A DNA stretch of 64,000 bases. Source: an uncultured Candidatus Saccharibacteria bacterium. GTDB taxonomy: Bacteria; Patescibacteriota; Saccharimonadia; Saccharimonadales; Saccharimonadaceae. Under the pieces are notes generated by a model that saw only the letters and a list, made by a program, of their open reading frames with translations, had not been told where the DNA came from and made no database searches. How positions within the stretch are numbered: the first letter of the stretch is position 1; the number at the start of each line of letters is the position of its first letter. Position numbers and translations under genes: made by a program. Shown piece after piece: positions 1 to 64,000 of this stretch. The stretch is from assembly GCA_964639835.1 (NCBI GenBank), contig CAZXEG010000001.1, positions 1,223-65,222 on the forward strand, written 5' to 3'.

Positions 1-1
1 G

Positions 2-151
2 TTCTTTGAGGGACTTTCGGCCGATCCGGCGCTGAGTCGGGCGATTGCGATGGGTGAGCGGGAGATTTTGTCGAGATTGAAGCTGATTGCTGAAGATGGG
101 GAGGCGGTGCGTCAGAAATTGGCGAAAATAGCGAAAACGTCGGGCCAATAA
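2..151 (+). CDS. 3' end of an unidentified CDS (partial, runs off the left edge)
   Basis: Open frame FFEGLSADPALSRAIAMGERE...KTSGQ ending TAA at 149-151; not in the ORF track. Confidence 0.55.
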   Translation, partial: FFEGLSADPALSRAIAMGEREILSRLKLIAEDGEAVRQKLAKIAKTSGQ

Positions 152-174
152 AAAACAGCAGTGAGGATGCTGTT
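151..174 (-). terminator. Intrinsic terminator after tRNA-Leu (possibly bidirectional)
   Basis: aacagca/tgctgtt 7-bp stem flanked by an A-run that is a U-tract on the minus strand. Confidence 0.55.
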
Positions 175-176
175 AG

Positions 177-263
177 TGGTGCCCGAGACAGGGGTTGAAC
201 CTGCACGTCCGTGAAGACACTAGCACCTGAAGCTAGCGCGTCTGCCAATTCCGCCACTCGGGC
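177..263 (-). tRNA. tRNA-Leu(CAG)
   Basis: Minus strand GCCCGAGTGGCGGAATTGGCAGACGCGCTAGC-TTCAGGT-GCTAG, long variable arm, GGTTCAA T-loop, encoded ACCA end. Confidence 0.95.
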
Positions 264-281
264 ATAATTCAATTATACCAT

Positions 282-484
282 AAAAATCCCCCGGGCGCTA
301 GACCCGGGGGTAAGGGGGTGGAACGGAAATGCCGCCATGTGTGCATATTTGGCACACCTCATACAATATAAATGAAATATGCAGATGGCAGCGGGATAAT
401 AATTATTTTAAGTGGCCTTCTCAGCTAAAATTTTGGTTTTGTGGCGTTCTCGCCTCCTCAGATGGAAAAGAACTACCCCCATTA
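282..484 (-). ncRNA. Candidate ~200-nt structured noncoding transcript
   Basis: Minus-strand TTGCAT-17-TATAAT promoter (519-491), terminator at 288-310 with U-tract, internal stems 331-350/375-392, end pairing 313-321/473-480; no convincing ORF. Confidence 0.4.
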
Positions 485-490
485 ATATAT

Positions 491-532
491 ATTATATCAC
501 ACTTTGCGGAAAAATGCAAGGTTTAGTATAAT
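491..532. promoter_or_regulatory. Overlapping divergent sigma70-type promoters
   Basis: + TTGCGG(504)-17-TATAAT(527-532) for pgi; minus TTGCAT-17-TATAAT (519..491). Confidence 0.7.
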
Positions 533-555
533 GGGAATAATAAGCTGGAGGTTTT

Positions 556-1713
556 ATGATTACAGTAAATTGTGCGCCAGAGGTGGACGAGGCGAGGACG
601 CGGGAGATTCTAGAGGAGATTTTGAAGGACGAGATGGGGGGATTTTTGGAATTGCCGCGTCGAATTGATATGGCGGAGCTTTCGCGGGTGAAAGAGGCGG
701 CGGCGAAAATTCGGGATGAATCTGAGGTGGTGGTGTGTATTGGAATCGGCGGGTCGTATCTGGGGCATCGAGCGGTAATCGAAGCACTTTTGAACCCGGG
801 TGAAGTGCGGATGGTGTATGCGGGGAATTCGCTGAGCGCGAGAGAGCTGGAAAGGGCGGTAGAAGAAGTAGGGGAAGCGGATTTTTCGGTGATTGTGATA
901 TCAAAATCAGGGACGACGCTGGAGCCGGCGCGAGCGTTCCAAATGTTTCGGCGGAAATTGGTGGAGAAGTATGGCGAAGAGGGAGCGGCTCCTAGGATTT
1001 ATGCGGTGACGGATGCGAAGAGTGGGGCTTTCTTCGATGAGGCGGTGAGCAAGGGGTATGCTAGGTTTGTGGTGCCGGATAATGTGGGCGGGCGGTACTC
1101 GGTGCTTTCTTCGGTGGGGCTTTTGCCGATGGCGGTGATGGGGGTGGATATTGATGCGCTGCTCTCTGGGGCGGCGGAGGAAGCGGAGCGAGTGGCTCTA
1201 GCGATGCGGGACGGGGGAGCTTCTGAACTTGCGTGTGCGAAATATGCATGGATGCGACATGCGTTATTTATGCGGGGGTATGATACGGAGGTGTTTGCGA
1301 GTTTTGAGCCGGCGACGAGGTATTTCAATGAGTGGTTAAAGCAACTGTTTGGTGAGAGTGAGGGGAAGAATGGGCAGGGGGCGTGGCCGGCGAGCGTGAT
1401 TTATTCGACGGATTTACATTCTTTGGGACAGTTTATGCAGGAGGGGCGGCGGAATTTGTGGGAGACGATTATTAATTACCCGACGGATGAGCTGAATGCG
1501 AAAGTGGTGACTGCGGTTAGAATAGCGCATGCGGAGGGTGGGATACCAGTACTCTGTGTGGACGTGCCGACGTATGATGCAAAGGGGTTTGGGGAATTGA
1601 TTTATTTCTTTGAGGTGGCGTGTGCGGTCTCGGCGAAACTTGCGGGGGTGAATCCGTTTGATCAGCCGGGGGTGGAGCGGTATAAGGCGGAGCTCAAAAA
1701 ACTTATCGCTTGA
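556..1713 (+). CDS. pgi: Glucose-6-phosphate isomerase (short form)
   Basis: GIGGSYLG, SKSGTTLE, VGGRYSVLS, NPFDQPGVE motifs; GGAGG RBS. Confidence 0.95.
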   Translation: MITVNCAPEVDEARTREILEEILKDEMGGFLELPRRIDMAELSRVKEAAAKIRDESEVVVCIGIGGSYLGHRAVIEALLNPGEVRMVYAGNSLSARELERAVEEVGEADFSVIVISKSGTTLEPARAFQMFRRKLVEKYGEEGAAPRIYAVTDAKSGAFFDEAVSKGYARFVVPDNVGGRYSVLSSVGLLPMAVMGVDIDALLSGAAEEAERVALAMRDGGASELACAKYAWMRHALFMRGYDTEVFASFEPATRYFNEWLKQLFGESEGKNGQGAWPASVIYSTDLHSLGQFMQEGRRNLWETIINYPTDELNAKVVTAVRIAHAEGGIPVLCVDVPTYDAKGFGELIYFFEVACAVSAKLAGVNPFDQPGVERYKAELKKLIA

Positions 1714-2644
1714 CGATGGTGCCGGCTTTGCCGGCGAGAGCGAGTTCGAGGAAATCGATGTCGGTGATGATGCCGGTGCCGCCTTTTTTGGCGAAGGCGA
1801 TGGCGGCCTCGACTTTGGGAAGCATGGAGCCGGGCTTGAAGTAGCCACTTTTTTCGAGATGTGCGAGTTCGTGGGCGGTAATTTTGCCGATGGCGACTTG
1901 GTCTTTGGTGCCGTAATTGATGTAAACGTTCTTTACGGCGGTGACGGAAACGAAAATGTCGGCTTTTGTGAGCTCGGCGAGTTTCTCGGCGGCAAAATCC
2001 TTGTCAATGACGGCATCGACGCCTTTAAGACGTTTCAAAATTTTGGTGCGGTAGACGGGGATGCCACCACCGCCGGCGGTGATGACGATGACGCCACTTT
2101 CGACGAGCGCGGTGATGGTGCGCTTCTCGACTATATCGATAGGCCTAGGAGAAGGTACGACGCGACGCCAGCCGCGGCCGGCGTCTTCTTTGACTGTCCA
2201 GCCTTTGGTTTTTGCGAGCATTTTGGCGGTTTTTGCATCGTAAAATTCGCCGATGGGTTTTTCGGGGCGCTTGAAGGCAGGGTCGTTTTTGTCTACTACG
2301 ACTTGGGAAACGATGGTGGCGATCTTTTTGTGTTGACCGCGTTTCAAAAAAGCGTTGTTGATGGCCTGGGCGAGCCAGTAGCCGATTTGGCCTTGGCTCA
2401 TGGCGACGGCGGTTTCGAGGGGCATGGCGGGGGCTTTTTCGGTGGCGGCAGATTCTTCGTGGATGAGAATATTGCCGACTTGGGGGCCGTTGCCGTGGGC
2501 GATGATAATTTCGTATTTGCTAGATAAGTCCGCGATGACTTCGCCGACGGTTTGTGCGACTTGTTTTTGAGCCGTGGCAGTGACTTCGCCGTTTTTTTGC
2601 AAGGCGTTGCCACCGAGGGCTAGTACGATACGTTTCTTTGCCAT
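1703..2644 (-). CDS. arcC: Carbamate kinase
   Basis: ALGGNAL, HGNGPQVG, GRGWRRVVPSP, GGGGIPV, VIDKD, GSMLPKVEA; start moved to MAKKR, 7 nt after TATAAT. Confidence 0.95.
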   Translation of the reverse strand: MAKKRIVLALGGNALQKNGEVTATAQKQVAQTVGEVIADLSSKYEIIIAHGNGPQVGNILIHEESAATEKAPAMPLETAVAMSQGQIGYWLAQAINNAFLKRGQHKKIATIVSQVVVDKNDPAFKRPEKPIGEFYDAKTAKMLAKTKGWTVKEDAGRGWRRVVPSPRPIDIVEKRTITALVESGVIVITAGGGGIPVYRTKILKRLKGVDAVIDKDFAAEKLAELTKADIFVSVTAVKNVYINYGTKDQVAIGKITAHELAHLEKSGYFKPGSMLPKVEAAIAFAKKGGTGIITDIDFLELALAGKAGTIVKR

Positions 2645-2685
2645 AATTTTATTATAGCACAAAAGGCTTATGGTATAATGGGGTT

Positions 2686-3561
2686 ATGAAGCAGAAAAAA
2701 CGAACTAAGAAAAAGAAACTTGAATGGCCAAAATGGGTGGCGCTGATAAGCGGTTTTGTGATCGCGGTGGCGGTGATGGTGGGGGTGATTTTGGTGCAGG
2801 CACAGCCGGCAGATTACATTGTGGAGACGAATGCGTTTTTTGCGCCGTTTGAATTTTACGAGGGGAGAGAGATCAAGGGGGTGGATGTGGAAATCATTAA
2901 CCGGGTGGCGAAGCACATGGGGAAGAAGATTAAGATTGTCGACGTGGAGTTTGACGTGATTATCGATAACGTCGAGGCAGGGAAGATTGCGGACGCGGGG
3001 GCGGCGGGGTTGACGATCACGCCGGCAAGGGCGGAGAAAGTGAATTTTTCGATTCCGTATTATAATTCGGTGCAGTATGTAATATATAGTAAGACGGCGG
3101 AGCCAGAGTCGCGGAATGGGCATATTCTGTGGAATGCTTTGGCGGGAAAGACGCTGGGTTCGCAGACCGGAGGGACGGGATATTTGTTTGTTTCGGATGA
3201 AATTGATACGGGTGTCTTGAAGGATACGGGGGCGGTAACCAAGGGATTTGATTCGTATCAGCTGGCGGCGGATGCTATTTCTTCGCATTTGGTTGATTAT
3301 GCGATTGCGGATGAGTTGGCGGCAAAATTTATTGTGGCGAAAAATGATAATTTGGCGGCGATGCCACTTTACTATGCGGGTGAAACGCCAGCAGAAGATT
3401 ATGCGACGGAGGAAGCTTATGCTATCGCGGTGAACAAGGAGCGGGGCGAGCTTCTGGAAGCGTTTAACGTGGTTTTGGCGGAGATGTTGACAGAAGACGC
3501 AGAGGGGAAAACGGAGATTGACCGGCTGATCTTACAATACATGGGTTTTTCGGATGAATGA
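2686..3561 (+). CDS. Polar amino-acid ABC transporter substrate-binding protein
   Basis: FAPFEF, GVDVEI, AGLTITPARAEKVNFSIPYY (SBP family 3); N-terminal TM anchor. Confidence 0.9.
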   Translation: MKQKKRTKKKKLEWPKWVALISGFVIAVAVMVGVILVQAQPADYIVETNAFFAPFEFYEGREIKGVDVEIINRVAKHMGKKIKIVDVEFDVIIDNVEAGKIADAGAAGLTITPARAEKVNFSIPYYNSVQYVIYSKTAEPESRNGHILWNALAGKTLGSQTGGTGYLFVSDEIDTGVLKDTGAVTKGFDSYQLAADAISSHLVDYAIADELAAKFIVAKNDNLAAMPLYYAGETPAEDYATEEAYAIAVNKERGELLEAFNVVLAEMLTEDAEGKTEIDRLILQYMGFSDE

Positions 3562-4252
3562 TTTTTGGGGCAAGATAGTAGAGCTATTTAGTACGCCGGA
3601 ATATATTGATGCACTACTGCACGGGTTTTTGCTGACGCTTGAGATTGCGTTTTTGGCGATTTTGGTGGGGTTGGCGCTCGGGACGGTGATTGCGCTAGTC
3701 GAGACGGCGGAAAAGTCGAAGTGGCTGGCTTTGCCGAAGTTTGTTTGCCGGGTGTATACGACGGTGATTCGTGGCACGCCGATGGCGCTACAATTGTTTA
3801 TTATGTTTTTTATTATTTTTGCGATTCGGGGGTTTCCAGAAATTGTGACGGCGGTTTTGGCGTTTGGGTTTAATTCGGCGGCGTATACGTCGGAGGTGAT
3901 TCGGAGTGGGATACAGTCAGTGGATCCGGGGCAAAAAGAGGCGGGGCTGGCGCTGGGACTGAAGAATGTGACAGTGATGAGAAAAATTGTGATACCGCAA
4001 GCGATCAAGAATATCATTCCGGCGCTTGGCAATGAAATAATCACGGTTTTGAAGGAAACGGCGATTGTGAGTATGGTGGGGATGTATGACCTAAACATGG
4101 CAGCTAAGGATATCGGGTCGGGACAGAATATGGCGAGCTATGTGGTGCCGATGTTTACGGCGGCACTGTTTTACCTTGCGACGGTGTATTTGATCGCGTT
4201 TGCGGTTAAAATGATCGAGAAGCGGTTAAGAAGAAGCGAGGCGCGCGTATGA
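3554..4252 (+). CDS. Amino-acid ABC transporter permease
   Basis: [28 protein letters not shown] (EAA loop). Confidence 0.92.
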
Positions 4253-4986
4253 ATGAACCAAAAAACACGTTGCTGACAGTGGCGGCTTTAAAGAAATCTT
4301 TTGGTAAAAACGCGGTGCTTAGAGGCGTGAATTTTGAACTAAAAACGGGGGAACGAGTAGTGATTTTGGGGCCGAGTGGCTCGGGTAAGTCGACGTTTTT
4401 GAGATGCATAAATAGGTTGGAACAGCCAACGAGCGGAGCGGTGATTTTTGACGGAGTTTTGATAACGGATAAAAATGTGACGAAGATGCGACAACACATT
4501 GGGATGGTGTTTCAGCATTTTAATTTGATTAATAATTTGACCGTGATGGAGAATTTGACTTTGGCGCCAGTGAAATTGAAGTTAATGGATGAGGAAGCGG
4601 CGGAGCAAAAGGCGAAGCGGCTTTTGAAGCACATCGGACTTTTTGGCAAGCAAAAGGCGTATCCGGCGAGTTTGTCGGGCGGGCAAAAGCAAAGGATTGC
4701 GATTATACGGGCGATGATGATGGACCCGCAGATTTTGCTGTTTGATGAACCGACTTCGGCGCTTGACCCGGAATCGATTGGTGACGTACTGTCGCTCATA
4801 CGGGAGCTAGCGGAAAGAGGGATGACGATTGTGATCGTGACACACGAAATGAACTTTGCCAAAGAAATTGCGACGAGAGTGGTGTTTATGGACGAAGGGA
4901 AAATTGTGGAAGAAGGTACGCCGAGAGAATTTTTTGCGCATCCGAAAACCAAACGAGTGCAAGAATTTTTGAAAAAAGTTCTGTAG
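4249..4986 (+). CDS. Amino-acid ABC transporter ATP-binding protein (GlnQ-like)
   Basis: [35 protein letters not shown]. Confidence 0.95.
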
Positions 4987-5047
4987 GTGTTTTGGTGCCG
5001 AAAGAAGACGCTTGCGCTTAGAATGGACTTGGTATATAATGTTCAGT

Positions 5048-6064
5048 ATGGATGGGTATACACTAACACATAAAACACCAACAAGAAAAGATTTTATCGA
5101 TACGGCGGATTTTGATCAGTCGGAGATACTTGATATTATCAATACTGCGCGAATTGTGCGGGAGTATATTAAGGGGGGTGGCTATCTGAACTCGCTGTAC
5201 CATAAGACGCTAGCGATGGTATTTGAACAAAAGTCGACGAGGACGCGGGTGTCTTTTGAGGTGGCGATGGCGCAACTCGGAGGATATGCGCTGAACCTAG
5301 CACCAGGGGCGATACAGCTGGGTGGACATGAAACGATCGAGGACACGGCGCACGTTTTGGGGCGGATGTGTGATATGTTGATGTCGCGTGTGGATCGTCA
5401 CGAGTCAATTGAGGCCTTGGCAAAGTATTCGGCGGTGCCGGTGCTCAATGGGATGAGCGACCGAGTGCACCCGACGCAGGGGGTGGGGGATATGATTACG
5501 ATTTTTGATCATTGGCCGGCTGGGAAACAGGCTTCGCAGATCAAGGTGGTGTTCGTGGGGGATGCGACACAGGTTTGCAATACTTTGTGCGAAATGACGA
5601 CTAAGATGGGGATGAATTTTGTACACTATGGACCGGAAAATCACCGGATTAGTGATGAATGGTTGGGGATCGGAGCGGCGAATGTGGCGAAGTACGGTGG
5701 CTCATGCACGTGGAGCGATGACCCAGCGAGCCTTTTAGGAGCAGATTTTATCTATACGGATGTGTGGTATGGGCTTTATGACGCGGAGACGCCGAAGGAA
5801 GAGTACATGAAAGACTTTTACCCGAAATATCAAGTAAATGAAGAACTAATGATGGCGACCGGGAATCCAAATTGCAAATTTATGCATTGTTTGCCGGCGA
5901 ACCGGAATGAAGAAGTGACAGATGCAGTGCTAGACGGAGCAAATTCGGTGGCGTGGGATGAAGCGGAAAATCGTTTGACAGCGCAGCGAGGGCTGGTGCT
6001 CTATTTTGGCGGGGCAGCGCAGAGTACGCTCGATTACATTAAAGGCCAAAAGGAGGCAGTCTAG
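5048..6064 (+). CDS. aguB: Putrescine carbamoyltransferase
   Basis: STRTR, HPTQ and HCLP carbamoyltransferase motifs plus the PTCase-type YTDVWYGLYDAE...FYPKYQVN segment; adjacent to aguD/aguA; start at MDGY, 7 nt after TATAAT. Confidence 0.88.
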   Translation: MDGYTLTHKTPTRKDFIDTADFDQSEILDIINTARIVREYIKGGGYLNSLYHKTLAMVFEQKSTRTRVSFEVAMAQLGGYALNLAPGAIQLGGHETIEDTAHVLGRMCDMLMSRVDRHESIEALAKYSAVPVLNGMSDRVHPTQGVGDMITIFDHWPAGKQASQIKVVFVGDATQVCNTLCEMTTKMGMNFVHYGPENHRISDEWLGIGAANVAKYGGSCTWSDDPASLLGADFIYTDVWYGLYDAETPKEEYMKDFYPKYQVNEELMMATGNPNCKFMHCLPANRNEEVTDAVLDGANSVAWDEAENRLTAQRGLVLYFGGAAQSTLDYIKGQKEAV

Positions 6065-6126
6065 TTAGAAAGCTCAAAAGATATACGAAGATTGGCAAAA
6101 ATTAAAAGAAAGGAGAAAGTTAAAAA

Positions 6127-7620
6127 ATGCCAAAGAAAAAATATAAGTTCAGACTGCTTTCGGCGGTTTTTGCGACGGTCTGTATAATTTTGGTTGGGGA
6201 TGCAGTGGCGCCAACGGCGGCGATCGGCAACTCAATGTATATTTGGTGGGCAATTATGCTCATCGGTTTCTTCGTGCCATACGCGCTGATTTCGGCGGAG
6301 CTTGGTACGCAATATCCGTCTGAAGGCGGTATGTATACGTGGATTAAAAAAGCCTTTGGTAAAAAATGGGCAGCTAGGGTAGCGTGGTTTTATTGGGTGA
6401 ATTTCCCACTGTGGATTGCTTCGCTGGCTGATCTTATTACCACGATGATCATGCAGATGTTTGGCATCGAGATGGAAATGTGGATGGTACTGGCAATTCA
6501 GCTATTCTATATTGCGCTAGTGACGGTGCTCGGCATGCTGAGAATCTCGCAGTCCGACTGGGTATCGAACATTGGTGCGGTAATCAAGATGATACTGCTT
6601 GGCGCGATCGGCTTTTTGGGGCTCTATGTGCTATTCACGAAGGGGACAGCGAACCCGATTGAAGGTTGGCAGGATTTTGTACCACTAGCATCGGCGGACG
6701 GGGGGATTGATTGGGCCGGGCTTAGTTTTGTATCGCTGATCATCTTTAACATGCTTGGCTTTGAGGTGGTAGGTACGTTTTACGATGATATGGACAAGCC
6801 GAAATCGCAAATTCCAAAGGCAATTGTGCTCGGTGGGATTTTGATTGCGATTTTCTACATCTTCCCGTCATTTGGCATGGGCGTAGGTACGCCGTTTGAA
6901 GAGATCCAGACTAATACTGGTTTCCTCGATTCCTATAATGTATTAATGGCGAATGCCGGAATTGGCGAAGCCGCGATTCAAGCAATTACGATCGTGGTGG
7001 GAGGTCTATTCATCTTGACGCTAATTTCTAACATTTCCTCTTGGACGTTTGGTGTGTACTCGGTGACTGCGTACGCAGCGGAAGATGGAGCGTTCCCGAA
7101 GTCTTGGGCAAAGCGCAACAAAGACGGTGCGCCGTATGTAGTAAGTATTTGGACGGGCATTATCGCGGCGATTTTGTCTGCGGCGGGCGTGTTTATCGCT
7201 TATGCGTTGCCGGAGATGGGCGTGGATGAAGGATTCCTAGAAGGCTTTTCAAATATGTTCTGGGCATTCTTCTCGCTGTCCTTGGTATGTCTACTTCTTT
7301 CTTACATTCCGATGTTTGCGGCGTTTATTAAGCTTCACAAAGCTGGTCCGCAGGTTAAGAATGGCTACTGGGTCAAAATTGGGCCGGTGCTTAGGTGGCT
7401 GATGGGGGTGGTGCCACTGATACTTCTAGGCATAGCTTTGTTCTTTACGCTAGTGCCGGTTCCGGACGATCTTGCAACGACTTGGGAAGAAAATAACGTG
7501 TTGATTATTTCGACGGTTGTGTGTATCGTGATCGGTGAAATAATGGTACTAAACATGTCGCGAAAGGATCGCAAGAAAAAACTAGCAAGAAAAAGTTCAA
7601 GAAAGGCAATAAAGGCTTAA
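6127..7620 (+). CDS. aguD: Agmatine/putrescine antiporter (APC family)
   Basis: About 12 TM segments, SAELGTQYPSEGGMYTWIKKAFG, GFEVVG; position between aguB and aguA; AAAGGAG RBS. Confidence 0.82.
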   Translation: MPKKKYKFRLLSAVFATVCIILVGDAVAPTAAIGNSMYIWWAIMLIGFFVPYALISAELGTQYPSEGGMYTWIKKAFGKKWAARVAWFYWVNFPLWIASLADLITTMIMQMFGIEMEMWMVLAIQLFYIALVTVLGMLRISQSDWVSNIGAVIKMILLGAIGFLGLYVLFTKGTANPIEGWQDFVPLASADGGIDWAGLSFVSLIIFNMLGFEVVGTFYDDMDKPKSQIPKAIVLGGILIAIFYIFPSFGMGVGTPFEEIQTNTGFLDSYNVLMANAGIGEAAIQAITIVVGGLFILTLISNISSWTFGVYSVTAYAAEDGAFPKSWAKRNKDGAPYVVSIWTGIIAAILSAAGVFIAYALPEMGVDEGFLEGFSNMFWAFFSLSLVCLLLSYIPMFAAFIKLHKAGPQVKNGYWVKIGPVLRWLMGVVPLILLGIALFFTLVPVPDDLATTWEENNVLIISTVVCIVIGEIMVLNMSRKDRKKKLARKSSRKAIKA

Positions 7621-7630
7621 AATAAAAAGT

Positions 7631-7662
7631 CCTAAAAAGATTCCTGCGGGAGTCTTTTTAGG
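7631..7662 (+). other. Intercistronic hairpin between aguD and aguA
   Basis: cctaaaaagattcc/ggagtctttttagg 14-bp stem with one G-U. Confidence 0.55.
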
Positions 7663-7689
7663 CTTTAACGATAAAATAAAGGAGGTTTT

Positions 7690-8823
7690 ATGAAATTAAC
7701 TTCAACACCGAAACAAGATGGGTTCTACATGCCATCGGAGCTGGCGCCACATAAATGTACGTGGCTACTATGGCCAGAGCGACCAGATAACTGGCGCGGA
7801 GGGGCGAAACCGGCGCAGAAGGCGTTTCGGCAAGTAGTGGAAACAATTGCAAAATACGAACCGGTGGTACTGGGCGTGAACCAATCGCAGTATGCGCACG
7901 TTCTGGGTATGAATATGAAAAATGTGTCGGTAGTGGAAATATCGAATAATGATTCGTGGATACGGGATACTGGCGCGACGATGGTGGTGAATGATAAGGG
8001 TGAGATGCGAGCGGTAGATTGGGGTTTTAATGGCTACGGTGGACTAGTAGATGGTATTTATTTCCCGTGGGATCTAGATGATATGATTGCGGCAAAAATG
8101 GCGAACATTGAGGGTGTAGATAGATACCGAGCGGAGGATTTCGTGTTGGAAGGCGGTTCGATTCACTCGGATGGTGAGGGAACGCTACTCGTAACCGAAG
8201 AAACTTTGTTGTCGGAAGGGCGGAATCCAGGAATGACGCGCGAAGAAATTGAGGCGAAATTGATAGAATATACGGGATGTGAGAAAGTTTTGTGGTTGCC
8301 ATATGGCGTATATAAGGATGAAGATACAAACGGCCACGTGGATAATATTTGTCAATTTGTGGCGCCTGCGAAAGTGGTTTTGGCCTGGGAGGATGACGAA
8401 TCGGATCCGCAATATGAACGTTCGAAAGCGGACCTTGAGTATTTGGAATCAGTAACGGATGCGAAGGGGCGGAAGTTGGAAGTGCATAAAATTCACGTGC
8501 CGCGAGTGGTGACGATTACAAAAGAAGAGTCGGAGGGGGTGGATGTAGTGGAGGGGACGTTCCCGCGGAATGAAGGCGATAGACTGCCGGCGTCGTATGT
8601 GAATTATTATAATTGCAACGGGGCGATTATCTTGCCGATATTTAATGATCCGTATGATGCAGATGCGGTAAGGGTTTTGAAGGAATTGTTCCCGGATCGA
8701 GTGATCGAGCCGATTTATGCAAGGGAAATTCTATTGGGTGGGGGCAATATACATTGTATCACGCAACAGGTTCCAAATGGGACTTTCTTTGGGAAAGAAA
8801 GTCCCAACGAAAGAAACCAGTAA
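7690..8823 (+). CDS. aguA: Agmatine deiminase (peptidylarginine deiminase superfamily)
   Basis: WPERPDNWR, DSWIRD, LEGGSIHSDGEG, TNGHVD, GGGNIHCITQQ with catalytic Cys. Confidence 0.95.
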   Translation: MKLTSTPKQDGFYMPSELAPHKCTWLLWPERPDNWRGGAKPAQKAFRQVVETIAKYEPVVLGVNQSQYAHVLGMNMKNVSVVEISNNDSWIRDTGATMVVNDKGEMRAVDWGFNGYGGLVDGIYFPWDLDDMIAAKMANIEGVDRYRAEDFVLEGGSIHSDGEGTLLVTEETLLSEGRNPGMTREEIEAKLIEYTGCEKVLWLPYGVYKDEDTNGHVDNICQFVAPAKVVLAWEDDESDPQYERSKADLEYLESVTDAKGRKLEVHKIHVPRVVTITKEESEGVDVVEGTFPRNEGDRLPASYVNYYNCNGAIILPIFNDPYDADAVRVLKELFPDRVIEPIYAREILLGGGNIHCITQQVPNGTFFGKESPNERNQ

Positions 8824-8867
8824 GAAATTAAAGTCAGGCACATGTCCTGACTTTAATTTTGATTATA
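8778..8867 (+). repeat. Two-hairpin repeat family A, copy 1
   Basis: TGGGACTTTCTTT-ggg-AAAGAAAGTCCCA, linker ACGAAAGAAACCAGTAAG, AAATTAAAGTCAGG-cacatgt-CCTGACTTTAATTT, TGATTATA. Confidence 0.85.
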
Positions 8868-8868
8868 A

Positions 8869-8895
8869 CATCTTCTCGGCTTTGCCGAGAAGATG
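8869..8895. terminator. Hairpin between convergent aguA and gpmI
   Basis: catcttctcggc-ttt-gccgagaagatg 12-bp perfect stem. Confidence 0.6.
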
Positions 8896-8898
8896 GGG

Positions 8899-10485
8899 TT
8901 ATTTGAGTTTGATGAGAGAGGGTTGCCAGGAGGCGGGGTGGTCGTGGTAGCCGAGGAGAGTGGCGAGGGTGGAGGCGAGGTTGGCGAGGCCGGGGTGGGG
9001 CAGGTTGGCGAGGTCGTAGAAAACGCGGTTTTTGGTGTTGTCGTAGAAAATGCAGGGGACTTGGTTTACGGTGTGGGAAGTCTTTTCGTTGCCGTCGGCA
9101 TCGAGGAGCTCTTCGGCGTTGCCGTGGTCGGCGATGATGACTAGGAGGCCCTTTTTCTGGTCGATGGCTGTGGCGAGACGGGCGAGGGAAAGGTCGATGG
9201 CTTCCATGGCTAAAATGGTGGCGCCGATGTCGGCGGTGTGGCCGACCATGTCGCCGCCGGGGAAATTGAGACGGATGAATTTGTAATTGTCGAGGTTTTT
9301 AATAACGGCATCGGTGATTTCGGCGGTTTTCATCCAGGGGCGGGTTTCGAGGGGCTCGGTATCGGAAGTTATTTCGATGAATTCTTCGCCGGTGGATTTG
9401 TCGTAACTGTTGCCGTTCCAGTAATAGGTGACGTGGCCGAATTTGACGGTTTCGGACACGGCGAGCTGAGAAACGCCACGCATGCTAAGGAAGCGACTTA
9501 AGGTCTCGCGGACGGTGAGGGGCTGGACCAGACGATGCTCGGGGACGTGGGTGTTTGAATTATACTCGGTCATGCCGACGAAATAGACGTCGTCTGGGGT
9601 GTAATTGCCGCGGTCGAAATAAGGGAAGTCCCAGTAGGTAAAGGCTTGGGCGATTTCGATGGCACGGTCGGCGCGGAAGTCGAAGTAGATGAGGGCGTCG
9701 CCCTTTTTTACGAGGCCGATGGGGCGGTCCATGTCGTCAACGATGACGAAAGGCTCGAGGTTTTGGTCCTGGACGTCGGGAGCGATGCGATGGAGGATGT
9801 TTAGAGCCTCCTCGGGAGTACGGAAGTAGAAGTCGGCTTCGCCTCGTACCATCATGTCAAAACCGCGTCTTACGACATTCCAATCGTTTTCGTAGCGATC
9901 GGCGACGCAAACCATACGACCGCCGCCGGAGGCGATTTTGATGTCGGCATTGTCAAATTTGCGAGCGAAATTTTCGAAGCGTTGGATGTAGTTTTCGGCG
10001 CTGAAGGGGTCGACGTCGCGACCGTCAAAGATGGCGTGGACGCGAATGCGGGTGACGCCGTCGTTTACGGCTTTGGTAATCATCTGTTCGAGGTGAGCGA
10101 TATGGCTGTGAACGCCACCGTCGGAAAAAATACCAGCAAAATGCAAAGTACCGCCGTTTAAAGCTTTGGTAATGGCGGTACGCCAAGATTCGGAACCCCA
10201 GACTTCGTTTGAATCAAAGGCGGCGTTGATACGGGCGATGCCGTGCTTTAGGATCTGCCCGGAACCCATGGTGGTGTGGCCGACTTCGCTGTTGCCCATC
10301 TGGCCGGCAGTAAGGCCAACGGCTTCGCCGGAGGCATCGAGCGCAACGTGAAGATAATCTTTGGCAGCTTTCCCAAGAAAGGGCGTGCGTGCCCGGCTGA
10401 CTGCGTTACCTGGCCCATCTGGCGCTAGGCCCACCCCATCTAATATTGCGAGCACCACAGGCCCATCAAACTGTAGTCTATCCAT
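8899..10485 (-). CDS. gpmI: 2,3-bisphosphoglycerate-independent phosphoglycerate mutase
   Basis: AILDGVG, GQMGNSEVGH, SDGGVHSH, DFRADRA, DMVGHT, ADHGNAE; start at MDRLQF, 6 nt after TATAAT. Confidence 0.95.
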   Translation of the reverse strand: MDRLQFDGPVVLAILDGVGLAPDGPGNAVSRARTPFLGKAAKDYLHVALDASGEAVGLTAGQMGNSEVGHTTMGSGQILKHGIARINAAFDSNEVWGSESWRTAITKALNGGTLHFAGIFSDGGVHSHIAHLEQMITKAVNDGVTRIRVHAIFDGRDVDPFSAENYIQRFENFARKFDNADIKIASGGGRMVCVADRYENDWNVVRRGFDMMVRGEADFYFRTPEEALNILHRIAPDVQDQNLEPFVIVDDMDRPIGLVKKGDALIYFDFRADRAIEIAQAFTYWDFPYFDRGNYTPDDVYFVGMTEYNSNTHVPEHRLVQPLTVRETLSRFLSMRGVSQLAVSETVKFGHVTYYWNGNSYDKSTGEEFIEITSDTEPLETRPWMKTAEITDAVIKNLDNYKFIRLNFPGGDMVGHTADIGATILAMEAIDLSLARLATAIDQKKGLLVIIADHGNAEELLDADGNEKTSHTVNQVPCIFYDNTKNRVFYDLANLPHPGLANLASTLATLLGYHDHPASWQPSLIKLK

Positions 10486-10507
10486 GTTGTGATTATAGCA
10501 CAAGGAA

Positions 10508-10540
10508 TCAAAATAGTCCACCCGTGGTGGACTATTTTGA
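10508..10540 (-). terminator. Terminator of the 10550-10756 gene
   Basis: tcaaaatagtccac/gtggactattttga 14-bp perfect stem. Confidence 0.65.
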
Positions 10541-10549
10541 CCTTAAAAC

Positions 10550-10756
10550 TTAGGCTTTCTTCTTGAGGGTCAAGAAACCGTTGCGAGGATTCTCGCAGAC
10601 CATGCGGTCAGCTGGAAGGTCACATGGAGTGCCTTTGCCGCCGTTGGCGTCTTTGGTGAAGAAATAGATAGTTTGTTTTTTGCCACCACGCAAAGTCACT
10701 TCAGACTTGTGAAGATAGTATTTGATCCCTTTACCGTTGGTGTGTTCGTAAGCCAT
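10550..10756 (-). CDS. Small basic hypothetical protein (68 aa)
   Basis: AAGGAGG RBS, TTGACA-17-TAAGAT promoter (10817-10789) and own terminator. Confidence 0.8.
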   Translation of the reverse strand: MAYEHTNGKGIKYYLHKSEVTLRGGKKQTIYFFTKDANGGKGTPCDLPADRMVCENPRNGFLTLKKKA

Positions 10757-10853
10757 TTTAGACTTCCTCCTTAAGTTAGTATATTTTTATCTTATGATTC
10801 TGGAGGAAAAATGTCAAGGGGTTTTTCGCTATTTTTTGAAAAAAGTGGAGATT

Positions 10854-11576
10854 TTAGACAAATAACAGGGAAACCCTAAGCACGATAAAAATGACAAAAC
10901 GAATGATAATTACAACGATGACAAGCAAAGTTAGAAGTAACATAAAGCCGGTGAGGGTGGGGGCCCAGATGGGCGAAGCATAGTTGTGGCGATAAAGTTC
11001 AGTGGAAGGTAACTTGGCGATGATGGTATCTTGGATTTCGGCGGCGGAAGGATATTTATTAATCTCGGTCATCATGCAGTTGATAAAGTTAACGTCGTCC
11101 CAGGTCCAGCCGTTTGCGAGAGCGGCGGCTTTGCAGGTGGCGCCGGCTTCACCGTAGATATTGCCGTTGGGATTGTTGTCGGAAGTGAGGGATTTTTCGG
11201 CTTCGTCTAGGGCCTGGCGAGCGGCGCGGAGGTATTGATGCTCAAGGTAGAACGGGCCGGTGCCGAAAGTAACTTTTTGGATGCCGTTGTCGTCGACGAC
11301 GTTGATGACGATGTTTGAAAAGACGAATTCTTTTAGTGCGATGAGGGCGGTTTTTAGCTCGTCGTCGATTTGCTCTGTTTCTTCTAGCGTAGCGTTTTCG
11401 CTGATTTTGGCGTCGATGGCGAGGACTTGGTCGCGAAGCTTGGTCATTTTGATGTGATCTTGACGCATGAGCGAAGCATCAATAAAACCGAGCGGAATCA
11501 AAAGTAAAATTAACACCCAAGTTTTGATGCGGGCGTGGCGTAATTTCCGAAGTAGTTGTTTGATCTTGCCACCCAT
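10854..11576 (-). CDS. Hypothetical membrane protein with N- and C-terminal TM segments
   Basis: Start moved to MGGKIK because the longer ORF overlaps tRNA-Ile; two hydrophobic stretches. Confidence 0.75.
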   Translation of the reverse strand: MGGKIKQLLRKLRHARIKTWVLILLLIPLGFIDASLMRQDHIKMTKLRDQVLAIDAKISENATLEETEQIDDELKTALIALKEFVFSNIVINVVDDNGIQKVTFGTGPFYLEHQYLRAARQALDEAEKSLTSDNNPNGNIYGEAGATCKAAALANGWTWDDVNFINCMMTEINKYPSAAEIQDTIIAKLPSTELYRHNYASPIWAPTLTGFMLLLTLLVIVVIIIRFVIFIVLRVSLLFV

Positions 11577-11586
11577 AATAATTTCG

Positions 11587-11663
11587 TGGTAGGGATGCCT
11601 GGACTCGAACCAGGGACACTGCGTGTATAAGACGCATGCTCTAACCAACTGAGCTACATCCCC
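11587..11663 (-). tRNA. tRNA-Ile(UAU)
   Basis: Minus strand anticodon arm TGCGT-CTTATAC-ACGCA gives U34 A35 U36; AGCTCAGTTGGTTAGAGC D-arm, GGTTCGAGTCC T-arm, A73, CCA. Confidence 0.9.
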
Positions 11664-11704
11664 ACTTATATATATGATAACACAAAAAATGGTATAATAG
11701 AAAC

Positions 11705-12127
11705 ATGAGCGGGTTAAAATGGCGACAGGCGAAGTATAAATTGACGCACGACTATCTTTCGATCGAGAACGTGGCGCTTTTGGTGGCGGTGGTACTATGC
11801 CTAGTGTGGACGTATAACTCAATTACGTCGATGAGTAAAAACTGGGAGCTTTCGGAAAGGTTGAACGCCGAAAAGAAGAATTTGGAACTTTTGAAAATGG
11901 AAGTGGAGACGGCGGAGCTGACGAATGAATACTATAAAAGTGAGGAATACCAGGAGCTTGCGGCGCGAAAATTGGCAAATAAACAACTTCCGGATGAACA
12001 TATGGTGTACTTGCCGGAAAATTCGGAAACAGCCAAGAACAAACATAAGCAGGAAGAAGTGACGCTTTCAGAAGAGAAAAAAGATTACTCGAATTTTGAA
12101 AAGTGGATGATGTTTTTATTCCCGTGA
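11705..12127 (+). CDS. FtsB/FtsL/DivIC-like septum formation protein
   Basis: Short N-terminus, one TM, coiled coil, EYQELAARKL...LPDEHMVYLP resembling DivIC. Confidence 0.6.
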   Translation: MSGLKWRQAKYKLTHDYLSIENVALLVAVVLCLVWTYNSITSMSKNWELSERLNAEKKNLELLKMEVETAELTNEYYKSEEYQELAARKLANKQLPDEHMVYLPENSETAKNKHKQEEVTLSEEKKDYSNFEKWMMFLFP

Positions 12128-12139
12128 TATAATTGTTAT

Positions 12140-12961
12140 ATGAATAAGCGTAAGCGTAGGCTGGTCGGGTTTACTTTGGTGGAGGTTTCGTTGTTTTTGG
12201 CGGTGACGGCGGTGCTGTTTGTGGGGATAATTACGGCGACGCAGGGTTCGATATGGCAGCAGAGGTTTTACGATTCGGTACAGAGCTATGCGGAGTTTTG
12301 GCGGGGGATTTACTCGCAGGTTTCGAATCCGCAGACGGTGGGGCAAGGGAACACGGAGACGGCGATTTATGGGAAATTGGTGGTGTTTGGGGAGTCGGTG
12401 GATTTGCAAGGCAACAGTGTGAATGCGACGACGGACGCGAATTATGGGCAACAGATTTTTATTTACGATGTGGTGGGGGATGCGACGGGGACGGGGACCG
12501 GTAGTGTTGTGGAAATGCTGAGCGGGTTGAATGCAAATGTGATCATGAAAGTCCTAGATAGCAGAGGCAATACGGAGTGGATACCGGCGGGGGAAGTGAC
12601 GGATTACGTACCGAGATGGGGGGCGGAGATAGAGACGACGACGCAAGCGGAGCCGTTTACGGGCTCGATTTTGGTGGTGAGGCACCCGCAGTCGGGAACG
12701 ATTAATACGCTGGTGAGCAAGGAAGTGATACAAGTTAACGGAGCTTTGCAGAGCTACAACGGTAGTACTGGAGTGATGGAGAGGCTTTTGAAGTCTAAAT
12801 TGGATAGTTTTGAGCCGAGTGAGATTGATTTTTGCTTGAATCCGTATGGGTATGGGGTGGCGACCGATAACCGGCGCGATATTAGGCTGGCGAAAAATGC
12901 GCGAAATTCGTCGGGAGTGCAGATAATTGATTTGGATAGCGACGAAAATAGGTGTCGATAG
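12140..12961 (+). CDS. Type IV minor pilin-like protein
   Basis: Class III signal G|FTLVE followed by a hydrophobic helix. Confidence 0.85.
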   Translation: MNKRKRRLVGFTLVEVSLFLAVTAVLFVGIITATQGSIWQQRFYDSVQSYAEFWRGIYSQVSNPQTVGQGNTETAIYGKLVVFGESVDLQGNSVNATTDANYGQQIFIYDVVGDATGTGTGSVVEMLSGLNANVIMKVLDSRGNTEWIPAGEVTDYVPRWGAEIETTTQAEPFTGSILVVRHPQSGTINTLVSKEVIQVNGALQSYNGSTGVMERLLKSKLDSFEPSEIDFCLNPYGYGVATDNRRDIRLAKNARNSSGVQIIDLDSDENRCR

Positions 12962-12986
12962 ATGGTGCTTATGGTATAATGGAAGT

Positions 12987-14057
12987 ATGAGTGGCAGAAT
13001 GCGACGTGGTTTTACGCTGATTGAATTGTCCTTGTCGTTGGTTTTTGTGGGAACGCTGTCGATCATGATGATAGTGATTATTCAGAACACGGTTTCGTCG
13101 TATCAGCGGGGGATGACGCTGAATAAAATCAATACAGCAGGGATGGATCTGGTGGACGATTTCCGGTCGGCGGTGCAAAATTCGTCGTCGGATGCGGTGA
13201 CTTCGCTTTGCGTGGATTATTATCCGGAAGGTTCGGCGGGGCGACAGGCTTGTATTGAGGACGAAGCGGATAGTTTTGTGAGGATTACGAAATACGCTAG
13301 AGTGATACTGTCGGACGGGACGGTGCGTGAGCAAATGCCGGTGTCGGGAGCGTTTTGTACGGGCTCGTACTCGTACATTTGGAATTCTGGGTATTTTTGG
13401 GATGATGAGGAGTCGAACGTGGTCGCGAATGGCGCTGGTCAGGTGCGTGAAGTGGTAGGAGCGAAGCCGGCGGTGCTGAGATATTCGACGAGGGACGATA
13501 ACAACAAAGTGGTGGTGCGTACGGTAGGCAATGAAAATTGGCCAAATGGTGAAGGTGAAAACGATGCGGATTCTGGGAAAGCATTTAGGCTTTTAAAGGT
13601 GAGGGACGATACGCGAGCGGTTTGCGTGGCGGCGATGCGACAAGTAGTGGATGTAAAATACGGTAGTGGCTATGGTTCGAGCAATTACATGAACTACGAA
13701 ACGTTAGAAGCAAACCGCAATTTGATGACAAACGTTTTTGATATTAGTCAGGACGGATTGTATTCGTATTCGTTGCAAGATTCCAGCGAGTTGCCGATGG
13801 AAGTGTTGGCAAAGGATAGCAACAATGATTTGGTGTTGTATGATCTATATACGTCGAGGCCGGCGATAAGTTCGACTAGAAATAATATGTTTTATGCGGT
13901 ATCATTTATAGTAGGGACGGTGCGCGGAGGAATTGACATCGCGGGGACGGGGCAAAATTGTACGCCACCGGCAGAATATGACAAGGAAGATTTTGATTAT
14001 TGTGCGATTAACAAATTTAATTTTGCCGTACAGGCAAGTGGAGACATAACAAGATGA
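12987..14057 (+). CDS. Type IV minor pilin-like protein
   Basis: RRG|FTLIELSL class III signal; start at MSGRM, 6 nt after TATAAT. Confidence 0.85.
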   Translation: MSGRMRRGFTLIELSLSLVFVGTLSIMMIVIIQNTVSSYQRGMTLNKINTAGMDLVDDFRSAVQNSSSDAVTSLCVDYYPEGSAGRQACIEDEADSFVRITKYARVILSDGTVREQMPVSGAFCTGSYSYIWNSGYFWDDEESNVVANGAGQVREVVGAKPAVLRYSTRDDNNKVVVRTVGNENWPNGEGENDADSGKAFRLLKVRDDTRAVCVAAMRQVVDVKYGSGYGSSNYMNYETLEANRNLMTNVFDISQDGLYSYSLQDSSELPMEVLAKDSNNDLVLYDLYTSRPAISSTRNNMFYAVSFIVGTVRGGIDIAGTGQNCTPPAEYDKEDFDYCAINKFNFAVQASGDITR

Positions 14058-15412
14058 GCAAAAAAATGCGCAGAGGGTTCAGGCGGGGGGTGGCGTCGTT
14101 TTATATCGTGGCGTTTTCGACGTTGATTTTGACGGTGGTGTCGGTGGGGTTTGCAACGGTGATTTTGTCGGAAGTGACGAGGACGGCGAATGATGATTTG
14201 TCACAATCGGCGTATGATTCGGCGTTGGCGGGGATTGAGGATGCGAAATTGGCGTATTCGAATTACCGAAGGTGCAGGGAGCGGACGTCGGTTGCCAGGG
14301 AGCCAAACGGGGACGGAGTGGTGACTTGTGAAGAGATTATTTACTGGATGCAGAATCCGGATTGCTATATGGTGGGGAGGATTTTGGGGAGGCTATCGGA
14401 CAATAGTGAGCCGGGAGAGGTGAAGGTGGGTGATGTGATACAGACTAGTAGTGGTAGCACGACTGACGAGATGAACCAGGCGTATACTTGCGTGGAAATT
14501 CGGACGGAGCAGGAAGATTACCGGGCGGGGTTGTCGTCGGCGAACTCGAATCGGATGATAGCGTTGAATTTTGATAAGATATACGGGGAAAATGGTGAGC
14601 GGGTGACCGCAGGAATGATAGAGGAAATAAGGTTGAGCTGGTATTTGACGCGGGAGGATATGAATTTGAATTTTGCGAATTACTTGACGACGTCTTCGGG
14701 GAGAGTGGCGTTTTTGCCGGCAAAAAGCGTGCAGGTGGCGTCGCCACCGGCGATAGAATTGCAACTGGTGCAAACCGCGAATAACTTTAGACTGACGGAT
14801 TTTGACCGGACGGTGAATGGGCAAACGGACAGGGCGACGCTGTTTCTGGTGCCGATTGGGAGGACTAACGCTGCGAACGATGCCACTGCCAAGGCGATCG
14901 CAGGAAGGAGTGGCAATAGCTACGATGGAGTTTATAAAGGCGATGACACGGAGGGGAATCCGGTGAATCTGGTTTCGAGCGCGCAGGTCGCAAAGACGAA
15001 CGATCGGTATATCAGCAATAAGCCGTTTGGCCTGTATTGTAGTGAGGAGGCGACGCAAGAGTTTACATGCTCGGTGAGGGTGCAACTACCGGAGGCAGTG
15101 GGTGGTGGACGGAGTAATGAGACGTTTATGTTTGTGCTGAATTTGCCGTATGGGCAACCGGATACGGAGTTTGCGATGGAATTTTATTATCGAGCAGCGG
15201 ATGGGAATTTGAAGCGGACGACGATTCGTGATGCACAGGTGGTGGTGGACTCGACGGGGCGGACGAATGATTTGGTTAGGCGGGTAGAAGTGCGACTAGA
15301 GACATCAGATACATCGTTCGCGTACCCGATGTATGCGTTGCAACTTCTAGGGAACGAAGGTACTCTGACTAAAGATATGACGGTAACGAGTGAGTATAAT
15401 TTTTATAAATAA
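14054..15412 (+). CDS. PilX-like minor pilin
   Basis: RRG|VASFYIV lacking Glu5, DLSQSAYDSALAGIEDA PilX-type helix. Confidence 0.75.
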   Translation: MSKKMRRGFRRGVASFYIVAFSTLILTVVSVGFATVILSEVTRTANDDLSQSAYDSALAGIEDAKLAYSNYRRCRERTSVAREPNGDGVVTCEEIIYWMQNPDCYMVGRILGRLSDNSEPGEVKVGDVIQTSSGSTTDEMNQAYTCVEIRTEQEDYRAGLSSANSNRMIALNFDKIYGENGERVTAGMIEEIRLSWYLTREDMNLNFANYLTTSSGRVAFLPAKSVQVASPPAIELQLVQTANNFRLTDFDRTVNGQTDRATLFLVPIGRTNAANDATAKAIAGRSGNSYDGVYKGDDTEGNPVNLVSSAQVAKTNDRYISNKPFGLYCSEEATQEFTCSVRVQLPEAVGGGRSNETFMFVLNLPYGQPDTEFAMEFYYRAADGNLKRTTIRDAQVVVDSTGRTNDLVRRVEVRLETSDTSFAYPMYALQLLGNEGTLTKDMTVTSEYNFYK

Positions 15413-15475
15413 GTATTGACTTTTTGTGATGAGTGGTGTATAATAGAGAGTGTGGTGATACCACAATGCTTATGT

Positions 15476-15552
15476 CGTGGGGTAGAGCAGCCTGGTAGCT
15501 CGTTTGGCTCATAACCAAAAGGTCGCTAGTTCAAATCTAGCCCCCACAACCA
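15476..15552 (+). tRNA. Initiator tRNA-fMet(CAU)
   Basis: C1xA72 mismatch, A11, GAGCAGCCTGGTAGCTCG D-arm, CTCATAA loop, CCA. Confidence 0.92.
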
Positions 15553-15588
15553 AGTCTCAGGGTTCTGAAGGACTATAAAAGATTCAGG

Positions 15589-15634
15589 GCGAAAATGGAC
15601 CCACATTACCCCCCTAATGTGGGTCCATTTTCGC
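15589..15634. repeat. Perfect 20-bp inverted repeat
   Basis: GCGAAAATGGACCCACATTA-cccccc-TAATGTGGGTCCATTTTCGC. Confidence 0.85.
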
Positions 15635-15638
15635 GAAG

Positions 15639-15725
15639 TGGACTTTTCTTGAAAGAAAAGTCCAGCAAAAGAAACCAGTATGAAATCAAAATGAGGCACA
15701 TGTCCTCATTTTGATTTTGATTATA
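15639..15725 (+). repeat. Two-hairpin repeat family A, copy 2
   Basis: TGGACTTTTCT-tgaa-AGAAAAGTCCA, GCAAAAGAAACCAGTATG, AAATCAAAATGAGG-cacatgt-CCTCATTTTGATTT, TGATTATA. Confidence 0.85.
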
Positions 15726-17016
15726 AAATATTTTCAATAGAAGTGAGGTGGCGGTTGATGGTGAGGGAGAAGGTATAGCTGAGGGCGGAGGCGGAGGGGC
15801 TGATAATGGAAGCGCCGAGGAGATGGCCGGTGTGGTCGGTCATGAGTTTGGCCAGGCCAGTGGTGTGAAGACGAGGGAGGGTGGCTAGATTGATGATAGT
15901 GCGCTTGGCTTTGAGGTCGCGAGCGAGGAGGTCGCGTTCGTTCAAGCCGACGATGGCGATTTCGGGGTTGGTGCGAATAACACGAGCGATGGAGCTGTAC
16001 CGAGGGGAAGTTTTGAGCTTGCCTGCTAGGTTGCTAGCGAGGACGTGGGCTTCTTCTAGGGTGCGCTCGGGGGAGAAATTTTCTTCGGTGTCTACGGAGC
16101 TGCTGAGGCAGTAGATGTTTCTTGCGGAAGAGGTGAGGTATTTGTCGGCGATGATGCCGGCGCGTTTGTATTTGACGCCGGCGTTGTCGAGGCCGAGGCT
16201 TTCGACGTCGGGGACGGAGCCGGTGGCGAGGACAATGCAGTCAACGCGGACCATTTTTTCCTGGGCTTTGTTAGTGAAAATGGCGATTTTGGAGGCTTCG
16301 TCGCTACTGACGGCGGTGAGGCGGGAGTTATCTAGGATGGTGATGTCGAGATCCTCGGTAAAATGTCGCTTTATAGTGTCGGAGATTTCTTTGTCTTCCT
16401 TGGGAAGGAGGCGGCTCATGCGCTCCATGATGATGACTTTAGCGCCAAGCTCGGCGTAAAAACAAGCGATTTCGACACCGGTAGGGCCACCGCCGACGAC
16501 GAGGGCACACTCGGGAATGCGACGGATTCTGAAGGCGGTATCGGGGGTGAGGTAGTTGACGTGGTCGAGGCCGGAGATTTCGGTGGTTTTGAGCTTTCTT
16601 TTAGTAGCGATGATGAAGTTGTCGGCTGAATATTCAGAGTTACCGATGGCGACGGAATGGTCGCTGAGGAAATGGGCAGGGCCGTTTAAGAGCTCTACGC
16701 CTTTTTCGGCGAGGCTTTTAATGCGTGATTCTCTGGTGGCGGTGAAAACGCGGTCTTGATGGGCGACGAGAGTAGGAAGGTTATAATGGAGGGGCTGGCC
16801 GTGGACGGCAGGTTCCTGCAGTATATTATAATAGTGGTGAGAAAAATCTAGACTGAGGTTCCTAGCGATGTCGTAGGTGCTGAAGTCGGTGTAGCCGGCG
16901 GTGGGGGCTTCGGCGATGGCGAGGCGCTTGCCGGATTTGGCTAGTGCTAAGGCTAGCGAATAGCTGGCGGGGTGGCCGCCGAGGATGATATAATTGTAGT
17001 CGTATTTACTGCTCAT
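15721..17016 (-). CDS. Pyridine nucleotide-disulfide oxidoreductase homolog (Lpd/MerA-like) lacking the redox cysteines
   Basis: VVGGGPTGVEIA NAD site, VLATGSVP, interface domain; GGTCLNxGC position reads GYTDFSTYD. Confidence 0.75.
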   Translation of the reverse strand: MSSKYDYNYIILGGHPASYSLALALAKSGKRLAIAEAPTAGYTDFSTYDIARNLSLDFSHHYYNILQEPAVHGQPLHYNLPTLVAHQDRVFTATRESRIKSLAEKGVELLNGPAHFLSDHSVAIGNSEYSADNFIIATKRKLKTTEISGLDHVNYLTPDTAFRIRRIPECALVVGGGPTGVEIACFYAELGAKVIIMERMSRLLPKEDKEISDTIKRHFTEDLDITILDNSRLTAVSSDEASKIAIFTNKAQEKMVRVDCIVLATGSVPDVESLGLDNAGVKYKRAGIIADKYLTSSARNIYCLSSSVDTEENFSPERTLEEAHVLASNLAGKLKTSPRYSSIARVIRTNPEIAIVGLNERDLLARDLKAKRTIINLATLPRLHTTGLAKLMTDHTGHLLGASIISPSASALSYTFSLTINRHLTSIENIL

Positions 17017-17018
17017 CT

Positions 17019-17273
17019 TTATATAATTTTATCATAGATTTTGTAAACGTAAGCCAAATCTCGGTGGTATTTTTGGAGGGATTTGGTGACGGCGCGAGTG
17101 AGGTCGTTTTTGGTGATGATTTTTTTCTGGGCAAGGGAGTGCTTGGCATCTTTGATAGCGCGGGCGATAAAATCATTGGCGGCGCCGGAAGGGATTTCGA
17201 GGCCACGAGCGTGGAATTTGAGGGTTTTTTCGATTTCCTGCCAAGTTTTTTCGGTGATTTCTTGAGTTTTCAT
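17019..17273 (-). CDS. Hypothetical protein (84 aa)
   Basis: Tightly packed co-oriented ORF overlapping the upstream gene by 4 nt. Confidence 0.7.
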   Translation of the reverse strand: MKTQEITEKTWQEIEKTLKFHARGLEIPSGAANDFIARAIKDAKHSLAQKKIITKNDLTRAVTKSLQKYHRDLAYVYKIYDKII

Positions 17274-17977
17274 AGCGTGGTCCTAATGATGATAAGAATT
17301 GCGATGAGGAGATAACTGACGGTGAGAATCATGCGGGTGAAGGGTTTGTATTTGATGCGGAGGCGCTCGATGATAGCGAGGTTGTGGTGGACGAAGAAGA
17401 GGCGGGTGGCAAAGAGGGGCAGGGCGGCGACGATGATGTAGAGGATGATAAGGAGGCTGATACTCATGGCGGGGAGGCTTGTGATGCAGAGCGACATGAT
17501 GACGTAGAGTGGGAGGGTGAAGGGGAGTTCGAGGCTGGCGGTGATGAGGCCGAGGGCAATGCCGTCGGAGCGACTTTTGGCGACTTTAGTGTGGAGGGTG
17601 AGGGCAGCGGCGGAGCGTCGGGCGAGGAAAAGTTTGGTGGAGTTTTTGGCGGCTTTTCCGCGACGGAAGTAGAAGAAAAAGACGGAGATGGCTTCGGCGA
17701 TGAAGACGCCGGTAAGGAGCCAAGGGAGGATTCTGGTGGTGAAGAAGTTGGGATCTTGGAAGCTAAAGGCGACGAGCGAATAGACGGTGAGGAAAATGAT
17801 GGCGGTGAAAATTTCTTGCCCGAGGATGAAGCTGAGGCTTTCGTCGTCGGCTTTTTTGCGACTAAAATTGGCTAGGGTGGAATGGTAAAAAATCGCAAAA
17901 GTGGCGGGTGTGAGTTGCAAAAAACCTTGGATAAGCATAGAAATTAAAAGGATTCCTAAAGAGGTGAAAAAACTCAT
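17270..17977 (-). CDS. Multi-pass membrane protein
   Basis: About six hydrophobic segments; ATG 6 nt after TATAAT. Confidence 0.75.
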   Translation of the reverse strand: MSFFTSLGILLISMLIQGFLQLTPATFAIFYHSTLANFSRKKADDESLSFILGQEIFTAIIFLTVYSLVAFSFQDPNFFTTRILPWLLTGVFIAEAISVFFFYFRRGKAAKNSTKLFLARRSAAALTLHTKVAKSRSDGIALGLITASLELPFTLPLYVIMSLCITSLPAMSISLLIILYIIVAALPLFATRLFFVHHNLAIIERLRIKYKPFTRMILTVSYLLIAILIIIRTTL

Positions 17978-18037
17978 GCTTTAATTATAGCATGTGGGGG
18001 GTTGATTTTCTAGTGGGTTTGTGCTAGAGTTCAAGGC

Positions 18038-19516
18038 ATGAAAAAAATTTTGACTTATTTAGTAGTGATGGCGGTGGTGGTTTGTGGTGGGGTATTTCGG
18101 GTTTTTAGTGGCGCCTTTGATACGGCGGCGCGGGCAGAGGGTGGTGATGAAGCGCTCGAGTCCTTGCCGGAATTTTACATCAAGGCAGTCAACCCTGGGT
18201 ACACGGTGGATGGAGTAAATAACGTTGGAGAGATGATTGAGATTGCACGTAGACGCTCCGACGAGGCTAGCGAGGGGGCTAGCAATTTGGTTTCGCTCGC
18301 TGGTTTGAAAGTAAGCTATACTAATTCAAGCGGAAATGAGGTGATTTTGGCCGAATTTTCCGAGTACATCAAGATGGCCGGCGAGACTATCCTCCTCCGT
18401 TTTGCCAGCTCGCCTGAGAGCGAGCTGGCAAATGGTACTTACAGCAAGACGCTAGCGTTTAAGGCGGGGCCGCTAGCGCTCTGGCGAGGTGAGGAGGTAC
18501 TGGATACGGTATGTTGGACGGGGAAGGAGGGCTGTGCGAGGGAATTTCGTTCGGCGGAGCCGACGAGTTTAGTGCGGAATCTGGCGACGGGGGAGTTTGA
18601 GCATGTGGCTGTGTACGAACCGGAGTATAATACGGAGGCTCTGGTGGACGAGTTGCCACCAGATGACGCGGAGAATGGGGGCGCGGATGATTATTCCGGT
18701 GAGGCTGGCGGTTCTGGCGGTTTTGGCGGTGGTCAGTGTAGGGGAGTGGTGTTTTCGGAGATACTGAGCTACTATGAGGAGTCTAGGGAGGAGCAGTTTG
18801 TGGAATTTTACAATACAGGGGCGGAGCAGGTGCTACTTGATGGGTGTTTCTTGCGGTATAAGAAGAAGACGTACCCTTTGAGCGGTATTGTGAAGCCGGA
18901 GGGGTATGCGGTGCGGTGGGCGACGGATTTTGCGTTGACGAAGAATCCGTCGTCGACGAATTTGTTGGAACTTTTGGATGGTAGTGGCGTGGTGGTGGAT
19001 GCGCTGGAGTATCCGAATGGACAGCGGAAGGGAACGTCTTATGCAATGGTGGGGTATGGTGAGGATGGCGAGGAAATGTGGCGGGTGACGTATGCGCCGA
19101 CGCCAGGGGAGCCGAATAATTACCAGGAATTTCGGAGTTGTGCGGAGGGGAAGGTGATTAACGAGGCGACGGGAAATTGTGTGAAGGTGACGGAAGTGAC
19201 AGAGAAGGTTTGTGCGGAGGGGCAGTATTTGAATTTGTTGACTGGGAGGTGTAAGAAATATGACACGGAAACGGCGACGGTGTGTAAAGAAGGGTACGAG
19301 CTGAATCCGGAGACGGGGCGGTGTCGGAAGATCAAGGAAAATACGGGGACGGATTACGCCTTGGTGCCGGAAACTTATGAGGAAGGGACGTCGTTTGTGG
19401 CGGTGACGGCGGTGCTTGTGGTGGTGGCGCTGGGACTTTTGTATGTGGGATGGGAATTTCGGCGAGATATCGCAAAAGGATGGAGATGGGTGATGGAAAA
19501 AATACGATGGAGGTGA
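18038..19516 (+). CDS. Surface protein with lamin-tail-like domains, three Cys repeats and a C-terminal TM
   Basis: Signal peptide, FSEIL..EQFVEFYN, TPGEPN, CxEGxxxNxxTGxC x3, TM plus basic tail. Confidence 0.65.
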   Translation: MKKILTYLVVMAVVVCGGVFRVFSGAFDTAARAEGGDEALESLPEFYIKAVNPGYTVDGVNNVGEMIEIARRRSDEASEGASNLVSLAGLKVSYTNSSGNEVILAEFSEYIKMAGETILLRFASSPESELANGTYSKTLAFKAGPLALWRGEEVLDTVCWTGKEGCAREFRSAEPTSLVRNLATGEFEHVAVYEPEYNTEALVDELPPDDAENGGADDYSGEAGGSGGFGGGQCRGVVFSEILSYYEESREEQFVEFYNTGAEQVLLDGCFLRYKKKTYPLSGIVKPEGYAVRWATDFALTKNPSSTNLLELLDGSGVVVDALEYPNGQRKGTSYAMVGYGEDGEEMWRVTYAPTPGEPNNYQEFRSCAEGKVINEATGNCVKVTEVTEKVCAEGQYLNLLTGRCKKYDTETATVCKEGYELNPETGRCRKIKENTGTDYALVPETYEEGTSFVAVTAVLVVVALGLLYVGWEFRRDIAKGWRWVMEKIRWR

Positions 19517-19517
19517 C

Positions 19518-20132
19518 TTAGGACAGAGATTTTGTGTAGAGCTGGTCTATGATGTCGGCAAAGACTTGCTCGCGAGTTTGGTTCCCGTCAATGGCGATGA
19601 GGAGGCCAAGGTCGCGGTAGTGTTCAAGGACGGGGAGGGTCTTTTCCTGGAACTCTTCGAGACGGGTTTTGAAAACTTCTGGGTCGTTATCGTCGGTGCG
19701 GTGGCCACGGTCGTTTAAGGTTTTGGCGGCGTCGAAGCGCGTGATGGCGACTTCTCTAGTGAGATCTAGGAGAATGACGGCCTTAATTTCGTGGCCAGCG
19801 CTGGCGGCGGTGGTCATGACTGTGTCTTCCTCGCCGGACCAGCGACCGATAGAAGAGAGAACGAGTGGAAAATCGCGCAAATCTTTGCGTTCAAAGTAGG
19901 GTAAGACCCAATCGTAGAAAACATTGGTGGGGATGAGGGCGCCGTTTCCGGTGAGATCTTGGTGGGTTTCGGCTTCTCTTTTACGGATGATGAGGCCAGA
20001 GGAGAGGAATTTGGCGCTGATGGCTTCGGCGAGCTTGAGGCCCTGAGTGTCCTTGCCAGACATGGGGAGGCCGAAGAAATTGATGGAGCCGGTGCCGAGC
20101 CAAGATTTGATTTGTGCGATTTTGTCTTCCAT
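19518..20132 (-). CDS. adk: Adenylate kinase / NMP kinase
   Basis: GLPMSGKDTQG P-loop, GALIP, RTDDND...RLEEFQEKTLPVLEHY, IDGNQTREQVF; start at MEDK. Confidence 0.8.
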   Translation of the reverse strand: MEDKIAQIKSWLGTGSINFFGLPMSGKDTQGLKLAEAISAKFLSSGLIIRKREAETHQDLTGNGALIPTNVFYDWVLPYFERKDLRDFPLVLSSIGRWSGEEDTVMTTAASAGHEIKAVILLDLTREVAITRFDAAKTLNDRGHRTDDNDPEVFKTRLEEFQEKTLPVLEHYRDLGLLIAIDGNQTREQVFADIIDQLYTKSLS

Positions 20133-20171
20133 ATTATTATAATAGCACAGTTTTGGTGCTCGGGTGCAACA

Positions 20172-20198
20172 TTGGCAGACTTGCAATTTGAGTGCTAA
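20172..20198 (+). promoter_or_regulatory. CIRCE operator (degenerate left arm) over the hrcA promoter
   Basis: TTGGCAGAC-N9-GAGTGCTAA versus consensus TTAGCACTC-N9-GAGTGCTAA; overlaps TTGCAA -35. Confidence 0.75.
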
Positions 20199-20215
20199 TT
20201 TTGTATAATGGGGGT

Positions 20216-20938
20216 ATGGAAATAACTGAGCGACAGAGACAGATTCTCGAGGCGATTGTCGAGGAGTACGCCGAGACAGCGGCGCCGGTGGGGAGCGTGA
20301 CGATTCGGAAGCTTTTTGAGGTGTCGCCAGCGACGATTCGGGCAGAGATGGCACGGCTGGAAGTGCTGGGGCTGATTGCGCAACCTTATACTTCGGCGGG
20401 GCGGGTGCCGACGGATGCGGGGTATCGGTATTATGTGAACCATATGAGTGGTAACGAGAGTGAAGTGGCGGAAGGGTCGACTTTGGAGCGGGGTGCGCAT
20501 GCGCTGGAGGTGCGGGTGGCGTCGCAGTCGCGGGCGGATGCAGCGATTCGGGGGGCGGTGGATGCTTTGGTGGATCTAACCGGGAACTTGGGGCTGGCGA
20601 CGGTGGATGGACAGTTGTACCTCTCGGGACTGACGCGGCTATTTATGCAACCGGAGTTTGGTGATACTAGGCGAGTGCAGTCGGTGGCGAAGCTTCTGGA
20701 TAATTTGGAGCCGTGGCTTCGGGAGGCAGCGCCGGGGGAGGCTTTAAATATCTTCATTGGGCATGAGAACCCGATCGGGAAGAATTCGGAGGCGTCTTTG
20801 ATTGTGTCGAGGTTTAAGTCGCCGTTTTCGGATCGGAGCTATATCGGGGTGCTGGGGCCGACGCGACAGAATTACGCGCGGGTGACGGCGCTGGTGAAGC
20901 ATGCGGGGGCGGTGCTAGAGGAAATGTTATATAGGTAA
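20216..20938 (+). CDS. hrcA: Heat-inducible repressor HrcA (short form)
   Basis: ITERQRQILEAIVEEY, PVGS, SPATIRAEM, SAGRVPTDAGYRYYV, GVLGPTRQNY. Confidence 0.92.
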   Translation: MEITERQRQILEAIVEEYAETAAPVGSVTIRKLFEVSPATIRAEMARLEVLGLIAQPYTSAGRVPTDAGYRYYVNHMSGNESEVAEGSTLERGAHALEVRVASQSRADAAIRGAVDALVDLTGNLGLATVDGQLYLSGLTRLFMQPEFGDTRRVQSVAKLLDNLEPWLREAAPGEALNIFIGHENPIGKNSEASLIVSRFKSPFSDRSYIGVLGPTRQNYARVTALVKHAGAVLEEMLYR

Positions 20939-20946
20939 GGAGGAAA

Positions 20947-21420
20947 ATGAAAGACAAGAAAAAAGTAACGGAAAATGAGGCAGGTGCGAAACAGGCGGGC
21001 GATGGAGCGCAAGATGCGCGAGTGGCGGAGCTTTTGGCGAAAAATGCGGAGATGTTGAATGATTTGCAACGGACGCGGGCGGATTTTGAGAATTACCGGA
21101 AGCAGGTGGAGTCGCAAAGAGAGGTGGCAGCGAGTGCGGCGCGGATGGCGACGGTGTATAAAGTGCTGGGGCTTTTAGATGATATCGATAGGGCGATTTC
21201 TACCTATGATGAATTGAAACCACTAGAGAAGACTTTGGAGAAGACGCTAAAAGAACTGACGCTTGCGAAGATTCCGGCGGAGGTGGGGCAGGAATTTAAC
21301 CCGGATTGGCACGAGGCAGTGATGGCGGAAGGGGACGAAGGAAAAATTGCGGAAGTTTTGCGCCCGGGGTACATCTATAATGGCGAAGTGCTAAGGCCGG
21401 CGATGGTGAAAGTTTGTTAA
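20947..21420 (+). CDS. grpE: Nucleotide exchange factor GrpE
   Basis: RTRADFENYRK, FNPDWHEAV, RPGY..NGEVLRPAMVKV. Confidence 0.93.
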   Translation: MKDKKKVTENEAGAKQAGDGAQDARVAELLAKNAEMLNDLQRTRADFENYRKQVESQREVAASAARMATVYKVLGLLDDIDRAISTYDELKPLEKTLEKTLKELTLAKIPAEVGQEFNPDWHEAVMAEGDEGKIAEVLRPGYIYNGEVLRPAMVKVC

Positions 21421-22641
21421 TTACCCTTTAGGGAGAATTTCGGTGAGGAATTCGGGCAAGTAGACTTTCTTGATACCGTCTTGGTTTTCTCCCCAATCTC
21501 TATCTAGCGTGAGGACGTATTTCGGGTAGTTATCTGAGATGCCTGCAAAGGCGCCGAATTCTCGCTCGATGGTCTTTGGTTCGGTCATGGTGAGTGCGAC
21601 TTGCAAATATAGTTTTTCTCCGTTTTTTTCGGCGACAAAATCGATTTCTTGCTCGTTGTTCTTGCCCACGTATACGGTGTAGCCGTACGAAATTAATTCG
21701 TTATAGACTATGTTTTCTAAGATTCCCGGTTGCATCGAAGCGTGACGGCCGTTGATAGCGAATAGGAGCCCGATGTCGCCGAGGAAGATTTTTTCATTTG
21801 ATTTCAGGATGGCTTTGCCGCGGAGATCGTATCGGTGGGCTCGCGAGATTACGTAGACTTCTTCTAGCCAGTCTAAGTAGTTATAGACTGTCTCGGGTTT
21901 GAGGGTGCGCTGTTCTGATTTGAGGTAGTCGATGATAGACTTACCGGAGAAATTGTTGCCGATGTTGTCGAAGATGTATTTGATGACCCGGGATAAAAGT
22001 TCTGTGTTGCGGATGCCTTTACGCTCTACGAGGTCTTGAAAAAGGATGGAGTTATAAATGTCTTTGACGATGCCGTCGCTCTGCTCTAGGGTGTAATCGG
22101 CGATATGTACAAGCGGGAAGCCACCTCTTTGCATGTAGGTAGCGAACCCTGCGTCGAGACTGCTTACTGCTCGCCCCTTGGCGCGCTCGAATGCTAGGTA
22201 TTCTGAGAAATTTAATGGTAATACGCGGATGTTGATGTACCTACCGGTGAGCAGAGTCGATAACTCGCTGGAAAGTAGCTTGGAGTTGCTACCAGTGAGG
22301 TAGATGTCTACGTCCTTTTCGGCGAGGAGACCGTTGATGACGATTTCCCAGTTTTCGATGTTTTGGATTTCGTCGAAGAGCAAGTAGTGCCGGCCGTCAC
22401 CCGCAAGAATGCCGTCGATGAGACGCATAAACTCTGCTTGCGTGCGAACGTTTAAATATGAGTATTGCTCAAAATTGATATGCACAACTTTTTCGGTGGG
22501 GACGCCGCGCTTTACGATGAGCTCCTTGACTTGCTCTAGTACGGTGGACTTACCGCCACGGCGGATGCCCACTAAAATTTTAACTAGTGGCTGATCGATG
22601 TAGGGCTCGATTTTCTTTAAATACAATGGTCGTTCTATCAT
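21421..22641 (-). CDS. AAA_14 / DUF4143-type ATPase
   Basis: GIRRGGKS, LLFDEIQ, YLTGSNS, RGGFP, ENIVYNEL, EIDFVA..LQV PD-(D/E)xK-like tail. Confidence 0.85.
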   Translation of the reverse strand: MIERPLYLKKIEPYIDQPLVKILVGIRRGGKSTVLEQVKELIVKRGVPTEKVVHINFEQYSYLNVRTQAEFMRLIDGILAGDGRHYLLFDEIQNIENWEIVINGLLAEKDVDIYLTGSNSKLLSSELSTLLTGRYINIRVLPLNFSEYLAFERAKGRAVSSLDAGFATYMQRGGFPLVHIADYTLEQSDGIVKDIYNSILFQDLVERKGIRNTELLSRVIKYIFDNIGNNFSGKSIIDYLKSEQRTLKPETVYNYLDWLEEVYVISRAHRYDLRGKAILKSNEKIFLGDIGLLFAINGRHASMQPGILENIVYNELISYGYTVYVGKNNEQEIDFVAEKNGEKLYLQVALTMTEPKTIEREFGAFAGISDNYPKYVLTLDRDWGENQDGIKKVYLPEFLTEILPKG

Positions 22642-22691
22642 GTTACTCCTTAAAATAATTTTAGCAAAAGAGGGCGCTTATGTCAAGTTTT

Positions 22692-22749
22692 TCACCCTAT
22701 AGGGTAAAAATTTGGGGATTTTGTGGTGGCTTTTACCTGTATAGGGTGA
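22692..22749. promoter_or_regulatory. Nested dyad between divergent promoters (operator candidate)
   Basis: TCACCCTATAGGGTAAAA ... TTTTACCTGTATAGGGTGA; left arm itself palindromic (ACCCTATAGGGT). Confidence 0.5.
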
Positions 22750-22771
22750 CAAATTTTGATGAAAAAAGTGG

Positions 22772-22800
22772 TTGCGGGGGCGGAGGATTAATGGTACAAT
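22772..22800 (+). promoter_or_regulatory. Promoter of the FISUMP gene
   Basis: TTGCGG-17-TACAAT. Confidence 0.65.
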
Positions 22801-22806
22801 GGTAGT

Positions 22807-22960
22807 ATAAAAGTTTGACGACTAAGTGTACATTAGATGGAATTAGCGAGTTAGTTCGACAGTATAAATCAGCACCAGTAGGTACTATTTGCTGTTGAAA
22901 CGCTTGTTCTCAATGACACTTAGTCGTCAAAGCCTACGGGTGCTGATTTGTATGTTGGCC
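22807..22960 (+). ncRNA. Highly structured 5' leader (candidate cis-regulatory RNA)
   Basis: 22814-22829 pairs perfectly with 22916-22931; about 22857-22882 pairs with 22933-22957; the two helices cross. Confidence 0.5.
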
Positions 22961-22997
22961 TCGTGAGAAAATTAATAAAAACATAGGAGGTCCGGAC

Positions 22998-25337
22998 GTG
23001 AAAGTCATACATACAAAATTTGGTTATCGCTGGGTAGCGAAAGTGCTGGGAGGCTGTGGGATGCTGGCGCTTTGTGCGCTGGGCGTGCTGGAGGTGCTTG
23101 GTGGTGGCAATGCTTATGCTACGAACATGGACTTTTCGATCAATGTCAGGCCTTCTGCTAGTATTACGGTCCCTTCTAACCCGGTGAATTTGTCTATTAA
23201 CCCTGGGAGTAGTGCCTTTAGTTCTGCTACACTGAATATAGAAGCTGGGACTAGCTATGATAATGGCTATACTATTATTATGCAATCCGGTCATAATGCT
23301 AGTGAGATTAGTAACTATAATCTTGTTAATACTACTGATTCTAGCTCTGTAATTCCTATGTTAACTACTACTTATACGGAAGCCAACTTCCCTGCTAACT
23401 ATTGGGGAGTAAAAGTAGGTAGTGGTAACTATGGTGGTATCGGTACTAATGGAGCCATCACTTCTACCAATACTAAAGGTGGTAGTACTGTACCAGTAAC
23501 TCTAGCTGCTAAAGTAGACTATACTAAACCAGCTGGTGATTATACTACTACACTAAACTTCTCCATTGTAGCTAATGTAGATAGTAGTGCTAGTATCACT
23601 AACTTTACCTACATGCAAGACGTTGCAAATCTCTCCTCTACCGAAAGACAGGCAGTAGTAGATGGCATGGTAGAATCAAAGACCTATACCCTAAAAGATA
23701 GCCGTGACCAGCAAGATTATACCATCGCCAAACTTAAAGATGGAAAAGTGTGGATGACGAAGAACTTAAATCTGGCTGGTGGCACTACCCTAACTTCTGA
23801 TGATACTGATATGCCAAGTGGTTATGCTTTGCCTACTGCTAATGGATTCCAATCTGGCAATAAACTCCCAGCTTCGGAAACCATTTCAAGCGGTACTACG
23901 CTGGCAAATAGTTCAGCATTTAGTGACAATGCCACCGCGTATGTTTTTAATAGCAATAACACTACTTGTAGTTCATCCTCGCCTTGTTATAGCTATTATT
24001 CTTGGGCTACTGTTACCCTTGGCTCCGGAACGGGGGTCAGTACGGATGGCGAGGATGTTCCTTATAGTATCTGCCCGAAAGGCTGGAGGTTACCTACATC
24101 AGGCAACCAAATCACCGACAATGCCAATAACTGGAAAAAAGGCGACCTCTATGCCCTCGGCACTGCATACGGGGCCAACTTGGAAAACAGCTACTACGAT
24201 AACTCCGTTACGACTGGCGCCAACTTCTATAATAATGCCGGGCCGGACGCCACCGTACCGAACTTTTTACCTGCAGGCAACTATTATTCTAGTTTGTTTG
24301 ACTATGGTGGTGACTATGGACTATATTGGTCATCCACTGTTAGTTCGTCTACCAGCGCATACAATCTTCACTTCACTTCCAGCAATATGGATTCAGCCGT
24401 AAGTAGTGATCGTAGTACCGGCAGGGGGGTTCGTTGTATATTGGACGCAAACGCGCCGACGATTGAGGATCTTGGAACGATGCAAGATTTTGCTAGCCTC
24501 GATACCTACGACAAGCAATCCGTCGTAAATAGCATGGCTATGGAAACTAATTACACTTTGAAGGACAGCCGCGACGACCAAGATTATACCATTGCCAAGT
24601 TGAAAGATGGTAAGGTCTGGATGACTAAGAACCTAAACCTAGCTGGCGGTACGAAGCTTAACTCTACCACTACGGATATGGCGGATGATTACGTGATGCC
24701 AACTGCAAATGGGTTCCAGGCCGATAATACCTTGCCAGCTTCGGCTACCAAGAATACGGGCGACAATAACCTGACTGATAGTACTCAGTTCAACATTAAT
24801 ACTATGGCGTACGTATTTAACTCTGGTACTACATCGGGTTGTGGTGCGAGTGGGCAGAACGTGCCTTGCTATAGCTACTATTCCTGGACGGCGGCGACAC
24901 TTGGCTCTGGCGTAGACATTTCGGCTGATGGTACGAGTGCGTCTTATAGCATCTGTCCGAAGGGCTGGAAATTGCCAACTGCGACGACAGAAGATGTCTC
25001 GCGAGACAATGGTGGCTACACCGGTGGTGATTTCTACAAGCTGATTATGCCTTATATGAATGGCGCTACATCGCTTAACCGAGGCTACTATGACAATACT
25101 AACCCGAATCCATTTACTACGAATGCTGGTCCTGGCACGCTTGCGTCGTTCCTGCTCGCCGGCGGCTACAATACCGGCTTGCTCTACAATGGAGGTTCCA
25201 TCGGCGACTATTGGTCTTCTACTTCTAGATCTGCTACCTTTGCCTATAGTCTCACTTTCCTTTCTGACGTCGTGTATTCAGCCAATATCGCTTATCGCGC
25301 CGTCGGTAGCTCTGTTAGGTGTATGCTCGCGGATTAG
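22998..25337 (+). CDS. Surface protein with two Fibrobacter succinogenes major paralogous (FISUMP, CLec-fold) domains; candidate DGR target
   Basis: Duplicated YTLKDSRDxQDYTIAKLKDGKVWMTKNLNL, CPKGWxLP, YWSST...VRC; GTG start after AGGAGG. Confidence 0.85.
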   Translation: MKVIHTKFGYRWVAKVLGGCGMLALCALGVLEVLGGGNAYATNMDFSINVRPSASITVPSNPVNLSINPGSSAFSSATLNIEAGTSYDNGYTIIMQSGHNASEISNYNLVNTTDSSSVIPMLTTTYTEANFPANYWGVKVGSGNYGGIGTNGAITSTNTKGGSTVPVTLAAKVDYTKPAGDYTTTLNFSIVANVDSSASITNFTYMQDVANLSSTERQAVVDGMVESKTYTLKDSRDQQDYTIAKLKDGKVWMTKNLNLAGGTTLTSDDTDMPSGYALPTANGFQSGNKLPASETISSGTTLANSSAFSDNATAYVFNSNNTTCSSSSPCYSYYSWATVTLGSGTGVSTDGEDVPYSICPKGWRLPTSGNQITDNANNWKKGDLYALGTAYGANLENSYYDNSVTTGANFYNNAGPDATVPNFLPAGNYYSSLFDYGGDYGLYWSSTVSSSTSAYNLHFTSSNMDSAVSSDRSTGRGVRCILDANAPTIEDLGTMQDFASLDTYDKQSVVNSMAMETNYTLKDSRDDQDYTIAKLKDGKVWMTKNLNLAGGTKLNSTTTDMADDYVMPTANGFQADNTLPASATKNTGDNNLTDSTQFNINTMAYVFNSGTTSGCGASGQNVPCYSYYSWTAATLGSGVDISADGTSASYSICPKGWKLPTATTEDVSRDNGGYTGGDFYKLIMPYMNGATSLNRGYYDNTNPNPFTTNAGPGTLASFLLAGGYNTGLLYNGGSIGDYWSSTSRSATFAYSLTFLSDVVYSANIAYRAVGSSVRCMLAD

Positions 25338-25346
25338 CGGGCAGTA

Positions 25347-25414
25347 GATAATTACCTCCCCGGTACCCACAAGTTCCGACCTCAACGCTTGCGGGTGCCG
25401 GAGAGGTAATTATC
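25347..25414. other. 27-bp stem-loop just after the FISUMP stop
   Basis: GATAATTACCTCCCCGGTACCCACAAG / CTTGCGGGTGCCGGAGAGGTAATTATC, 14-nt loop, no U-tract. Confidence 0.75.
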
Positions 25415-25494
25415 CGGTGGTAGCGCAAGGGGTTTACAATTTGGGGTTTTGGTGGTAGAATTAAGAGAAGTTAAAAGTAGAAAAAGGAAACTAA

Positions 25495-26172
25495 ATGGCT
25501 GAGTATAAGTTGACGCTAGAGAAGCGTGAGATAACAGGCAAGAAATTAAAGGGGCTAAGAGCGGAAGGGATGATTCCGTCGGTGGTGTACGGAGATATCA
25601 AGCCGACTTTGGCGATGAGTGAGTACGTGGCGACGGAGAAGGTGCTGCTTGGTGCAGGGTATCACTCCCCGATCGATCTAGACATCGCAGGGAAGAAGCA
25701 ACTAGCAATCGTAAAAGACGTGCAGGTTGACCCGGTGACGCGGAAGATCGTTAACATCGAATTCCAGGCGGTCTCGGCGAACGAAGCAGTGGTGGCGACG
25801 ACGCCAATCGTGATTGTGAACTTTGAAGCATCGGAAGCGTCGAAACTTTATCACTTTGCGATGACGCAAGCGATAGAGGAGATCGACGTAAAGGCGAAGC
25901 CGGCGGATCTACCGAAAGAGCTTGAGGTGGATGCAGGATTCATGAAGGATGTGGATGATAAGATCGTAATTGCGGACATTAAGCTACCGAACGGGGTGGA
26001 GCTGGCCGATAAGGAGCTCTTCGCAGAGCAGGTGGTAGCATCGCTCTACGACCCGGCGGCAGAGGCGGCGGCGCGGGAAGCCGAGAATGAAAAGCCAGAG
26101 GTAGAAGCGGCGGATGTGCCAGCAGAAAACGGTGCGAAACCGGAAGAGAACAAGGAAGCTTCGCAAGAGTAG
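25495..26172 (+). CDS. rplY: 50S ribosomal protein L25 / Ctc
   Basis: REITGKKLKGLRAEGMIPSVVYG, VQVDPV, IEEIDVKAKPADLP, acidic tail. Confidence 0.92.
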   Translation: MAEYKLTLEKREITGKKLKGLRAEGMIPSVVYGDIKPTLAMSEYVATEKVLLGAGYHSPIDLDIAGKKQLAIVKDVQVDPVTRKIVNIEFQAVSANEAVVATTPIVIVNFEASEASKLYHFAMTQAIEEIDVKAKPADLPKELEVDAGFMKDVDDKIVIADIKLPNGVELADKELFAEQVVASLYDPAAEAAAREAENEKPEVEAADVPAENGAKPEENKEASQE

Positions 26173-26197
26173 TAAAACAATTATAGTGTTGTAAAAA

Positions 26198-28048
26198 TTA
26201 CAACACTATAGTATTAGCGATGAGCCTGTCAAGGAAAGCTTGGCGGGCTTTTTCGAGGTTATTGTCGGCCCCTTGCCAGAGGTCAAGCGAAGGCTCCTTC
26301 AGGGCGCGGGCAAAGGAGAAGGAAATGGGCCAGGGATAAGGGCCACTTGCAATAATAGCGGCGAGGTTTTTGGTGGCTTGGTCGGGAGTTTGACCGCCAG
26401 AGAGGAAGACGACGCCGGCGAGATCTTCGGGGACGTGGGCGCGGAGGACTTCGGAAGTGGCGTGGGCGACTTCGTCGGGTGTGGAGGGCTCGTCGTAGGC
26501 TTTGCCGGCGAGGATCATGTTGCATTTCAAGATACAGGCTCTTAAATTAACTTCGTAGGCGCGGAGGGCTTCGAAGAGGTTATCGAGGACGACTCCGGTG
26601 ACGGTAGCGCAGAGTTCGATGGGATAATTGCCATCATAAGACACTTCTGGTTCGACGATGGGTACAAGGCCAAAGGTTTGGCAATCTTTGGCAAATTCGG
26701 CGAGGCGACGGCAGTTTTCGCGGATGGCGTCTTCGGTAGGAGTGAGAATTTGGCCGTTTTCGCCGAGGGTAATGTTGAAACAGGCGCGCCATTTGGCGAA
26801 GCGGAGGCCCATTTGGTAATATTCGCGCAGGCGGGCGGGGAGGGAATCAAGGCCGTCGGTGTAAGTTTCGGAGGAGTTGTTGAAGGGGACGAGGCCTTGG
26901 TCGACCTTGATGCCAGGGATGATGCGGTGGCCAGTGAGGTAGTCGGGGTAGGTTTGGCCGGCGGAAGTGTGGTCGCGGGCGGTTTCGTCGAAGAGGATGA
27001 CGCCGTTAACGTATTGGTTGAGGTCGTCGAGAGTAAGGAAAATGTCGCGATAGGCGTGGCGATGCCGAAAATCGTTCGGGATGTGGAGCTTTTCGAATTG
27101 CTTCTTGATGGAGCCACCGGATTCATCGGCGGCGAGGATGCCTTTGCCTTTTAGCATGAGGCTTTTTGCGACGAGCTCGAGGTTGCCCTTGGAAGCGTGA
27201 AGGACGAGGTTTTCGAGCTCAGCGTAGTTAAGAGTGGAGCTCAAGGTGGAATGCTCGACGTTGACGCGGGCCATGCGGAGGCTGTACTCGACGGTTTTGC
27301 CGAGGATGAAGCCACCGAGGATGGTGGCGCTAATGATGGAATAAGCACTGAGGTGGGTGAGGGTATTGATGCGTTCGATGGAAACGTCTTCTCTGATGGA
27401 TTGGTAGGCTAAGTGGTCTTCGGCGATGGTGATGATGCGATCTTTTGGGAAGTCTTTTAAAACGCTAGGCATGGATGTAAGCGCGGTTTGATATTCCGGC
27501 CTTTTAGGCGGTTTTTCGAGGAAAATGAGGCTGGCGCGACGAATCAGGCCGGTGAGGATGAGGTTGGTTTGGTCCTTGAGATAGAGGATAAGCTTGACAT
27601 CCTTTGCGTAACTGAGGTAGGCGTTGATGCGGTCGACGACCTGAGGGGTGAGGTTGGCAGAGCGGTCGATGTAGAGATAATCGATGGGCTCGGTCGGGGT
27701 GGCGAAGAGGGATTTTTCGGCGATAGAAGGGGTGAAGTAGGTGACGCCGTTTTCGGTAGTCAAGATGTAGCGGTGAGTGGAAACTGGGGCGGTCGGGACT
27801 GGGCCGGTGGCGTCGAAGTGGAAATCGGTTTCGGAAATGGCGGTTTCTAACCCCATTTTTTGGAGAACTTCTAGAGTGATGGCGGCGCCACCGAAATTGC
27901 TAGTGCGGTTGAAAAAGTGATGCTCGCTGGCGTCGAAACTGAGGTCGAGCCAGTCAATCTGACGGCTGTCGGCTTCGATGTTTTCGGTTCTTTCGTCGAT
28001 ATTTAGATATACGTCTTTGATGACGTTGCCCACTACTAAGATCTTCAT
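26198..28048 (-). CDS. Degenerate PfkB-like domain fused to class I fructose-bisphosphate aldolase
   Basis: N-term ILVVGNVIKDVY..GGAA; C-term KGILAADES, GIKVDQG, FAKWR, PIVEPE, ILKCNM, FLSGGQ, SFSFARAL. Confidence 0.88.
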   Translation of the reverse strand: MKILVVGNVIKDVYLNIDERTENIEADSRQIDWLDLSFDASEHHFFNRTSNFGGAAITLEVLQKMGLETAISETDFHFDATGPVPTAPVSTHRYILTTENGVTYFTPSIAEKSLFATPTEPIDYLYIDRSANLTPQVVDRINAYLSYAKDVKLILYLKDQTNLILTGLIRRASLIFLEKPPKRPEYQTALTSMPSVLKDFPKDRIITIAEDHLAYQSIREDVSIERINTLTHLSAYSIISATILGGFILGKTVEYSLRMARVNVEHSTLSSTLNYAELENLVLHASKGNLELVAKSLMLKGKGILAADESGGSIKKQFEKLHIPNDFRHRHAYRDIFLTLDDLNQYVNGVILFDETARDHTSAGQTYPDYLTGHRIIPGIKVDQGLVPFNNSSETYTDGLDSLPARLREYYQMGLRFAKWRACFNITLGENGQILTPTEDAIRENCRRLAEFAKDCQTFGLVPIVEPEVSYDGNYPIELCATVTGVVLDNLFEALRAYEVNLRACILKCNMILAGKAYDEPSTPDEVAHATSEVLRAHVPEDLAGVVFLSGGQTPDQATKNLAAIIASGPYPWPISFSFARALKEPSLDLWQGADNNLEKARQAFLDRLIANTIVL

Positions 28049-28056
28049 ATATATTA

Positions 28057-28821
28057 TTATATCACACCTAAAATTCCGCGCAAGGCATAAGCGGTGTCTT
28101 CGTGGGAGCGGACGGTGATGGTGTCGATGCCCATCTGAACGACCGGGTAATCGTTGCCACCGGGGGCGGTCATGTCGCCGAAATAGAGGATGTCGGACTT
28201 TGCGACGTGGAGCTCCTCTAGGAGGTGGGTCATGCCGAATTCTTTGTTCATGCCAGGGGTGATGGCGTTAATAGAGGTAGTGCCGCCGATTTCGTAGTCA
28301 AACTCGGGGGCCTTTTCTTTGGCGAGGGCGACGATTTTTTCGCGTTTCTTGCAATCGGGGTCCCAAGCGTATTTGGCTTCGGTGCCGGCATGCTGGCCAA
28401 GGGCGGAAAAGGTGACTTGGGAGAGGCGGTTTTCGATGATTTCGTCGCCTGCTGCGAGCTGGTCGGCCTCCCAGAAGCCGAGCTCCTTGGCGGCCTCTTC
28501 GAGGGCTTGGCTGATTTTGGCGACTTGCTCGTCGGTTAAGGGGTAATTATAGACCTGGACCCAGTTATTTGTGGTAGTGTCGTACTTGTAATACTGAGTG
28601 CCCTGAGCGACGAAAAGGTGGAGATGGCTGAGCTGCTTTGGAGTGGGGTGAGGCAAGCGGTCGACGATTTGGATGAGGAATTGGTCGAATTTTTGCCCGG
28701 AAATAGGACAAATCTCGAAGTGGTCGAGACATTTGGTCAATAATTCTGCCATGTCGTCGTCGATGGGGGTTTTGGCGATGTTTAAGGTTTGGTCAATATC
28801 AAATGCTAGAACTTTTTTCAT
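28057..28821 (-). CDS. HAD-IIB hydrolase (phosphomannomutase-like)
   Basis: AFDIDQTL, ISGQ, IENRLSQVTFS, GGTTSI, YFGDMTAPGGND; start at MKKV. Confidence 0.85.
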   Translation of the reverse strand: MKKVLAFDIDQTLNIAKTPIDDDMAELLTKCLDHFEICPISGQKFDQFLIQIVDRLPHPTPKQLSHLHLFVAQGTQYYKYDTTTNNWVQVYNYPLTDEQVAKISQALEEAAKELGFWEADQLAAGDEIIENRLSQVTFSALGQHAGTEAKYAWDPDCKKREKIVALAKEKAPEFDYEIGGTTSINAITPGMNKEFGMTHLLEELHVAKSDILYFGDMTAPGGNDYPVVQMGIDTITVRSHEDTAYALRGILGVI

Positions 28822-28827
28822 ATTTTG

Positions 28828-28845
28828 ATTATAGCATGCTATAAT
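28828..28845. promoter_or_regulatory. Perfectly palindromic bidirectional -10 promoter
   Basis: ATTATAGCATGCTATAAT; each TATAAT is 6 nt from an ATG (28821 minus, 28852 plus). Confidence 0.8.
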
Positions 28846-28851
28846 GGGTTT

Positions 28852-29622
28852 ATGAAGACTTTTATCGTGGGCAACTTTAAAATGAATTTTACGGTGGGGG
28901 AGGCATCGATTTATTTGCATAAGTTGATGAAGAAAATACCGAATTACAGGGATGTGGAGGTGGTGGTAGCACCTTCGACTTTGGCGCTCCAGCCATTGTC
29001 TTTGCAGGTGGACCGGCACAAGATGAAGCTGTGTGCGCAGAATGCGTTTTACCGGGACTATGGGGCGTTTACGGGAGAGACGTCGTTTTCGCAACTGAGA
29101 GGGGTGGTGGATTATTGCTTGGTGGGGCATTCGGAGCGGCGGTATATTTTTGGCGAGGACGATAAGATGATTGCGAAAAAGGTGGCGGCGGCGGTGCGGA
29201 ATCGAATTCGGCCGATTTTGTGCATTGGCGAGACGGAGAGTGAGCGGGCGTTTCAGGAGACGGCGGATGTGATACGGGACCAGCTTTTGGGAGGGTTGTC
29301 GGAGGTATCGGAAGAGGATGTGACGAAGGTGATGGTGGCGTATGAGCCGGTGTGGGCGATTTCGTCGGTGTCGGCGGCGAAGCTAGCGACGCCGGATGAG
29401 GTGGCGGAAGTGGTGAAGCTGATAAGGGGAGTTTTGACGGAAGTGTACGGGAAAAAGACGGCAGAAGCGGTGACGGTGATGTTTGGCGGAAGCGTGAATC
29501 CGTCGAATGCGGGGGCGTATTTGACGGTGCCGGGGGTTTCTGGGCTACTCGTCGGTGGGTCGAGCTTGATTCTTTCGGAATTTGCTGATATAATAGAGGT
29601 AGCAAAGCGAGTAAACTCATGA
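28852..29622 (+). CDS. tpiA: Triosephosphate isomerase
   Basis: VGNFKMN, GAFTGE, GHSERR, CIGE, AYEPVWAI, GGSV, LVGGSSL. Confidence 0.96.
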   Translation: MKTFIVGNFKMNFTVGEASIYLHKLMKKIPNYRDVEVVVAPSTLALQPLSLQVDRHKMKLCAQNAFYRDYGAFTGETSFSQLRGVVDYCLVGHSERRYIFGEDDKMIAKKVAAAVRNRIRPILCIGETESERAFQETADVIRDQLLGGLSEVSEEDVTKVMVAYEPVWAISSVSAAKLATPDEVAEVVKLIRGVLTEVYGKKTAEAVTVMFGGSVNPSNAGAYLTVPGVSGLLVGGSSLILSEFADIIEVAKRVNS

Positions 29623-30323
29623 ATAAGCGATACATTGATTTTGTGCCAGTCAAGGGTGCAGAAAAGGTAGATACGAAGGTGGCTACAAGTGTAGCTACGA
29701 ATGAAGCCCGGGTGAAACCGGTTGCTATGCCGGCGAGAACTGCCCCGTCTAGCGCTGGGACGAAGAAAGTTGCTAGACCACAACCGGCGAGGGCAGTAGC
29801 GAAGCCGGAGTTTGATGTGACGCAAGTGATGGCAGAACGACATGTGGCTGGGGTGTCGGCGTCGAAGCGACCGCGGTATGGTGTGGTGGAAGATTATAGG
29901 CCGAAATTTGTGCAGACCGAAGTGAAGAAGCGACCCCTGTCGAAGCAAGCTATGAGGGACACATTGACGGATGCGAAGCAGAAGAAAATCGTGAAGCGAC
30001 CATTAGAAACGGTGGCAGAGAAGGTAGAAACGCTTTCGGAGCGGGAGCCACGGGCGTCGAAGGCAGTGGCGAAGAAGCAGGCAAAGCTTTTGAAGATGCC
30101 GAGAGTGCCGTTTGTGAACACTGATAAGATAGCGAAGCGACCTTTGTCGAAGAATGTGTACAAGAAGAAGGTGGTGGTGCCGAAGGAAGAGCCGTCGGGG
30201 CCGACGACGATTATCGAGAAGCCAGAGAAGGACTCGAAAGTGGGGATGGTGGTGGCGATTATTTTGACGATTATTCTGGGAGCAGCAGCTGGGACGGTGG
30301 CGTTTTTGCTACTGCCGAAGTAG
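29619..30323 (+). CDS. Hypothetical basic protein with C-terminal TM
   Basis: Overlaps tpiA stop; hydrophobic C-terminal helix. Confidence 0.7.
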   Translation: MNKRYIDFVPVKGAEKVDTKVATSVATNEARVKPVAMPARTAPSSAGTKKVARPQPARAVAKPEFDVTQVMAERHVAGVSASKRPRYGVVEDYRPKFVQTEVKKRPLSKQAMRDTLTDAKQKKIVKRPLETVAEKVETLSEREPRASKAVAKKQAKLLKMPRVPFVNTDKIAKRPLSKNVYKKKVVVPKEEPSGPTTIIEKPEKDSKVGMVVAIILTIILGAAAGTVAFLLLPK

Positions 30324-30345
30324 TTTAACGGGTGGCGGAGGTTTG

Positions 30346-30609
30346 ATGGATAAAAATCCGTTTATGAAATACGTGATGAAGGGGAATAAGAAGGAAGATA
30401 TTTTTCATTCGTCGGCGTACGGCAAGGCGCAGAACGGGGCCGGAATGGGGGTGGCGTCGACGGAGAGTTTTGCGAAACGGCGGGCGGTGGATTTGAACCG
30501 GCGAGTGGTGAGGGGGTATGGCGAGTCTGGGGTGGTGAATAATTCGAGGGCGCAAGGGCCGAAGGCGAAGCCATATACGCCGATTTCGCCAGAAAAAAAT
30601 AAAGCCTGA
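30346..30609 (+). CDS. Hypothetical protein
   Basis: GGAGG RBS, co-oriented, fills the gap before the tRNAs. Confidence 0.55.
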   Translation: MDKNPFMKYVMKGNKKEDIFHSSAYGKAQNGAGMGVASTESFAKRRAVDLNRRVVRGYGESGVVNNSRAQGPKAKPYTPISPEKNKA

Positions 30610-30622
30610 GGCTTTACCTGGT

Positions 30623-30697
30623 TGGTGCGGGTATGGAGGGTCGAACTCCAATCCTCAGTTTGGAAAACTGATATACTAGCCGCTGTACTATACCCGC
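30623..30697 (-). tRNA. tRNA-Gly(UCC)
   Basis: GCGGGTATAGTACAGCGG, TCAGT-TTTCCAA-ACTGA, GTTCGA, ACCA end. Confidence 0.92.
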
Positions 30698-30700
30698 GCG

Positions 30701-30778
30701 TGGGGTGGGATATCGGGATCGAACCGACGACCTTCTGGACCACAATCAGACGCTCTAACCATCTGAGCTAATCCCACC
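30701..30778 (-). tRNA. tRNA-His(GUG)
   Basis: G-1, C73, TCTGA-TTGTGGT-CCAGA, GGTTCGATCCC, CCA. Confidence 0.94.
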
Positions 30779-30867
30779 ATAGGTATTATTATACAGGGTT
30801 TCTCTAAAAATGCAAGGGGGTGTGGGCCGGGGTGCGTTGGAGATTTTTAGAATTTGTGGTTTTAGCA

Positions 30868-30896
30868 TTGACATTTTGAGCAAAGTGTGATATAAT
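30868..30896 (+). promoter_or_regulatory. Consensus sigma70 promoter
   Basis: TTGACA-17-TATAAT with AAGTGTGA extension. Confidence 0.75.
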
Positions 30897-30952
30897 GGAA
30901 TTATGTAGCTTAACAAGTGCCATTTTTTATTGAAAATAAGGAGGTGGAAAAG

Positions 30953-31459
30953 ATGTCAAAGAGCAAAGTTTTGGAAGAGATGGCAGCGAAGGCAGTAGCT
31001 GAGGCGTCAAAGCCCGAAGAGGTAAAGACGGAGAAGGTTGGACCCGAAGCGAAGGTGGAACCCGTGAAAGAGGTGACGCCCGAGCCACAGGCGAAACCGG
31101 AAACAGAACCGGAGGCGAAGCCGGAAGCGAAGGCAGAGCCGAAGGTAGAGCCGGAGGCAAAAGCGGAGGCGAAAGCGGAACCTGTTCCGGATGCTGTGTT
31201 GGCCGAAACTGTGCCTGAGACGGTGGTGACATCGTCACCGGCATCCCGGCCGGCGCCGGCGAAGCATCTCCCTGTGGAGTCTGAAATTGACTCTGTGGAC
31301 AGGAAACTTGCTGCTGCGATCGCTGAAATGAACGCGGTGATTGTGCTTTTGGACAACAAGATTGCTGTGGTCAAGAAGCTGAAAGCAGAGAAAGCGCAGG
31401 CTGAGCTTCGGATGAAGCAGAGAATCGCTGATATTAAGTCAGCGCTGGAAAGCCTGTAA
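30953..31459 (+). CDS. Hypothetical protein with PEAK-rich repeats and C-terminal coiled coil
   Basis: AAGGAGG RBS; start at MSKSK; terminator at 31473-31505. Confidence 0.75.
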   Translation: MSKSKVLEEMAAKAVAEASKPEEVKTEKVGPEAKVEPVKEVTPEPQAKPETEPEAKPEAKAEPKVEPEAKAEAKAEPVPDAVLAETVPETVVTSSPASRPAPAKHLPVESEIDSVDRKLAAAIAEMNAVIVLLDNKIAVVKKLKAEKAQAELRMKQRIADIKSALESL

Positions 31460-31472
31460 GCTACCCGTACCT

Positions 31473-31505
31473 TAGCCCCTAGTGTAATACTGGGGGCTAT
31501 TTTTT
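31473..31505 (+). terminator. Intrinsic terminator
   Basis: tagcccctagt/actgggggcta stem plus T6. Confidence 0.75.
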
Positions 31506-31561
31506 GTGCTAACAGGGGAGCTTAGCCCGACTAGACATAAGCGGAATATATGTTGAAAGTA

Positions 31562-31590
31562 TTGACAAAAACGCTTAAGTGTGATACAAT
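31562..31590 (+). promoter_or_regulatory. Consensus sigma70 promoter
   Basis: TTGACA-17-TACAAT with AAGTGTGA extension. Confidence 0.75.
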
Positions 31591-31741
31591 GGAATCAGTC
31601 TGAGTTTTGGGTGTGTTTTTCAAAACAAGACGATCGTTAACAGTCGAATCATCTCAGGTTTTAATAACCTGAATGCCTATATAGTAACTTCCCCAACAAC
31701 TGGGGGCGTTGCCCCCAACTACAAAAAAAGGAGGCAATGCC

Positions 31742-33685
31742 ATGATAATGATGTTACTAAATTTGGTTTTAGCAGTAGTGGTAATGAGCCTTTGGATGGC
31801 ATTAAATAACATGCTGTTCGAGGGTAAGAAAACTATAGTCAAAGTGGCTGAGAGTACCGCAGTCGGGACTGAGGGTAAGAAAACTATAGTCAAAGTGGCT
31901 GAGAGCATCGTAGTCGGGACTGCACTCGGAATCTTTAATTATGCGATTCCGAAGACGCCCTGGGGTGTGAGCCTGGTGGCCATGATTTTCGCCATATCTG
32001 CCATGATATACGTGGCGTATCTTTGGCTAAAGGAAGGTAGTAGCCTGAAGGAGTTTGTCTGCTACGCCGTGATCGTACTACTAATTTATGGAGTTGGCAA
32101 TGTTGCGGCTCAAGTGGTAGCTACTCAGGTAACTGGGTGGATCGCTGGAGTGATCTTGTGGCTTCCGGCGGCGGTGATGGCGACGGTCATAGTTTTTGCC
32201 ATTGGAAACGCAGTGAGTTTCTATGGGAAAAGCAGTGGAAATAAGTCGCTGGCGCAGGTCGGCAAGCTGGTAGTAGCGGCCGGCATCATCGTGGCGGCTA
32301 TTATGGTCGTCTATGGTGGAGCCAATGTAACGCGAAATGCTACCGGTGCCGGAGAGGCAATGGCTGCTCCGGCTGCAACAACGCAGATCCAGACCACGGA
32401 GAAGACTACCACTACTACTACGGTAGTCCCGGAAGCTGACGAAGCGCTTAGCTTCAATGCTGGGGTCGTGGAGGCAGCGGGGCTGACCGCTTGGCAGTAT
32501 CGGCATGACGGGGTGCTTGACAACGAAACGAAGAAGGATGATTACGATTTTAGTAACGATCCTTTGGACACGATTTTGACGCGTAGAGCGTCAAACGGAG
32601 AACTCTCCGTCAAGGACCTCGCCAACAAGTCCGAGAAGCAATTATACGGGCTGCTGGTTGGAGAAGACGCGGACGACATCCTCGAGGTAATTGAGGATTG
32701 GTACGCGCTTGACCCGGCTGGCATTGCTGGTATGGCGGCGTGGTATGACGCCAACATGCACACGGACATCTTGGGCGAGTTCTTCACGGATTGGAAGAAC
32801 GAGTCCAAGACGGCCGACTGGATGACCATCATCGAGTCGGCGGCGAGTGCATGGGCGGATGATCCTGAGCTCTTTTATGCGGCGAGGGATAATTTCTACG
32901 CCCACCTGGAGCATGCGGACGAAATTATCGTCCAGTACGTAAAGTCTGGGATTAATGACCAGATGTACATGGACGGGCTGACGATTGGCGAGCGACCGAA
33001 GGTCATCGTCATGGAATCGGCAAACCACGACGGATATTTCGTAACCTTTAAATATGTAATAAAGGAAACGAAGACCGTTGAGGTTTCGTACCGCATCAAC
33101 TGTGGCTTCCAGCCTTGCAATGTAGCCAAGGTGCTCGGAGTAAAGGCGAAGAAGAACCCGAACAAGCCGACACCGGTGCCACAGGCTGTTGGTGGCGGTG
33201 GTGGCTCTAGCTCTGGCTCCTCTGGTGGAGGCGGAGGTGGCTCTGGCTCCGGTGGCGGAGGTGGTGGTGGCATCAAGAAGAAAAATCCCACTGATGGGAT
33301 TGATACGTTGCCAAACGACGATCCCGGGCCGGGACCGAAGACCATCGATCCGTCCGACCCGTCGCATTCGACGGAGGATTTGCCGACCAACTCGAATCAT
33401 GAATCCTTGGATGACTACAAGGATGACATGAGCGAGCTGAAGGATATCAATGACCACCAGAAGGAAGGCGGCGATAGTAATACGCCGTCGACTTCGGCAT
33501 CGTCATCGGATACCAAGGTTGACTCAAATGCCGATTCTGGTACTGGTAACGGTGGGATAGATCATCCGACCGAAACTAGTAGCGGGGCAACTACCTCGGA
33601 TAGCGGTAACGGTGGGTCAACCGGTAGTTCGTCGTCGGTTTCAGACGACAAAGCGGGGGATGAATGGGAAGGTCCTTCGCTTTGA
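31742..33685 (+). CDS. Multi-TM membrane protein with large acidic, Gly/Ser-rich extracellular region
   Basis: AAAGGAGG RBS; about six N-terminal TM helices; Thr-rich and Gly-rich linkers. Confidence 0.75.
   Translation: MIMMLLNLVLAVVVMSLWMALNNMLFEGKKTIVKVAESTAVGTEGKKTIVKVAESIVVGTALGIFNYAIPKTPWGVSLVAMIFAISAMIYVAYLWLKEGSSLKEFVCYAVIVLLIYGVGNVAAQVVATQVTGWIAGVILWLPAAVMATVIVFAIGNAVSFYGKSSGNKSLAQVGKLVVAAGIIVAAIMVVYGGANVTRNATGAGEAMAAPAATTQIQTTEKTTTTTTVVPEADEALSFNAGVVEAAGLTAWQYRHDGVLDNETKKDDYDFSNDPLDTILTRRASNGELSVKDLANKSEKQLYGLLVGEDADDILEVIEDWYALDPAGIAGMAAWYDANMHTDILGEFFTDWKNESKTADWMTIIESAASAWADDPELFYAARDNFYAHLEHADEIIVQYVKSGINDQMYMDGLTIGERPKVIVMESANHDGYFVTFKYVIKETKTVEVSYRINCGFQPCNVAKVLGVKAKKNPNKPTPVPQAVGGGGGSSSGSSGGGGGGSGSGGGGGGGIKKKNPTDGIDTLPNDDPGPGPKTIDPSDPSHSTEDLPTNSNHESLDDYKDDMSELKDINDHQKEGGDSNTPSTSASSSDTKVDSNADSGTGNGGIDHPTETSSGATTSDSGNGGSTGSSSSVSDDKAGDEWEGPSL
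31820..31921 (+). repeat. In-frame 51-bp tandem duplication
   Basis: Two copies differing at 3 positions (EGKKTIVKVAESTAVGT / EGKKTIVKVAESIVVGT). Confidence 0.9.
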
Positions 33686-33871
33686 TTGTTTGACATATAT
33701 AGGCATGGTGGGGCCCGGTGAGCAGGACAAGCTCAAGCACTTTACTTGGTCCGGCGGTTTTTACCGCCGGGCTCTACCAAAGAGGCCCGCTATTGAAGCT
33801 TGAGATGATTCGATTGCTGACGGAAGGTGTGTTTTAAAAGCACCCTAAATATCATTAATAGAAAGGATAAT

Positions 33872-35137
33872 ATGAATAAGATTTACAAATCTGTTCTCGC
33901 GATGGCGGCGGTTACTGCGGTAGCTGGTGCTTCGCTTGCTCCGGCGTTAGTAAACGCTTGGGGTGATTCTTCCGAGTCTGGTAACGGCCGGAAGAGCTAT
34001 ACGCTTGCTGAGATTAACGATGGCAAGCTTGGCGATACTATTACCTTTAACTCTATCTCCAACAGTAAGATTGGCGATGAGAAGAACTTCGTGGGTGCAC
34101 GTTTGACTTCTGGGAACGCTACGACCTACAACGCCAATGAAATCGAGGTGAAGGACGGTGAGACTTACACGATTCGTCTATATGTCCACAATAACAGCCC
34201 GAAGGGTACTAGTGCGATTGCGAAAAACGTGAAGGCGAACTTCTCTTTGCCGACGACGGTGAGCACTTCGCAGACCATTATTGGTTATTTGAACTCTTCG
34301 AACGCTACCCCGACCCGTTACTGGGATGAGGTGACGCTGAAGTCTAGCGACGAATTCTACATCGAGTATGTAATGGGTTCGGCGAAGTATCGCAACGAAA
34401 AGATGGGTACGGTGTCGCTTTCGGATGAAATCATCTCGAATGCTGGTGGCGTGCTACTAGGCTACTCTTCTCTGAATGGCGAGATTCCTGGCTGCTATGA
34501 TTACGACGGCGAGGTGACCATCCAGGTGAAGGTGCACTCTTCGGTGACGGCTAAGCTGTCGAAGACCGTGCGGATCAAGGGCTCTGGTAATGCATTTACT
34601 GAGTCGGTTGACGCTAAGGTTGGTGACGAAGTAGAGTTCCAGATTGAGTACAAGAACTTGCTCTCTGACAAGGTGGATAATGTGATGATTCGCGACATTT
34701 TGCCGACCAACATGGAATATGTGCAGAATTCGACTTATCTTTACAACTCGAACTATCAGAACGGTACTTTGCTCAAGGATAACACTGTAACTACCTCTGG
34801 TATCAACATTGGTAGCTACAATGCCAAGGGTAACGCCTATGTGCGGTTTACTGCGAAGGTGGTTGACAAGACCATGGCCTGTGGTAATAACCAACTCGTG
34901 AACTGGGCAAGCTCGACGGTCAATACGAAGGTGACCAAGGACGACGCTTCGGTGATGGTAAAGAAGGATTGTGGTGGTGACGATTCCAAGAAGAATACCC
35001 AAGATAACAACGGTGGTTCTTCGGTTTCGCGGATCGTTTCGACTGGTCCTGAAGCTATCGTGGTTGGTGCGCTTGGTGCCGGTGCTGTGACTACGGTTGC
35101 TGGCTATGCGGTAATGAGCCGTCGCTCGCGCAAGTAG
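33872..35137 (+). CDS. Secreted DUF11-like domain surface protein with a sortase-like C-terminus
   Basis: Signal peptide, KVGDEVEFQIEYKN..VMIRDILPTNMEYV, IVSTG-hydrophobic-RRSRK. Confidence 0.75.
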   Translation: MNKIYKSVLAMAAVTAVAGASLAPALVNAWGDSSESGNGRKSYTLAEINDGKLGDTITFNSISNSKIGDEKNFVGARLTSGNATTYNANEIEVKDGETYTIRLYVHNNSPKGTSAIAKNVKANFSLPTTVSTSQTIIGYLNSSNATPTRYWDEVTLKSSDEFYIEYVMGSAKYRNEKMGTVSLSDEIISNAGGVLLGYSSLNGEIPGCYDYDGEVTIQVKVHSSVTAKLSKTVRIKGSGNAFTESVDAKVGDEVEFQIEYKNLLSDKVDNVMIRDILPTNMEYVQNSTYLYNSNYQNGTLLKDNTVTTSGINIGSYNAKGNAYVRFTAKVVDKTMACGNNQLVNWASSTVNTKVTKDDASVMVKKDCGGDDSKKNTQDNNGGSSVSRIVSTGPEAIVVGALGAGAVTTVAGYAVMSRRSRK

Positions 35138-35165
35138 TTTACCCTGATCGCTTTAAACGCAGAGC

Positions 35166-35192
35166 AAAAACTCCCCCTTTGGGGGAGTTTTT
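35166..35192 (+). terminator. Intrinsic terminator
   Basis: aaaaactccccc-ttt-gggggagttttt. Confidence 0.8.
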
Positions 35193-35302
35193 GTGCGGTG
35201 GTTTTTGTGCGGTGGTTTTTGTGCGGTGGTTTTTGTGCGGTGGTTTTGGTGTGGTGTGATAGCGCGCGATGGTGAGGCGTGATGGGGTGGCGTGATGGGG
35301 TG
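35188..35302 (+). repeat. Intergenic tandem repeats
   Basis: TTTTTGTGCGGTGG x4 exact (35188-35243); GCGTGATGGGGTG x2 (35277-35302). Confidence 0.9.
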
Positions 35303-35319
35303 GCGCGACAGGGGTGAGG

Positions 35320-35348
35320 TTGACAAATTGGCATAAGTGTGATATAAT
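35320..35348 (+). promoter_or_regulatory. Consensus sigma70 promoter
   Basis: TTGACA-17-TATAAT with AAGTGTGA extension. Confidence 0.75.
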
Positions 35349-35420
35349 GGAAGTATGTAGGGCTCCCAACGTGCGTTTTGGCATGAACAGGGGCTAGTAG
35401 CTTAAAAAGGAGGTTGGAAC

Positions 35421-36296
35421 ATGATGGAAATGGATGATGGCGAGAAGGGGAGGATAATGATGACAGTTGAGATTGTGAGTGCTCTAATAGTGCTCATACT
35501 GCTGGTACTATTTTACCAGCATTGCTCCCAGTTTTTAGATCAGAAGTTTGATGGTGACGATGGGCTTTTTACCGCGAGTCAAAGCGGGGAAAGCCCGGTT
35601 GTGGCTATCGATGATGGTCTAAACAGTGGGACGCTTGAGAGCTTGAAGCTGTCGAGAGACGAGGCGCTCAAGGTGCACGGCAACTTGTACCTCATGAAGG
35701 GGGAAGAGTTGTTTGCACTGTGCAAGGTGCCGAAGAACGAAAACGGCATCGGGGCTTTGGTATCCGGTGACGCGGATGTTTTTGATCTGTACCATTTTGG
35801 AGCTAACTCAGTGTTGGCGCTGGGAGATTTCCCGGTGCCCGAGGCGGGTCCTTCGGACCAGCTGGTGAGTTTTAGCTCGGAAACGCTGACGCTTTATCCG
35901 GCGGAGTTCTTGGGCTTTTCGGTGCCGGTAGTCGAGCATTCGTATGATTTGCCGAAGGTATTGATCTTTACGGCGGATCGGACGATCGGTTTGGACCGCA
36001 AGGGTGCTAGCCAGCTCAAGGTGACTGATGCCGAGGGGCGGGCGGTTTGGTCCCATTACAACCTGAAACACAATGAAACGTATACGGTGTCATGGGTGGA
36101 TGGTGACGCGAGGCGTGAGGTCGAGATGAAGGCCAACTGCCGGTGTTACAGAGTGAACCGCGAAGTTAGTTATCCTCTGGGGTGTCGAATTTTGGAGGAT
36201 GGGAGTTTTGTGTATGATCTTGACGGGGTGCCTGGCGGGATTTATCTGGCTGGGACTGCGACGGGGTCGGGTATCGTGAAAGTTTCTTCAAAGTAA
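35421..36296 (+). CDS. Membrane-anchored hypothetical protein (paralog of the next gene)
   Basis: AAAAGGAGG RBS; N-terminal TM; shared motifs with 36310-37311. Confidence 0.75.
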   Translation: MMEMDDGEKGRIMMTVEIVSALIVLILLVLFYQHCSQFLDQKFDGDDGLFTASQSGESPVVAIDDGLNSGTLESLKLSRDEALKVHGNLYLMKGEELFALCKVPKNENGIGALVSGDADVFDLYHFGANSVLALGDFPVPEAGPSDQLVSFSSETLTLYPAEFLGFSVPVVEHSYDLPKVLIFTADRTIGLDRKGASQLKVTDAEGRAVWSHYNLKHNETYTVSWVDGDARREVEMKANCRCYRVNREVSYPLGCRILEDGSFVYDLDGVPGGIYLAGTATGSGIVKVSSK

Positions 36297-36309
36297 GGAG
36301 GGAAGAGAA

Positions 36310-37311
36310 ATGAAGAAAATTATGTTAGTAGCTCTCGTTTGTGTTATGTTGATTTGTGGATGCAGTAATGGTAGCGCCGGGTCTGTTGGTTCTGGTTCTG
36401 CTGGCTCTTCTGGTTCGGCGGGGGCTTATGAGCCCTTGGCCGAGCAGGCGGCGGCTGTGGATAGCGCGGAAGACCAGGCGGCGCTGACCGAGAATATCGA
36501 GGCGGCGTTGGATGAGCTGGACGATTATGAGGCGTGGAATAACAATGATGGCGCTGGGCAGGCAGAAGTGGTTGCTGCTATAGAGGCGGCTGAGGTTGCG
36601 GAAGCAGCTGAGACGGAACCGCCGGTGAGCGACGATCCGTATGCGATGCTCATGGTTAGCGAGGAGTTTATGAAAGACGAATCACACCGGCAGTTTGTTA
36701 TTGATGCTTGTTTTTTAAAACGCGGAGACAAGATATATTCACTGGATTATCTTCCGATCGATCAGGCACGTCAGTGGAACGTAGGGTTTACCCTGCTAAC
36801 GATGGAAGATATTGCGCGTTTGTCTATGAAGCCAACGTCAGACACTAAAGGAAGAGTTATGATGGGGGAGATTCCGATAGTTACCGTTGAACCTGACGAT
36901 CAGCTAGTTGTCTATAGCAGTAGTTGGAGAGCTTGGACGCTGTTTCCGGTAACCGAAGTAACCTATACATTTAGGCATTACGGAAGTACAGCGGGACAAA
37001 TTGTTACTATTAACCCTGATTACTCAGAAGGCTGTGGTGACCATTTTCAGCTGGTAGACGCAAATGGTAAGGAAGTTGAGAACATTAATGCGTTGGAGCA
37101 TAATGGGCAATATAAATTGTCCTGGGTACAAGGTTCTCAGTTGCGCGAGTTGAACGTTGTGGCAGATGCAAAATTTTTGGAGTATGACGAAAGCGATCGT
37201 TTAACGGCGCCAGGTGAAGCGACGACGGAAGGGTATGCGGTCGTAGATCTGTCGGGTATTCCTGCAGGAATTTACGTAAACCAGAGTGGTGCAGCGATAG
37301 AAATCAAATGA
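36310..37311 (+). CDS. Putative lipoprotein (paralog of the previous gene)
   Basis: MKK-hydrophobic-ICGC lipobox-like, Ser/Gly linker. Confidence 0.7.
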   Translation: MKKIMLVALVCVMLICGCSNGSAGSVGSGSAGSSGSAGAYEPLAEQAAAVDSAEDQAALTENIEAALDELDDYEAWNNNDGAGQAEVVAAIEAAEVAEAAETEPPVSDDPYAMLMVSEEFMKDESHRQFVIDACFLKRGDKIYSLDYLPIDQARQWNVGFTLLTMEDIARLSMKPTSDTKGRVMMGEIPIVTVEPDDQLVVYSSSWRAWTLFPVTEVTYTFRHYGSTAGQIVTINPDYSEGCGDHFQLVDANGKEVENINALEHNGQYKLSWVQGSQLRELNVVADAKFLEYDESDRLTAPGEATTEGYAVVDLSGIPAGIYVNQSGAAIEIK

Positions 37312-37332
37312 TTTTTCCAACTTCTTTATTAC

Positions 37333-37363
37333 AATACGCCGAGCGTAAGCTCGGCGTATTTTT
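37333..37363 (+). terminator. Intrinsic terminator
   Basis: aatacgccgagc-gtaa-gctcggcgtatt plus T-tract. Confidence 0.8.
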
Positions 37364-37399
37364 GTGCTTTTGAAAGAGCTTGTGGTATAATGGGTATAT

Positions 37400-38266
37400 A
37401 TGGATTCGTCATACAACGCTAGTTTTGGCATGATGCCACAGGCACCGGTGGTGAGTTCTGGTGGTGGTGATGTGATTTTGTCATCCAGTAAAGGTGGCAA
37501 AGGCTCGCGAAAGTGGTTAGTTGGTGGAATCTTGGCTATCATAATACTTGTAATTATAGTGGCGATTCTGGTGATAGTGAGTAATTTAAATGGGAAGAAC
37601 AACGGTCATGATGCAGTGAGTATATCAGAACAATATTTGAATTACGTGGTGAACGGAGATGTGAATAATAATGTGGAAGTAGGCACAAATTATTCCGGAG
37701 AGAGGGGCTATTATTTTGCAAAGGTTTTTTACTATGGAGATGATATTGAATGGAGTGGTTTTTTGAGTACGACAAATGGGCTTTTGGACGCGCTACAGCG
37801 AAAAATAAGTGACGAAACGCAAGTTTTTGATGGGCACAAAGAGATGCTGGCTTTTTTCAACGTATATCGGAATTTAAAACAATTTGGGCCATCAAGTTTA
37901 ATGGAAAAGATAGTGATGGGCGAGCTTGAAATTACATCGGAATCAATTAATAACGAGCTAAATGGATTAGATACGAATTTTAATGGATATATTGCACAAT
38001 ATGTTGAAAATGAAAAGGCAATATTGACGAAAGTTGGTGAGGTGAGCGCGTTGCTACAGGACAATGGGTGTGCGGTGAATAGCTTGGAAGAGCTAGAAGC
38101 TTGTCAGCTATCGGAAGAAGCGAGAGGGATTTATGATGGTAAGATAGATGAAGTGCTTACGTTGCAAAATGATGTTGTCTATGTAATAAGTGTAGCGGTG
38201 CCGTATTATATTGAGACGGTCTATGGATTGCATGATAATTTGAGCGCGGGGGTAGTGGATGAATAA
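37400..38266 (+). CDS. Membrane-anchored hypothetical protein
   Basis: Single TM after basic patch; AT-rich; overlaps the next start. Confidence 0.7.
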   Translation: MDSSYNASFGMMPQAPVVSSGGGDVILSSSKGGKGSRKWLVGGILAIIILVIIVAILVIVSNLNGKNNGHDAVSISEQYLNYVVNGDVNNNVEVGTNYSGERGYYFAKVFYYGDDIEWSGFLSTTNGLLDALQRKISDETQVFDGHKEMLAFFNVYRNLKQFGPSSLMEKIVMGELEITSESINNELNGLDTNFNGYIAQYVENEKAILTKVGEVSALLQDNGCAVNSLEELEACQLSEEARGIYDGKIDEVLTLQNDVVYVISVAVPYYIETVYGLHDNLSAGVVDE

Positions 38267-41200
38267 GGTGCTAAAGAAAATATTGGCGGGGCTAGTGTGT
38301 AGTATGATAGTGGCGGTTTTTGCGACTTCAGAAACTCATGCGGCAATTAATGAGGGCGATGCGATTTATCAGAAAGCATTTTACGAGGGTGTGGTGACTT
38401 GTTACATGACCAATGAGAGTGCAGGCGGGTTGGTGGGGCAAGTCGAACTGAATACATTTGATGGCTCGGTGAACGCGCTGGTGCCAAACGCTAACGGCCT
38501 GGAGGGCGGAAAAGTTGTGCCGATTCTGGGAAGTAATAAAGGGAGTTTGTCCAATGGGCTACCGGGTATTTCGTGTGCAACGCTTTTGTCATCTAAAACA
38601 GCAATGAAAGTTTCGAGTGGGGCGAGCAGAGATACGGCACAGAACAAGAAGACTTTGGAAAATTTGCAATATACGTTAGAAAGTGGAAGTACGGCAAGCG
38701 ATAGTAAGAAGTGTTTGAGCTTTAAGTATGTGCAGGCAAAGAGCGATCAGGATCGGGAGCTGAAAGATACGCCGACGGCATGTATCGAGGGGAGTGGGGG
38801 AAACCGAGTGTGGCAAATTATAGACAATGGAAGTGGAATAATTACGTTTACCGGAGCAGGGACGAGCATACTTACTATTACGGTGTCGGCTAATGGGCCG
38901 GCGAATGTTATTCCGCACGAGGAGACGCAGAATGTGGAGTTGAGCGGAAAGTCGGATGGTGAGGCGTTTAAGACAATAGGCGATGCATTAACGGGGTTAC
39001 TCGATACTAATTACGCTAAAGCTAAATTTGCGAAGAGCGTAGGAACCGTAAGTAGTGGAACTAGTGGTAATATTCCTATAACTGCTAGATTCTATGCGGC
39101 TTGTTATAGCTTTACCGTCGGTACGAATAGGTTGACTTGTAATGGTACTGAATCGGGTTTTAGCCTCGATGAGTTAGGCGGAACTTTTGGTAGCGCGGCA
39201 AATTTGTCGGGTACATATAATAAGCCAAGCGTGGATAGATCGGGACGTAGTACCGTAATCCCGAAAATTTTGCAGAACCTTTCCGGTGATAAGTACAAGA
39301 CTTATGGCGGATTAGCATTGACTGAAAAAGAGGTATATAAGTTGTATTATAGCTATTTGCAAGATTATTTTGGGATGTCAGATTTTCAATGTAGTGACAC
39401 GGCGATTAGCACGGATCGGAATTTTAAAGATATTAAAATGTGGGATCCAAATAGCGGAAAATGGATGGAGCATTGTAATTTTGACGCAAATGGGACAGAA
39501 AGTGTACAGAGTGGCTCGACTTTTCAAACACATACGATTGAAGTGTGGGGGGTGTTTGACGATGGAGAGCGAAGAAACCATTTTGGCAATGCAATTACTT
39601 TGGAACAGCTGGTCGAAAGAATAAAGTCGATGAATATCACGGATAATCCGGGGGTGGTTAGCGGAAGTAGTGGCGGATCTAATGGCAATAGTACTAACAA
39701 TACCAGTAGCAACAGTAATAGCAACAGTAGTTGCTATGGTTCGAGTTTAGGGAGTACGGAGTGGATACTTTGCCCGGCGATGGAAAATATGCAATATACG
39801 GCAAGTGGGCTTGATAAGATTGTGCAAGATTGGTTGGAAGTCAAATCTAATTCTTATGATAGCAATTCTAATCTACGTATTGGTTGGGAAGTAGTGCGAA
39901 ATGTGGCAAATATAGCAATGATTGGAGCGCTGGTGGTGATTATATTCTCGCAAATTACGGGATACGGGATTGACAACTATGGAATTAAGAAGATGTTGCC
40001 AAAGTTGATACTGGTGGCGATATTAATAAATTTGAGTTTTGTGATATGCCAAGTGGCGGTAGACGCTTCAAATATTCTGGGTGTGGGGCTGAGAAATTTA
40101 TTTGGCTCGATTGGTGGCGCCTTGGATGACCCCGAACTTACAGGGAATGAATTCATTGGGAGAGCAATTGCTGGAATTTTTACGGCTTCAAGCGCGCTTG
40201 GGACGGTGGTCGGCATGGCAGGGGGGGCGGCGGCATTTGTTACGGGGGGAGGGTTAGCAGTGATTATAGTAATACTAGCTTTAATACCGATACTGTTGGC
40301 GGTATTAACATTCTTTATTATGCTAGGGGCGAGACAGATTATTATTATATTGTGTATAGTGCTGGCACCGATAGCGTTCGTGGCGTATATATTGCCGAAC
40401 ACGCAAAGCTTCTTTAAGAGATGGTGGAAACTATTCGAGGCGGCTTTGGTGATATTTCCGATTTGTGGAGCGCTTGGTGGTATCAGTGTGATGGTAAGAG
40501 GGCTTTTAGGTAGTGGCGACGAGCTTTGGCAGTGGGTGGTGGCGATGTTGTTGCCGTATTTGCCGTTTTTCCTATTGCCGGCGTTACTCAGGGGAGCGCT
40601 ATCGGCGCTTGGAACGGTGGGTGGTGCGATTACGGCCGGGTTGACGGCGCTTCGGACTGGGGCTAATAAGGCGATAGATACGGGGCGGGGTGCTTTGCAG
40701 GGTACGGAAGCGTACAAGAATGCACAGAATGAGGCGGCGAGGCGTAGGCAAGAGCGGAATGCGCAGAGAATTTTGAATAGAACCAATGGAAGCGTCGACG
40801 CATTGAAGGCTCAGGCTGCGAATGGCGATAGAAGGGCGCAGAGATTATTGAGAATGCGTGAAAATGCACAACAGACGATGAATCAATTGACTAATGAGCA
40901 GGAAAGAGCGAATGCAGGTGCGACTTTGGAATTGACCCCAGAGATGGCAGCAAGACGGGCGCAGTCTGGTATAGATGCGCAGAGGTTCAAGGAGAATCAA
41001 GAGGAGTTTGCGGGTTATGACAAAAATGAATTGCAACAGGTAGCTAATAATGCCGGTAGTTGGCTGAGGGAGCCTGGAGGTACGCAGAGAATGACTGCGT
41101 TAATTCAGGCGATGGAGTCTCAAGGGATGCAGTCCAATATTTATGACATGCTAAGGCGGAACAATGTGAGTAATAACGCTGGCATCATGCAATCTTTGTC

Positions 41201-41720
41201 GAATTCGAGTGATAAAATTTTGAAAGCATATGGCAAGAAGGGCGCCGGAGTGGACTATAGTGCTTTTATGTCTGGGACGGGCGCTGGTAGTTTGCATGGA
41301 TATGCACAGGAAAAAGGCGCAGATTTCTTGAATGGCTTGGATGATAAGTCGTTGGCGGAAATTCTCAGAACTGGAGGTGGCGCACTAAGCGATGCACAAT
41401 TGATGCAGGCGGCGGCGAGTATGACTGGGCAGGATGCAGTTGACCAAGTTGATGGACTAATTCGACAAAGAATTTCGCAAAGAAATGCCAGAGGGGAGTC
41501 GGCTGGGTTCCAGTTCTCGGCGGATCAGTTATCGCGATTTAATAGTAGTACAATGTCTTTGCTGGCTCAGCATGCACGTACCGATTCAGATTTGCAGAAT
41601 GCTATTGTGGCGGCTTCGTCTGGAATGACACAAGAACAAGTTAGCAAACTCGATCCGTCTGTTCGACAGCAAATCAACAATGTGCGGGCGAACGCCATGG
41701 GCAATGGTCAAGATATATAA
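38259..41720 (+). CDS. Large secreted/membrane protein with a VirB6/TrbL-like multi-TM core
   Basis: WEVVRNVANI..IFSQITGYGIDNYGIKKMLPKLILVAILINLSF, LAPIAFVAYILPNT..FKRWW. Confidence 0.7.
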   Translation: MNKVLKKILAGLVCSMIVAVFATSETHAAINEGDAIYQKAFYEGVVTCYMTNESAGGLVGQVELNTFDGSVNALVPNANGLEGGKVVPILGSNKGSLSNGLPGISCATLLSSKTAMKVSSGASRDTAQNKKTLENLQYTLESGSTASDSKKCLSFKYVQAKSDQDRELKDTPTACIEGSGGNRVWQIIDNGSGIITFTGAGTSILTITVSANGPANVIPHEETQNVELSGKSDGEAFKTIGDALTGLLDTNYAKAKFAKSVGTVSSGTSGNIPITARFYAACYSFTVGTNRLTCNGTESGFSLDELGGTFGSAANLSGTYNKPSVDRSGRSTVIPKILQNLSGDKYKTYGGLALTEKEVYKLYYSYLQDYFGMSDFQCSDTAISTDRNFKDIKMWDPNSGKWMEHCNFDANGTESVQSGSTFQTHTIEVWGVFDDGERRNHFGNAITLEQLVERIKSMNITDNPGVVSGSSGGSNGNSTNNTSSNSNSNSSCYGSSLGSTEWILCPAMENMQYTASGLDKIVQDWLEVKSNSYDSNSNLRIGWEVVRNVANIAMIGALVVIIFSQITGYGIDNYGIKKMLPKLILVAILINLSFVICQVAVDASNILGVGLRNLFGSIGGALDDPELTGNEFIGRAIAGIFTASSALGTVVGMAGGAAAFVTGGGLAVIIVILALIPILLAVLTFFIMLGARQIIIILCIVLAPIAFVAYILPNTQSFFKRWWKLFEAALVIFPICGALGGISVMVRGLLGSGDELWQWVVAMLLPYLPFFLLPALLRGALSALGTVGGAITAGLTALRTGANKAIDTGRGALQGTEAYKNAQNEAARRRQERNAQRILNRTNGSVDALKAQAANGDRRAQRLLRMRENAQQTMNQLTNEQERANAGATLELTPEMAARRAQSGIDAQRFKENQEEFAGYDKNELQQVANNAGSWLREPGGTQRMTALIQAMESQGMQSNIYDMLRRNNVSNNAGIMQSLSNSSDKILKAYGKKGAGVDYSAFMSGTGAGSLHGYAQEKGADFLNGLDDKSLAEILRTGGGALSDAQLMQAAASMTGQDAVDQVDGLIRQRISQRNARGESAGFQFSADQLSRFNSSTMSLLAQHARTDSDLQNAIVAASSGMTQEQVSKLDPSVRQQINNVRANAMGNGQDI

Positions 41721-41724
41721 CTAG

Positions 41725-42516
41725 TTAAATGGTTTTGGTGGCCTGGATGACGTGATCAAAGAGGCAGGTGACGGTGAGGGGGCCGACGCCGCCGAGGATG
41801 GGGGTGATGGCAGCGAGGTCTTGGCGAGAGCGAAGGTCGTCGGCGAGGTCGCCTTTTAAGACGCCTTTGTCGGAGGCGGTGCCGGCGTCTACGAGGACGG
41901 CGCCGGGACTGACGTAAGAACTCAAGATTAAGCCGGGTTGACCGGTTGCGCTTATGATTATATCAAAGTTTGTGAGATTTGTCAAGTCGGAACCCTTGTG
42001 AAAGATAGTGACGTCGTAGCCGCTCTCTCGCCACATTTTGGCGAGGGGGGCGCCGACGAGTTTGCCACGACCGATGATGGCAATCTTTTTGCCCTTTAAA
42101 TTGATGTCGTAGCCGGCGAGGAGCCAGTGGATGGCGGTGGCGGTGGCGGAGTCAAAGGCGCCGGGTTTGCCGGAGAGGCCGTCGACGTCTTTTTCGGGTT
42201 TGATGAGGGAGGTGATTTCGTCGGTTTTTGCTTTATCTTTAATTGGGAGTTGCAAAATAATGCCGTGAACGTGCGGGTTGTCATTAGCGGCTAAGATTTT
42301 GGACTTGACGTTTTCAGCGTCTCTTGCGACGTAGTCGGTAACTTTGACGCCGATGTCTTCGCCGTATTTGATTTTGAGATTGACGTATTTGGTGATGACC
42401 GGGTCGCTTGAGTCGCGGATGATGAGGAGATGGGGTGTGACCTCGAGGGACGCGACCTCGTGGGCTTGGCGCTCCTTGATGAAACCGGCGAGTTCTTTGC
42501 CACTTAGGATTTTCAT
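41725..42516 (-). CDS. folD: Methylenetetrahydrofolate dehydrogenase/cyclohydrolase
   Basis: YVNLK, GIILQLP, KDVDG, IGRGKLVGAP, GDL, GGVGPLTV. Confidence 0.9.
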   Translation of the reverse strand: MKILSGKELAGFIKERQAHEVASLEVTPHLLIIRDSSDPVITKYVNLKIKYGEDIGVKVTDYVARDAENVKSKILAANDNPHVHGIILQLPIKDKAKTDEITSLIKPEKDVDGLSGKPGAFDSATATAIHWLLAGYDINLKGKKIAIIGRGKLVGAPLAKMWRESGYDVTIFHKGSDLTNLTNFDIIISATGQPGLILSSYVSPGAVLVDAGTASDKGVLKGDLADDLRSRQDLAAITPILGGVGPLTVTCLFDHVIQATKTI

Positions 42517-43538
42517 TTGGGGGCTCCCTTGTCCTTGGTGTCGATAATTTCGACGGGTTCTTGTTCGAGCCAGTAGCCGAATTTGTCGTAAACGGCGCTG
42601 GCGATTTCCCCGCGGGCTTTGGCGAGATTTTCGTAGGTGCCGGCGGATTCGTTGATGAGGTTTAGGGCGGCCTTGTCGTTTATGCGGATGCCGTGAAGGA
42701 GTTGGCCCTTTAAGCCGACTTGTTCGATGAGCCAGCCGGCGTTGATTTTATTGCCATCTTTGCCACGGTGGACGGGGTAGCCCTTTTCGATGGCAGCTTC
42801 GGCGGCGCGGTCGTCTAGATAAACGTTTTTGAAGAAGGAACCGGCGCTGGGCTTTATGCTAGGGTCGGGGAGTTTGTCAGCGCGGATCTTAGTGACAATG
42901 TCGCGGAGGCCTTTGGGGCTAAAGTCGGTGAGGTGGTTCTCTTCGATGTGAGCCTCGATGGAATTGTAGAAGGGGCGGGGCATTTGACCCTGTTTTAACC
43001 TGAGGGTGACGCTGGTGATGAAAAAGCGGCCCTGTTTGGTGGTATTGAGGGCGGACTTGCGGTAGGAGAAGTCAAGGTCCTTGGCGCCGAGCTCGACGAG
43101 ACCACGGGTGACGGTGTCGTAGGCGGTGGCGCTTTCGAAGGTTTGGGAGAGGTCCTGACCGTAGGCGCCGATGTTTTGAACGGGGGCGGCGCCGGTGAGG
43201 CCGGGGATTTTGCTCAGGGCCTCGATGCCGGTGTAACCCTTTTCGCAGGCGTAGGCGACGACGCTGTCCCATGGTTCGCCGGCGGCGATGGTGAGGATGC
43301 CGTCTTGATCGTTGAATCCTCTGAGGCGGTTTAAGAGAATGACGCCGTTAAAACCTTCGTCGTGACCGATGGTATTGGCGCCGCCACCGAGAATGAAAGT
43401 GGGGAGCCAGTAGGCTTCGGCGAAACCGTAGGCTTCGGGGATGTCCTTGGGCTCGGCGATTTCGAGGACGTAGCGTGCGGGGCCGCCGATGCGCATGGTG
43501 GTGAGGCTAGAAATCAAGATGTTTTCGTAAACTTTCAT
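42513..43538 (-). CDS. murB: UDP-N-acetylenolpyruvoylglucosamine reductase
   Basis: TTMRIGGPA, LGGGAN, IPGLTGAAPVQNIGAYG, FSYRKS, SAGSFFKN, LEQEP; start at MKVYE. Confidence 0.92.
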   Translation of the reverse strand: MKVYENILISSLTTMRIGGPARYVLEIAEPKDIPEAYGFAEAYWLPTFILGGGANTIGHDEGFNGVILLNRLRGFNDQDGILTIAAGEPWDSVVAYACEKGYTGIEALSKIPGLTGAAPVQNIGAYGQDLSQTFESATAYDTVTRGLVELGAKDLDFSYRKSALNTTKQGRFFITSVTLRLKQGQMPRPFYNSIEAHIEENHLTDFSPKGLRDIVTKIRADKLPDPSIKPSAGSFFKNVYLDDRAAEAAIEKGYPVHRGKDGNKINAGWLIEQVGLKGQLLHGIRINDKAALNLINESAGTYENLAKARGEIASAVYDKFGYWLEQEPVEIIDTKDKGAPK

Positions 43539-43720
43539 TAAAAATAGTATAGCATAGGTTGAAGTAGTTCGCAATTGATACAGGGGTGAAAACGCTTGCT
43601 CTCGGCGGGGGGTTGATTTTTGGGTTGGTTTGTGCTAGTTTATATGGCAGAAAATAGGAAAGTCAACCCTATTTTCTATCATTAAAATATTGTATAATAG
43701 TCATAAAGGAAGGTAATACT

Positions 43721-44773
43721 ATGACGAAAAAAGATGTGGTGGCAGAAAAAAGCGATAAGCCTGAGGCGAAGGGGGCGGGTGCGGTGAAGAAAGACGATGG
43801 GAGGGCGGAGGCGTTGAAGCTGGCGCTTCAGCAGATTACGAAACAGTTTGGTGATGGGTCGATTATGAAGCTGGGTGAGACGCCGAAGATGGATGTGGAG
43901 CTTTTACCGTCGGGGTCTTTGTCGCTTGATTTGGCGCTTGGGGGCGGGTGGCCGAAGGGGCGGATTATTGAGATTTATGGGCCGGAATCGTCGGGAAAGA
44001 CGACTTTGGCGCTACACGCGATTTCGGAGATTCAGAAGCAGGGTGGGCAGGCAGCGTTTATCGATGCAGAGCATGCGCTCGACCCGGCGTATGCGAAGAA
44101 GATTGGGGTGGACACGGCGAATCTTTTGATTTCGCAGCCGGATAACGGGGAGCAGGCGCTCGAGATTTGCGAGACGTTGGTGCGGTCTAATGCGGTAGAT
44201 TTAATTGTGGTGGACTCGGTGGCGGCGCTGGTGCCACAGGCGGAAATCGACGGTGATATGGGAGATGCGCAGATGGGGCTTCAGGCGCGGCTGATGTCGC
44301 AGGCGATGCGGAAGCTCACTGGGATTATCTCGAAATCTAGAGCGACGGTGATTTTCATTAACCAGATTCGGATGAAGATCGGGGTGATGTTTGGTAACCC
44401 AGAGACGACGACGGGTGGTAATGCGCTGAAGTTTTACGCGAGCGTGCGGGTGGACATTCGGCGGATTGGGCAGATTAAGGACGGCGATGCGATTTCGGGC
44501 AACCGGACGAAGATTAAGGTGGTGAAGAACAAGATTGCGGCGCCATTTCGGACGGCGGAGTTTGATATCATGTATAATGAGGGGATATCGAAGACGGGGG
44601 ATGTGCTAGACCTCGGGGTGCAGTATGGAGTGCTGGAGAAGGCGGGGGCGTTCATTAAGTATAATGGCGAGACGTTGGGGCAGGGGCGTGAAGCGGTGAA
44701 GAAATTGTTCCGCGAGAAGCCGGAATTGATGGCAGAAGTGGAAGCTAAGGTGCGAGAGAAGGCCGGAATTTAA
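43721..44773 (+). CDS. recA: Recombinase RecA
   Basis: [52 protein letters not shown]. Confidence 0.98.
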
Positions 44774-44787
44774 ACGTAAGGACAAAA

Positions 44788-45339
44788 ATGCATACGGATG
44801 AAATGTGGCAGTTATATAAGCCGAATGGTGAGCCGATTGTAGGCGAAGGGTGGCCGTCTTGCAAGGATAATCCAGTGGATGAGACACAGATTGTGGGGGC
44901 GGCGATAGTTTTTATCTATCGGAAGAATCGGGAGGGGCAACTGGAGTTTTTGTGGCAAAAGAGATCCGATAAGGTTAGCAGTTATCCTGGTAAGTTTGAT
45001 TTTTCGGCGGGAGGGCATATTAATTTGGGCGAATCTTTGATCGAGGCGGCTTTGCGTGAGGCGCATGAGGAAATTGGCGCGAAGATTATGGCAGACGATC
45101 TAATGCTTTTAACGATGGTCGGGTATGGAAAAAACCGGTTTGGCTGGGTGTATTTGGTAGATTTTACAGGTAAGCCAGAAGAGTTTGAATTTGACGATGG
45201 AGAAGTAAGCGAGATAAGGTGGGTGCCGTATGCAGGGATGGATGTGTTTCGAAAGAAATATGCGAAAAAATCTATAGTAAAGGATGAGGTAACGTTTACG
45301 GCGCTTGATGAATGGCTGAGGGCAAGAGAACTGGTTTAG
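44788..45339 (+). CDS. NUDIX hydrolase
   Basis: GGHINLGESLIEAALREAHEEIG Nudix box. Confidence 0.88.
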   Translation: MHTDEMWQLYKPNGEPIVGEGWPSCKDNPVDETQIVGAAIVFIYRKNREGQLEFLWQKRSDKVSSYPGKFDFSAGGHINLGESLIEAALREAHEEIGAKIMADDLMLLTMVGYGKNRFGWVYLVDFTGKPEEFEFDDGEVSEIRWVPYAGMDVFRKKYAKKSIVKDEVTFTALDEWLRARELV

Positions 45340-45346
45340 GATTTTG

Positions 45347-46123
45347 ATGGAAATCTATAGGCTAAAAGATGAAGTGCCGGAGAAGAGACGGAAGCGTGGC
45401 GCTAGGGGTGCTGGTTTCGGTGGTGACGGTGGTCTTAGTGACAACGCTAGCGATGTCGGCGATGCCGGTGACGTAGAACTGGTGATTACGGAGATGCGAC
45501 AGGGGGTGCGGGATGAGAATCGGGTAAATGTGTTTGTGAATTCTAAATTTGCGTTTTCTTTGGATGTGGCGCAGGTGGTGGAGCTGGGGGTGAAAGTGGG
45601 GCAAACTTTGACGAAAGAGCGACTGGCGGAGCTTTTGGAGGCTTCGAAATACGGGAAGCTGTACCAGAGGACGCTAGAGTGGGTTTTAACGCGGACGAGG
45701 AGTGTAAGAGAGACGAAAGATTACCTGAGGAAGAAGATTTTTGAGAGGAAGTTGGACGCAAAATATGGTGAAATGATAATTAAGCGGTTAATTGATAAGG
45801 GGTATTTGGACGATCGGAGGTTTGCGGAGTTTTGGGTGGAGAATCGGTTCACGAAGAAGGGGGTGTCGGTAAAACGGCTTAAAATGGAGCTGATGAAAAA
45901 AGGAGTGAGTCGGGAAATTATTGATGAAGTAGTGGATAGTTCGGGGCGGGACGAGGCTGAGGAAGTACGTAAAATGATCGCGCGGAAGCGGACGCGGTAT
46001 AATGATGAAAAATTGGTGGCGTATTTGTGTCGGCAGGGGTTTTCGTATGATTTGGTGCGGGAGCTGGTTCAGGAATCTTCGGAGGCGGGCCCTTCGGTAG
46101 TGGATTCTGACTTGTCAATGTGA
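45347..46123 (+). CDS. recX: RecX regulatory protein
   Basis: RVNVFVN..FAFSL, RSVRETKDYL, GYLDDRRFAE, KLVAYLCRQGFSYD; downstream of recA. Confidence 0.85.
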   Translation: MEIYRLKDEVPEKRRKRGARGAGFGGDGGLSDNASDVGDAGDVELVITEMRQGVRDENRVNVFVNSKFAFSLDVAQVVELGVKVGQTLTKERLAELLEASKYGKLYQRTLEWVLTRTRSVRETKDYLRKKIFERKLDAKYGEMIIKRLIDKGYLDDRRFAEFWVENRFTKKGVSVKRLKMELMKKGVSREIIDEVVDSSGRDEAEEVRKMIARKRTRYNDEKLVAYLCRQGFSYDLVRELVQESSEAGPSVVDSDLSM

Positions 46124-46695
46124 GCGGGGGCGGGCTCGGTAGTGGTGCGGAAGGGGTTGACGAAGTTGGGGACGAAATCTTCCTTCATGGCACGAGCTTT
46201 GATGGTTTTTTCTTCGTCCTTTACGATGACTTTGTAGTCGGTGATTTCGACGATTTCTCTCCTTGGGATGACGAGCTCGGGGTCGAGGAAGCTTTTGACG
46301 AGGGGGCGCTTGACGACGAGTTGTTCAATGGTGAAATTATCGTTCGTGATGGTGAAGTCGATGATTTTGCCGAGCTTGCTGCCCTTTTTAGTTTCGACTT
46401 TGAGGTTTAGGAGATCGAAGTTTAGCTCGAGGATTTTGTTGAGCTTGATGACGTCGGTGGGTTCGACGAGCTCGTCGATGGAATCGATGACACAGCCGAG
46501 CTCGGAATGTTCGCGGATACTACTGGTCATGAGAAAGTTGGCGCTTGACTTGGCGACGAGCGGACCGGCGAGGCGGAAGGCGATGATTTTGAGTGAGTCG
46601 GGGTCGATGATGGAGGCGTCGATGTAGGCGATGGGGCCGGCGGCTTGCACGCTGAGAATCTGGGAGCCGAGGAGACGAGAGTTATATATTAACAT
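46069..46695 (-). CDS. PRC-barrel-like protein
   Basis: Two PRC-type repeats (KVETKKGSKLGKIIDF); start at MLIYN. Confidence 0.6.
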   Translation of the reverse strand: MLIYNSRLLGSQILSVQAAGPIAYIDASIIDPDSLKIIAFRLAGPLVAKSSANFLMTSSIREHSELGCVIDSIDELVEPTDVIKLNKILELNFDLLNLKVETKKGSKLGKIIDFTITNDNFTIEQLVVKRPLVKSFLDPELVIPRREIVEITDYKVIVKDEEKTIKARAMKEDFVPNFVNPFRTTTEPAPAHIDKSESTTEGPASEDS

Positions 46696-46702
46696 AATTT
46701 TA

Positions 46703-47437
46703 TTATAGCACTCTAGCGTCCTTGATGTCAAAATCGCCGACTTTGGTGCGACGGAGAGCGGTGAGATAGGCGCCGGTTTTGAGGGCTTTGCCGATGTCTT
46801 CGGCGAGGGTGCGAATGTAGGTGCCGGAGCTACAATGGACGCGGACTTTGAGCTCGGGGTAGCGGTAGTCTAGGATGTCAATGCTGTAGATTTCGACTTC
46901 GCGTGCGGGGATTTCGAAATCCTGGCCGTTTCGGGCGAGCTTGTAGGCGCGTTGGCCGCCTATTTTGATGGCGGAGAATTTGGGTGGGGTTTGACTGAGT
47001 TTGCCTACGAAGCCAGAGATTACAGATTGCACCGTGCTCAGTCTTGGAGCCGCGTCGAAAACCCCTGTCGCCACAGGGGTTTTCGCGCTTATGCTCGCGC
47101 TGCCGCGCTCCGCGATCTCCTCGACTGAGCATGGTGCAATCTCGTTTTCGATTGAGTATGGCGTAATTTCGCCTTCGGGGTCGCCGGTGGTGGAAACGTA
47201 GCCGAGTTTCAGGGTGGCTTCGTAGACTTTGTCTTTCTTTAAGAATTCGTTGGATTTTTTGGTCATTTTGCCAGAGAGGAGGATGAGAAGGCCGGTGGCG
47301 AAGGGGTCTAACGTACCGGTGTGGCCGACTTTGATTTTGTGGCCAAATTCGTTTTTCAGTTTGGAGCGGATTTTGGCAACGACGCCGAAACTGCTAATGC
47401 CGGCGGGTTTGTCGATGAGGATAATCTGGTCTTCCAT
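46703..47437 (-). CDS. truB: tRNA pseudouridine(55) synthase carrying an in-frame palindromic insertion
   Basis: IDKPAGISS, KVGHTGTLDPFATGLL, PPKFSAIK, CSSGTYIRTLAED. Confidence 0.95.
   Translation of the reverse strand: MEDQIILIDKPAGISSFGVVAKIRSKLKNEFGHKIKVGHTGTLDPFATGLLILLSGKMTKKSNEFLKKDKVYEATLKLGYVSTTGDPEGEITPYSIENEIAPCSVEEIAERGSASISAKTPVATGVFDAAPRLSTVQSVISGFVGKLSQTPPKFSAIKIGGQRAYKLARNGQDFEIPAREVEIYSIDILDYRYPELKVRVHCSSGTYIRTLAEDIGKALKTGAYLTALRRTKVGDFDIKDARVL
47024..47142. mobile_element. Palindromic element family B, copy inside truB
   Basis: 20-bp outer inverted repeat (1 mismatch), 13-bp inner hairpin 47056-47085, 29-nt core 47084-47112 shared with the lepA copy. Confidence 0.75.
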
Positions 47438-47478
47438 CTCTTGATTATAACATAAAAGTGTGGTATAATGGGGACACT

Positions 47479-47745
47479 ATGATAACAAAAGAGAATAAAG
47501 AGAAAGCTATTGCCAAGGTGGCTCGGAATAAGAGCGACGTTGGTTCTCCTGAAGTTCAAGTGGCTATTCTGACGGCTCGCATCAAAGAGGTGACGGAGCA
47601 CGTGAAGAATAATAAACATGACTTTATGGCTAAAAGAGGTCTAATCCAGATGGTAGGGAAGCGGAAGAAACTGCTGAAGTACTTGGAAAAGACAGATTTT
47701 GAGCTATATAAGAAAACGGTAGCTAAATTGGGCCTTAGGAAATAG
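47479..47745 (+). CDS. rpsO: 30S ribosomal protein S15
   Basis: DVGSPEVQVAILTARI, HVKNNKHD..RGLIQMVGKRKKLLKYL. Confidence 0.97.
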   Translation: MITKENKEKAIAKVARNKSDVGSPEVQVAILTARIKEVTEHVKNNKHDFMAKRGLIQMVGKRKKLLKYLEKTDFELYKKTVAKLGLRK

Positions 47746-47851
47746 ATTTCGGCAAGATACTGTGTCAGCAGTTCCGGTACTCAGTCGGCGCACAATAAGT
47801 GCGCCTTCTTCCGTTCCTCACTGCTTCCTTGTCTCTTGCTCGAAATCTATT
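47741..47851. repeat. Multi-stem element overlapping the rpsO stop
   Basis: AATAGATTTCGGCAAGA / TCTTGCTCGAAATCTATT outer stem, inner GGCGCAC-aataa-GTGCGCC, GCAG/CTGC stem. Confidence 0.6.
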
Positions 47852-47859
47852 CCCTGAGA

Positions 47860-47885
47860 AAAACCCGCTCGAGAGAGCGGGTTTT
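47860..47885. terminator. Bidirectional terminator
   Basis: aaaacccgctc-gaga-gagcgggtttt. Confidence 0.75.
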
Positions 47886-47898
47886 AAGGTGCTTAAAT

Positions 47899-48567
47899 TT
47901 AAATGGATGCTTCTTCGTTGATGTTGGCGACTAGTTCGGTGGTTTCCGAATAGTTGCGGAGTTCGATTGAAACTCTGTCGAACTCTTCGAGGATGCCGGC
48001 GATCTTTTTGAAGTAACCCTCGACGCGAGGGTCGGGGTTGTCGTTTTTGTATCTGATGTCGTGCTCGATGCTTGCCCAGAGGTTCATGGATTTTGAACGA
48101 ATCTGGATTTCGACGGGCACGAGTTTACTACCGGTAGAAGTATAGATTTCTACCTGGCAACCGAAATGGAGACTGCTGTAGCCGTTGGGCTTGGGCTGGT
48201 CTACATAATTCTTTCTCCGGACGATGTTGATGCCCGGAATGTGCTCGATCAAGTTCGCGACAATGTTGATCTCGTCACGGTATTTGGTGACGATTCGGAT
48301 GCCGGCGATGTCGCAGACGTTTTGCCTGATTGACTCGATGGTCTGCGGAAAGTCCTTCTTGCGGCACTTTTTAATGGTGCTTTCGAAGGTTTTGATCCGG
48401 CTCTCGATACGGTCGAACGGGTTTTTCCCACTTGAACGCGAGAGTGATCTACGCATGTTTTCGATGCGAACCAGCGTAATGTTTAAGGCTGATTCACATT
48501 CGGATGCGTAGTCGTCGTAATCGTCGATTAACGAGTCATTGTCGGGATCGAAGGTTAACTCATCCAT
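47899..48567 (-). CDS. Small alarmone synthetase (RelP/RelQ-like, RelA_SpoT domain)
   Basis: SRIKTFES..K, DIAGIRIV, PKPNGYSSLH, VEIQIRS..LWASIEH; start at MDELT after GGGG RBS. Confidence 0.88.
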   Translation of the reverse strand: MDELTFDPDNDSLIDDYDDYASECESALNITLVRIENMRRSLSRSSGKNPFDRIESRIKTFESTIKKCRKKDFPQTIESIRQNVCDIAGIRIVTKYRDEINIVANLIEHIPGINIVRRKNYVDQPKPNGYSSLHFGCQVEIYTSTGSKLVPVEIQIRSKSMNLWASIEHDIRYKNDNPDPRVEGYFKKIAGILEEFDRVSIELRNYSETTELVANINEEASI

Positions 48568-48677
48568 ATTTACCCCCTTATGGTAAAGTGCAAGATTTAA
48601 TACTCCATGTATAATTATAGCACAAGTTGTATAAAAAGTCAAGGTGTGGTATACTAGGGGTAGGATACATTAACAAT

Positions 48678-48772
48678 AGGGAAGACGGCAGAGACGGACC
48701 CATCAGAGTCCAACGGGCATTTCGTTGTTGTTGGTGCCGGTTGCTGGTGAGTCCATCTCTGATGTTTTCCCT
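48678..48772 (+). promoter_or_regulatory. Long hairpin in the pnp 5' leader
   Basis: AGGGAAGAC/GTTTTCCCT, CAGAGACGGAC/GTCCATCTCTG and CATCAG/CTGGTG nested stems. Confidence 0.6.
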
Positions 48773-48787
48773 TAGGAAAGGATTTTT

Positions 48788-50959
48788 ATGGAAATTATCA
48801 ACCCTAATGGCAAAAAGACGATTCAGGTTTCGACTGAATGGCTGGGGCGGACTTTGACACTAGAGGTGAATAGAGTGGGGTTTCGGTCGACTTCGTCGGT
48901 GCTCGTGACCTATGGCGATACGGTGGTTTTGGGCTCGGTGGTAGTGGGGACGAAGCCGGTGGTGCAGGACTTTTTCCCATTGTCGATTGATTACGAAGAG
49001 AAGTTTTATGCGGCGGGGAAGATTTCGTCGTCGAGGTTTATTAAGCGGGAGGGGAAGCCGGCGGATGAAGCGGTGCTGGTCGGGCGACTGATCGACCGAC
49101 CGATCCGGCCGCTGTTCCCGAAGGGGTATCGGCAAGAGGTACAGGTGGTGTGTACGGTGCTTTCTATGGATCCGACGTTTCGGCCGGATTGCGTGGCGAT
49201 GATTGCGGCGTCGTCGGCTCTCATGAATGCGGGGGTACCGTTTGATGGGCCGGTGGCGGGGATTCGGATTGGAAGGATTTCTGGTGAGTTTAAGGGATTC
49301 TTGAGCCCGGCGGAGCGCCAGGTGTCGCCGCTTGACCTTGTAGTAGCGTGTAAAGACGGTAAGGTGATGATGGTGGAGGCTGGCGCGAATGAAGTGCCGG
49401 AGGACACGATTATCGAGGCGATGCATTGGGCAGTGAAGAATGTGCAGCCGGCGCTAGATTTGCAAAGGCAACTAGCGAAAATTGTGGATGCTCCGGAACA
49501 GGAATACGAGTTGGTGTTGCCGACCGAGGAGATTATTGAGGAAGTGGCGGCTTGGACTGAGGGGAAATTTGGTTCGCAGATACGGGGGAATGTGATGGAG
49601 CGGTCGCAGATGCTGGACGATCTCAAATATGCGATGCATGATGAAATGGCCTTGAAACACGGTGAGGGGGCGACGGATGATGACAAGGTGAAATGGTATG
49701 ATGAGAATTTGCGGGATGTGTATGACCAGGCGTTTGAGCTGACGGTGTTTAAGGAAGTGAGGCGGGGGATTATCGAAGAGGGGGTGCGGCCGGATGGGCG
49801 GAAGCTCGAGGAAGTGCGGCCTCTCTCCTCGCAAGTTTCGATTTTGCCGAGGGTGCACGGGTCGTCGCTGTTTACACGAGGGGTGACGCAGGCGATGAAT
49901 ATTGTGACTTTGGCGCCGCTCTCGTATGCGCAGGAAGTGGACACGATGGAAGTGACGGATGGCAAGCGGCGGTATATGCACCACTACAATGCGCCGTCTT
50001 ATACGGTGGGGGAGTGTGGTCGGATGGGCTCGCCGGGACGACGTGAGATCGGGCATGGGTACTTGGCGGAGCGGGCGCTTTTACCAGTGCTACCGTCTGA
50101 GGAAGAGTTCCCGTACGCGATTCGCTCGGTGACGGAGATTATGTCGCAGAATGGGTCGACTTCGATGGCGGCGACTTGTTCGTCTTGTATGGCCTTGATG
50201 GATGCGGGGGTGCCTTTGAAACGGCCGGTGTCGGGGGTGGCGATGGGGCTGATGGTGGACGTGCCGAAGGGTGAGCCGATTGAGGCTTCGGATATCGACA
50301 AAGCGTATGTTTTGACTGATTTAATGGATGCGGAAGATTTTGCCGGAGATATGGACTTTAAGGTAACTGGTACGACGGAGGGGGTGACGGCGCTCCAGAT
50401 GGACATGAAAGTGCATGGGCTACCGGTAGAGATTCTTGAGAAGGCGATCAAGCAATCGCATGAGGGGCGGATGTTTATCTTGAAGCACTTGGTGAGCGTG
50501 ATTGCGGGGCCGCGAGATAAGATTTCGGATTTGGCACCAAGGATTGAGAAAGTGAAGATTTCGAAAGACAAGATTGGGACGGTGATCGGCAAGGGTGGCG
50601 AGACGATTAACAAGATTACTTCGGAAACGGGGGCGGAAGTGGATATTGACGAAGATGGGCTGGTGACGATTGCCGGAACGGATGGCGAGTCGATTCGGAA
50701 GGCGGTTGAGTGGGTGAAGGCCCTAACGGAAGAGCCGGAGGTGGGGAAAATCTACGAAGGTAAGGTGGTGACGATTAAGGACTTCGGGGCGTTTGTGAAC
50801 ATTTTGCCGGGGATTGACGGGATGTTGCACATTTCGCAGATTACGGATAAGAAGCGGTTGAAGTCGGTGGAGGAAATGCTCCATGTAGGGGACATGGTGA
50901 AGGTGAAGCTGGTGGCGATTGACCAGAAGGGGAAGTTGTCGCTGTCGATGATTTATTAG
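48788..50959 (+). CDS. pnp: Polyribonucleotide nucleotidyltransferase
   Basis: RLIDRPIRPLFP, HGSSLFTRG, RREIGHG, NGSTSMA, GDMDFKV, KH and S1 domains. Confidence 0.97.
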   Translation: MEIINPNGKKTIQVSTEWLGRTLTLEVNRVGFRSTSSVLVTYGDTVVLGSVVVGTKPVVQDFFPLSIDYEEKFYAAGKISSSRFIKREGKPADEAVLVGRLIDRPIRPLFPKGYRQEVQVVCTVLSMDPTFRPDCVAMIAASSALMNAGVPFDGPVAGIRIGRISGEFKGFLSPAERQVSPLDLVVACKDGKVMMVEAGANEVPEDTIIEAMHWAVKNVQPALDLQRQLAKIVDAPEQEYELVLPTEEIIEEVAAWTEGKFGSQIRGNVMERSQMLDDLKYAMHDEMALKHGEGATDDDKVKWYDENLRDVYDQAFELTVFKEVRRGIIEEGVRPDGRKLEEVRPLSSQVSILPRVHGSSLFTRGVTQAMNIVTLAPLSYAQEVDTMEVTDGKRRYMHHYNAPSYTVGECGRMGSPGRREIGHGYLAERALLPVLPSEEEFPYAIRSVTEIMSQNGSTSMAATCSSCMALMDAGVPLKRPVSGVAMGLMVDVPKGEPIEASDIDKAYVLTDLMDAEDFAGDMDFKVTGTTEGVTALQMDMKVHGLPVEILEKAIKQSHEGRMFILKHLVSVIAGPRDKISDLAPRIEKVKISKDKIGTVIGKGGETINKITSETGAEVDIDEDGLVTIAGTDGESIRKAVEWVKALTEEPEVGKIYEGKVVTIKDFGAFVNILPGIDGMLHISQITDKKRLKSVEEMLHVGDMVKVKLVAIDQKGKLSLSMIY

Positions 50960-51038
50960 ACTTTCTTTGAAAAAGAAAGTCTAGCAAAGAAACAATGAAG
51001 TCAAAAGTCACAGAGCCCGACTTTTGACTTTGATTATG
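50957..51038 (+). repeat. Two-hairpin repeat family A, copy 3
   Basis: TAGACTTTCTTT-gaa-AAAGAAAGTCTA, GCAAAGAAACAATG, AAGTCAAAAGTC-acagagccc-GACTTTTGACTT, TGATTATG. Confidence 0.8.
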
Positions 51039-51064
51039 ACGGGAAATATAGTATAATTATAGAG

Positions 51065-53002
51065 ATGGATAAGATACGGAATTTTTGCATAATTGCGCAT
51101 ATTGATCATGGCAAATCCACCATTGCAGATAGGATGATGGAATTGACCGGGACGGTGTCGAAGCGAGAGATGAAGGAGCAGTTGCTCGATTCGATGGAGC
51201 TTGAGCGGGAGAAGGGGATTACGATTAAGCTGGCGCCGGTGACGATGGAGTGGAAGGGGTATACGCTGAACTTGATTGATACGCCGGGGCATGTGGACTT
51301 TTCGTATGAGGTGTCGCGTTCTTTGGCGGCGGTGGAGATTGCCGTCCTGGTAGTGGATGCAACGCAAGGGATACAGGCACAGACGCTCGCGAATGTGTAT
51401 CTGGCGCTCGAGCAGGACCTTAAGATTATTCCAGTGATCAATAAAGTGGATTTGCCGGCGGCGGATGTGCCGGGGGTGGCGGCGCAGATTGTGAATTTGC
51501 TGGGGTGCTCCAGAGATGAGATTATTGAGGTGTCTGGGAAAACTGGGTATAATGTGGATAAAATATTGGATGCTGTGGTGGCTGAGCCAGACTTAGTTGC
51601 GGGGTCGCGTCGCTCGCGCCCGTCGACTGAAGTCGTCCGCCAGTCGTCGCCTCGAAACAACGAACGAGTTCGTTGTTCGCTCGGCTCCTCCGGCGGTCTG
51701 CCACGGGGCTCGCGCGCTAATCCTCGCGCTGCCGCGCTCCGGAATACCCCGCAACTAAGCCTGGCTCAGACGCCTACCAGGGCGCTAATATTTGATTCGT
51801 ATTTCGATGATTACCGAGGGGTGGTGTTGTATGTGAGGGTGTTTGAGGGGGAGATTGCGAAAAATTCGGAGATTTTGATGATGGCGGCGGGGAAGAAGGG
51901 GTTAGCGCTCGAGGTGGGGGTGTTGACGCCGAAGATGAGCCCGAGGGAGAAGTTGTCGGCGGGGGAGATTGGGTACATCGTGACGAATCTCAAGACGACA
52001 CGAGAGGCAAAAGTAGGTGATACCGTTACAATTTGGAATACCCAAGTGGACTCTGCATTGGAGCCTTTGCCTGGGTATAAGGATGTATTGCCGTTTGTGT
52101 ATGCAGGGTTTTTCCCGGTGTCGAATGAGCAGTATAAGGAGTTGAAAGAAGCGGTGGAGAAACTGGCGCTGTCGGACTCGGCGCTGAGGTATGAGCCGGA
52201 GAATTCGCCGGTTCTAGGCTTTGGGCTTAGGATTGGGTTTTTGGGGCTGCTTCACATGGATATCATTCGGGAGAGGCTGGAGCGGGAGTTCGGGCTGGAC
52301 TTGATTGTGACAAATCCATCGACGAATTACGAGGTGATACTTTCTGATGGAGAGAGGCTGGAGATAAAATCGGCGGCGGATTTGCCGGACATTTCGAAAG
52401 TGGCGGAGATTCGGGAACCGTGGGTGAAGGGTGAAATTATCGTGCCACGGGAGATGATTGGCGGGGTTTTGAACCTGATTAATGAGAAGCGAGGGCATCA
52501 GACGAGCTTGTCATATATTGAAGAGCGGGCGGTGATTGATTTTGAGGCGCCGATGGCGAATCTTCTGACGGATTTTTATGATCAACTGAAGTCGGTGACG
52601 AGCGGGTATGCGTCGTTTAATTATGAGCTTTCGGGGTACCGGGCGGAGGATTTGGTGCGAGTAGACTTTTTGGTGGGTGGACATAAACTTGATGCACTGT
52701 CAATAATGTGCCACAGGTCGGAGGCGGATAAGATTGGGCGAGAGACGGTGAAAAAGCTGAAAGAGGTGATCCCGCGGCAAAACTATGAGGTGGCACTTCA
52801 GGCGGCGATTGGGGCGCGGATTATTGCGCGGGAGACGATCGGGGCATACCGAAAAGACGTGACGGTGAAAATCCATACGGGCGACCGCGACCGGAAGGCG
52901 AAGTTGCTAGAAAAGCAGAAGCGGGGTAAGGCGCGGATGAAGCGGTTTGGAAAAATTGATATTCCTTCGGAAGCGTTTACCGTAATGCTAAAGCGAGATT
53001 AG
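51065..53002 (+). CDS. lepA: Elongation factor 4 carrying an in-frame palindromic insertion
   Basis: IAHIDHGKST, RGITIK, DTPGHVDF, NKVD, GFLGLLHM, KLLEKQKRGK. Confidence 0.97.
   Translation: MDKIRNFCIIAHIDHGKSTIADRMMELTGTVSKREMKEQLLDSMELEREKGITIKLAPVTMEWKGYTLNLIDTPGHVDFSYEVSRSLAAVEIAVLVVDATQGIQAQTLANVYLALEQDLKIIPVINKVDLPAADVPGVAAQIVNLLGCSRDEIIEVSGKTGYNVDKILDAVVAEPDLVAGSRRSRPSTEVVRQSSPRNNERVRCSLGSSGGLPRGSRANPRAAALRNTPQLSLAQTPTRALIFDSYFDDYRGVVLYVRVFEGEIAKNSEILMMAAGKKGLALEVGVLTPKMSPREKLSAGEIGYIVTNLKTTREAKVGDTVTIWNTQVDSALEPLPGYKDVLPFVYAGFFPVSNEQYKELKEAVEKLALSDSALRYEPENSPVLGFGLRIGFLGLLHMDIIRERLEREFGLDLIVTNPSTNYEVILSDGERLEIKSAADLPDISKVAEIREPWVKGEIIVPREMIGGVLNLINEKRGHQTSLSYIEERAVIDFEAPMANLLTDFYDQLKSVTSGYASFNYELSGYRAEDLVRVDFLVGGHKLDALSIMCHRSEADKIGRETVKKLKEVIPRQNYEVALQAAIGARIIARETIGAYRKDVTVKIHTGDRDRKAKLLEKQKRGKARMKRFGKIDIPSEAFTVMLKRD
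51582..51769. mobile_element. Palindromic element family B, copy inside lepA
   Basis: 24-bp outer inverted repeat (1 mismatch), inner hairpin 51656-51677, core 51713-51741 matching the truB copy at 27/29. Confidence 0.78.
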
Positions 53003-53069
53003 ACTTTTTGTAGTTTTTGCAGTTTTTGTGGTATAATAAGCATAAGAATAATAAAAAATAGGAATTTTT

Positions 53070-53921
53070 ATGCAACCGAATCAACCAAATCAACCAAGTG
53101 CGCCGGGTGGGGCGACGATGCCGGGGATGGGTCCGGCAACGAATCAAGCAGTGCCTGGTGGAGCGGATCCGCTGGTGGCAGGGGCGACGGCTTCTGCTGG
53201 TACGCCACCGATGCCGCCAGTAACGCCATCGGCAACACCTCCGGTGACGTCGACTGCTGCGCCGACAGCGCCTTTGAACGCTAAATCGCCGGTGGATTCT
53301 GTGAGTGCGCCGAGTGACATTTCGTCGTTGATTGATGAAGAGTTGGCGAAGCCGGTGGCGACGCCAGCGGAAGTTGCACCGATGTCAGTGGAGCCGAAAA
53401 AGAAGGCGAAGACGAACGTTTGGATGATTGGTATGATTGTCGCTTCCGTGGTGGCGCTAATTGGCATTGTGTTTGGCGTGATGATGATGGTGCAGAAGAA
53501 CAATTCGGAGACGAGTTTGAATAAGCAGATTTCGACGCTCAAGAGCCAGGTGACGCAGCTACAAAATCAAATCGACGAGGAACCGGAGACGGTAGAAGTT
53601 AATCCAGCTGGGTATGTTTACATCGGCGAGTGGGGGATTAAAATCGCGACGACTGCGCGAAACTATACCTTTAGCAATGGTGTGCTGAACTTCTTGTTCG
53701 ACAACGGGGCTAATGTGACCATCACCAGGATACTGACATCGGAAATAGCGTGTGATGACACAGAAGGCGCGGAGTGTCCGCAGTATAATTTTGAGATTAG
53801 TGACTACAGCTACCTGGTGGCCATTAACGGTGATGTGCCGGCGGACATCAGCTCTGAGTTAGTAAGTAGCGCGAACTACTCGCTGATTTACGTAGCAGGA
53901 GAAAACGAAGTCGAAGGATAA
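53070..53921 (+). CDS. Membrane protein with Pro-rich N-terminus, TM and coiled coil
   Basis: Composition and hydrophobic segment; terminator at 53932-53961. Confidence 0.72.
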   Translation: MQPNQPNQPSAPGGATMPGMGPATNQAVPGGADPLVAGATASAGTPPMPPVTPSATPPVTSTAAPTAPLNAKSPVDSVSAPSDISSLIDEELAKPVATPAEVAPMSVEPKKKAKTNVWMIGMIVASVVALIGIVFGVMMMVQKNNSETSLNKQISTLKSQVTQLQNQIDEEPETVEVNPAGYVYIGEWGIKIATTARNYTFSNGVLNFLFDNGANVTITRILTSEIACDDTEGAECPQYNFEISDYSYLVAINGDVPADISSELVSSANYSLIYVAGENEVEG

Positions 53922-53931
53922 AGAGATAATC

Positions 53932-53961
53932 AAAAAAGAGCCTCAAATGGGGCTCTTTTTT
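53932..53961 (+). terminator. Intrinsic terminator
   Basis: aaaaaagagcctc-aaat-ggggctctttttt. Confidence 0.75.
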
Positions 53962-53977
53962 GTGATATAATGATGAT

Positions 53978-54493
53978 ATGAAGAAAAGATGGCTGGTAGC
54001 TACGGCGGTACTAATGGTGCAGTTTTTGGTGGTAAATGGTGGTACGAGGGCGGAAGAAGCGGAACTTTCGGAAGAGCGGCGGAGCGCGATAGTGGATCAT
54101 TGCGAGACGATACGGGGTGATCTGAGAAATTTGCAACGGATGGATTCGCGGACGCGGGTGTATTTGGGGCGGTATTACGAGACGATTTTGACGAAATTTG
54201 TGACGCCATTAAATTTACGGTTGGTGGAGAATAACCTTTCGGATGTGAAATTGATCGAAAATCAAACTAATTTGGTGACAAAGCGGAGTGATTTTGTGGA
54301 TGATTTTACTAAATACAGTCAGACTCTCGAGGAGCTAATCGGGATAGATTGCAAGGCCGAGCCGGAGAGGTTTTATGAACGGCTGGTGGTGACGCGAGAA
54401 AGACGAGCGAAGTTGAATCGGGACGCGGAGAAAATGCGAGATTTGACGGGCGAACAAGTAACGCTGGTAAAGGAGTTAAGAGATAGATTATGA
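53978..54493 (+). CDS. Secreted helical hypothetical protein
   Basis: Signal peptide, two Cys; ATG 6 nt after TATAAT. Confidence 0.75.
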   Translation: MKKRWLVATAVLMVQFLVVNGGTRAEEAELSEERRSAIVDHCETIRGDLRNLQRMDSRTRVYLGRYYETILTKFVTPLNLRLVENNLSDVKLIENQTNLVTKRSDFVDDFTKYSQTLEELIGIDCKAEPERFYERLVVTRERRAKLNRDAEKMRDLTGEQVTLVKELRDRL

Positions 54494-54819
54494 CAAAGGG
54501 AGCGCGGAATTTGGTGATTTTGGGGGTGTCGGCGACGATTGTGGCGTTGGGACTAACGGCTACGTCTTTGGCGATCTATCATTATTCGGGGGATATTTAT
54601 CTGGATCGGTCACGGCCAGGGTATTTGCCGGATAAGGCGGAAGTGGAGAAGGAAGAAGAGACGCTAGAGGGAGCGTACAGTTTTGACAAGAGTGGAGTGG
54701 TAACTGAAGAGGCGTTGACCGAGTATCTGGAGAAGATAGAAGTGGAGGTTAGGGCGCTAGACGATTACCAGGAGCCATTTAGTGCGGAAGCTTTGAGCGA
54801 CGAGAGGCTGGGAATCTAG
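54490..54819 (+). CDS. Membrane-anchored hypothetical protein
   Basis: ATGA overlap; N-terminal TM. Confidence 0.7.
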   Translation: MTKGARNLVILGVSATIVALGLTATSLAIYHYSGDIYLDRSRPGYLPDKAEVEKEEETLEGAYSFDKSGVVTEEALTEYLEKIEVEVRALDDYQEPFSAEALSDERLGI

Positions 54820-54845
54820 CGAGTTTGTGGTATAATGGGGGTATT

Positions 54846-55676
54846 ATGAGAATTTCAAAAGCAATTATTCCGGTAGCGGGGTGGGGTACGCGGAGATTAC
54901 CAATTACGAAGGTTGTAGAAAAATCAATGCTTCCGGTGGGGAACCGGCCGCTGGTGGATTATTCGGTGCAAGAGTTGATTGATGCGGGAGTGAAGGATAT
55001 TTATATGGTGGTGTCAAATGTGGAGCCGTGCCAGGTGCGGGCGTTTTATCAAGACAATTTGGCACTGAATTTGTATCTGAAAGAGAGAGGTAAAGAGGAT
55101 AAGCTGGAAAAGGCAAAGACTTTGCCGGATGATGTGACGATTCACTACGTGGCGCAGGACCCGTCGGATAAGTATGGGACGGCGGTGCCAGTGGCGTTAG
55201 CGGTGGAAGAATTTGGGATTGACGAGCCTGTGCTGGTGTTTATGGGGGATGATTTTATCTGGAACCCGGGCGGGGAGACTTCGGCGGAAGCCTTGATTAA
55301 ATCAGTGCGAAGTGAAGACGAGTCGGCACTATTTGCGATTGATAAGCCGTATGAGGCGCTTCTCAACGGTGGGGCGCTGACGATTAAGGATGAGAGAGTG
55401 GTGAAAATTACGGAAAAGCCGAAGCCAGAGCAAATTACGGGACTAACGAGTGTGAGTAAGTATATTTTGTCGCCGAGGATGCTTGAGGAGATCGTGGAAT
55501 ATGTGCATGCGAATGATTTTGGGCCGGCAGATCAAGAATATATGATTACGGACCCGTTTGCGAGTTATATTGCAAAGGGCGGGGTGATGCGAGTAGCAAG
55601 AACTGATGGCGAATATCTAGATGGTGGCACGGTAGAGGGGTGGGTGCACGCAAACGTGGTGGTGGCGGGTAGCTAA
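54846..55676 (+). CDS. galU: UTP--glucose-1-phosphate uridylyltransferase-like nucleotidyltransferase
   Basis: AIIPVAGWGTRRLPITK..KSMLPV, YGTAVPV, FMGDD, EKPKPE. Confidence 0.75.
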   Translation: MRISKAIIPVAGWGTRRLPITKVVEKSMLPVGNRPLVDYSVQELIDAGVKDIYMVVSNVEPCQVRAFYQDNLALNLYLKERGKEDKLEKAKTLPDDVTIHYVAQDPSDKYGTAVPVALAVEEFGIDEPVLVFMGDDFIWNPGGETSAEALIKSVRSEDESALFAIDKPYEALLNGGALTIKDERVVKITEKPKPEQITGLTSVSKYILSPRMLEEIVEYVHANDFGPADQEYMITDPFASYIAKGGVMRVARTDGEYLDGGTVEGWVHANVVVAGS

Positions 55677-55690
55677 GAAAGTGCCGAAAA

Positions 55691-55717
55691 TTAGCACTCG
55701 GGGGTTGAAAGTGCTAA
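55691..55717 (+). promoter_or_regulatory. CIRCE operator at the clpC-clpP promoter
   Basis: TTAGCACTC-N9-AAGTGCTAA (1 mismatch) overlapping TTGAAA -35; TATAAT at 55728. Confidence 0.88.
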
Positions 55718-55742
55718 TTACTTGTGATATAATAGGGGTAGT

Positions 55743-58232
55743 ATGCAAGAAGAATTTAGTGAAATAATGAACCATCTGTCGGAAAATGCGCGTTTTGCGC
55801 TTCAGAAGGCAGATTATTACAGTAAACGTTATAATAACGGTTATATGGGGACGGAACATTTGCTCCTAGGGGTGATGGCAATGGATACTTCGACAGGGGC
55901 AAAAATGATCCGGGATGAGGGGGCGACGCTTGAGGAGATTGAGAAGGCGCTTAATAAAGTAGCGGTAGAGGTTCCGGGGTCGGATATGGCGATGATGTCG
56001 CTGTCGGAGTCGGTGATTTTGACGCTTCGGATGGCACAGAATTACGTGAACGAAGAGGGGCTTAGCGTAATCGGGACGGAGCATATATTATATGCATTGC
56101 TTTCCCAACCGAATTCGCGGGCGTCGTTGATACTGATGGGGCTTAATGTTGACACTGAGAAAGTGTTGGATTTGATTGAAGATTTGGTGGAGGAGCAGAC
56201 GAAAGACGAGAAAGCCAAGGCAGAGAAAGCTAAGTATGTGAAAAACCCAGGGCTGAAGTTTTTGGCAAGGTATGGGAAGGATTTGACGGAAGAGGCTAAG
56301 AGTGGCAAACTAGACACGGTGATTGGGCGAGAGCAAGAGATTGAGCGAGTGGTGACGGTTTTGTCACGACGGACGAAGTCGAATCCGGTGTTGATCGGCG
56401 AGGCGGGGGTCGGAAAGACGGCAATTGTGGAGGGGCTGGCGACGCGGATGGTGAAGAACGAAGTGCCGGGGGCTTTAATTGGCAAGCATATTTGGCAGGT
56501 AGATCTTTCGGGTCTAGTGGCAGGGACGAAGTTTCGGGGTGAATTTGAGGAGAGGCTGAAGGGGATAATCGATGAAGCGACGGGGGACGAGTCGATACTG
56601 CTGTTTATTGACGAGCTACACCTTTTGTGTGGGGCTGGATCGGGTGAGGGGACGATGGACGCGGCAAATATTTTGAAGCCGGCGCTAGCGCGGGGACAGC
56701 TGAATTTGATTGGCGCGACGACCTTGGATGAATATCGGAAGTCGATTGAAAAAGACAAGGCGTTGTCGCGGCGGTTCCAGACGGTGATGGTGGAGGAGCC
56801 GTCAAATACGGTGACACTGAGAATATTGAAGGGAGTGAAGAAGTATTACGAAAATCACCATGGCGTAGTGATACCGGATGAGGTGATAGAAACCGCAATT
56901 GTAATGGCGCAGAGGTATATTAATGATAGGTTTATGCCAGATAAGGTGATTGATATTATTGACGAGGCAGCAGCGATTTGTAAGGTGGCGGCGGACAAGA
57001 AGGGTGGGTCGAAGTATAAAAAGATGAAAATTGAAGCGGCAGGGTTGGAGGAAAAAATTGAGACGGCGGCGGAAGCAGAAGATTATGAAAAAGCCGCAGA
57101 GTACAAAACTGAGCTGGCCAGACTGGAAAAGGAGATTAAGAAGTTAGAAAAAGCGGGGGCAAAGAAAGAGGCTAAGGCGCCGGTTCTCTCGGAGGAGAAT
57201 TTAGCGAGGGCGGTGTCACTGAAGACCGGTATTCCGGTATCGAAAGTGCATGGTTCGGAAATGAAGATGCTGATGGAGCTTGAGTCGCACATCAAAGAGT
57301 CGATCGTAGGGCAAGATGAGGCGGTGTCGGCGGTGGCAAAGGCGATCCGGCGAGGGCGGAGCGGAATTGCGGATCCGAGAAGGCCGATTGGTTCGTTTAT
57401 CTTTATGGGGCCAACTGGCGTAGGGAAAACGGAGCTTGCGCGTGTAATAGCAAGAGAAGTATTTGGTGGCGAAAATGCCTTGATCAAAATCGACATGAGT
57501 GAGTTTGGCGAGAAACACAATGTTTCGCGACTAGTGGGGGCGCCGGCGGGCTACATTGGCTATGACGACGGCGGGAAGCTAACTGAGGCGGTGCGAAGGC
57601 GGCCGTATTCGGTGGTGTTGTTTGACGAAATCGAGAAGGCGCACCCGGATGTGTTTAATTTGTTACTACAAATCTTGGAAGATGGGGTGCTGACGGATGG
57701 GCAAGGTAATAAAATTAAGTTTAATAACACGATTGTGATTTTGACTTCGAACCTCGGTTCGGCGGAAATGTACCGCGAATCGGAATTAGGCTTTACTGCG
57801 AAAACCGCAAAAGACAAGAAGGCACTTCTTGAAGAGTACGAGGAGAATAAATCGTATGCGATGAAAGCGCTCAAGAAGGCAATGCGACCGGAGCTGATTA
57901 ATCGGCTAGATTCAGTGCTGGTGTTCCACGCTTTGACGCGGAAGAATATTGAGCGGATATTTGACAACCTGATTAACGATTTGAAGAAGCGATTGGCGAC
58001 GAAGGGTATAGGGCTAAAAATTGATGATAAGGCCAAAGATTATTTGATCGAGAAAGGTTATGATTCGAAGAACGGGGCACGACCGATGCGAAGATTAATT
58101 GAGGATGAGGTAGAATCGCTACTTTCGGAAGGGATTATTTCGGGTGAATTTGTAAAGGGCGATATTCCAGAAGTAAAACTTGTGGGTGGTAAGTTAAAAT
58201 TATTAAGAGAACCAGTAAGAAAGGAGAAATAA
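55743..58232 (+). CDS. clpC: ATP-dependent Clp protease ATPase subunit
   Basis: ClpN repeats, GEAGVGKT, GATTLDEYR, UVR-like middle domain, GPTGVGKT, LFDEIEKAHPDV. Confidence 0.93.
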   Translation: MQEEFSEIMNHLSENARFALQKADYYSKRYNNGYMGTEHLLLGVMAMDTSTGAKMIRDEGATLEEIEKALNKVAVEVPGSDMAMMSLSESVILTLRMAQNYVNEEGLSVIGTEHILYALLSQPNSRASLILMGLNVDTEKVLDLIEDLVEEQTKDEKAKAEKAKYVKNPGLKFLARYGKDLTEEAKSGKLDTVIGREQEIERVVTVLSRRTKSNPVLIGEAGVGKTAIVEGLATRMVKNEVPGALIGKHIWQVDLSGLVAGTKFRGEFEERLKGIIDEATGDESILLFIDELHLLCGAGSGEGTMDAANILKPALARGQLNLIGATTLDEYRKSIEKDKALSRRFQTVMVEEPSNTVTLRILKGVKKYYENHHGVVIPDEVIETAIVMAQRYINDRFMPDKVIDIIDEAAAICKVAADKKGGSKYKKMKIEAAGLEEKIETAAEAEDYEKAAEYKTELARLEKEIKKLEKAGAKKEAKAPVLSEENLARAVSLKTGIPVSKVHGSEMKMLMELESHIKESIVGQDEAVSAVAKAIRRGRSGIADPRRPIGSFIFMGPTGVGKTELARVIAREVFGGENALIKIDMSEFGEKHNVSRLVGAPAGYIGYDDGGKLTEAVRRRPYSVVLFDEIEKAHPDVFNLLLQILEDGVLTDGQGNKIKFNNTIVILTSNLGSAEMYRESELGFTAKTAKDKKALLEEYEENKSYAMKALKKAMRPELINRLDSVLVFHALTRKNIERIFDNLINDLKKRLATKGIGLKIDDKAKDYLIEKGYDSKNGARPMRRLIEDEVESLLSEGIISGEFVKGDIPEVKLVGGKLKLLREPVRKEK

Positions 58233-58814
58233 ATGAAAAATTATTTAGTACCAACGGTAGTAGAAGAAACTAACCGCGGGGAGAGGGCGTATGATATTTA
58301 TTCGCGCCTTTTGAACGACCGGATTGTGTTTTTGGGGGAAGATGTGAATGCACATACAGCGAATTTGGTGGTGGCGCAGCTTTTGTATTTGGCGCATGAA
58401 GATCCGAAGAGACCGATTAAACTGTATATTAATTCGCCTGGTGGGTCGGTGTATGACGGGCTAGCGATTATTGACACGATGAACTACATCGAGCCGGATG
58501 TGGAGACGATTGGGATTGGGCTTCAGGCTTCGATGGGGGCAATGCTTTTGTCGTCGGGGGCGAAGGGCAAGCGGTATTGCTTGCCGAACGCGCGGGTGAT
58601 GATTCATCAGCCTTCGTCTGGTACGGAAGGCAAGATTACCGACCAGGAGATCATGCTGAAGGAAGGCATATTCCTTAAGAAACGGCTGGCAGAGATTTTT
58701 GCCAAGAATACCGGGAAATCATTGGCGACGGTCGAGAAAGACATGGACCGGGATAATTGGATGAGCGCTGAGGAAGCACTTGAATATGGTATTATAGACA
58801 AAATTATAGCTTAA
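58233..58814 (+). CDS. clpP: Clp protease proteolytic subunit
   Basis: [36 protein letters not shown]. Confidence 0.97.
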
Positions 58815-58893
58815 ACTTTCTTTTTAAAGAAAGTTCGGCAAAGAAATGATGAAAATTGAAATGGAAATGAATTCCATTTCAATTTTTGTTGTA
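58814..58893 (+). repeat. Two-hairpin repeat family A, copy 4 (most diverged)
   Basis: AACTTTCTT/AAGAAAGTT, CGGCAAAGAAATGATG, AAAATTGAAATGGAA-atgaa-TTCCATTTCAATTTT, TGTTGTA. Confidence 0.7.
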
Positions 58894-58903
58894 TAATGAT
58901 AGT

Positions 58904-60055
58904 ATGGGTAAGAAAAAAAATATTATAATTGTGGGGATAATCGGGGTTTTGATAGTTGTGGCGGTCGCGGGGGTGATGCTGGGGCTTAGAAACACGGTGG
59001 GGGAGTTGAAGACGGAGATTAGTCGGAGTCCGGTGGATGCGATACTGGCTAGCGCGAACGTCGAAGACGAAACAGTAGTGACGGTGCCGATTTTGTATTA
59101 TGACCAGACGATGGATGAGTGTGTGAATTTATATGATGCTGGCTTGGCGGACACACTTTCTTTGCGACAGTTTGAGTGGGCGAGCTGTGGATATTATAAT
59201 AGCATGCTTGAGCAGGGCATGGTCGAAGTAAGATTGGGCGAAGATTATTTGCCAGTGGCGACTGGCGGGCAAATGTTGCCGAATCGAGGGGTGAAGGCGG
59301 ATAATTTTGCGCGGTGGTTTAGTAGCGTGGAGGGTAAGAGCCAAGTCTATGGTGGTAACCTAAGCTTGCGTTACAATGCTAGCACGGCGAGTTTTTCGTA
59401 CGAGAGTGAGAATTTTTATCCGTTAAATGGTCTTGCGGTACCGGATGAACCGGTGAATAAGGATGGAAATAACCATTTGTTTACGCTAAACTTGGGCGTG
59501 CCGGTGCAGATCATCGCGGATGGAAATGAAGTGTTTAGCGTGACGGCAGACGATGACACTTGGGTGTACGTGGGAGATAAGCTGGTGCTTGATATGGGTG
59601 GCGTGCATGAAGCGATGGTTGGTCGGTTTAAGGTGATGAATGGTGGCGAAATTTACACGGCGCTCGGTGAAGAAGATTTGGCATATTCTGGTGTGACGGC
59701 GGAAGCAAATACCGGCGCGATTGTGCGGATATTCCATGCGGATCGTAACAGTGAGAGTTCGGTGTTTCGGGTGAGTTTTTCGAACATGCTACTAAACGTG
59801 ACGGATGATGTAACTTTGGCGCGGGGAGCGGGTGCAGAGACCGTGGATGGTGCAACGGTGGCGTATAACCCAGAAGATCCGGGATACGCGGCGCCACTAG
59901 GCGAGAGTTTGACTTACCAGCCAAATCGGAGCAAAGTAGTGTTGGCTTCGGCGATTGTGCAGGCGCTAGTTTTGGGGGTGTTGTCGGTAATATTGATTGC
60001 TGCTATTTCCGCGGCGTGGAGATATGGGCGGCGCGACCATAGTCAGGAAGAATAA
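58904..60055 (+). CDS. Fibro-slime / PA14-like surface protein
   Basis: NHLFTLNL..FSVTADDDTWVYVGDKLVLDMGGVH; TM at both ends; start at MGKKK. Confidence 0.72.
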   Translation: MGKKKNIIIVGIIGVLIVVAVAGVMLGLRNTVGELKTEISRSPVDAILASANVEDETVVTVPILYYDQTMDECVNLYDAGLADTLSLRQFEWASCGYYNSMLEQGMVEVRLGEDYLPVATGGQMLPNRGVKADNFARWFSSVEGKSQVYGGNLSLRYNASTASFSYESENFYPLNGLAVPDEPVNKDGNNHLFTLNLGVPVQIIADGNEVFSVTADDDTWVYVGDKLVLDMGGVHEAMVGRFKVMNGGEIYTALGEEDLAYSGVTAEANTGAIVRIFHADRNSESSVFRVSFSNMLLNVTDDVTLARGAGAETVDGATVAYNPEDPGYAAPLGESLTYQPNRSKVVLASAIVQALVLGVLSVILIAAISAAWRYGRRDHSQEE

Positions 60056-60335
60056 GCGGAAGTTGATTGCCGTAGTGATCGTAGAGCGGGATATTTAGCT
60101 CGTGCGCTAAGGTATTGACGACAGTGGCACCGATGCGAAGCCCGGTAAATGAACCAGGGCCGGACATGAAGGTGATTTCGGTGAGGTCGTGAAAAGTATG
60201 GCCGGTGATGGCGAGCTTGTCTTTGATGAAGCCGAGGAGGCCTTCGGCTAAGTCGCGACCGGATTCCCATTGGTACTTAGCGTCGTCTAAGCGGAGGATG
60301 GTGGTAGGAGTGCTGGTGTCTAGATACATTTTCAT
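60003..60335 (-). CDS. tsaB: Half-length TsaB (t6A biosynthesis)
   Basis: YLDTST, GPGSFTGLRIGATVVNTLAHELNIPLY; adjacent to tsaE. Confidence 0.82.
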   Translation of the reverse strand: MKMYLDTSTPTTILRLDDAKYQWESGRDLAEGLLGFIKDKLAITGHTFHDLTEITFMSGPGSFTGLRIGATVVNTLAHELNIPLYDHYGNQLPLILPDYGRAAHISTPRK

Positions 60336-60769
60336 AGAAAAGTAACCTCGCGAGAATTGTCATCGGTGTAGGTGATTTTGACGATGTGATGAGGGTCGGG
60401 GAGAAAATCTTGGACGGAAGCGCCCCATTCGACTACGATAATGTTGAATGGCGCGAGATGCTCGGCGAGGTCGTCGACCATGATGCCGGGATCGTTTAGG
60501 CGATAGAAATCATAGTGGGTGAGGGTGCATGGGGTGCCTGCCTCGTCTTTTACGGCGTAAGTTTTGGAAATGGTGAAACTGGGGCTAGTGACTGTGTCGG
60601 TGACGCGGAGGGCAGTGGCGAGACCACGGGTAAAAGTGGTTTTGCCGGCGCCGACATCGCCTAAAAGTTCAATGACGATGGGGCCGTCGGCAAGATTTGC
60701 GTGGGAAAAGATTTTTTCGCCGTATTTTTTGCCGAGGGTAATGAGGTCGGCTTCGGAATTAACTTTCAT
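60332..60769 (-). CDS. tsaE: tRNA threonylcarbamoyladenosine biosynthesis ATPase
   Basis: LLGDVGAGKTTFTRG, VTSPSFTI, HYDFYRL, VVEWG. Confidence 0.92.
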   Translation of the reverse strand: MKVNSEADLITLGKKYGEKIFSHANLADGPIVIELLGDVGAGKTTFTRGLATALRVTDTVTSPSFTISKTYAVKDEAGTPCTLTHYDFYRLNDPGIMVDDLAEHLAPFNIIVVEWGASVQDFLPDPHHIVKITYTDDNSREVTFL

Positions 60770-62045
60770 GGGAGAGCCTTTCGCGGAGCCAGGTGTCGGC
60801 GGGGCCGGCGGTCATGAGGAGGACGAGGTAATTCTGGCGGGCGTAATCCTGGATGAGGCGGAAGAGTTCATCGTTTAATTCGGCTGGCTCGGCGCTGATG
60901 TGGGGTGCGAGATCGTGAATGAAATCGATGGGGTTAAGAACGGGAAGGGCTGGGTTTTCGCGGACTAAATAGGTGGGGAGCCAAAAAACGTGGTCGGTAC
61001 CGAGGAAAGCATCGTAATATTGGTCTTTGATTTGGTGCTGGCGGGTGTTTTGGTGTGGCTCGTAGATGACGACGAGGCCGGATTTCTTGGTGCGGTCGAC
61101 TTCGTCGAGGGCGGTGGCGATGGTGGCGGCGATTTCTTCGGGGTGGTGGGCGTAGTCGGTATAGATGTTGTCCGTGAGCCGTTCGAAGCGGCGACCGACG
61201 CCGGGGAAAGTATTGAGAGTGTCGATGAGTTGTTCGCGGGTGGGGGGATTTTTGAGGCCACTGGCTGAGGCGACGATTTTTTCGAGGGCGATGAGAGCGA
61301 GGCAAGCGTCAAGGCGACGTGAGGCGCCGGCGAGCGTGAAGATGGAATTGTCGAGGTCGTTAGGTAAGTCGGCGGGAGTGATGACAGTTTGGCTTTGGGA
61401 TTTGAACTGATCGAAGGCGGATTGATAGTCGGCGGGGGTGGGGTAGATGTCAGGATGGTCGTAAGAGATTGATGGAATGACGGAGAGCCAAGGGTGGAAT
61501 TTGAGGAAGTTGCGGTCGTATTCGTCGGCCTCGTAGACGAAGAACTGGTCGCCTTGGTGATAACTGCCGCTGGGGGCGAAACCTAAGGTGGTGCCGACGA
61601 CGTAGGAAACTGGGAGGCGTAACTTGGTGGCAGCGTAGATAATCATAGAAGTAGTGGTGGTTTTGCCGTGAGTGCCGGCGACGGCGACGAGCTTGAGGTT
61701 TAGACTGCTAATAAGATGGGCGGTGAAATCGTCGCGCTTGGTGACCTTGAAATCGGGATGGGTGGTAGCGTAGGTGCGGGCCATGGTTAGCTCCGGATGG
61801 GTTTCGGGTAGGGCAGAAGTGTAGACGAACCAGTTGAGTCCCTCGGCCAGCTGTTGCTTTAGAAAAACGCCGGTTTGGTCGCCGATGTGCATGGGGATGT
61901 CAGCAGCGGTGAGTTCGGAAGAAATGGCGCCGGTAGATTGATCGGAGCCGACGACTGTGTAGCCGGCTTGTTTTGCGAAAAGCGCAAGTGGCCCGAGCCC
62001 GGTGCCGGAGATGCCAGAAAAATAAACTTTTTGATCGATAACCAT
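60759..62045 (-). CDS. murC: UDP-N-acetylmuramate--L-alanine ligase-like Mur ligase
   Basis: FSGISGTGLGPLA, AVAGTHGKTTTT, EADEYD, DHPDIY, GVGRRFE, DYAHHPEEI; start at MVIDQ. Confidence 0.88.
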   Translation of the reverse strand: MVIDQKVYFSGISGTGLGPLALFAKQAGYTVVGSDQSTGAISSELTAADIPMHIGDQTGVFLKQQLAEGLNWFVYTSALPETHPELTMARTYATTHPDFKVTKRDDFTAHLISSLNLKLVAVAGTHGKTTTTSMIIYAATKLRLPVSYVVGTTLGFAPSGSYHQGDQFFVYEADEYDRNFLKFHPWLSVIPSISYDHPDIYPTPADYQSAFDQFKSQSQTVITPADLPNDLDNSIFTLAGASRRLDACLALIALEKIVASASGLKNPPTREQLIDTLNTFPGVGRRFERLTDNIYTDYAHHPEEIAATIATALDEVDRTKKSGLVVIYEPHQNTRQHQIKDQYYDAFLGTDHVFWLPTYLVRENPALPVLNPIDFIHDLAPHISAEPAELNDELFRLIQDYARQNYLVLLMTAGPADTWLRERLSHES

Positions 62046-62103
62046 ACTATATATTATATGCGATTTTGGTGAAAAAATAAATCGCTTGTGATAGAATAGA
62101 AGT

Positions 62104-62679
62104 ATGGAGCGTAATACTAAGGAAGACCCGAATAGAAAAATACTTTTTGGTGTTCTTAGCGGTTTAGCTCTGATAATCGTGGGTTTGGTCGCGGTAATTG
62201 CCATAGTAGCGAACAATAGGGATACTGAAAATAACCAAAACAAGAGAGATGACGAGTCAAAATATTTGAGTGGAGTAGAGTTGGGCAATACTAATGAAGA
62301 GATAATAGCGGCTAATTGCTTAGCGAATGAAGATATTTACGAGGTTTCTTCATGTATAGAGAATGACGACGACGAATTCGTTACCGAAGAGTCTTGGGAT
62401 GTGGATGCAGTATACAAAGAGGCAGTGGAGATTTTAGAAAAAGGCGAAAATTACACTGAAGCAATACAATTGATATCTTATCAAGCGATTGAATTAGCTG
62501 TCGATGGAGATTGTGCGGGGGCATTGACGATTTTCGAAAATACAGATTTGACTAAATATAGCGAACTTTTGAAAGCAGTTTTTTATGGTAATGCGATTGG
62601 CGTGAGTAATCTTTGTCAAGATACAGTTTCGGCAGAAAAATGGACGGAGAAAAGAGATGAAGCGATGGACAATGAGTAA
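62104..62679 (+). CDS. Membrane-anchored acidic hypothetical protein
   Basis: Single TM; Cys pairs; AT-rich. Confidence 0.7.
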   Translation: MERNTKEDPNRKILFGVLSGLALIIVGLVAVIAIVANNRDTENNQNKRDDESKYLSGVELGNTNEEIIAANCLANEDIYEVSSCIENDDDEFVTEESWDVDAVYKEAVEILEKGENYTEAIQLISYQAIELAVDGDCAGALTIFENTDLTKYSELLKAVFYGNAIGVSNLCQDTVSAEKWTEKRDEAMDNE

Positions 62680-64000
62680 AAAGTGGTGGGTATTGATAGC
62701 TGTATTTGTGGTGGACCTGATATGCATAGGTAATTGCGTCAGAGATACCTTTGCAGCTGGTGTGTCAGAGTTTGATGGAAATCCGACGTATGGCAAAAAG
62801 ACGGCGTGCGCAGGGTTTTATTATGGTTACCAACGATTATGTGGTACTCCGGCAGGGTCGGCTGGTGGTGGGGCTAGTTGGAGAATATATAGCACGAGCG
62901 ATTCGTCTGGTCCGGGCTATGTAGAAAGCAAAAATTTGTGGGGTGGTAATGGTGTGCCTAGTGTGACGTTGAGCACCGTACAGGCAAGTTGTCCGGCTAG
63001 TAAATATCAGTGGTATGCCGCATATGGCTGGGAGGGGTCAACGGCAAAGGGCAAGGGGAAGCAGTGGGGGATAGCACAGTACGGTACTGGGGTGATTGCC
63101 TCAGCTGTTTATAATGATTATGGTGGAGTAAGCTTGGAAAGCGCAATTACGGCGATTATGTCGGGGTCAGTGAGTAGTGGTATGAAACTTAGTAGTACTG
63201 CGGATGCCCTTGCTTTGGCCGGTATAGTATCTGGCTATGAACGCAAAGCGTTTAATGCAACTACCGGGTTTTTCTGTATTGCTCAGGATGCTTTCTTAGA
63301 CAAGCCGAATAGTGATAATGCTGGTGGAGGTGGTGGAGGGGGAACCGATAATCCTGATGATAGCAGGCTTTGCGAGACATGGAAACCATCTTCTTACCAG
63401 GATTCAGGGTCGGAGGGTGGTACGACGTCGGTGGCTGAGGGTGTAATAAATCAACGCTTGCGTCAATATGGTAGCGGAACTTATAAAAAATGGCAGTGGA
63501 GCGTAAACGGAACTAGGACAACTTATGCAATGCCGACTGATACAGTAAAATGGCAAGGATGCTATTATCCGGGCGTACAGAGAGTGGATAGAAATAGAGC
63601 AGTTGTTACCGTGGGTGGCAGTGTAAGTTGGAACGGTCATGAAGGACATCATGATCAAGACTCTTGCGATGTAACACATAATGACACTACAACTGTTGTT
63701 TCATTATTAGGGGGTGAAGGTAACGATAGTGGATGGCAGAATAAGTATATTCTTTCAAAGTGGAATGGTGGCCTTGTATATTCATCAAATAGTTTTACGT
63801 TGCCAACGTCGCCGAAGGAGTTTCTAATCGGTGATTCTGCGGTTAAAACTTGGGACAAAACTCAAGAGCTAGAAATTAGCTATGTCGACGGAGGGAGAAG
63901 CTACGGTATCGAGATGAAGACTGGGAGGCCAGTGGCAATGAGTTTAGGTAATGAGGGAACTCATCCGAGAGACTGCGATTTTCACTGTGAGTGCGGGTGC
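62672..64000 (+). CDS. Large secreted Cys/Gly-rich protein (partial, runs off the right edge)
   Basis: ATG overlapping the previous stop; MSKKWWVLIAVFVVDLICIG signal; frame checked at both ends (ends DFHCECGC); not in the ORF track. Confidence 0.65.
   Translation, partial: MSKKWWVLIAVFVVDLICIGNCVRDTFAAGVSEFDGNPTYGKKTACAGFYYGYQRLCGTPAGSAGGGASWRIYSTSDSSGPGYVESKNLWGGNGVPSVTLSTVQASCPASKYQWYAAYGWEGSTAKGKGKQWGIAQYGTGVIASAVYNDYGGVSLESAITAIMSGSVSSGMKLSSTADALALAGIVSGYERKAFNATTGFFCIAQDAFLDKPNSDNAGGGGGGGTDNPDDSRLCETWKPSSYQDSGSEGGTTSVAEGVINQRLRQYGSGTYKKWQWSVNGTRTTYAMPTDTVKWQGCYYPGVQRVDRNRAVVTVGGSVSWNGHEGHHDQDSCDVTHNDTTTVVSLLGGEGNDSGWQNKYILSKWNGGLVYSSNSFTLPTSPKEFLIGDSAVKTWDKTQELEISYVDGGRSYGIEMKTGRPVAMSLGNEGTHPRDCDFHCECGC

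Follow-up and report, generated by a model that had tools for sequence, protein, structure and literature searches.

The genome of a Candidatus Nanosyncoccus bacterium (Saccharibacteria G3, animal gut) probably encodes a functional agmatine deiminase (AgDI) pathway. By homology the pathway is complete, with genes for all four predicted functions present in the region 1703 - 8823 of the analyzed stretch of 64,000 nucleotides, here called the window. The AgDI pathway is already well known and what is new is its lineage, the Saccharibacteria. A sequence-only reading of the window had proposed a complete pathway in a probable CPR genome, and both proposals were borne out. The assembly (744,981 bases, 94% complete) is a metagenome-assembled genome (MAG) of only 745 kb, and its 80 nearest loci, which include N. 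alces records, all belong to Saccharibacteria or Candidatus Nanosyncoccus MAGs. The small genome and the Saccharibacterial nearest relatives both place it in the CPR/Saccharibacteria.

The cluster is situated within a 74-kb contig and is flanked by orthologs of pgi and gpmI. The gene for glucose-6-phosphate isomerase, pgi (556 - 1713, forward strand; NF010697, 448.7 bits), is the conserved left flank of a variable slot, and adjoins gpmI in relatives in which the slot is empty. It is followed by the arcC/aguC carbamate kinase gene (1703 - 2644, reverse strand), a polar amino-acid ABC transporter (2686 - 4986), aguB/ptcA (5048 - 6064), aguD (6127 - 7620) and aguA (7690 - 8823), the last four on the forward strand. 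This is the order and orientation given by the sequence-only reading: a tandem aguB-aguD-aguA, a divergent carbamate kinase upstream and the transporter between them. The conserved right flank, gpmI (2,3-bisphosphoglycerate-independent phosphoglycerate mutase; 8899 - 10521, reverse strand), was identified by TIGR01307 (377.9 bits) and by synteny, and its orientation is inverted compared to most relatives.

In the proposed pathway AguD would carry agmatine in and putrescine out. AguA would hydrolyze agmatine to N-carbamoylputrescine and ammonia, AguB would phosphorolyze N-carbamoylputrescine to putrescine and carbamoyl phosphate, and the single carbamate kinase would use carbamoyl phosphate and ADP to form ATP, with release of CO2 and ammonia. 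Each agmatine would yield a net one ATP and two ammonia, supplying both energy and acid relief to a cell with a minimal metabolism. The analysis establishes what the genes are, their signature residues, synteny, distribution and trees; enzyme activities, transport specificity, expression, physiological role and direction of transfer are inferred. Neither aguR nor an arginine decarboxylase was found in the window, as previously noted. A search of the whole 94%-complete genome found no arginine decarboxylase of three Pfam decarboxylase types, no ornithine decarboxylase, no arcA, and no second carbamoyltransferase or carbamate kinase. Because the genome contains no arginine decarboxylase, agmatine must be scavenged from outside. 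A dedicated regulator of the aguR or RpiR type is absent among the genes called at positions 1 - 12000 of the window. The presence of a regulator varies among known AgDI systems and is not strictly defining.

AguA scores 543 bits with the agmatine deiminase model TIGR03380 (cut-off 381.8) and 552 bits with NF010070. Its best matches among solved structures are the agmatine deiminases of S. mutans and E. faecalis (412 and 408 bits, respectively), and the catalytic Cys and His/Asp motifs, GHVDN and GGGNIHCITQQ, are retained in alignment with the S. mutans enzyme (2EWO). AguD, a member of the APC family (Pfam AA_permease_2), is the putative agmatine:putrescine antiporter by homology and position. 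It is 38 - 49% identical, over 93 - 95% of its length, to the permease whose gene separates ptcA from aguA in Listeria, Enterococcus, Loigolactobacillus and gut Bacilli MAGs, and corresponds in both sequence and position to the permease of characterized or annotated ptcA-permease-aguA operons, including that of E. faecalis. There is no curated model for AguD itself, and in NCBIfam-type profile scoring it does not exceed the cut-off of any curated antiporter model. The carbamate kinase (TIGR00746, 383.6 bits, cut-off 358.25), encoded beside the cluster, is the only copy in the genome. It is 75 - 81% identical to its ortholog in Nanosyncoccus genomes that carry the arginine system alone, groups with that ortholog in the tree, and is separated from the donor-like lineage's kinase with 99/95 support. 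It is the resident kinase, which was not co-acquired with the other genes and is common to the arginine deiminase system in relatives.

The ABC transporter consists of a binding protein (2686 - 3561), a permease (3554 - 4252) and an ATPase (4249 - 4986), all belonging to the polar amino-acid family; their Pfam domains are SBP_bac_3, BPD_transp_1 and ABC_tran. Among NCBIfam models, the binding protein fits the lysine/arginine/ornithine type best, with a score below the cut-off. Among the compared loci, the transporter occupies this position in the slot only in the window and in two others (L025 and L047). Across the genus, 40 of 101 genomes have it, usually at other loci. The transporter is a wandering native cassette lodged in the slot, outside the agmatine module.

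The 41-nt divergent control region (2645 - 2685) contains TGnTATAAT boxes placed back to back, one 6 nt from the arcC ATG and the other 6 nt from the ATG of the binding-protein gene, and both starts are read from the sequence as leaderless-type. Such a box close to the ATG is enriched genome-wide. For arcC, a TTG start at 2662 was rejected and the start placed at ATG 2644. A TTG at 5012 was likewise rejected for aguB, as the product from ATG 5048 (338 residues) has the length of most orthologs. The aguB start is also leaderless-type, having a TATAAT 7 nt ahead of the ATG and no Shine-Dalgarno sequence; the promoter-like TGGTATATAAT of this region (5030 - 5047, forward strand) ends 7 nt upstream of the ATG and was missed by a two-hexamer promoter scan. 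AAGGAG is found 11 nt upstream of the aguD ATG and AGGAGG 4 nt upstream of that of aguA, so that the start types described by the sequence-only reading were all seen. The contrast between them is uninformative on foreign origin, because the genome natively uses both. A hairpin between aguD and aguA (7631 - 7662, forward strand), with a 13-bp stem and only a weak downstream T tract, is possibly a processing or attenuation element. Two terminator-like hairpins lie between the convergent aguA and gpmI (8830 - 8895): in one (8830 - 8854) AATTTTG follows a stem of 9 bp, and in the other (8869 - 8895) a stem of 12 bp precedes a T-rich tail.

A survey of agu and arc clusters showed that relatives differ in the pgi-gpmI slot: it may be empty, carry only one of the two systems (arginine deiminase or agmatine), or carry both, arranged around a single carbamate kinase. 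Among the genera sampled, aguA is limited to one. Within Nanosyncoccus aguA was found in 122 of 301 species; it was missing from all 397 genomes that represent the rest of the order, and was found in no other genus of the 319 Patescibacteria genera sampled. Saccharibacterial AguA is monophyletic (100/100) and nested in a clade (100/98) with 'Bacilli bacterium' MAGs from the gut, in which aguB-aguD-aguA-carbamate kinase lie in a sporulation-gene context. AguD has the identical sister relationship to the gut Bacilli operons (100/99), and the AguB tree resolves no donor. The horizontal acquisition suggested earlier fits both the distribution and the AguA and AguD trees, but does not extend to the carbamate kinase. 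In the proposed scenario, the aguB-aguD-aguA block would have come from a gut Firmicutes lineage bearing aguBDAC operons, entered the pgi-gpmI slot beside the resident kinase early in the genus, and then been inherited vertically with many losses. The direction of this transfer is suggested by distribution and not by a rooted reconciliation. The slot might also be a plug-in site, a reading that we put forward tentatively: arcBAD and aguBDA cassettes would be gained, stacked in either order and lost around a fixed kinase, lineages would switch their energy substrate with habitat, and gut episymbionts would live on agmatine that acid-stressed neighbors or host bacteria excrete.

AguB, the product of the sole carbamoyltransferase gene in the genome, is by its sequence and its position in the tree a putrescine carbamoyltransferase (PTC), distinct from ornithine carbamoyltransferase (OTC). 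It is very unlikely that the enzyme is truly a catabolic OTC and the cluster a remnant of an arginine deiminase system running on citrulline from outside, possibly delivered by the neighboring ABC transporter. NCBI does label seven of seven named orthologs 'ornithine carbamoyltransferase', the PTC of E. faecalis has weak activity on ornithine, and AguB passes the OTC equivalog model (305.7 bits, cut-off 280.85) while remaining below the cut-off of 500 of the PTC model TIGR04384 (454.1 bits). However, the PTC model outscores the OTC model by 148 bits; the alignment spans positions 1 - 311 of its 330, the shortfall being C-terminal. Among solved structures, the E. faecalis PTCase scores 384 bits and the best OTC 243 bits. 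YGLY stands in place of SMG, the ornithine-binding loop of OTC. The DVWYGLY loop is invariant in 11 Saccharibacterial AguB proteins (that of the window and 10 orthologs), all of which also keep the STRTR, HPTQ and HCLP motifs, whereas the loop of Saccharibacterial OTCs reads DVWLS(M/L)G. The sequence-only reading had named grouping with OTCs, or a genome outside the CPR, as evidence against its proposal, and neither was observed. In the tree AguB and the named ptcA genes form one clade (100/100), far from Saccharibacterial OTCs including the genus's own ArcB, and the linkage of aguB to aguD and aguA is invariable. The PTC of E. faecalis has an extra C-terminal helix, which AguB of the window does not share: 55 residues follow HCLP here and in the gut Bacilli MAG proteins, compared to 67 - 71 in Enterococcus, Listeria and Loigolactobacillus, and its C terminus is about 12 - 19 residues shorter than in Enterococcus and Listeria PTCs.

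A PTC could also serve a pathway whose main role is to supply putrescine to a cell unable to make it, or to buffer pH, with ATP as a by-product. The missing arginine and ornithine decarboxylases agree with such a role, and other Patescibacteria pair an AguA-like enzyme with N-carbamoylputrescine amidase for polyamine synthesis. It is nevertheless improbable, because the cluster does not use the amidase route: a phosphorolytic PTC, a carbamate kinase and an exchange-type permease match the layout by which Enterococcus and Listeria gain energy, and the slot and kinase are those of the ATP-yielding arginine deiminase system. The probability that binning or assembly wrongly put a piece of Firmicutes DNA into this Saccharibacterial MAG is negligible. 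Gut Firmicutes are indeed the nearest non-Saccharibacterial relatives of the genes, but identity to the Firmicutes genes is only 48 - 67%. The cluster is interior to its contig, between the pgi and gpmI orthologs; the block has the GC content and the extreme, unusual GC skew of that contig; and the same arrangement is kept in all 80 related loci, from MAGs of many independent studies.

An energy-yielding AgDI pathway is of significance because acquiring the arginine deiminase system is considered a key step that enabled Saccharibacteria to colonize mammals, and host-free TM7x cells supplied with arginine gain in ATP levels, viability or infectivity (PMC8764695). Agmatine would be a second ATP route, parallel to arginine, in about 40% of the sampled species of this gut and rumen genus, and no other carbamoyl-phosphate-based ATP route was found in the genome of the window. 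Agmatine is predicted to sustain the viability or infectivity of host-free cells, and could be tried as a supplement in the cultivation of gut Saccharibacteria. If gut episymbionts do live on excreted agmatine, they would be consumers in an arginine-decarboxylase cross-feeding chain. The OTC label on the carbamoyltransferase hides the pathway in public annotation, and surveys that score OTC and carbamate kinase as arginine-system genes misread agu-bearing genomes.

The E. faecalis operon, aguR / aguB(ptcA)-aguD-aguA-aguC (structures 2JER, 3TXX and 4A8H), has the same aguB-aguD-aguA order, the same four functions as predicted for the window and the same catalytic and signature motifs. Identities to the window proteins are 50% for AguA, 56% for AguB, 40% for AguD and 47% for carbamate kinase. 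Unlike that operon, the window lacks aguR, has an interposed ABC transporter, and encodes an AguB that is about 12 residues shorter C-terminally. Its kinase, of different ancestry, is upstream and divergent instead of downstream of aguA, and the organism is an ultrasmall episymbiont whose genome measures 0.75 Mb. The operons of gut 'Bacilli bacterium' MAGs (L120 and L121; also L133) contain the nearest relatives of AguA (66 - 70%) and AguD (48 - 49%), share the gene order and have an equally short AguB C terminus. However, their kinase follows aguA and is only 43 - 44% identical to that of the window, a potABCD-type ABC transporter is upstream, and the neighborhood comprises sporulation genes.

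Clusters of other Patescibacteria (L140 - L142) share the first step, a PAD_porph-family agmatine deiminase-like enzyme that is 32 - 37% identical to AguA of the window and scores under the AguA cut-off. Its gene is paired with CN_hydrolase and a deoxyhypusine synthase-like gene. These clusters lack PTC, kinase and antiporter, and would therefore represent a biosynthetic route with no ATP gain. The arginine deiminase system of mammal-associated Saccharibacteria (arcA-arcB-arcC-arcD; TM7x, PMC8764695), absent from the 94%-complete genome of the window, shares the logic of deiminase, carbamoyltransferase and carbamate kinase plus antiporter, with ATP and ammonia as products. Its substrate is arginine and not agmatine, and its deiminase (Amidinotransf), transporter (YfcC-like) and carbamoyltransferase (OTC) belong to other families or subfamilies. 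In Nanosyncoccus, nevertheless, the two systems use the same pgi-gpmI slot and the same kinase.

The agmatine cluster lies between pgi (556-1713, plus strand; NF010697, 448.7 bits) and gpmI (8899-10521, minus strand; TIGR01307, 377.9 bits). Gene calls at the locus were made from six-frame open reading frames (ORFs) and profile searches. Carbamate kinase (arcC; 1703-2644, minus strand) scores 383.6 bits on TIGR00746, over the cut-off, and is followed on the plus strand by the binding protein (2686-3561), permease (3554-4252) and ATPase (4249-4986) of a polar amino-acid family ABC transporter. The rest of the cluster, also on the plus strand, consists of aguB, encoding a carbamoyltransferase (5048-6064), aguD, encoding an APC-family permease (6127-7620), and aguA, encoding agmatine deiminase (7690-8823; 543 bits on TIGR03380, cut-off 381.8). 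The gene list and layout of the earlier, sequence-only reading agree with these calls, but its starts of aguB and arcC had to be changed. The aguB start is the ATG at 5048, giving a protein of 338 residues, the length of most orthologues, and arcC starts at the ATG at 2644. Two terminator-like hairpins are found 3' of aguA. A 322-residue ORF beside gpmI (10854-11822) matches nothing in Pfam or NCBIfam and is kept beside gpmI in several relatives with 59-67% identity. ARAGORN places a tRNA-Ile with the anticodon UAU at 11587-11663 on the minus strand, and a tRNA there was confirmed by Rfam.

AguA can be aligned end to end with the agmatine deiminases of S. mutans and E. faecalis (412 and 408 bits) and retains the motifs GHVDN and, near the C terminus, GGGNIHCITQQ. 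The putrescine carbamoyltransferase (PTC) model gives the aguB product 454 bits, compared to 306 from the ornithine carbamoyltransferase (OTC) model. The best matches of AguB among solved structures are the E. faecalis PTCs with 384 bits, the top OTC reaching 243. In a tree rooted with ArcB proteins of the same genus, all Saccharibacterial AguB proteins join the named ptcA products of Enterococcus, Listeria and Loigolactobacillus with a support of 100/100, which bears out the earlier assignment of AguB as a PTC and not an OTC. Every Saccharibacterial AguB has DVWYGLY replacing the ornithine-binding SMG loop, where Nanosyncoccus ArcB reads DVWLS(M/L)G. AguB stays below the NCBI cut-off for PTC (454 versus 500 bits) because the last ~19 model positions are unmatched; 55 residues follow HCLP in AguB, as they do in the AguB of gut Bacilli metagenome-assembled genomes (MAGs), and 67-71 in Lactobacillales and Listeria. 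The protein does pass the OTC cut-off, for which reason all seven named orthologues at NCBI are called 'ornithine carbamoyltransferase'. In public records aguA is named correctly and the PTC is named as an OTC. The curated antiporter models gave no match to AguD above cut-off. Its best named homologues are the permeases whose genes are flanked by ptcA and aguA in Listeria monocytogenes, E. faecalis, E. raffinosus and a Loigolactobacillus backii plasmid (38-42% identity over ~95% of the length), and its counterpart in gut Firmicutes MAGs is 48-49% identical. Homology predicts a complete agmatine pathway.

The assignment to a CPR genome holds because the assembly has 744,981 bases (53 contigs, 94% complete, the contig of the window being 74 kb long) and the 80 closest AguA-encoding loci are all from Saccharibacteria or Candidatus Nanosyncoccus MAGs. 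Their sources are mostly sheep, goat, buffalo, yak, deer and mouse gut, and Ca. Nanosyncoccus alces from moose rumen is among them. The genome contains a single carbamoyltransferase and a single carbamate kinase. The search for arcA and arginine decarboxylase proposed by the sequence-only reading was carried beyond the window, and neither arcA nor a decarboxylase of the PF02784, PF01276 or PF01862 type was found in this 94% complete genome. The genome is without the arginine deiminase system, and its gene content predicts that agmatine must come from outside the cell. The GC skew is +0.31 across the 64-kb window and ~0.24 in absolute value genome-wide (contigs C1-C20). The sign does not change within a contig and is common to genes of either strand, the minus-strand arcC and gpmI still having +0.21 and +0.22. 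So extreme a skew suggests a mutational bias linked to replication, of a strength uncommon in bacteria.

The comparison of agu and arc suggested earlier could be made in 37 Nanosyncoccus genomes, 16 of which have aguA only, nine arcA only, three both and nine neither. In larger samples of MAGs, of varied completeness as in all these surveys, aguA is present in 122 of 301 species and in 90 of 200 high-quality genomes of the genus, is found in none of 397 genomes of the order outside the genus, and its product's cut-off is passed by no other genus among 401 genomes from 319 genera of the phylum. Distant AguA-like genes (32-37% identity) are present in ten other Patescibacteria, where they adjoin a CN_hydrolase gene and a gene resembling that of deoxyhypusine synthase, and genes for a PTC, a kinase or a permease are missing beside them; this cluster is a predicted biosynthetic route. 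The trio is conserved at three loci from other Patescibacteria families (L140, L141 and L142), which suggests that several CPR families outside the Saccharibacteria may convert agmatine through putrescine to a longer polyamine.

The proteins of the window, together with arcB (OTC), arcA (arginine deiminase) and arcD (transporter) of the relative G011, were mapped onto about 100 loci. The pgi-gpmI interval has five states within the genus. It is empty in G003, G022, G028 and G032, where pgi and gpmI are 5-128 nt apart. The arginine system alone, in the order pgi-arcC-arcB-arcA-arcD-gpmI, occupies it in G002 and G007, and the agmatine system alone, pgi-arcC-aguB-aguD-aguA-gpmI, in most loci, including that of N. 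alces. Both systems are present as arcC-arcBAD-aguBDA in L100, L022, L030, L038 and L040, and as arcC-aguBDA-arcBAD in L101, L031, L045 and L047, always with one carbamate kinase. In a deeper clade, from mouse gut and other sources, aguB-aguD-aguA-gpmI is apart from pgi-arcC and the kinase is still in the genome. Only three loci, those of the window, L025 and L047, have the ABC transporter placed between arcC and aguB, and L025 and L047 carry it the other way round. Of 101 genomes of the genus, 40 encode its binding protein, for the most part at loci unrelated to this one, and the transporter is a native cassette that landed in the interval. In four binding-protein homologues (G452:C13, G486:C46, G021:C3 and G012:C10) the match is interrupted by a single in-frame TAG or TGA stop, which may mean a pseudogene or may come from the choice of start site.

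Comparison of window positions 1703-2644, 2686-4986 and 8899-11822 with L016, L018, L021, L025 and L047 revealed orientation flips of single genes and of cassettes in and around the interval between close relatives. ArcC occurs in both orientations, and gpmI with the next ORF is inverted in the window. In the arginine-only Nanosyncoccus loci L102 and L105, ArcB (L102:9187-10188 and L105:6953-7954) has HALP or HPLP for the canonical HCLP, the conserved cysteine being replaced; the ArcB of L100 retains HCLP. A different arginine deiminase cluster, arcA-arcB-arcD-arcC, is found at L103 (G018:C3:13000-30000). Its ArcA is 46% identical to other Nanosyncoccus ArcA proteins and alone passes the arcA cut-off (554.8 bits). 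The cluster was either acquired independently a second time or comes from contamination (assembly 80% complete, 3% contamination).

The earlier proposal of horizontal acquisition fits the trees of AguA and AguD and the distribution of aguA. All Saccharibacterial AguA proteins form one clade (100/100) inside a 100/98 clade with two Firmicutes-type lineages. The first, listed as 'Bacilli bacterium' in nr, has the gene order potABCD-aguB-aguD-aguA-CK (CK, carbamate kinase), flanked by spoVT/ksgA and yabG-veg-spoVG-yabP-divIC-tilS-ftsH; the second has aguD-aguA-CK. Among the donor-like MAGs is GCA_016648615.1. The AguD tree gives the same sister relationship (100/99), and no donor stands out in the AguB tree; the named operons in both trees are from the plasmid collection. 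In the AguA search at 50%-identity representatives, the Saccharibacterial clade was collapsed into Firmicutes-type representatives. Identity to AguA of at least 67% fails as a mark of Saccharibacterial origin: by gene context the matches P0269/P0291 and P0259 belong to Firmicutes-type operons, and P0271 and P0303 are Saccharibacterial. The matches P0001, P0002, P0003, P0006 and P0013 are on short contigs or in biosynthetic contexts, without PTC or permease genes, which made them unsuitable for the AguB and AguD trees.

The gut Firmicutes-type operons include a kinase gene, and a shared origin of the Nanosyncoccus kinase with that of the Bacilli MAG was rejected by the kinase tree. The kinases of Nanosyncoccus form one clade, to which those from arginine-only genomes also belong. 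It is split with 99/95 support from the Bacilli-MAG kinase (43-44% identity) and grouped with other Saccharibacterial kinases (48-53%), the tree giving no firm branching order within that group. AguA has diverged in step with the flanking pgi and gpmI, and the agu genes carry the extreme GC skew of the contig. Most likely, aguBDA would have been gained once, long ago, without a kinase and beside the resident one, and would then have been passed on by vertical descent with repeated loss. We infer the direction of transfer from the distribution.

Shine-Dalgarno sites precede aguD and aguA, and a TATAAT box lies 6-7 nt upstream of the ATG of aguB, arcC and the ABC operon, so that the contrast with the leaderless-type aguB start noticed earlier is indeed present. 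First in-frame ATGs of ORFs of at least 200 residues were compared with interior ATGs throughout the genome. A TATAAT-like box lies 5-9 nt upstream of 25.4% of first ATGs versus 1.8% of interior ones, and SD-like motifs upstream of 30.8% versus 3.6%. Since both signals are enriched at first ATGs, both start types are native, and Shine-Dalgarno sites were rejected as a mark of foreign origin. The contrast reflects operon position. Leaderless-type starts, exemplified by 2645-2685 and 5030-5047, look common genome-wide.

The agmatine deiminase pathway itself is textbook knowledge, and no report of it in Saccharibacteria, Patescibacteria or Nanosyncoccus was found in the literature outside subscription-only papers. 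The cluster, whose activity, specificity and expression are predicted, is moderately interesting for the physiology and cultivation of CPR bacteria. The known counterpart in this group is the arginine system, which is present in most G3 genomes (PMC8764695).

Follow-up and report, generated by a model that had tools for sequence, protein, structure and literature searches.

What is the two-hairpin sequence that recurs behind four genes in the window, a 64,000-nucleotide stretch of the genome of a gut Candidatus Nanosyncoccus (Saccharibacteria): a terminator, a mobile repeat, or a structured RNA? Each copy combines a module A, made of hairpin A and a purine tract that reads AAAGAAA or AAAAGAA, with a module B, a second hairpin. 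The initial annotation placed four copies on the + strand at the 3' ends of aguA (PAD_porph), tRNA-Met, pnp and clpP, and our analysis confirmed both positions and genes (Table 1). The core pattern matched three times in the window, against 0.00 matches expected from shuffles, and each of the four copies gave a two-hairpin fold with z-scores of -5.8 to -6.8. The tail TGTTGTA that had been assigned to copy 4 proved to be the resident promoter of the next gene; a sister species in which this site is empty carries it too.

Table 1. Features of the four element copies in the window.
Feature	Position	Strand	Remark
Copy 1, whole element (modules A + B + tail TGATTATAA)	8776..8868	+	Overlaps the final 14 codons of aguA
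Copy 1 hairpin A, GGGACTTTCTTT-GGG-AAAGAAAGTCCC	8779..8805	+	
Copy 1 mirror purine tract GAAAGAAA, then CC	8809..8818	+	Tract 8809-8816; CC able to pair with loop GG
Copy 1 hairpin B, 14 bp, loop CACATGT	8825..8859	+	
Ordinary GC hairpin ATCTTCTCGG-CTTTG-CCGAGAAGAT	8870..8894	+	Directly 3' of copy 1; read as resident terminator
Copy 2, whole element	15636..15726	+	84 nt 3' of tRNA-Met
Copy 2 hairpin A, GGACTTTTCTT-GA-AAGAAAAGTCC	15640..15663	+	
Copy 2 mirror purine tract AAAAGAAA, then CC	15667..15676	+	Tract 15667-15674
Copy 2 hairpin B, 14 bp, loop CACATGT	15683..15717	+	
Copy 3, whole element	50955..51039	+	pnp-lepA spacer; pnp stop TAG forms foot of hairpin A
Copy 3 hairpin A	50957..50983	+	
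Copy 3 purine tract AAAGAAA	50986..50992	+	
Copy 3 hairpin B, 13 bp, loop atypical	50997..51031	+	
Promoter-like site for lepA, TTGATT-16-TATAAT	51030..51057	+	First hexamer is the tail of copy 3
Copy 4, whole element	58812..58886	+	3' of clpP
Copy 4 hairpin A	58814..58835	+	
Copy 4 purine tract AAAGAAA	58840..58846	+	
Copy 4 hairpin B, 15 bp, GAATTCC-type loop	58852..58886	+	

The family is not limited to the four copies originally counted. The repeat, 95 bases long, occurs about 30 times in the host genome (745 kb, 94% complete), and a covariance model finds it in 49 of 120 sister species, with 1 to 33 or more copies each and E-values that reach 1e-17 in many species. The complete element was absent from all 149 genomes examined from other genera of the order. 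Module A alone was detected in 16 of the 350 other Patescibacteria genomes sampled, with a control pattern near zero, and its sequence CTTTCTTT / AAAGAAA is conserved in distant families. Read at the level of sequence, this putatively three-stranded part recurs across the whole phylum and is more widespread than the full element. Rfam covariance models, applied to the window and to the distant loci, matched only tRNA, rRNA and RNase P, none of which is the element, and a literature search covering Saccharibacteria or Nanosyncoccus repeats as well as 3'-end RNA triple helices in bacteria returned nothing relevant.

The organization of module A is the feature that the initial annotation had missed. 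On one strand, a 5' pyrimidine arm is followed by a purine arm and then by the linker purine tract, which mirrors the 3' arm of hairpin A and covaries with both arms. In 97.5-99.2% of cells, tract and 5' arm are complementary in parallel orientation, a level that none of 500 shuffles equaled, and tract and arm show changes on both sides at 8/8 positions. Slid controls gave 51.5-97.4% for single slides; at the four most variable positions they were clearly lower (51.5-74.3%), and the values up to 97.4% come from the four positions that vary little. The mirror reading outscored a direct repeat of the 3' arm by 72 to 2, and a model that pairs linker and 5' arm as an antiparallel Watson-Crick helix scored below shuffles; both of these readings were rejected. 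The third domain runs antiparallel and matches like with like (A with A-T, G with G-C), as the class II triplex rule prescribes. More than 12 arm variants, distributed over 100 copies and many lineages, show the three-way covariation. A/T-rich purine triplexes are weak, which is a point against a triplex, and chance often produces A/T-rich triplex motifs (Holder et al. 2015, PMC4666352). The dense natural three-way covariation speaks for selection that acts on the three-stranded fold as such.

A further contact often connects the loop of hairpin A with the bases that follow the tract. In this family it is a pseudoknot helix of GG with CC (odds ratio 19). Other families have CTTGAT:ATCAAG, GGCAG:CTGCC, GGTCG:CGACC, GGTTG:CAACC or TGCGC:GCGCA in its place, and the compensatory changes among other Patescibacteria genomes are clear, as in an H-type pseudoknot. 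The helix is missing in G437, G734 and G421 family 1. The hairpins themselves show changes on both sides at 25/25 pairs, with 97.8% of cells paired across 102 copies, and the variable stems are accompanied by conserved loops, linker and tail.

In module B, a perfect hairpin of 12-15 bp lies between A- and T-tracts and has a G+C core of 5-7 bp and a T-rich tail. It occupies the terminator slot of 5S rRNA. Among 27 genomes of the genus, an ordinary terminator follows 5S rRNA in 21 and the element in 5, and in 3 or 4 of those 5 species the element is the only hairpin there. Rho was not found in the genome. Because the element is transcribed at gene ends, module B would serve as a predicted intrinsic terminator. 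A simple terminator scan flags module B on the minus strand only, and many copies have an ordinary terminator directly 3'. The initial annotation had suspected more than a simple terminator, and the copies across genome and genus, together with the compensated stems, bear this out.

The placement of the element is narrow. At 22-23 of 29 genome sites it starts between -44 and +8 nt relative to the point where a co-oriented gene, tRNA or 5S rRNA ends. It is also strand-biased: the G-rich DNA strand holds 26/29 genome sites, compared with about 62% of long ORFs, and the counts are 69 to 7 for copies in the genus and 29 to 7 for copies in the phylum. On the C-rich strand only 1/28 tRNAs carries the element, compared with 4/12 (p = 0.02); two of the three genome copies on this strand follow a gene or tRNA. 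The strand rule is confounded with gene co-orientation, and the replication direction used here comes from GC skew alone. Convergent tail-to-tail pairs also exist. In G437, which belongs to a distant family, the element likewise lies 3' of 5S rRNA and tRNAs, and three copies abut tRNA 5' ends antisense, still on the G-rich strand. Many copies face convergent genes or a further terminator, or follow tRNA or 5S rRNA; we therefore rejected a riboswitch or leader of the downstream gene. A recoding pseudoknot after stop codons was dismissed on the same placements.

Comparison of close species points to gain and loss of whole copies. The clpP and aguA sites are filled in some and empty in others; the clpP site is empty in the sister species G113, in which the site of copy 2 is filled. 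An element fixed in the pnp-lepA spacer was rejected, as only 2 of 80 relatives have a copy there. Truncated and full elements form tandem arrays at C3, C6, C13 and G114:C30, which are mosaic clusters of the kind known for REP/BIME (extragenic palindromic units), and at some copy hairpin B is flipped in place. No target-site duplications or clean insertion boundaries were found at the filled and empty sites compared. The family also offers a ready marker for recent genome change among uncultured Saccharibacteria.

We lean toward the view that these sites are copies of a DNA repeat akin to REP/BIME or BoxC, modular and dispersed, with a single-strand fold and a triplex in module A, that has spread and been lost at the DNA level. 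The element would fold on one strand only. Module A may act as a class II purine-motif intrastrand triplex unit, in which the mirror tract could lie antiparallel along the purine arm with the like-with-like contacts described above, and in many lineages the loop-tail helix of 2-6 bp would lock it as an H-type pseudoknot. The folding strand is presumably the sense strand of the transcript and, by GC skew, the lagging-strand template, and copies may have spread or been lost through a process that works at the DNA level on this one strand. In this Rho-less genome, module B sits where genes, tRNAs and 5S rRNA would have their terminators. A dispersed, modular REP/BIME-like family with compensated stems had been anticipated, and the roughly 30 genome copies, the 49/120 sister species and the stem covariation agree with it. 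The initial annotation had asked for further copies and covariation to be sought; both are abundant, so its reading of a repeat family stands.

Several alternatives were weighed against this DNA-level repeat. A purely RNA element is possible, although we consider it unlikely: a triple-stranded 3' UTR pseudoknot (A) would stand beside an intrinsic terminator (B), blocking exonucleases or aiding termination, and the strand bias would reflect the direction of the carrier genes. The gene-end starts, the replacement of the ordinary 5S terminator in five species, the positions 3' of 5S rRNA and tRNAs in distant G437, the tail-to-tail pairs and the resemblance of the pseudoknot to known RNA folds all suit such an element, as do the 101 G-U pairs against 39 A-C mismatches on the sense strand. 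However, the G-rich strand bias (90%) exceeds that of the genes, the element is scarce at C-rich-strand tRNAs, the antisense copies of G437 keep to the G-rich strand, and many copies already have an ordinary terminator directly 3'. Moreover, RNA is reported not to form purine-motif triplexes (Holder et al. 2015, PMC4666352). We are doubtful about a related claim, that in the transcript module A folds into 7-9 uninterrupted triples as a purine-purine-pyrimidine RNA triple helix, pseudoknot-locked and serving as a 3'-end guard or termination aid across Patescibacteria. If true, a fold of a kind held not to form in RNA would be present at genes, tRNAs and rRNA. It is improbable that the element is instead a single-stranded signal used by the host on the lagging-strand template for priming, pausing or recombination, its gene-end position being merely tolerated. 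The strand bias in genus and phylum, the conservation of module A in distant families and the polymerase arrest reported at purine triplexes (Holder et al. 2015, PMC4666352) would suit such a signal, but 0 to more than 30 copies among sister species would be odd for a core replication signal, and most sampled Patescibacteria genomes do not carry the element.

The mechanism raised by the initial annotation, in which a Y1 (HUH) transposase (RAYT or IS200-like) mobilizes a miniature element of REP/BIME type or of IS200/IS605 descent, is largely refuted and very improbable. Its frame, a single-strand fold in ssDNA or 3' RNA, was right; its partner enzyme was not found. Hairpins at both ends, the lack of target-site duplication, the presumed lagging-strand-template bias and the mosaic and truncated arrays are all compatible with such movement. 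Yet the host genome (94% complete) contains no Y1_Tnp transposase, and Y1 occurs in only 7/121 genomes of the genus, in none of those with 11-33 element copies. The ends of the Y1 loci in G023, G078, G051 and G037 show no likeness to the element model R1 (E > 0.3). Thus, the cognate Y1 gene of a REP/BIME with RAYT is lacking, and so are the ends matching a TnpA-bearing element that mark an IS200/IS605 miniature. A DUF559 nuclease was discarded as partner, since its gene is also missing from the genome. Finally, ordinary AT-rich terminators that are alike by chance or composition would account for the 3'-end sites and for module B with its T-run. This is refuted by the 0.00 matches expected, the E-values in many species, the conserved loops, linker and tail beside varying stems, and the three-way covariation.

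The family makes the problem of triplex repeats testable, as it brings together three-way covariation, a helix that fixes the geometry, and a clear strand rule with a fixed place, namely where genes and stable RNA genes end in tiny genomes without Rho. Its variants are a concrete set of oligonucleotides and reporters for the question of a DNA or RNA fold and for function.

Among known RNA folds are the ENE and MALAT1-type triple helices, in which two U-rich strands enclose a single A-rich strand (U with A-U). The element would resemble them as a triple-stranded fold in an RNA 3' region, where such folds are thought to guard against 3' decay, but it has one pyrimidine and two purine strands rather than the U-A-U arrangement. 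In the preQ1-I riboswitch, telomerase RNA and frameshift pseudoknots, the fold is an H-type pseudoknot whose A-rich third strand lies along stem 1. These RNAs share with module A a hairpin, an A-rich strand running back along the stem and a short helix with the hairpin loop. In contrast, stem 1 of the element has 11-13 bp, its third strand repeats every base of the purine arm (G opposite G-C), and it is a multi-copy gene-end repeat, not a 5' leader. Enterobacterial REP/BIME are likewise short extragenic palindromes at gene 3' ends that occur in mosaic arrays, become part of 3' UTRs on transcription and differ from strain to strain; the element differs in lacking a RAYT and in having two distinct modules, a mirror purine tract and three-way covariation.

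Because of the mirror purine tract and its three-way covariation, module A is grouped with the class II purine-motif intrastrand triplex repeats BoxC, PIT and TMECO (Hoyne et al. 2000, in the summary given by Holder et al. 2015, PMC4666352). Like these, the element has a pyrimidine, a purine and a third purine domain in order on one strand, is multi-copy and mostly intergenic with numbers that vary between close relatives, and is tied to local genome change. To our knowledge, BoxC, PIT and TMECO have gone 25 years without a function or a partner enzyme. TMECO is G/C-rich (CCCTCNCCC / GGGNGAGGG) and the element A/T-rich (CTTTCTTT / AAAGAAAG / AAAGAAA), that is, another family of the same class. 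PIT elements are described without an orientation rule or terminator activity in the account of PMC4666352, whereas the present element, hosted by Patescibacteria, lies just 3' of genes with a strong one-strand bias and adds a loop-tail pseudoknot helix. Judged from its sequence, it is an A/T-rich, pseudoknot-closed variant of the BoxC/PIT/TMECO triplex repeats, fused to a terminator-like hairpin.

The two-hairpin architecture that the initial annotation described at four + strand sites is genuine. Re-reading of the sequence agrees with it at copies 1–4, and the genes named upstream of them (aguA, tRNA-Met, pnp and clpP) are borne out. In these copies, hairpin A has the core ACTTT(T)CTT / AAG(A)AAAGT, the linker contains AAAGAAA or AAAAGAA, and hairpin B is a perfect stem of 13–15 bp followed by a T-rich tail. 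The window contains three matches to the core pattern, where shuffles predict 0.00, and each copy, folded as RNA, forms these two hairpins and no others (z-scores −5.8 to −6.8). Copy 2 is separated from tRNA-Met by a further hairpin, whose pairing is preserved through several double changes in the sister species G113.

The host assembly (G000; 745 kb, 53 contigs, 50.7% G+C) is placed by its PNPase relatives in Candidatus Nanosyncoccus, Saccharibacteria of the ruminant gut. A profile search of this genome recovered about 30 oriented copies of the element: 27 are full, three are cut within the hairpin B loop with a full copy directly after, and two consist of module B (hairpin B) only. Covariance-model searching, which the initial annotation had proposed, extended the family further: the model derived from those 27 full copies (R1, alignment A2) detected the element in 49 of the 120 other genus species, at 1 to at least 33 copies each. 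The same model found the full element in 0 of 149 genomes representing some 120 further genera of the order, and no Rfam family matches it in the window or at the distant loci searched.

The covariation also proposed there is evident in alignment A4, which comprises 102 copies drawn from over 30 species. Each of the 25 base pairs in the two hairpins varies on both sides, 97.8% of cells pair, and 0 of 500 shuffles paired as well. The foot of hairpin A, the linker and the tail (TTTTGATTATGA) are conserved, and the apex of hairpin B carries one of two alternative conserved sequences, GGCRCATGTCC or GGAAGTGAATTCC. An ordinary G+C-rich terminator hairpin stands directly 3′ of the element in about half of the copies. 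In others the tail, TTGATT, often provides the −35 hexamer for the promoter of the next gene, with TATAAT 16–17 nt downstream; besides copy 3, this is so at the copies C3_9791, C13_7751 and L179. Other copies run into the TGnTATAAT extended −10 of the next gene.

Module A comprises hairpin A and the purine tract of the linker. As a mirror image of hairpin A's 3′ arm, and neither its direct repeat nor the usual complement of the 5′ arm, the tract is complementary to the 5′ arm in parallel orientation. This holds across more than 12 distinct arm variants, six of which are listed in the table. Of 90 copies whose arms are asymmetric, 72 fit the mirror reading better than a direct repeat of the 3′ arm, 2 fit it worse and 16 were tied; counted per unique arm, the ratio was 21 to 1. 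When arms and linkers were re-paired, the observed match was never attained in 10,000 permutations. Eight parallel column pairs of A4, to which its model was blind, are 97.5–99.2% complementary, and each of the eight varies on both sides; 0 of 500 shuffles equalled this complementarity. With the partner slid, the match falls to 51.5–74.3% at the four most variable positions and still reaches up to 97.4% at the four that vary little. Antiparallel Watson–Crick pairing of the tract with the 5′ arm was rejected, its 81.7% being lower than every shuffle. Two purine tracts that run antiparallel and like-with-like, one of them also paired with pyrimidines, follow the sequence rule expected of a purine-motif triple helix.

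Arm variants and located features of the element and its surroundings
Feature	Location	Sequence or detail
5′ arm CTTTCTTT		linker tract AAAGAAA
5′ arm CTTTTCTT		linker tract AAAAGAA
5′ arm CTCTTTTCC		linker tract AGAAAAGG
5′ arm CTTTTTTCC		linker tract AAAAAAGG
5′ arm CTTTTTCT		linker tract AAAAAGA
5′ arm CTTTCTTTC		linker tract AAAGAAAG
Read-through of aguA into element	window 8779-8823	14 codons
Hairpin between tRNA-Met and copy 2	window 15589-15638	48 nt; GGGCGAAAATGGACCCACATTA - CCCCCC - TAATGTGGGTCCATTTTCGC
Promoter-like site before lepA	window 51030-51057	TTGATT-16-TATAAT; TTGATT is the element tail of copy 3
Cut copy and full copy in tandem	G000:C3:9722, C6:21945, C13:7679; L296 (G114:C30)
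Stretches ahead of some copies	G000:C6:21807-21945, C9:12102-12389, C11, C17	140–290 nt; no ORF, tRNA or Rfam match
Hairpin B reversed relative to orthologue L173	G000:C14:3548-3657	loop ACATGTG vs CACATGT
Palindrome after aguA in G113	L295, G113:C4, about 14680-14840	~150 nt; TTATTCAAGACAATTTGTTG ... CAACAAATTGTCTTGAATAA

Within Nanosyncoccus, GG in the hairpin A loop is associated with CC immediately 3′ of the tract (odds ratio 19 from counts of 28/13/7/61, kinship ignored). A pattern for module A alone matched in 7 genomes from other families of the order and in 16 of 350 other Patescibacteria genomes, several of them multi-copy, while the reversed pattern, used as a control, gave almost no matches. 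Outside the genus, the hairpin A loop pairs with the bases just 3′ of the tract, with clear compensatory changes (CTTGAT:ATCAAG, GGCAG:CTGCC, GGTCG:CGACC, GGTTG:CAACC, TGCGC:GCGCA and AAC:GTT), and the stem foot compensates too (CTAC/GTAG, ACA/TGT, ATA/TAT and GTAG/CTAC). Type-2 arms are always accompanied by AAAAGAA, and type-1 arms by AAAGAAA. This second helix makes module A a predicted pseudoknot; it is absent in some lineages (G437, G734 and one G421 family). In several lineages, module A is embedded within longer lineage-specific repeats.

The element is found mainly at gene ends. At 22–23 of 29 independent sites in the host genome, it lies in the interval from 44 nt before to 8 nt past the end of an ORF, tRNA or 5S rRNA of the same orientation, or else some 85 nt beyond a tRNA, with a hairpin between. 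The spot 3′ of 5S rRNA is occupied by an ordinary terminator in about 21 of 27 genus genomes and by the element in 5; in the host the element has the 5S gene on one side and an ordinary terminator on the other, and in others of these genomes module B is the sole hairpin. In the distant family G437, module A likewise lies 3′ of 5S rRNA and tRNA ends. No Rho RNA-binding domain was found in the host genome (94% complete). Some of the 140–290-nt stretches ahead of copies end like structured RNAs (e.g. ...CTTCTGCCAAAC) and could be unannotated RNAs.

GC skew in the host is very strong (absolute value 0.12 to 0.33 per contig, e.g. C1, the contig of the window). The folding strand is the G-rich strand at 26 of 29 sites, compared with about 62% of long ORFs, and flanks are G-rich for 69 and C-rich for 7 of 83 genus copies, and G-rich for 29 and C-rich for 7 of 45 phylum copies. 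Among host tRNA genes, the element accompanies 4 of 12 on the G-rich strand vs 1 of 28 on the C-rich strand (p = 0.02); 28 of the 40 tRNA genes are on the C-rich strand, and the rRNA genes on the G-rich strand. Three G437 copies stand antisense against tRNA 5′ ends, on the G-rich strand nonetheless. There are exceptions of both kinds: C9 and C20 follow gene direction against the skew, and G006 and G053 contain tail-to-tail pairs. As GC skew is usually interpreted, the G-rich strand acts as template for the lagging strand and is single-stranded in replication. The skew suggests that the element's strand is this template, a reading confounded with gene direction and drawn from fragmented assemblies.

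Comparison of species points to fast turnover. The clpP site is filled in the host and empty in G113, where the stop codon is followed by 12 nt and then the same TGTTATATAAT promoter. The aguA site is filled in the host and G114 and empty in G021 and G052, while G113 has a different palindrome there; palindromic inserts seem to favour this spacer as a hotspot. In the host, the element took the place of the aguA stop region, so that element-encoded codons were added to the gene: the Pfam domain stops at residue 362 of 377, and relatives terminate ...QQ(I/V)PK(A/V) + stop. The tRNA-Met copy is common to the host and G113, and the pnp–lepA spacer holds the element in only 2 of 80 relatives. In four cases, a resident copy is cut just after CATGTC(C) in the hairpin B loop, with a full copy adjoining, which suggests a preferred break or insertion point. 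On C14, hairpin B and its orthologue are exact reverse complements of each other, a palindrome flipped in place. No target-site duplication was found at the compared filled and empty sites.

The initial annotation had framed the repeat as a REP/BIME-like ssDNA element or a family of 3′ RNA structures, with a Y1/HUH transposase as partner. The frame partly holds; the transposase does not. The host has no Y1 transposase, only 7 of 121 genus genomes and no high-copy genome encode one, and the element finds no match at the ends of those loci. DUF559 is also absent from the host. For a fold that acts in RNA as its sole level, and not in single-stranded DNA, the gene-end positions speak in favour and the strand bias against, and we consider it rather unlikely; purine-motif triplexes are stated not to form in RNA (Holder et al. 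2015, PMC4666352). On the preferred reading, which is more probable than not, the element is a dispersed DNA repeat, composed of a one-strand triplex-type pseudoknot and a hairpin, with fast turnover and a putative terminator role at gene ends.

We found no paper on intrastrand triplex repeats in Patescibacteria. Among the closest known systems is BoxC/PIT/TMECO, an abundant, G/C-rich repeat of unknown function whose isolated DNA strands form a triplex and which is associated with local genome variability, without terminator or promoter activity and without an orientation rule (Holder et al. 2015, PMC4666352). In class II purine-motif intrastrand triplexes, as Holder et al. 2015 (PMC4666352) define them, a pyrimidine domain at the 5′ side is followed by a purine domain and lastly by a reverse-Hoogsteen domain; module A, like BoxC/PIT/TMECO, fits this definition by its sequence. 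Unlike BoxC/PIT/TMECO, however, module A is A/T-rich, pseudoknot-closed and joined to the terminator-like hairpin of module B, and the element as a whole is strand-biased.

Follow-up and report, generated by a model that had tools for sequence, protein, structure and literature searches.

Upstream of a gene for a large secreted protein in an uncultured Candidatus Saccharibacteria bacterium lies a 5' leader in which two long helices, H1 and H2, cross one another, and this leader belongs to a family of sense-strand 5' leader RNAs that is strongly conserved and widespread in Saccharibacteria. The crossing helices are real, with a signal far beyond chance: the architecture is repeated some 17-18 times in this genome and is found again in other genomes, with compensatory changes. 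The family is uncatalogued, and its terminator features make transcription attenuation the best-supported output. Here, "the window" means the whole stretch of 64,000 nucleotides that was analyzed, and all positions are counted from its first letter; the genome from which it comes (745 kb in 53 contigs) is 94% complete.

Organization of the locus

The leader spans approximately positions 22806-22997, and its parts are listed in Table 1. The gene upstream of it is divergent and encodes an AAA_14/DUF4143 ATPase, and the downstream FISUMP protein has an N-terminus that resembles a signal peptide. Judged from the position of the -10 element, transcription probably starts near 22806-22808, and the rod formed by the leader begins 13 nt past that element. 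The (G)GTCATACA motif just past the start codon is present in paralogs in two reading frames, and can also be found directly behind the promoters of leaderless homologs.

Table 1. Features of the leader locus, in positions of the window
Feature	Position	Strand	Basis and remarks
-35-like hexamer TTGCGG	22772-22777	+	3/6 to consensus; 17 nt upstream of the -10; below the level of a consensus scan
Extended -10 element TGgTACAAT	22792-22800 (-10, 22795-22800)	+	Sequence reading
5' tail GGTAGTATAAAAG	22801-22813	+	A-rich tail, also in paralogs
A, 5' arm of H1 (outer rod stem)	22814-22829	+	16-nt perfect inverted repeat; covariation
L1, 5' strand of inner rod P2	22830-22862	+	Fold; sequence variable
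B, 5' strand of H2, TATAAATCAGCACCAGTAGG	22863-22882	+	Inverted repeat; covariation; at rod apex
L2, 3' strand of inner rod P2	22883-22915	+	Fold
A', 3' arm of H1	22916-22931	+	Inverted repeat; covariation
B', 3' strand of H2, CCTACGGGTGCTGATTTGTA	22933-22952	+	Covariation; GC core and U-rich run, like the 3' half of a terminator
GGCCTC, anti-Shine-Dalgarno-like	22957-22962	+	Pairs with GGAGGTCC in the fold
Shine-Dalgarno GGAGG	22986-22990	+	7 nt before the GTG start
Gene for 779-aa secreted protein, Fib_succ_major (FISUMP)	22998-25337	+	Pfam PF09603, E = 2.4e-16; GTG start
GTCATACATACAAAA, with motif (G)GTCATACA just past the start codon	23004-23018	+	Inverted repeat with 22947-22955

Helices and fold of the leader

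The initial annotation had read two long helices at this locus, with the downstream block complementary to two upstream blocks in swapped order, and the window sequence bears this out. The arms of H1 are 100% complementary over 16 nt, and the strands of H2 are 90% complementary over 20 nt; with one G.U pair added to the 18 Watson-Crick pairs, 19 of the 20 positions of H2 are paired, leaving a single A.G mismatch. The four strands follow one another in the order A-B-A'-B', so that H1 and H2 cross, and only one nucleotide, G22932, separates A' from B'.

H1 had also been described as extending into a long rod through CATT/AATG, GAATTAGCG/CGCTTGTTC, and TTCGACAG/CTGTTGAA, and all of these pairings occur in the minimum-free-energy fold of 22800-23010. 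RNAfold gives this segment -68.2 kcal/mol, compared with -45.6 +/- 4.1 for shuffled versions (n=200; z = -5.6), none of the 200 matching the native value. The same fold pairs GGCCTC with the GGAGG region (GGAGGTCC), and TTTGTATGT (22947-22955) with ACATACAAA (23009-23017).

No known riboswitch had been recognized here, and an Rfam scan matched no family to the leader. At the gathering threshold, Rfam 15 returned only tRNAs from the window; at E <= 10, the region 22600-23100 gave chance matches only (21.7 bits for mir-2797, whose cut-off is 74, and 15.9 bits for tRNA), and at E <= 0.01 no match was obtained for nine loci whose leaders represent several subtypes. A search of the full-text literature found no account of such an RNA for Saccharibacteria or Patescibacteria. 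A riboswitch was rejected, as conservation sits in strands B and B' and in the terminator, the interior of the rod varies freely, and there is no Rfam aptamer.

A family of leaders in one genome

Comparison of the leader with its own genome by blastn identified three paralogs. All four leaders possess a TGnTAnAAT promoter and an A-rich tail, and all four can form a perfect H1, yet the sequence of H1 is wholly different in each copy. By contrast, B (AAATCAGCACCnGTAGG) and B' (CCTACGGGTGCTGATTT) are conserved among the four, and the junction between A' and B' is 0-2 nt long. Seventeen sense copies were found in the genome by a search model built on H2 (R2), and about 18 by a structural scan. Wherever the gene behind a copy can be read, the arrangement is promoter, leader, and then a large secreted surface protein belonging to one of two or three related families; several contigs stop right behind the leader.

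The same layout holds in a set of 33 leaders that was curated by eye. With one exception, the gap between A' and B' is 0-3 nt, and 31 have a -10-like hexamer 4-20 nt upstream of H1, which carries the TG extension in 21. In 13 of these 31, H1 starts only 4-5 nt past the -10 element.

Covariation of H1 and H2

Both helices are kept by covariation, and in the family as a whole B' complements B over 17-20 nt. The initial annotation had proposed comparison of paralogous leaders as a check on its structure, and compensatory changes were found in each helix, in H1 across 11 leaders and in H2 across 36. In the alignment of 11 leaders, made with plain MAFFT, 93.9% of the cells of the pseudoknotted structure are paired, and 21 of its 36 pairs have changed on both sides (12/17 in H1, 9/19 in H2). 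None of 500 shuffles equals this, and slid controls are 33-43% paired. A second plain MAFFT alignment, of 36 B...B' segments, has H2 91.2% paired with 18 of its 19 pairs changed on both sides; again, 0/500 shuffles are equal, and the slid controls are 37-49% paired.

H2 was also found unprompted when RNAalifold was run on the alignment of 11 leaders. Among additional paralogs, which lie before homologous genes, B and B' covary as CAGCACC/GGTGCTG, CGGCACC/GGTGCCG, and, with G.U pairs, CGGCATC/GGTGCCG, and TAGG/CCTA is swapped for CAGG/CCTG.

Spread in Saccharibacteria and the strand under selection

The sequence of the leader drifts, and its relatives turned up only when structure was taken into account. 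A blastn search with the window's leader against five genomes of the same genus returned nothing, and the exact B...B' pattern of its subtype had no match in 200 genomes of the family. A model built on H1 (R1) was too narrow at the family level; R2 worked, though one should keep in mind that it also matches the antisense strand and plain terminators.

Of the 33 curated leaders, 28 have a rod that is more stable on the sense strand (-53.4 versus -45.8 kcal/mol), and H2 is likewise more stable on that strand in 28 (-31.2 versus -25.9). Isolated 1x1 mismatches in G.U-free folds are G.U in 61 instances and A.C in 18 (p = 1e-6). Because this first set had been picked by eye, the strand test was repeated on an independent set that was chosen by the B...B' sequence only. 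The pattern ACGGCACCGCA-N40-70-GCGGTGTCGTTTT, with one genome per species, yielded 88 stretches, nearly all from Candidatus Saccharibacteria metagenome-assembled genomes (animal guts, termites, and other sources), and 79 of them were usable.

In every one of these 79, an H1 duplex of -15 kcal/mol or lower (median -28.2 kcal/mol, about 22 bp) runs to within 0-3 nt of B'. A -10-like hexamer lies just upstream in 61, and an ORF starts a median of 45 nt past B'. The 5' arms are distinct in 68/79, with a mean pairwise identity of 0.38. The 24-nt B/B' sequence varies very little from species to species over many species, and both strands are almost identical among the copies within one genome. The sense rod beats the antisense rod in 74 of the 79 (p = 1e-13), and G.U mismatches outnumber A.C by 116 to 14 (p = 4e-21). 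The excess of G.U over A.C, together with the sense folding bias, shows selection on a sense-strand RNA and argues against a DNA palindrome.

Geometry and energetics

As A' abuts B', B' lies at the base of the rod and B at its apex, and the full rod and full H2 therefore cannot coexist; on geometric grounds, a junction of 0-3 nt cannot span the full rod. In the rod-state fold, approximately half of the B core is paired in an apical hairpin. The competing pairings are mutually exclusive, with B' bound either to B (H2) or, in relatives, to the end of A' in a local terminator (T), and the end of A' paired either with the 5' end of A or with B'. The alternatives first offered, a two-state switch or a large pseudoknot, are thus a fair label for a leader in which both helices covary and the full rod excludes the full H2.

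Mean energies over the 33 leaders are -57.6 kcal/mol for the rod, -50.7 for the nested fold in which H2 is forced, and -23.0 for the H1 duplex; the corresponding values for the window are -52.6, -45.6, and -23.4 kcal/mol. The segment enclosed by A and A' is itself strongly structured (median z = -4.8, z < -2 in 29/33, mean -30.7 kcal/mol). A crude estimate for H1 with H2 lies below the rod state in 33/33 leaders, a figure to be read as before any pseudoknot penalty; ViennaRNA cannot score the pseudoknot. If P2 were melted, the uninterrupted A'-B' strand could permit coaxial stacking of H1 on H2, with L1 and L2 of about 25-60 nt. The rod would be expected as the first fold during transcription, and H1 together with H2 may be the equilibrium fold.

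Terminator features and predicted output

H2 has the sequence form of the ordinary terminators of this lineage, as can be seen from the fact that R2 also finds these. Its short matches in six other genomes of the family are plain bidirectional terminator hairpins, AAAAATGGCACC-loop-GGTGCCATTTTT, of the form A5-(T)GGCACC-loop-GGTGCC-T5, and H2 is likewise made up of an A-tract, a GGCACC core, and a U-tract. In the alignment of 36 segments, the four or five tract pairs (columns 9-12) are AU in 21-32 of the 36 and UA in at most one, whereas the neighboring pairs swap freely. This polarity is a requirement of the U-tract, not of pairing.

The local terminator T comprises the final 5-6 nt of A' (GACACC), the TTGC tetraloop, the GGTGTC core of B', and T5-6. 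It is present in 13/13 leaders from other genera, in 67/79 of the wide set, and in 12/33 from the window's genus. T is weak, at -5.9 kcal/mol, and has an interrupted U-run (GATTTGTATG) in the C1 type, the subtype to which the window's leader belongs. In that leader, the long-range H2 is the one helix of terminator form. The conservation profile of the wide set peaks at B (AAAACGGCACCGCAUAAACA), the end of A', the T loop, the B' core, and the U-run.

We give an even chance to the proposal that the leader is a terminator/antiterminator attenuator of transcription. The rod would fold first, co-transcriptionally, and keep B away from B'. A chain of competing helices would then decide the outcome, with P2 and its apical hairpin opposed to H2, H2 to T, and T to the base of H1; depending on whether B' and the end of A' are captured by H2, by T, or by an intact H1 base, RNA polymerase would stop or go on before the surface-protein gene. 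In the window's C1 type, the part of terminator would fall to H2 with its U-rich tail, no other helix being terminator-like, and that of antiterminator to the rod. Candidate triggers include a factor binding the conserved apical loop B, the choice of start site, cleavage of the rod by RNase III, and pairing in trans between sister leaders. Start-site choice could trim the H1 5' arm that competes with T, because H1 begins so close to the -10 element in the 13 leaders mentioned earlier.

Several points weigh against an attenuator. As a terminator, H2 would carry a 50-nt "loop" and would be expected to form slowly, and the rod should always form first, which would mean constitutive read-through unless a trigger intervened. 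The weakness of the local terminator in the window's subtype, with its interrupted U-run, is a further difficulty, and the logic seems to depend on the subtype: H2 would be an antiterminator where T is present and a terminator where it is absent.

No candidate regulator was found in the genome. A specialized NusG paralog of the RfaH/LoaP/UpxY type was rejected, as the genome has a single NusG gene, and so was antitermination by cold-shock proteins, there being no CSD gene in what is a 94%-complete assembly. The likeness of some B copies (CGGTAGG) to the ops element is confined to a few paralogs and was taken as chance. An RNase III gene is present, on contig C3.

Alternative explanations

The rod could also be a constitutive element and not a switch, stabilizing or processing the mRNA by blocking 5'-end-dependent decay or by being cut by RNase III, and so setting the half-life; we regard this as unlikely. 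H1 and H2 would then be stacked as a pseudoknot with P2 melted, or the excised apical hairpin would pair with B' after cleavage. Such a role is consistent with a rod that begins a few nucleotides from the inferred start site, with an H1 of 16-25 almost perfect pairs, and with mean rod energies between -52 and -58 kcal/mol. A junction held strictly to 0-3 nt suits coaxial stacking of H1 on H2, and the crude H1+H2 estimate, penalty aside, points the same way. The RNase III gene counts here too: substrates of this enzyme are near-perfect double-stranded stretches of about 20 bp or more, and as H1 has 16 bp with a further stacked extension in the window's copy, its median over the wide set being 22 bp, the rod is a predicted substrate by length and by the presence of the enzyme. 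Precedents exist, as 5' stem-loops stabilize the mRNAs of S-layer genes, ompA, and aprE, and the Staphylococcus aureus cspA mRNA is stabilized when RNase III processes its leader. What a stabilizer leaves unexplained is the conserved polarity of the U-tract, the canonical local terminator in most relatives, and the restraint on the 24-nt B/B' sequence across many species. A switch at the level of translation, in which the state of B' decides whether GGCCTC masks the ribosome binding site, is very unlikely. The initial annotation had suggested that GGCCTC could pair with the GGAGG sequence, and for the window's copy this pairing is indeed predicted, in both states, where it may mask the ribosome binding site; the fold also engages 22947-22955 with 23009-23017, and GCCTCG-like elements occur downstream of B' in paralogs. 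The part that did not survive is conservation and a state-dependent output. Over 20 leaders, the mean predicted probability that the Shine-Dalgarno sequence is unpaired hardly moves, from 0.53 when B' is free to 0.52 when it is engaged or removed (p = 0.77), and the value for the window's leader is 0.20 in either state. AUG accessibility in these folds does not depend on the state of B' either, the stretch from B' to the start codon has no consensus structure, and in other genera B' lies a few nucleotides from the ribosome binding site, with no GGCCTC-type element.

Long, near-perfect inverted repeats that differ between copies, placed before adhesin-like and restriction-modification genes, which are classic phase-variable genes, could suggest a DNA-level element: either an invertible segment between the H1 repeats, whose inversion would put a copy of B' in place of B and abolish H2, or a mobile palindrome with arms copied inverted from neighboring DNA. 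We consider this extremely unlikely, and the palindrome, inverton, and MITE readings were rejected on the G.U to A.C asymmetry of the sense strand, seen in rods and in H2 (61:18 and 116:14), and on the diversity of the arms, which is too great for one site-specific recombinase. Position and orientation between promoter and gene are fixed, the terminal arms are not common to the copies, as they would be in a MITE- or RPE-like mobile element, and no flipped form occurs among 237 loci, a weak test given that all were chosen by the unflipped form. Another reading is cross-talk in trans, whereby terminated leaders would serve as small RNAs whose apical B pairs with the B' of nascent sister leaders and couples the regulon. 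The near identity of B and B' among copies and across species, and the approximately 17-18 copies in a genome, would suit this, and a partner in trans would be free of the distance that the rod imposes between B and B'. We nevertheless hold it to be highly improbable, as the argument is wholly inferential and the B/B' subtypes covary copy by copy within the genus, which points to pairing in cis. Related to this is a distinctly doubtful idea about the principle itself, namely that the two states may exclude each other by geometry and not by sequence: terminator-type arms would be held apart by a rigid 70-170-nt rod, and the switch would be flipped by start-site choice, RNase III, or leaders in trans with no dedicated regulator.

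Comparison with known systems

Attenuation by exclusive helices is familiar from trp- and pyr-type attenuators, the RAT-terminator leaders of the bgl/sac type, and riboswitch platforms. With these the Saccharibacteria leader shares its promoter-proximal position in the 5' leader, in most relatives a GC-rich hairpin and U-tract before the ORF, and a chain of mutually exclusive anti-antiterminator, antiterminator, and terminator helices. It differs in possessing neither a leader peptide nor a recognizable aptamer or known binding-protein site, and in its very high copy number (about 17-18 in 745 kb). In addition, B is placed at the tip of a 70-170-nt rod, and the sequence that it complements comprises the terminator's loop, 3' arm, and U-tract; owing to this placement and complementarity, the competing helices are interleaved (A-B-A'-B') and do not simply overlap.

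Some of the closest parallels are with attenuators of plasmids that are driven by countertranscripts, such as those of pT181 repC, pIP501, pAMbeta1, and the prgQ/Anti-Q system of pCF10. There, too, pairing by a 5' preemptor (in the present leaders, the 5' end of A bound to the 3' end of A') vies with a terminator for the same 3' segment, and an exposed apical loop offers a natural target for an RNA partner. Unlike the plasmid systems, the leaders described here have no conserved antisense promoter, the terminator-complementary element resides in the same sense transcript, and the genes behind them are chromosomal surface-protein and restriction-modification genes, not replication genes.

Leaders that stabilize mRNAs or are processed by RNase III are known for S-layer genes, ompA, aprE, S. 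aureus cspA, and Escherichia coli pnp. The long stable stem at or near the 5' end of a highly expressed surface-protein mRNA, and a double-stranded stretch long enough for RNase III, are points of likeness, but those leaders have no second conserved crossing helix and no terminator-like module.

T-box leaders also present a long 5' rod followed by a choice between terminator and antiterminator, and GUGGUGCC within B' resembles the T-box core sequence, GGUGGUACC. However, the leader has no specifier-loop architecture, no amino-acid genes follow it, and B pairs with B' in cis. A T-box was rejected, as RF00230 gave no match at E <= 10 and the downstream genes encode surface and restriction-modification proteins.

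Implications for Saccharibacteria

Saccharibacteria are reduced-genome epibionts with very few recognizable regulators, and their surface proteins presumably mediate attachment to host bacteria; to our knowledge, almost nothing has been established about how these proteins are controlled. The 56 proteins encoded downstream of leaders in the wide set include 13 with Fib_succ_major and five with Listeria-Bacteroides repeats, three Tsp45I-type restriction enzymes, at least three DNA methylases, and others with DUF4352, OmpA, Lcl_C, T4SS pilin, and cadherin-like domains. The recurrence of FISUMP genes in this set indicates that their association with the leader is old and widespread. Taken together, the genes headed by the leader are those that vary, face the host, or serve defence in these small genomes.

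The architecture, a terminator-type helix interleaved with what would be a long antiterminator rod, is absent from Rfam, and if the geometric or the trans-acting principle were true, it would represent a new way of building an RNA switch. The trans route, if true, would place some 17-18 surface-protein genes, together with restriction-modification genes in other species, under one bistable program that resembles phase variation with no change in the DNA. Cultivated Saccharibacteria with genetic tools reportedly exist, which makes the question testable. Its abundance, its spread, and its placement before FISUMP and other surface-protein genes and restriction-modification genes make the leader a candidate for the main control device of the variable, host-facing genes of Saccharibacteria.

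Possible rod turnover and leader copy number

A near-duplicate of the window's FISUMP surface-protein gene lies on another contig of the source genome (C24:8592-8937, compared with window 22760-24000), and the two are 94% identical over approximately 1 kb. From B', the downstream strand of the crossing helix, the copies are identical over the stretch read, and the arms of the outer stem H1 and the inner rod of the C24 copy are wholly unlike those of the window. This pattern in the sequences suggests that rods are either swapped as modules or turn over quickly. In two loci from other species of the genus (L041:1430-1500 and L071), a second copy resembling B, the strand at the rod apex, AGATCGGCACCTGCAGGC, is found between B' and the Shine–Dalgarno sequence, which gives B' a third possible partner, located downstream.

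One leader copy of the source genome (C5:33938-34281, minus strand) is followed by approximately 380 nt that lack any ORF of at least 40 aa; this copy divergently adjoins the sole NusG gene of the genome (C5:34818-35126). Contigs C15, C50, C53, C43, C9 (3' end), and C8 (5' end) terminate 30–300 nt past a leader, the assembly evidently having been broken by paralogous surface-protein genes; therefore, the true number of leaders may be higher than that counted.

Start codons and flanking elements

Just 3' of the start codon, surface-protein genes carry the nucleotide motif (A)GGTCATACA (window 23004-23018; loci L040, L046-L048, and L050-L052), which is kept in two reading frames (ATG GTC ATA CAA vs. 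ATG CAA GGT CAT ACA) and, in leaderless homologs, immediately follows the promoter. The window copy is complementary to the segment immediately 3' of B'.

In one gene subtype (C4:23500-23720, C9:12150-12460, and paralogs on C11 and C6 of the source genome), the first ATG and GGTCATACA are followed by approximately 270 nt that are open in frame, yet look like RNA structure judging from the elements listed in the table. A second, in-frame ATG then opens a normal signal peptide (MRIAGISS...), and this may be the true start codon.

The intergenic region between the divergent AAA_14/DUF4143 ATPase gene and the leader promoter contains two copies of a palindromic box (window 22685-22756), which look like operators.

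Elements upstream of the leader (window positions) and within the approximately 270-nt stretch of the gene subtype
Element	Sequence	Position	Remark
Palindromic box, copy 1	TTTTCACCCTATAGGGTAAAAA	22689-22710	
Palindromic box, copy 2	TTTTACCTGTATAGGGTGACAAA	22731-22755	
Strong promoter	TTGACA-17-TAAAAT	22686-22658	Minus strand; overlaps box copy 1
Long-range helix	CGTACTACGCCACGG / CCGTGGCGTAGTAG		Subtype stretch
Hairpin	GGTCTAAG..TTAGACC		Subtype stretch
B-like palindrome	GCACCAGGCCTGGTGC		Subtype stretch

Downstream genes in other Saccharibacteria

The leader is not confined to surface-protein genes: in several other species of Saccharibacteria (loci L150-L229), it also heads restriction-modification genes, including those for a Tsp45I-type enzyme, N6/N4 and D12 methylases, and RAMA.

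Follow-up and report, generated by a model that had tools for sequence, protein, structure and literature searches.

The window analysed in our study was a stretch of 64,000 nucleotides (contig C1, positions 1223-65222; contigs are designated here by C and a number) from a Saccharibacteria assembly of 745 kb (0.75 Mb), which comprised 53 contigs and was 94% complete. The window contained a gene encoding a surface protein, followed by a long hairpin and the gene rplY (Table 1). The protein was found to contain a signal-like N-terminal segment, followed by the presence of an N-terminal domain of ~200 aa and two Fib_succ_major (FISUMP) domains. The databases' version of the gene starts from M22 (position 23061) and encodes 758 aa. 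The preliminary description of this DNA had assigned the gene to the FISUMP family, and the profile search agreed with it: PF09603 (Fib_succ_major) matched in 2 stretches with E = 2.4e-16 and 61 bits against a cut-off of 33.9, so that the profile score lay above the curated threshold for PF09603 / TIGR02145 membership. The translated C-terminal region read AGGYNTGLLYNGGSIGDYWSSTS...SSVRCMLAD*, which confirmed the peptide pattern given there. A promoter-like site was found by a promoter scan at 25433-25461, ahead of rplY. No reverse transcriptase (RT) was found within the 64-kb window.

Table 1. Coordinates of the features described in the text (window positions, unless a contig is named).
Feature	Coordinates	Strand	Basis or remark
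Surface-protein gene	22998..25337	+	ORF and translation; 779 aa counted from GTG
Gene-conversion-like tract, N-terminal domain	23183..23651	+	25 clustered SNPs vs strains L005, L035
Internal VR-like module, end of first FISUMP domain	24264..24443	+	older; no adenine-site signal
Putative recombination block	24633..24930	+	sliding identity 83-97% to live C3 target gene; one 60-nt window 73%
VR-like C-terminal module, 62 codons and stop	25149..25337	+	ungapped TR_C3 alignment, adenine-site mismatches, codon table
3' sub-segment, most TR_C3-like	25260..25337	+	low non-adenine mismatch
Long conserved hairpin	25347..25414	+	26-28 bp stem, 12-14 nt loop; intergenic, before rplY
rplY, ribosomal protein L25 gene	25495..26172	+	Pfam label; downstream neighbour
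C3 DGR	TR = reverse complement of C3:28846-29109; VR C3:26212-26475		mismatches at adenines 22/25
C12 DGR	TR C12:17088-16793; VR C12:14108-14403		repeat screen
C36 DGR	TR C36:1977-2254; cognate VR C36:4926-4649		repeat screen

The closest paralogues of the surface-protein gene were found on C24 (74% identical) and C8/C27 (71% identical), and the N-terminal parts of the three were nearly identical. The gene was also a paralogue of the target of the diversity-generating retroelement (DGR) on C3, with an amino-acid identity of 53-62%. The second FISUMP domain gave a confident structure model (pLDDT 96.3), whose best matches in a viral structure library were phage proteins annotated as Fib_succ_major (E = 7e-5). 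The fold search of the PDB with this model (Foldseek) gave no match at E <= 0.001, the best being 0.44, and a sequence search of the PDB returned nothing. Because no solved structure matched, the C-type-lectin (CLec2) label of the domain rests on the literature (PMC5758913).

The preliminary description had pointed to the rest of the genome for an RT, and three DGR cassettes were found there, two of them active across strains. The genome contained four RVT_1 matches. Three were DGR-type RTs of 392-439 aa, and these adjoined pairs of template repeat and variable region (TR/VR) on C3, C12, and C36, as found by a genome-wide repeat screen for mismatches biased to one base. The three cassettes (C3:24857-29109, C12:12196-17088, and C36:1977-5522) shared a common order: a target gene with its VR, an ORF of 300-373 aa, the RT, and the TR. 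The ORF between the target and the RT gave no family match in any of the three. The TR was present directly 3' of the RT in each cassette, with its adenine-bearing strand antisense to the RT and the target. Copies of TR_C36 with near-adenine-only differences were found on two other contigs, C16:12227-12406 (1 non-adenine mismatch) and C50:1351-1541 (8 non-adenine mismatches), and these are candidate true remote targets. The copy on C16 was unchanged in the two other assemblies where it was found, a number too small to be informative on variation. The fourth RT (C7:10500-12080, also L003:781-2361; minus strand, 525 aa) adjoined RNase Y. It was rejected as a missing DGR, having only weak Drt4-like and group-II-like matches and no TR nearby.

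The end of the surface-protein gene was rich in codons ending with C or T. As claimed in the preliminary description, exactly 48 of the 55 codons from 25158 to 25322 were of this kind, the highest share among all runs of 55 codons in the gene, against 480/724 (66%) outside this region (Fisher p = 9e-4). A C/T-ending bias of 0.70-0.84 was common to the three TRs of the genome and nearly all of its ~26 VR-like modules; one module had 0.55. The C-terminal module aligned with TR_C3 over 189 nt without gaps and with 70% identity. The mismatches were found at 29 of the 54 template adenines and at 27 of the 135 other sites (OR 4.6, p = 1e-5). At all 18 AAY codons of TR_C3 the module contained NNY. 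Positions 1 and 2 of these codons were changed in 22/36 cases (61%), and position 3 in 3/18, always from C to T. The scaffold codons of the module had the opposite pattern, with 14/90 changes at positions 1 and 2 and 17/45 at position 3. The residues of the module at the AAY-aligned positions were all reachable from AAY. Among 61 family members, the entropy was 3.07 bits at the 18 AAY-aligned positions and 1.15 at the scaffold positions (p = 5e-9). The excess of C/T-ending codons is thus present because the module carries NNY at template AAY codons, and this codon pattern is, judging from the alignment, what adenine-directed mutagenesis of an ancestor left behind.

The same bias could also have been produced without any DGR, if the module were an ordinary lectin-domain paralogue in which composition, codon preference, and selection account for the codon usage. 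The C/T-ending fraction of the gene as a whole is already 66%, the bias may be ascribed to a composition of Gly/Ser/Tyr/Asn together with the preference of the gene for T-ending codons, and diversifying selection alone would vary the binding-site positions among paralogues. The internal module, which closes the first FISUMP domain, could be cited on the same side, since it carries no adenine-site signal: its mismatches to TR_C3 were found at 23/51 adenine and 43/126 non-adenine sites (p = 0.18), and no enrichment at adenine sites was found against any TR of this genome. The preliminary description had attributed a similar NNY bias to this internal domain; 42 of its 56 codons (75%) ended with C or T, which was not significantly above the background of the gene (p = 0.2), and this part of the description is weaker. 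The internal module was unchanged in the five assemblies that covered it (5/5). Composition and selection would still leave unexplained the nucleotide collinearity of the C-terminal module with the TR across 189 nt, a third position that stays C/T at 18/18 AAY-aligned codons next to variable first and second positions, the reversal of this pattern in the scaffold, the restriction to residues reachable from AAY, and the occurrence of the same pattern in the live VRs of the genome. We therefore consider an origin of the module without any DGR to be quite improbable.

Relatedness to a DGR does not make the module a target that is still rewritten. Since cDNA copied from the template replaces the sequence of a live target, few non-adenine differences between the two are expected. 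The whole assembly was scanned for compatible templates, where each base of a candidate was the same as in the module or A. The best candidate was TR_C3, with 27 incompatible (non-adenine) sites among 56 mismatches. The preliminary description had expected a repeat with mismatches almost only at template adenines, and no such TR was found in the assembly. No better template was found in 40 related genomes, where TR_C3 of the own genome was still the closest, and a scaffold-specific pattern, with N at the adenine and hypervariable positions, gave 0 hits in metagenome_contigs and 0 in genome_contigs. In the DGR survey, non-adjacent targets were assigned only if the differences were A-to-N, minor exceptions aside, and the largest number of non-A-to-N differences in an accepted target was 11 (PMC5758913). 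The module, with 27 such differences, should therefore not be a live target.

The non-adenine mismatches to TR_C3 were unevenly distributed along the module. They affected 23/84 non-adenine sites of the 5' part and only 4/51 of the final 78 nt (Fisher p = 0.007). The last 33 coding nucleotides (25305-25337) matched TR_C3/VR_C3 at 30/33 positions, and the closest paralogues on C24 and C27 differed there. This arrangement speaks against a module that is no longer rewritten, since in a remote target one would expect just such a TR-like 3' end of the coding sequence followed by a hairpin. It is a ground for regarding the module as a live remote target that is rewritten rarely or conditionally, either from an unassembled TR or from TR_C3 on its 3' part only. 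The order of the elements (a VR-like module, a TR_C3-like end, the stop codon, and the hairpin) and the 3' gradient agree with this, and DGRs are known to home with a partial 5' boundary (PMC5758913). With 94% completeness and 53 contigs, the assembly could lack a fourth cassette. On the other side, the cognate C3 pair has a TR-VR homology of ~75 nt after the stop codon, in which its mutagenised tract ends, and this homology was absent after the gene in the window; the count of non-adenine mismatches and the lack of a compatible TR in the assembly, the 40 relatives, and the two public collections also speak against it.

The comparison of strains weighed further on this question. The module was fetched from ten further assemblies by means of the exact L25 protein, which is encoded 158 nt downstream, and together with strains L005 and L006 twelve assemblies were available. 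The module had 0 differences in 12/12 assemblies, as read from consensus sequences of near-clonal strains of one project, in which low-frequency variants are invisible. One of the twelve was a strain 0.9% diverged just downstream, and its module was still identical. The twelve included three samples in which the C3 VR was rewritten (ERZ28019072, SAMN15829916, and SAMN15829904) and one in which the C12 VR was rewritten (SAMN15829910). In these four matched samples, 13-18 residues of the C3 or C12 target were changed, all of them inside the VR: the three C3-target variants had 13-15 amino-acid substitutions each, all in residues 458-511, and the C12-target variant had 18, all in residues 644-697. 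The C3 region of strain L023 served as a control. Compared with the genome of the window, it contained 24 variable sites in 13.1 kb, of which 20 were present within the 170-nt VR, and 19 of the 20 differences between this VR and its TR were found at adenines. Strain differences within the gene of the window fell elsewhere, in the tract of 25 SNPs at 23183-23651 and a few singletons. Fragmentary strain variants were sought with the C-terminal domain as the query, and nothing above 62% identity was found. The tips of the paralogues on C24 and C27/C8 were equally invariant across strains. True VRs were likewise identical across many samples, which leaves some room for rare rewriting. The invariance of the module in the very samples where the C3 or C12 VR had turned over makes live rewriting highly improbable. 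Thus, of the "DGR-like variable region" proposed in the preliminary description, the relatedness to a DGR stood, by the collinearity with TR_C3, the adenine-enriched mismatches, and the NNY at all AAY codons, and the live target did not; the further proposal of a remote target diversified in trans was not supported, in view of the missing adenine-only TR in the sequence searched and of the invariance in twelve assemblies, including the four with changed VRs.

The stem-loop that had been described as 27 bp starting 10 nt after the stop codon (25335-25337) was confirmed, with 26-28 pairs. Its predicted fold had -49 kcal/mol (z = -3.7) and was equalled by 0/200 shuffles. Homologous hairpins were present after the paralogue genes at C24:6278-6313 and C27:7541-7607, so that the hairpin was kept only after three paralogue genes (window, C24, and C27), with 28 pairs of which 3 were compensated. 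No Rfam family was found for it, the only hit being at chance level, and no T-tract terminator was present at the hairpin. A dispersed mobile element or repeat was also considered and rejected, as the short matches were unrelated coding sequence. The motif AATTAC(C)TCCC was found to open the post-stop hairpins of the window (25350-25361) and of four C36-type modules (C7:16883, C9:814, C16:12419, and C50:1346). Seven sites of this motif were present in the genome, and 5/7 followed VR-like modules.

The hairpin probably serves the 3' end or the stability of the RNA and came down with the group of three paralogous genes. It could instead be a DGR target-recognition cruciform. [quoted passage not shown] The hairpin is, however, far longer than the DGR inverted repeat, which is GC-rich, whereas its outer stem is AT-rich. 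It was present only after three paralogous genes, all with invariant tips; no equivalent was found at the true C3 VR, and such inverted repeats are known in only 34% of DGRs (PMC5758913). A role in the 3' end or stability of the RNA is therefore more likely than one in homing, and a recognition cruciform is unlikely.

The genes of this family were found to have mosaic identity profiles. The genome contained ~26 VR-like modules in 21 open frames, with a total of 37 kb (5% of the 745-kb genome), and the non-adenine divergence of the modules from their nearest TR was continuous, from about 1% to 35%. The gene of the window was 93-100% identical to the C24 paralogue at 24468-24590. The block at 24633-24930 resembled the live C3 target gene, and its flanks were only 40-70% identical to that gene; the tip was closest to TR_C3/VR_C3, and directly after the stop codon the sequence reverted to a C24/C27-like one. 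The block points to a recent recombination between the live target and the frozen paralogue, and the mosaic profiles show that the lectin-tip genes exchange blocks by homologous recombination. In its variant form, the tract at 23183-23651 resembled the C24 paralogue (96.6%) more than the window (95%), which suggests a gene conversion in the N-terminal domain; the 4.7 kb of L005 that follow the tract contained no SNP. The 3' gradient of mismatches in the module would fit two origins alike: partial homing at an earlier time, or gene conversion by a former allele of the C3 VR. In strain L039 (SAMN15829919), the comparison with the window over 24770-28284 gave 31 SNPs, all from 25830 onward. The final 570 nt of the lectin gene contained no SNP, and neither did the hairpin or the start of rplY. 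The SNP pattern of L039 suggests a recombination boundary inside rplY.

Taking these results together, we consider that the C-terminal module is a frozen paralogue of a DGR target, of DGR-written ancestry but no longer rewritten, with a probability of about 0.78. The ancestry signature and the strain invariance beside changing live VRs were observed, and no compatible template was present in any of the sequence searched. On this reading, a FISUMP protein that is secreted or surface-bound would bind its ligand with the module as its tip. The module would have a common origin with the TR and VR of the C3 DGR, descending from a DGR-written variable region in which adenine mutagenesis of AAY template codons would have left the NNY codons. 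The matching template may later have been lost, or was perhaps never regained. Drift would then have changed about 20% of the non-adenine sites, and the module would now be inherited as an ordinary fixed sequence, one of ~26 tips in 21 genes that exchange blocks by homologous recombination. The writing may have happened in the gene itself, or the tip may be a copy of a live VR that arrived by duplication or gene conversion. A tentative and rather doubtful extension of this scheme has two tiers, where the live DGR VRs write tips and recombination among the ~21 paralogues stores useful variants in template-less copies. The gene of the window would then remain able to take up tips again through its TR-like 3' coding end and its conserved hairpin after the stop codon. 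The 3' gradient and the mosaic blocks common to this gene and the live C3 target are compatible with two tiers and are no proof of them.

The contrast of live and frozen DGR-type tips was found inside one genome and one sample, with the RTs and templates present and active. A codon signature with partial TR homology is therefore insufficient to call a remote target, and annotation by an identity threshold alone (e.g. >= 50% to a TR) would call too many trans targets. The 0.75-Mb genome of a Saccharibacteria member devotes about 5% of its DNA to lectin-tip genes, presumably for the attachment to host bacteria.

Tips of the Fib_succ_major type are an established class of DGR targets, known as CLec2 / category 'd' with DUF1566 and DUF823, to which LdtA of Legionella belongs (PMC5758913). 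The module resembles this class in being Fib_succ_major with a C-terminal variable tip that ends with ...VRC..., and in the AAY-rich templates of its genome; unlike the described targets (PMC5758913), the copy in the window is invariant and without an adenine-only template, the nearest TR having 27 non-adenine differences. Paralogues of DGR targets with remnant TR-VR homology are known in cyanobacteria as 'VP homologs' and 'remote VPs', among them all3226 of Nostoc (PMC7517822). With 70% identity to TR_C3 over 189 nt in a paralogue of the C3 target, no adenine-only pairing, and no RT in the window, the module is a further member of this described class of remnant DGR-target paralogues. As in the cyanobacterial remnants (PMC7517822), a dispersed paralogue of a DGR variable protein has no RT nearby and contains a TR-like segment at the 3' terminus of the ligand-binding domain. 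The threshold of >= 50% identity used in that study (PMC7517822) would label the module a remote target, which our data do not support. The host here differs from the cyanobacterial ones in being an epibiont with a genome of 0.75 Mb and ~26 modules, and the domain is FISUMP and not of the cyanobacterial CLec class; also unlike that study (PMC7517822), the non-diversification was tested here directly against the live VRs of the same samples. The cyanobacterial remnants were read as variants kept after diversification had ended (PMC7517822), and we propose the same reading for the module in the window.
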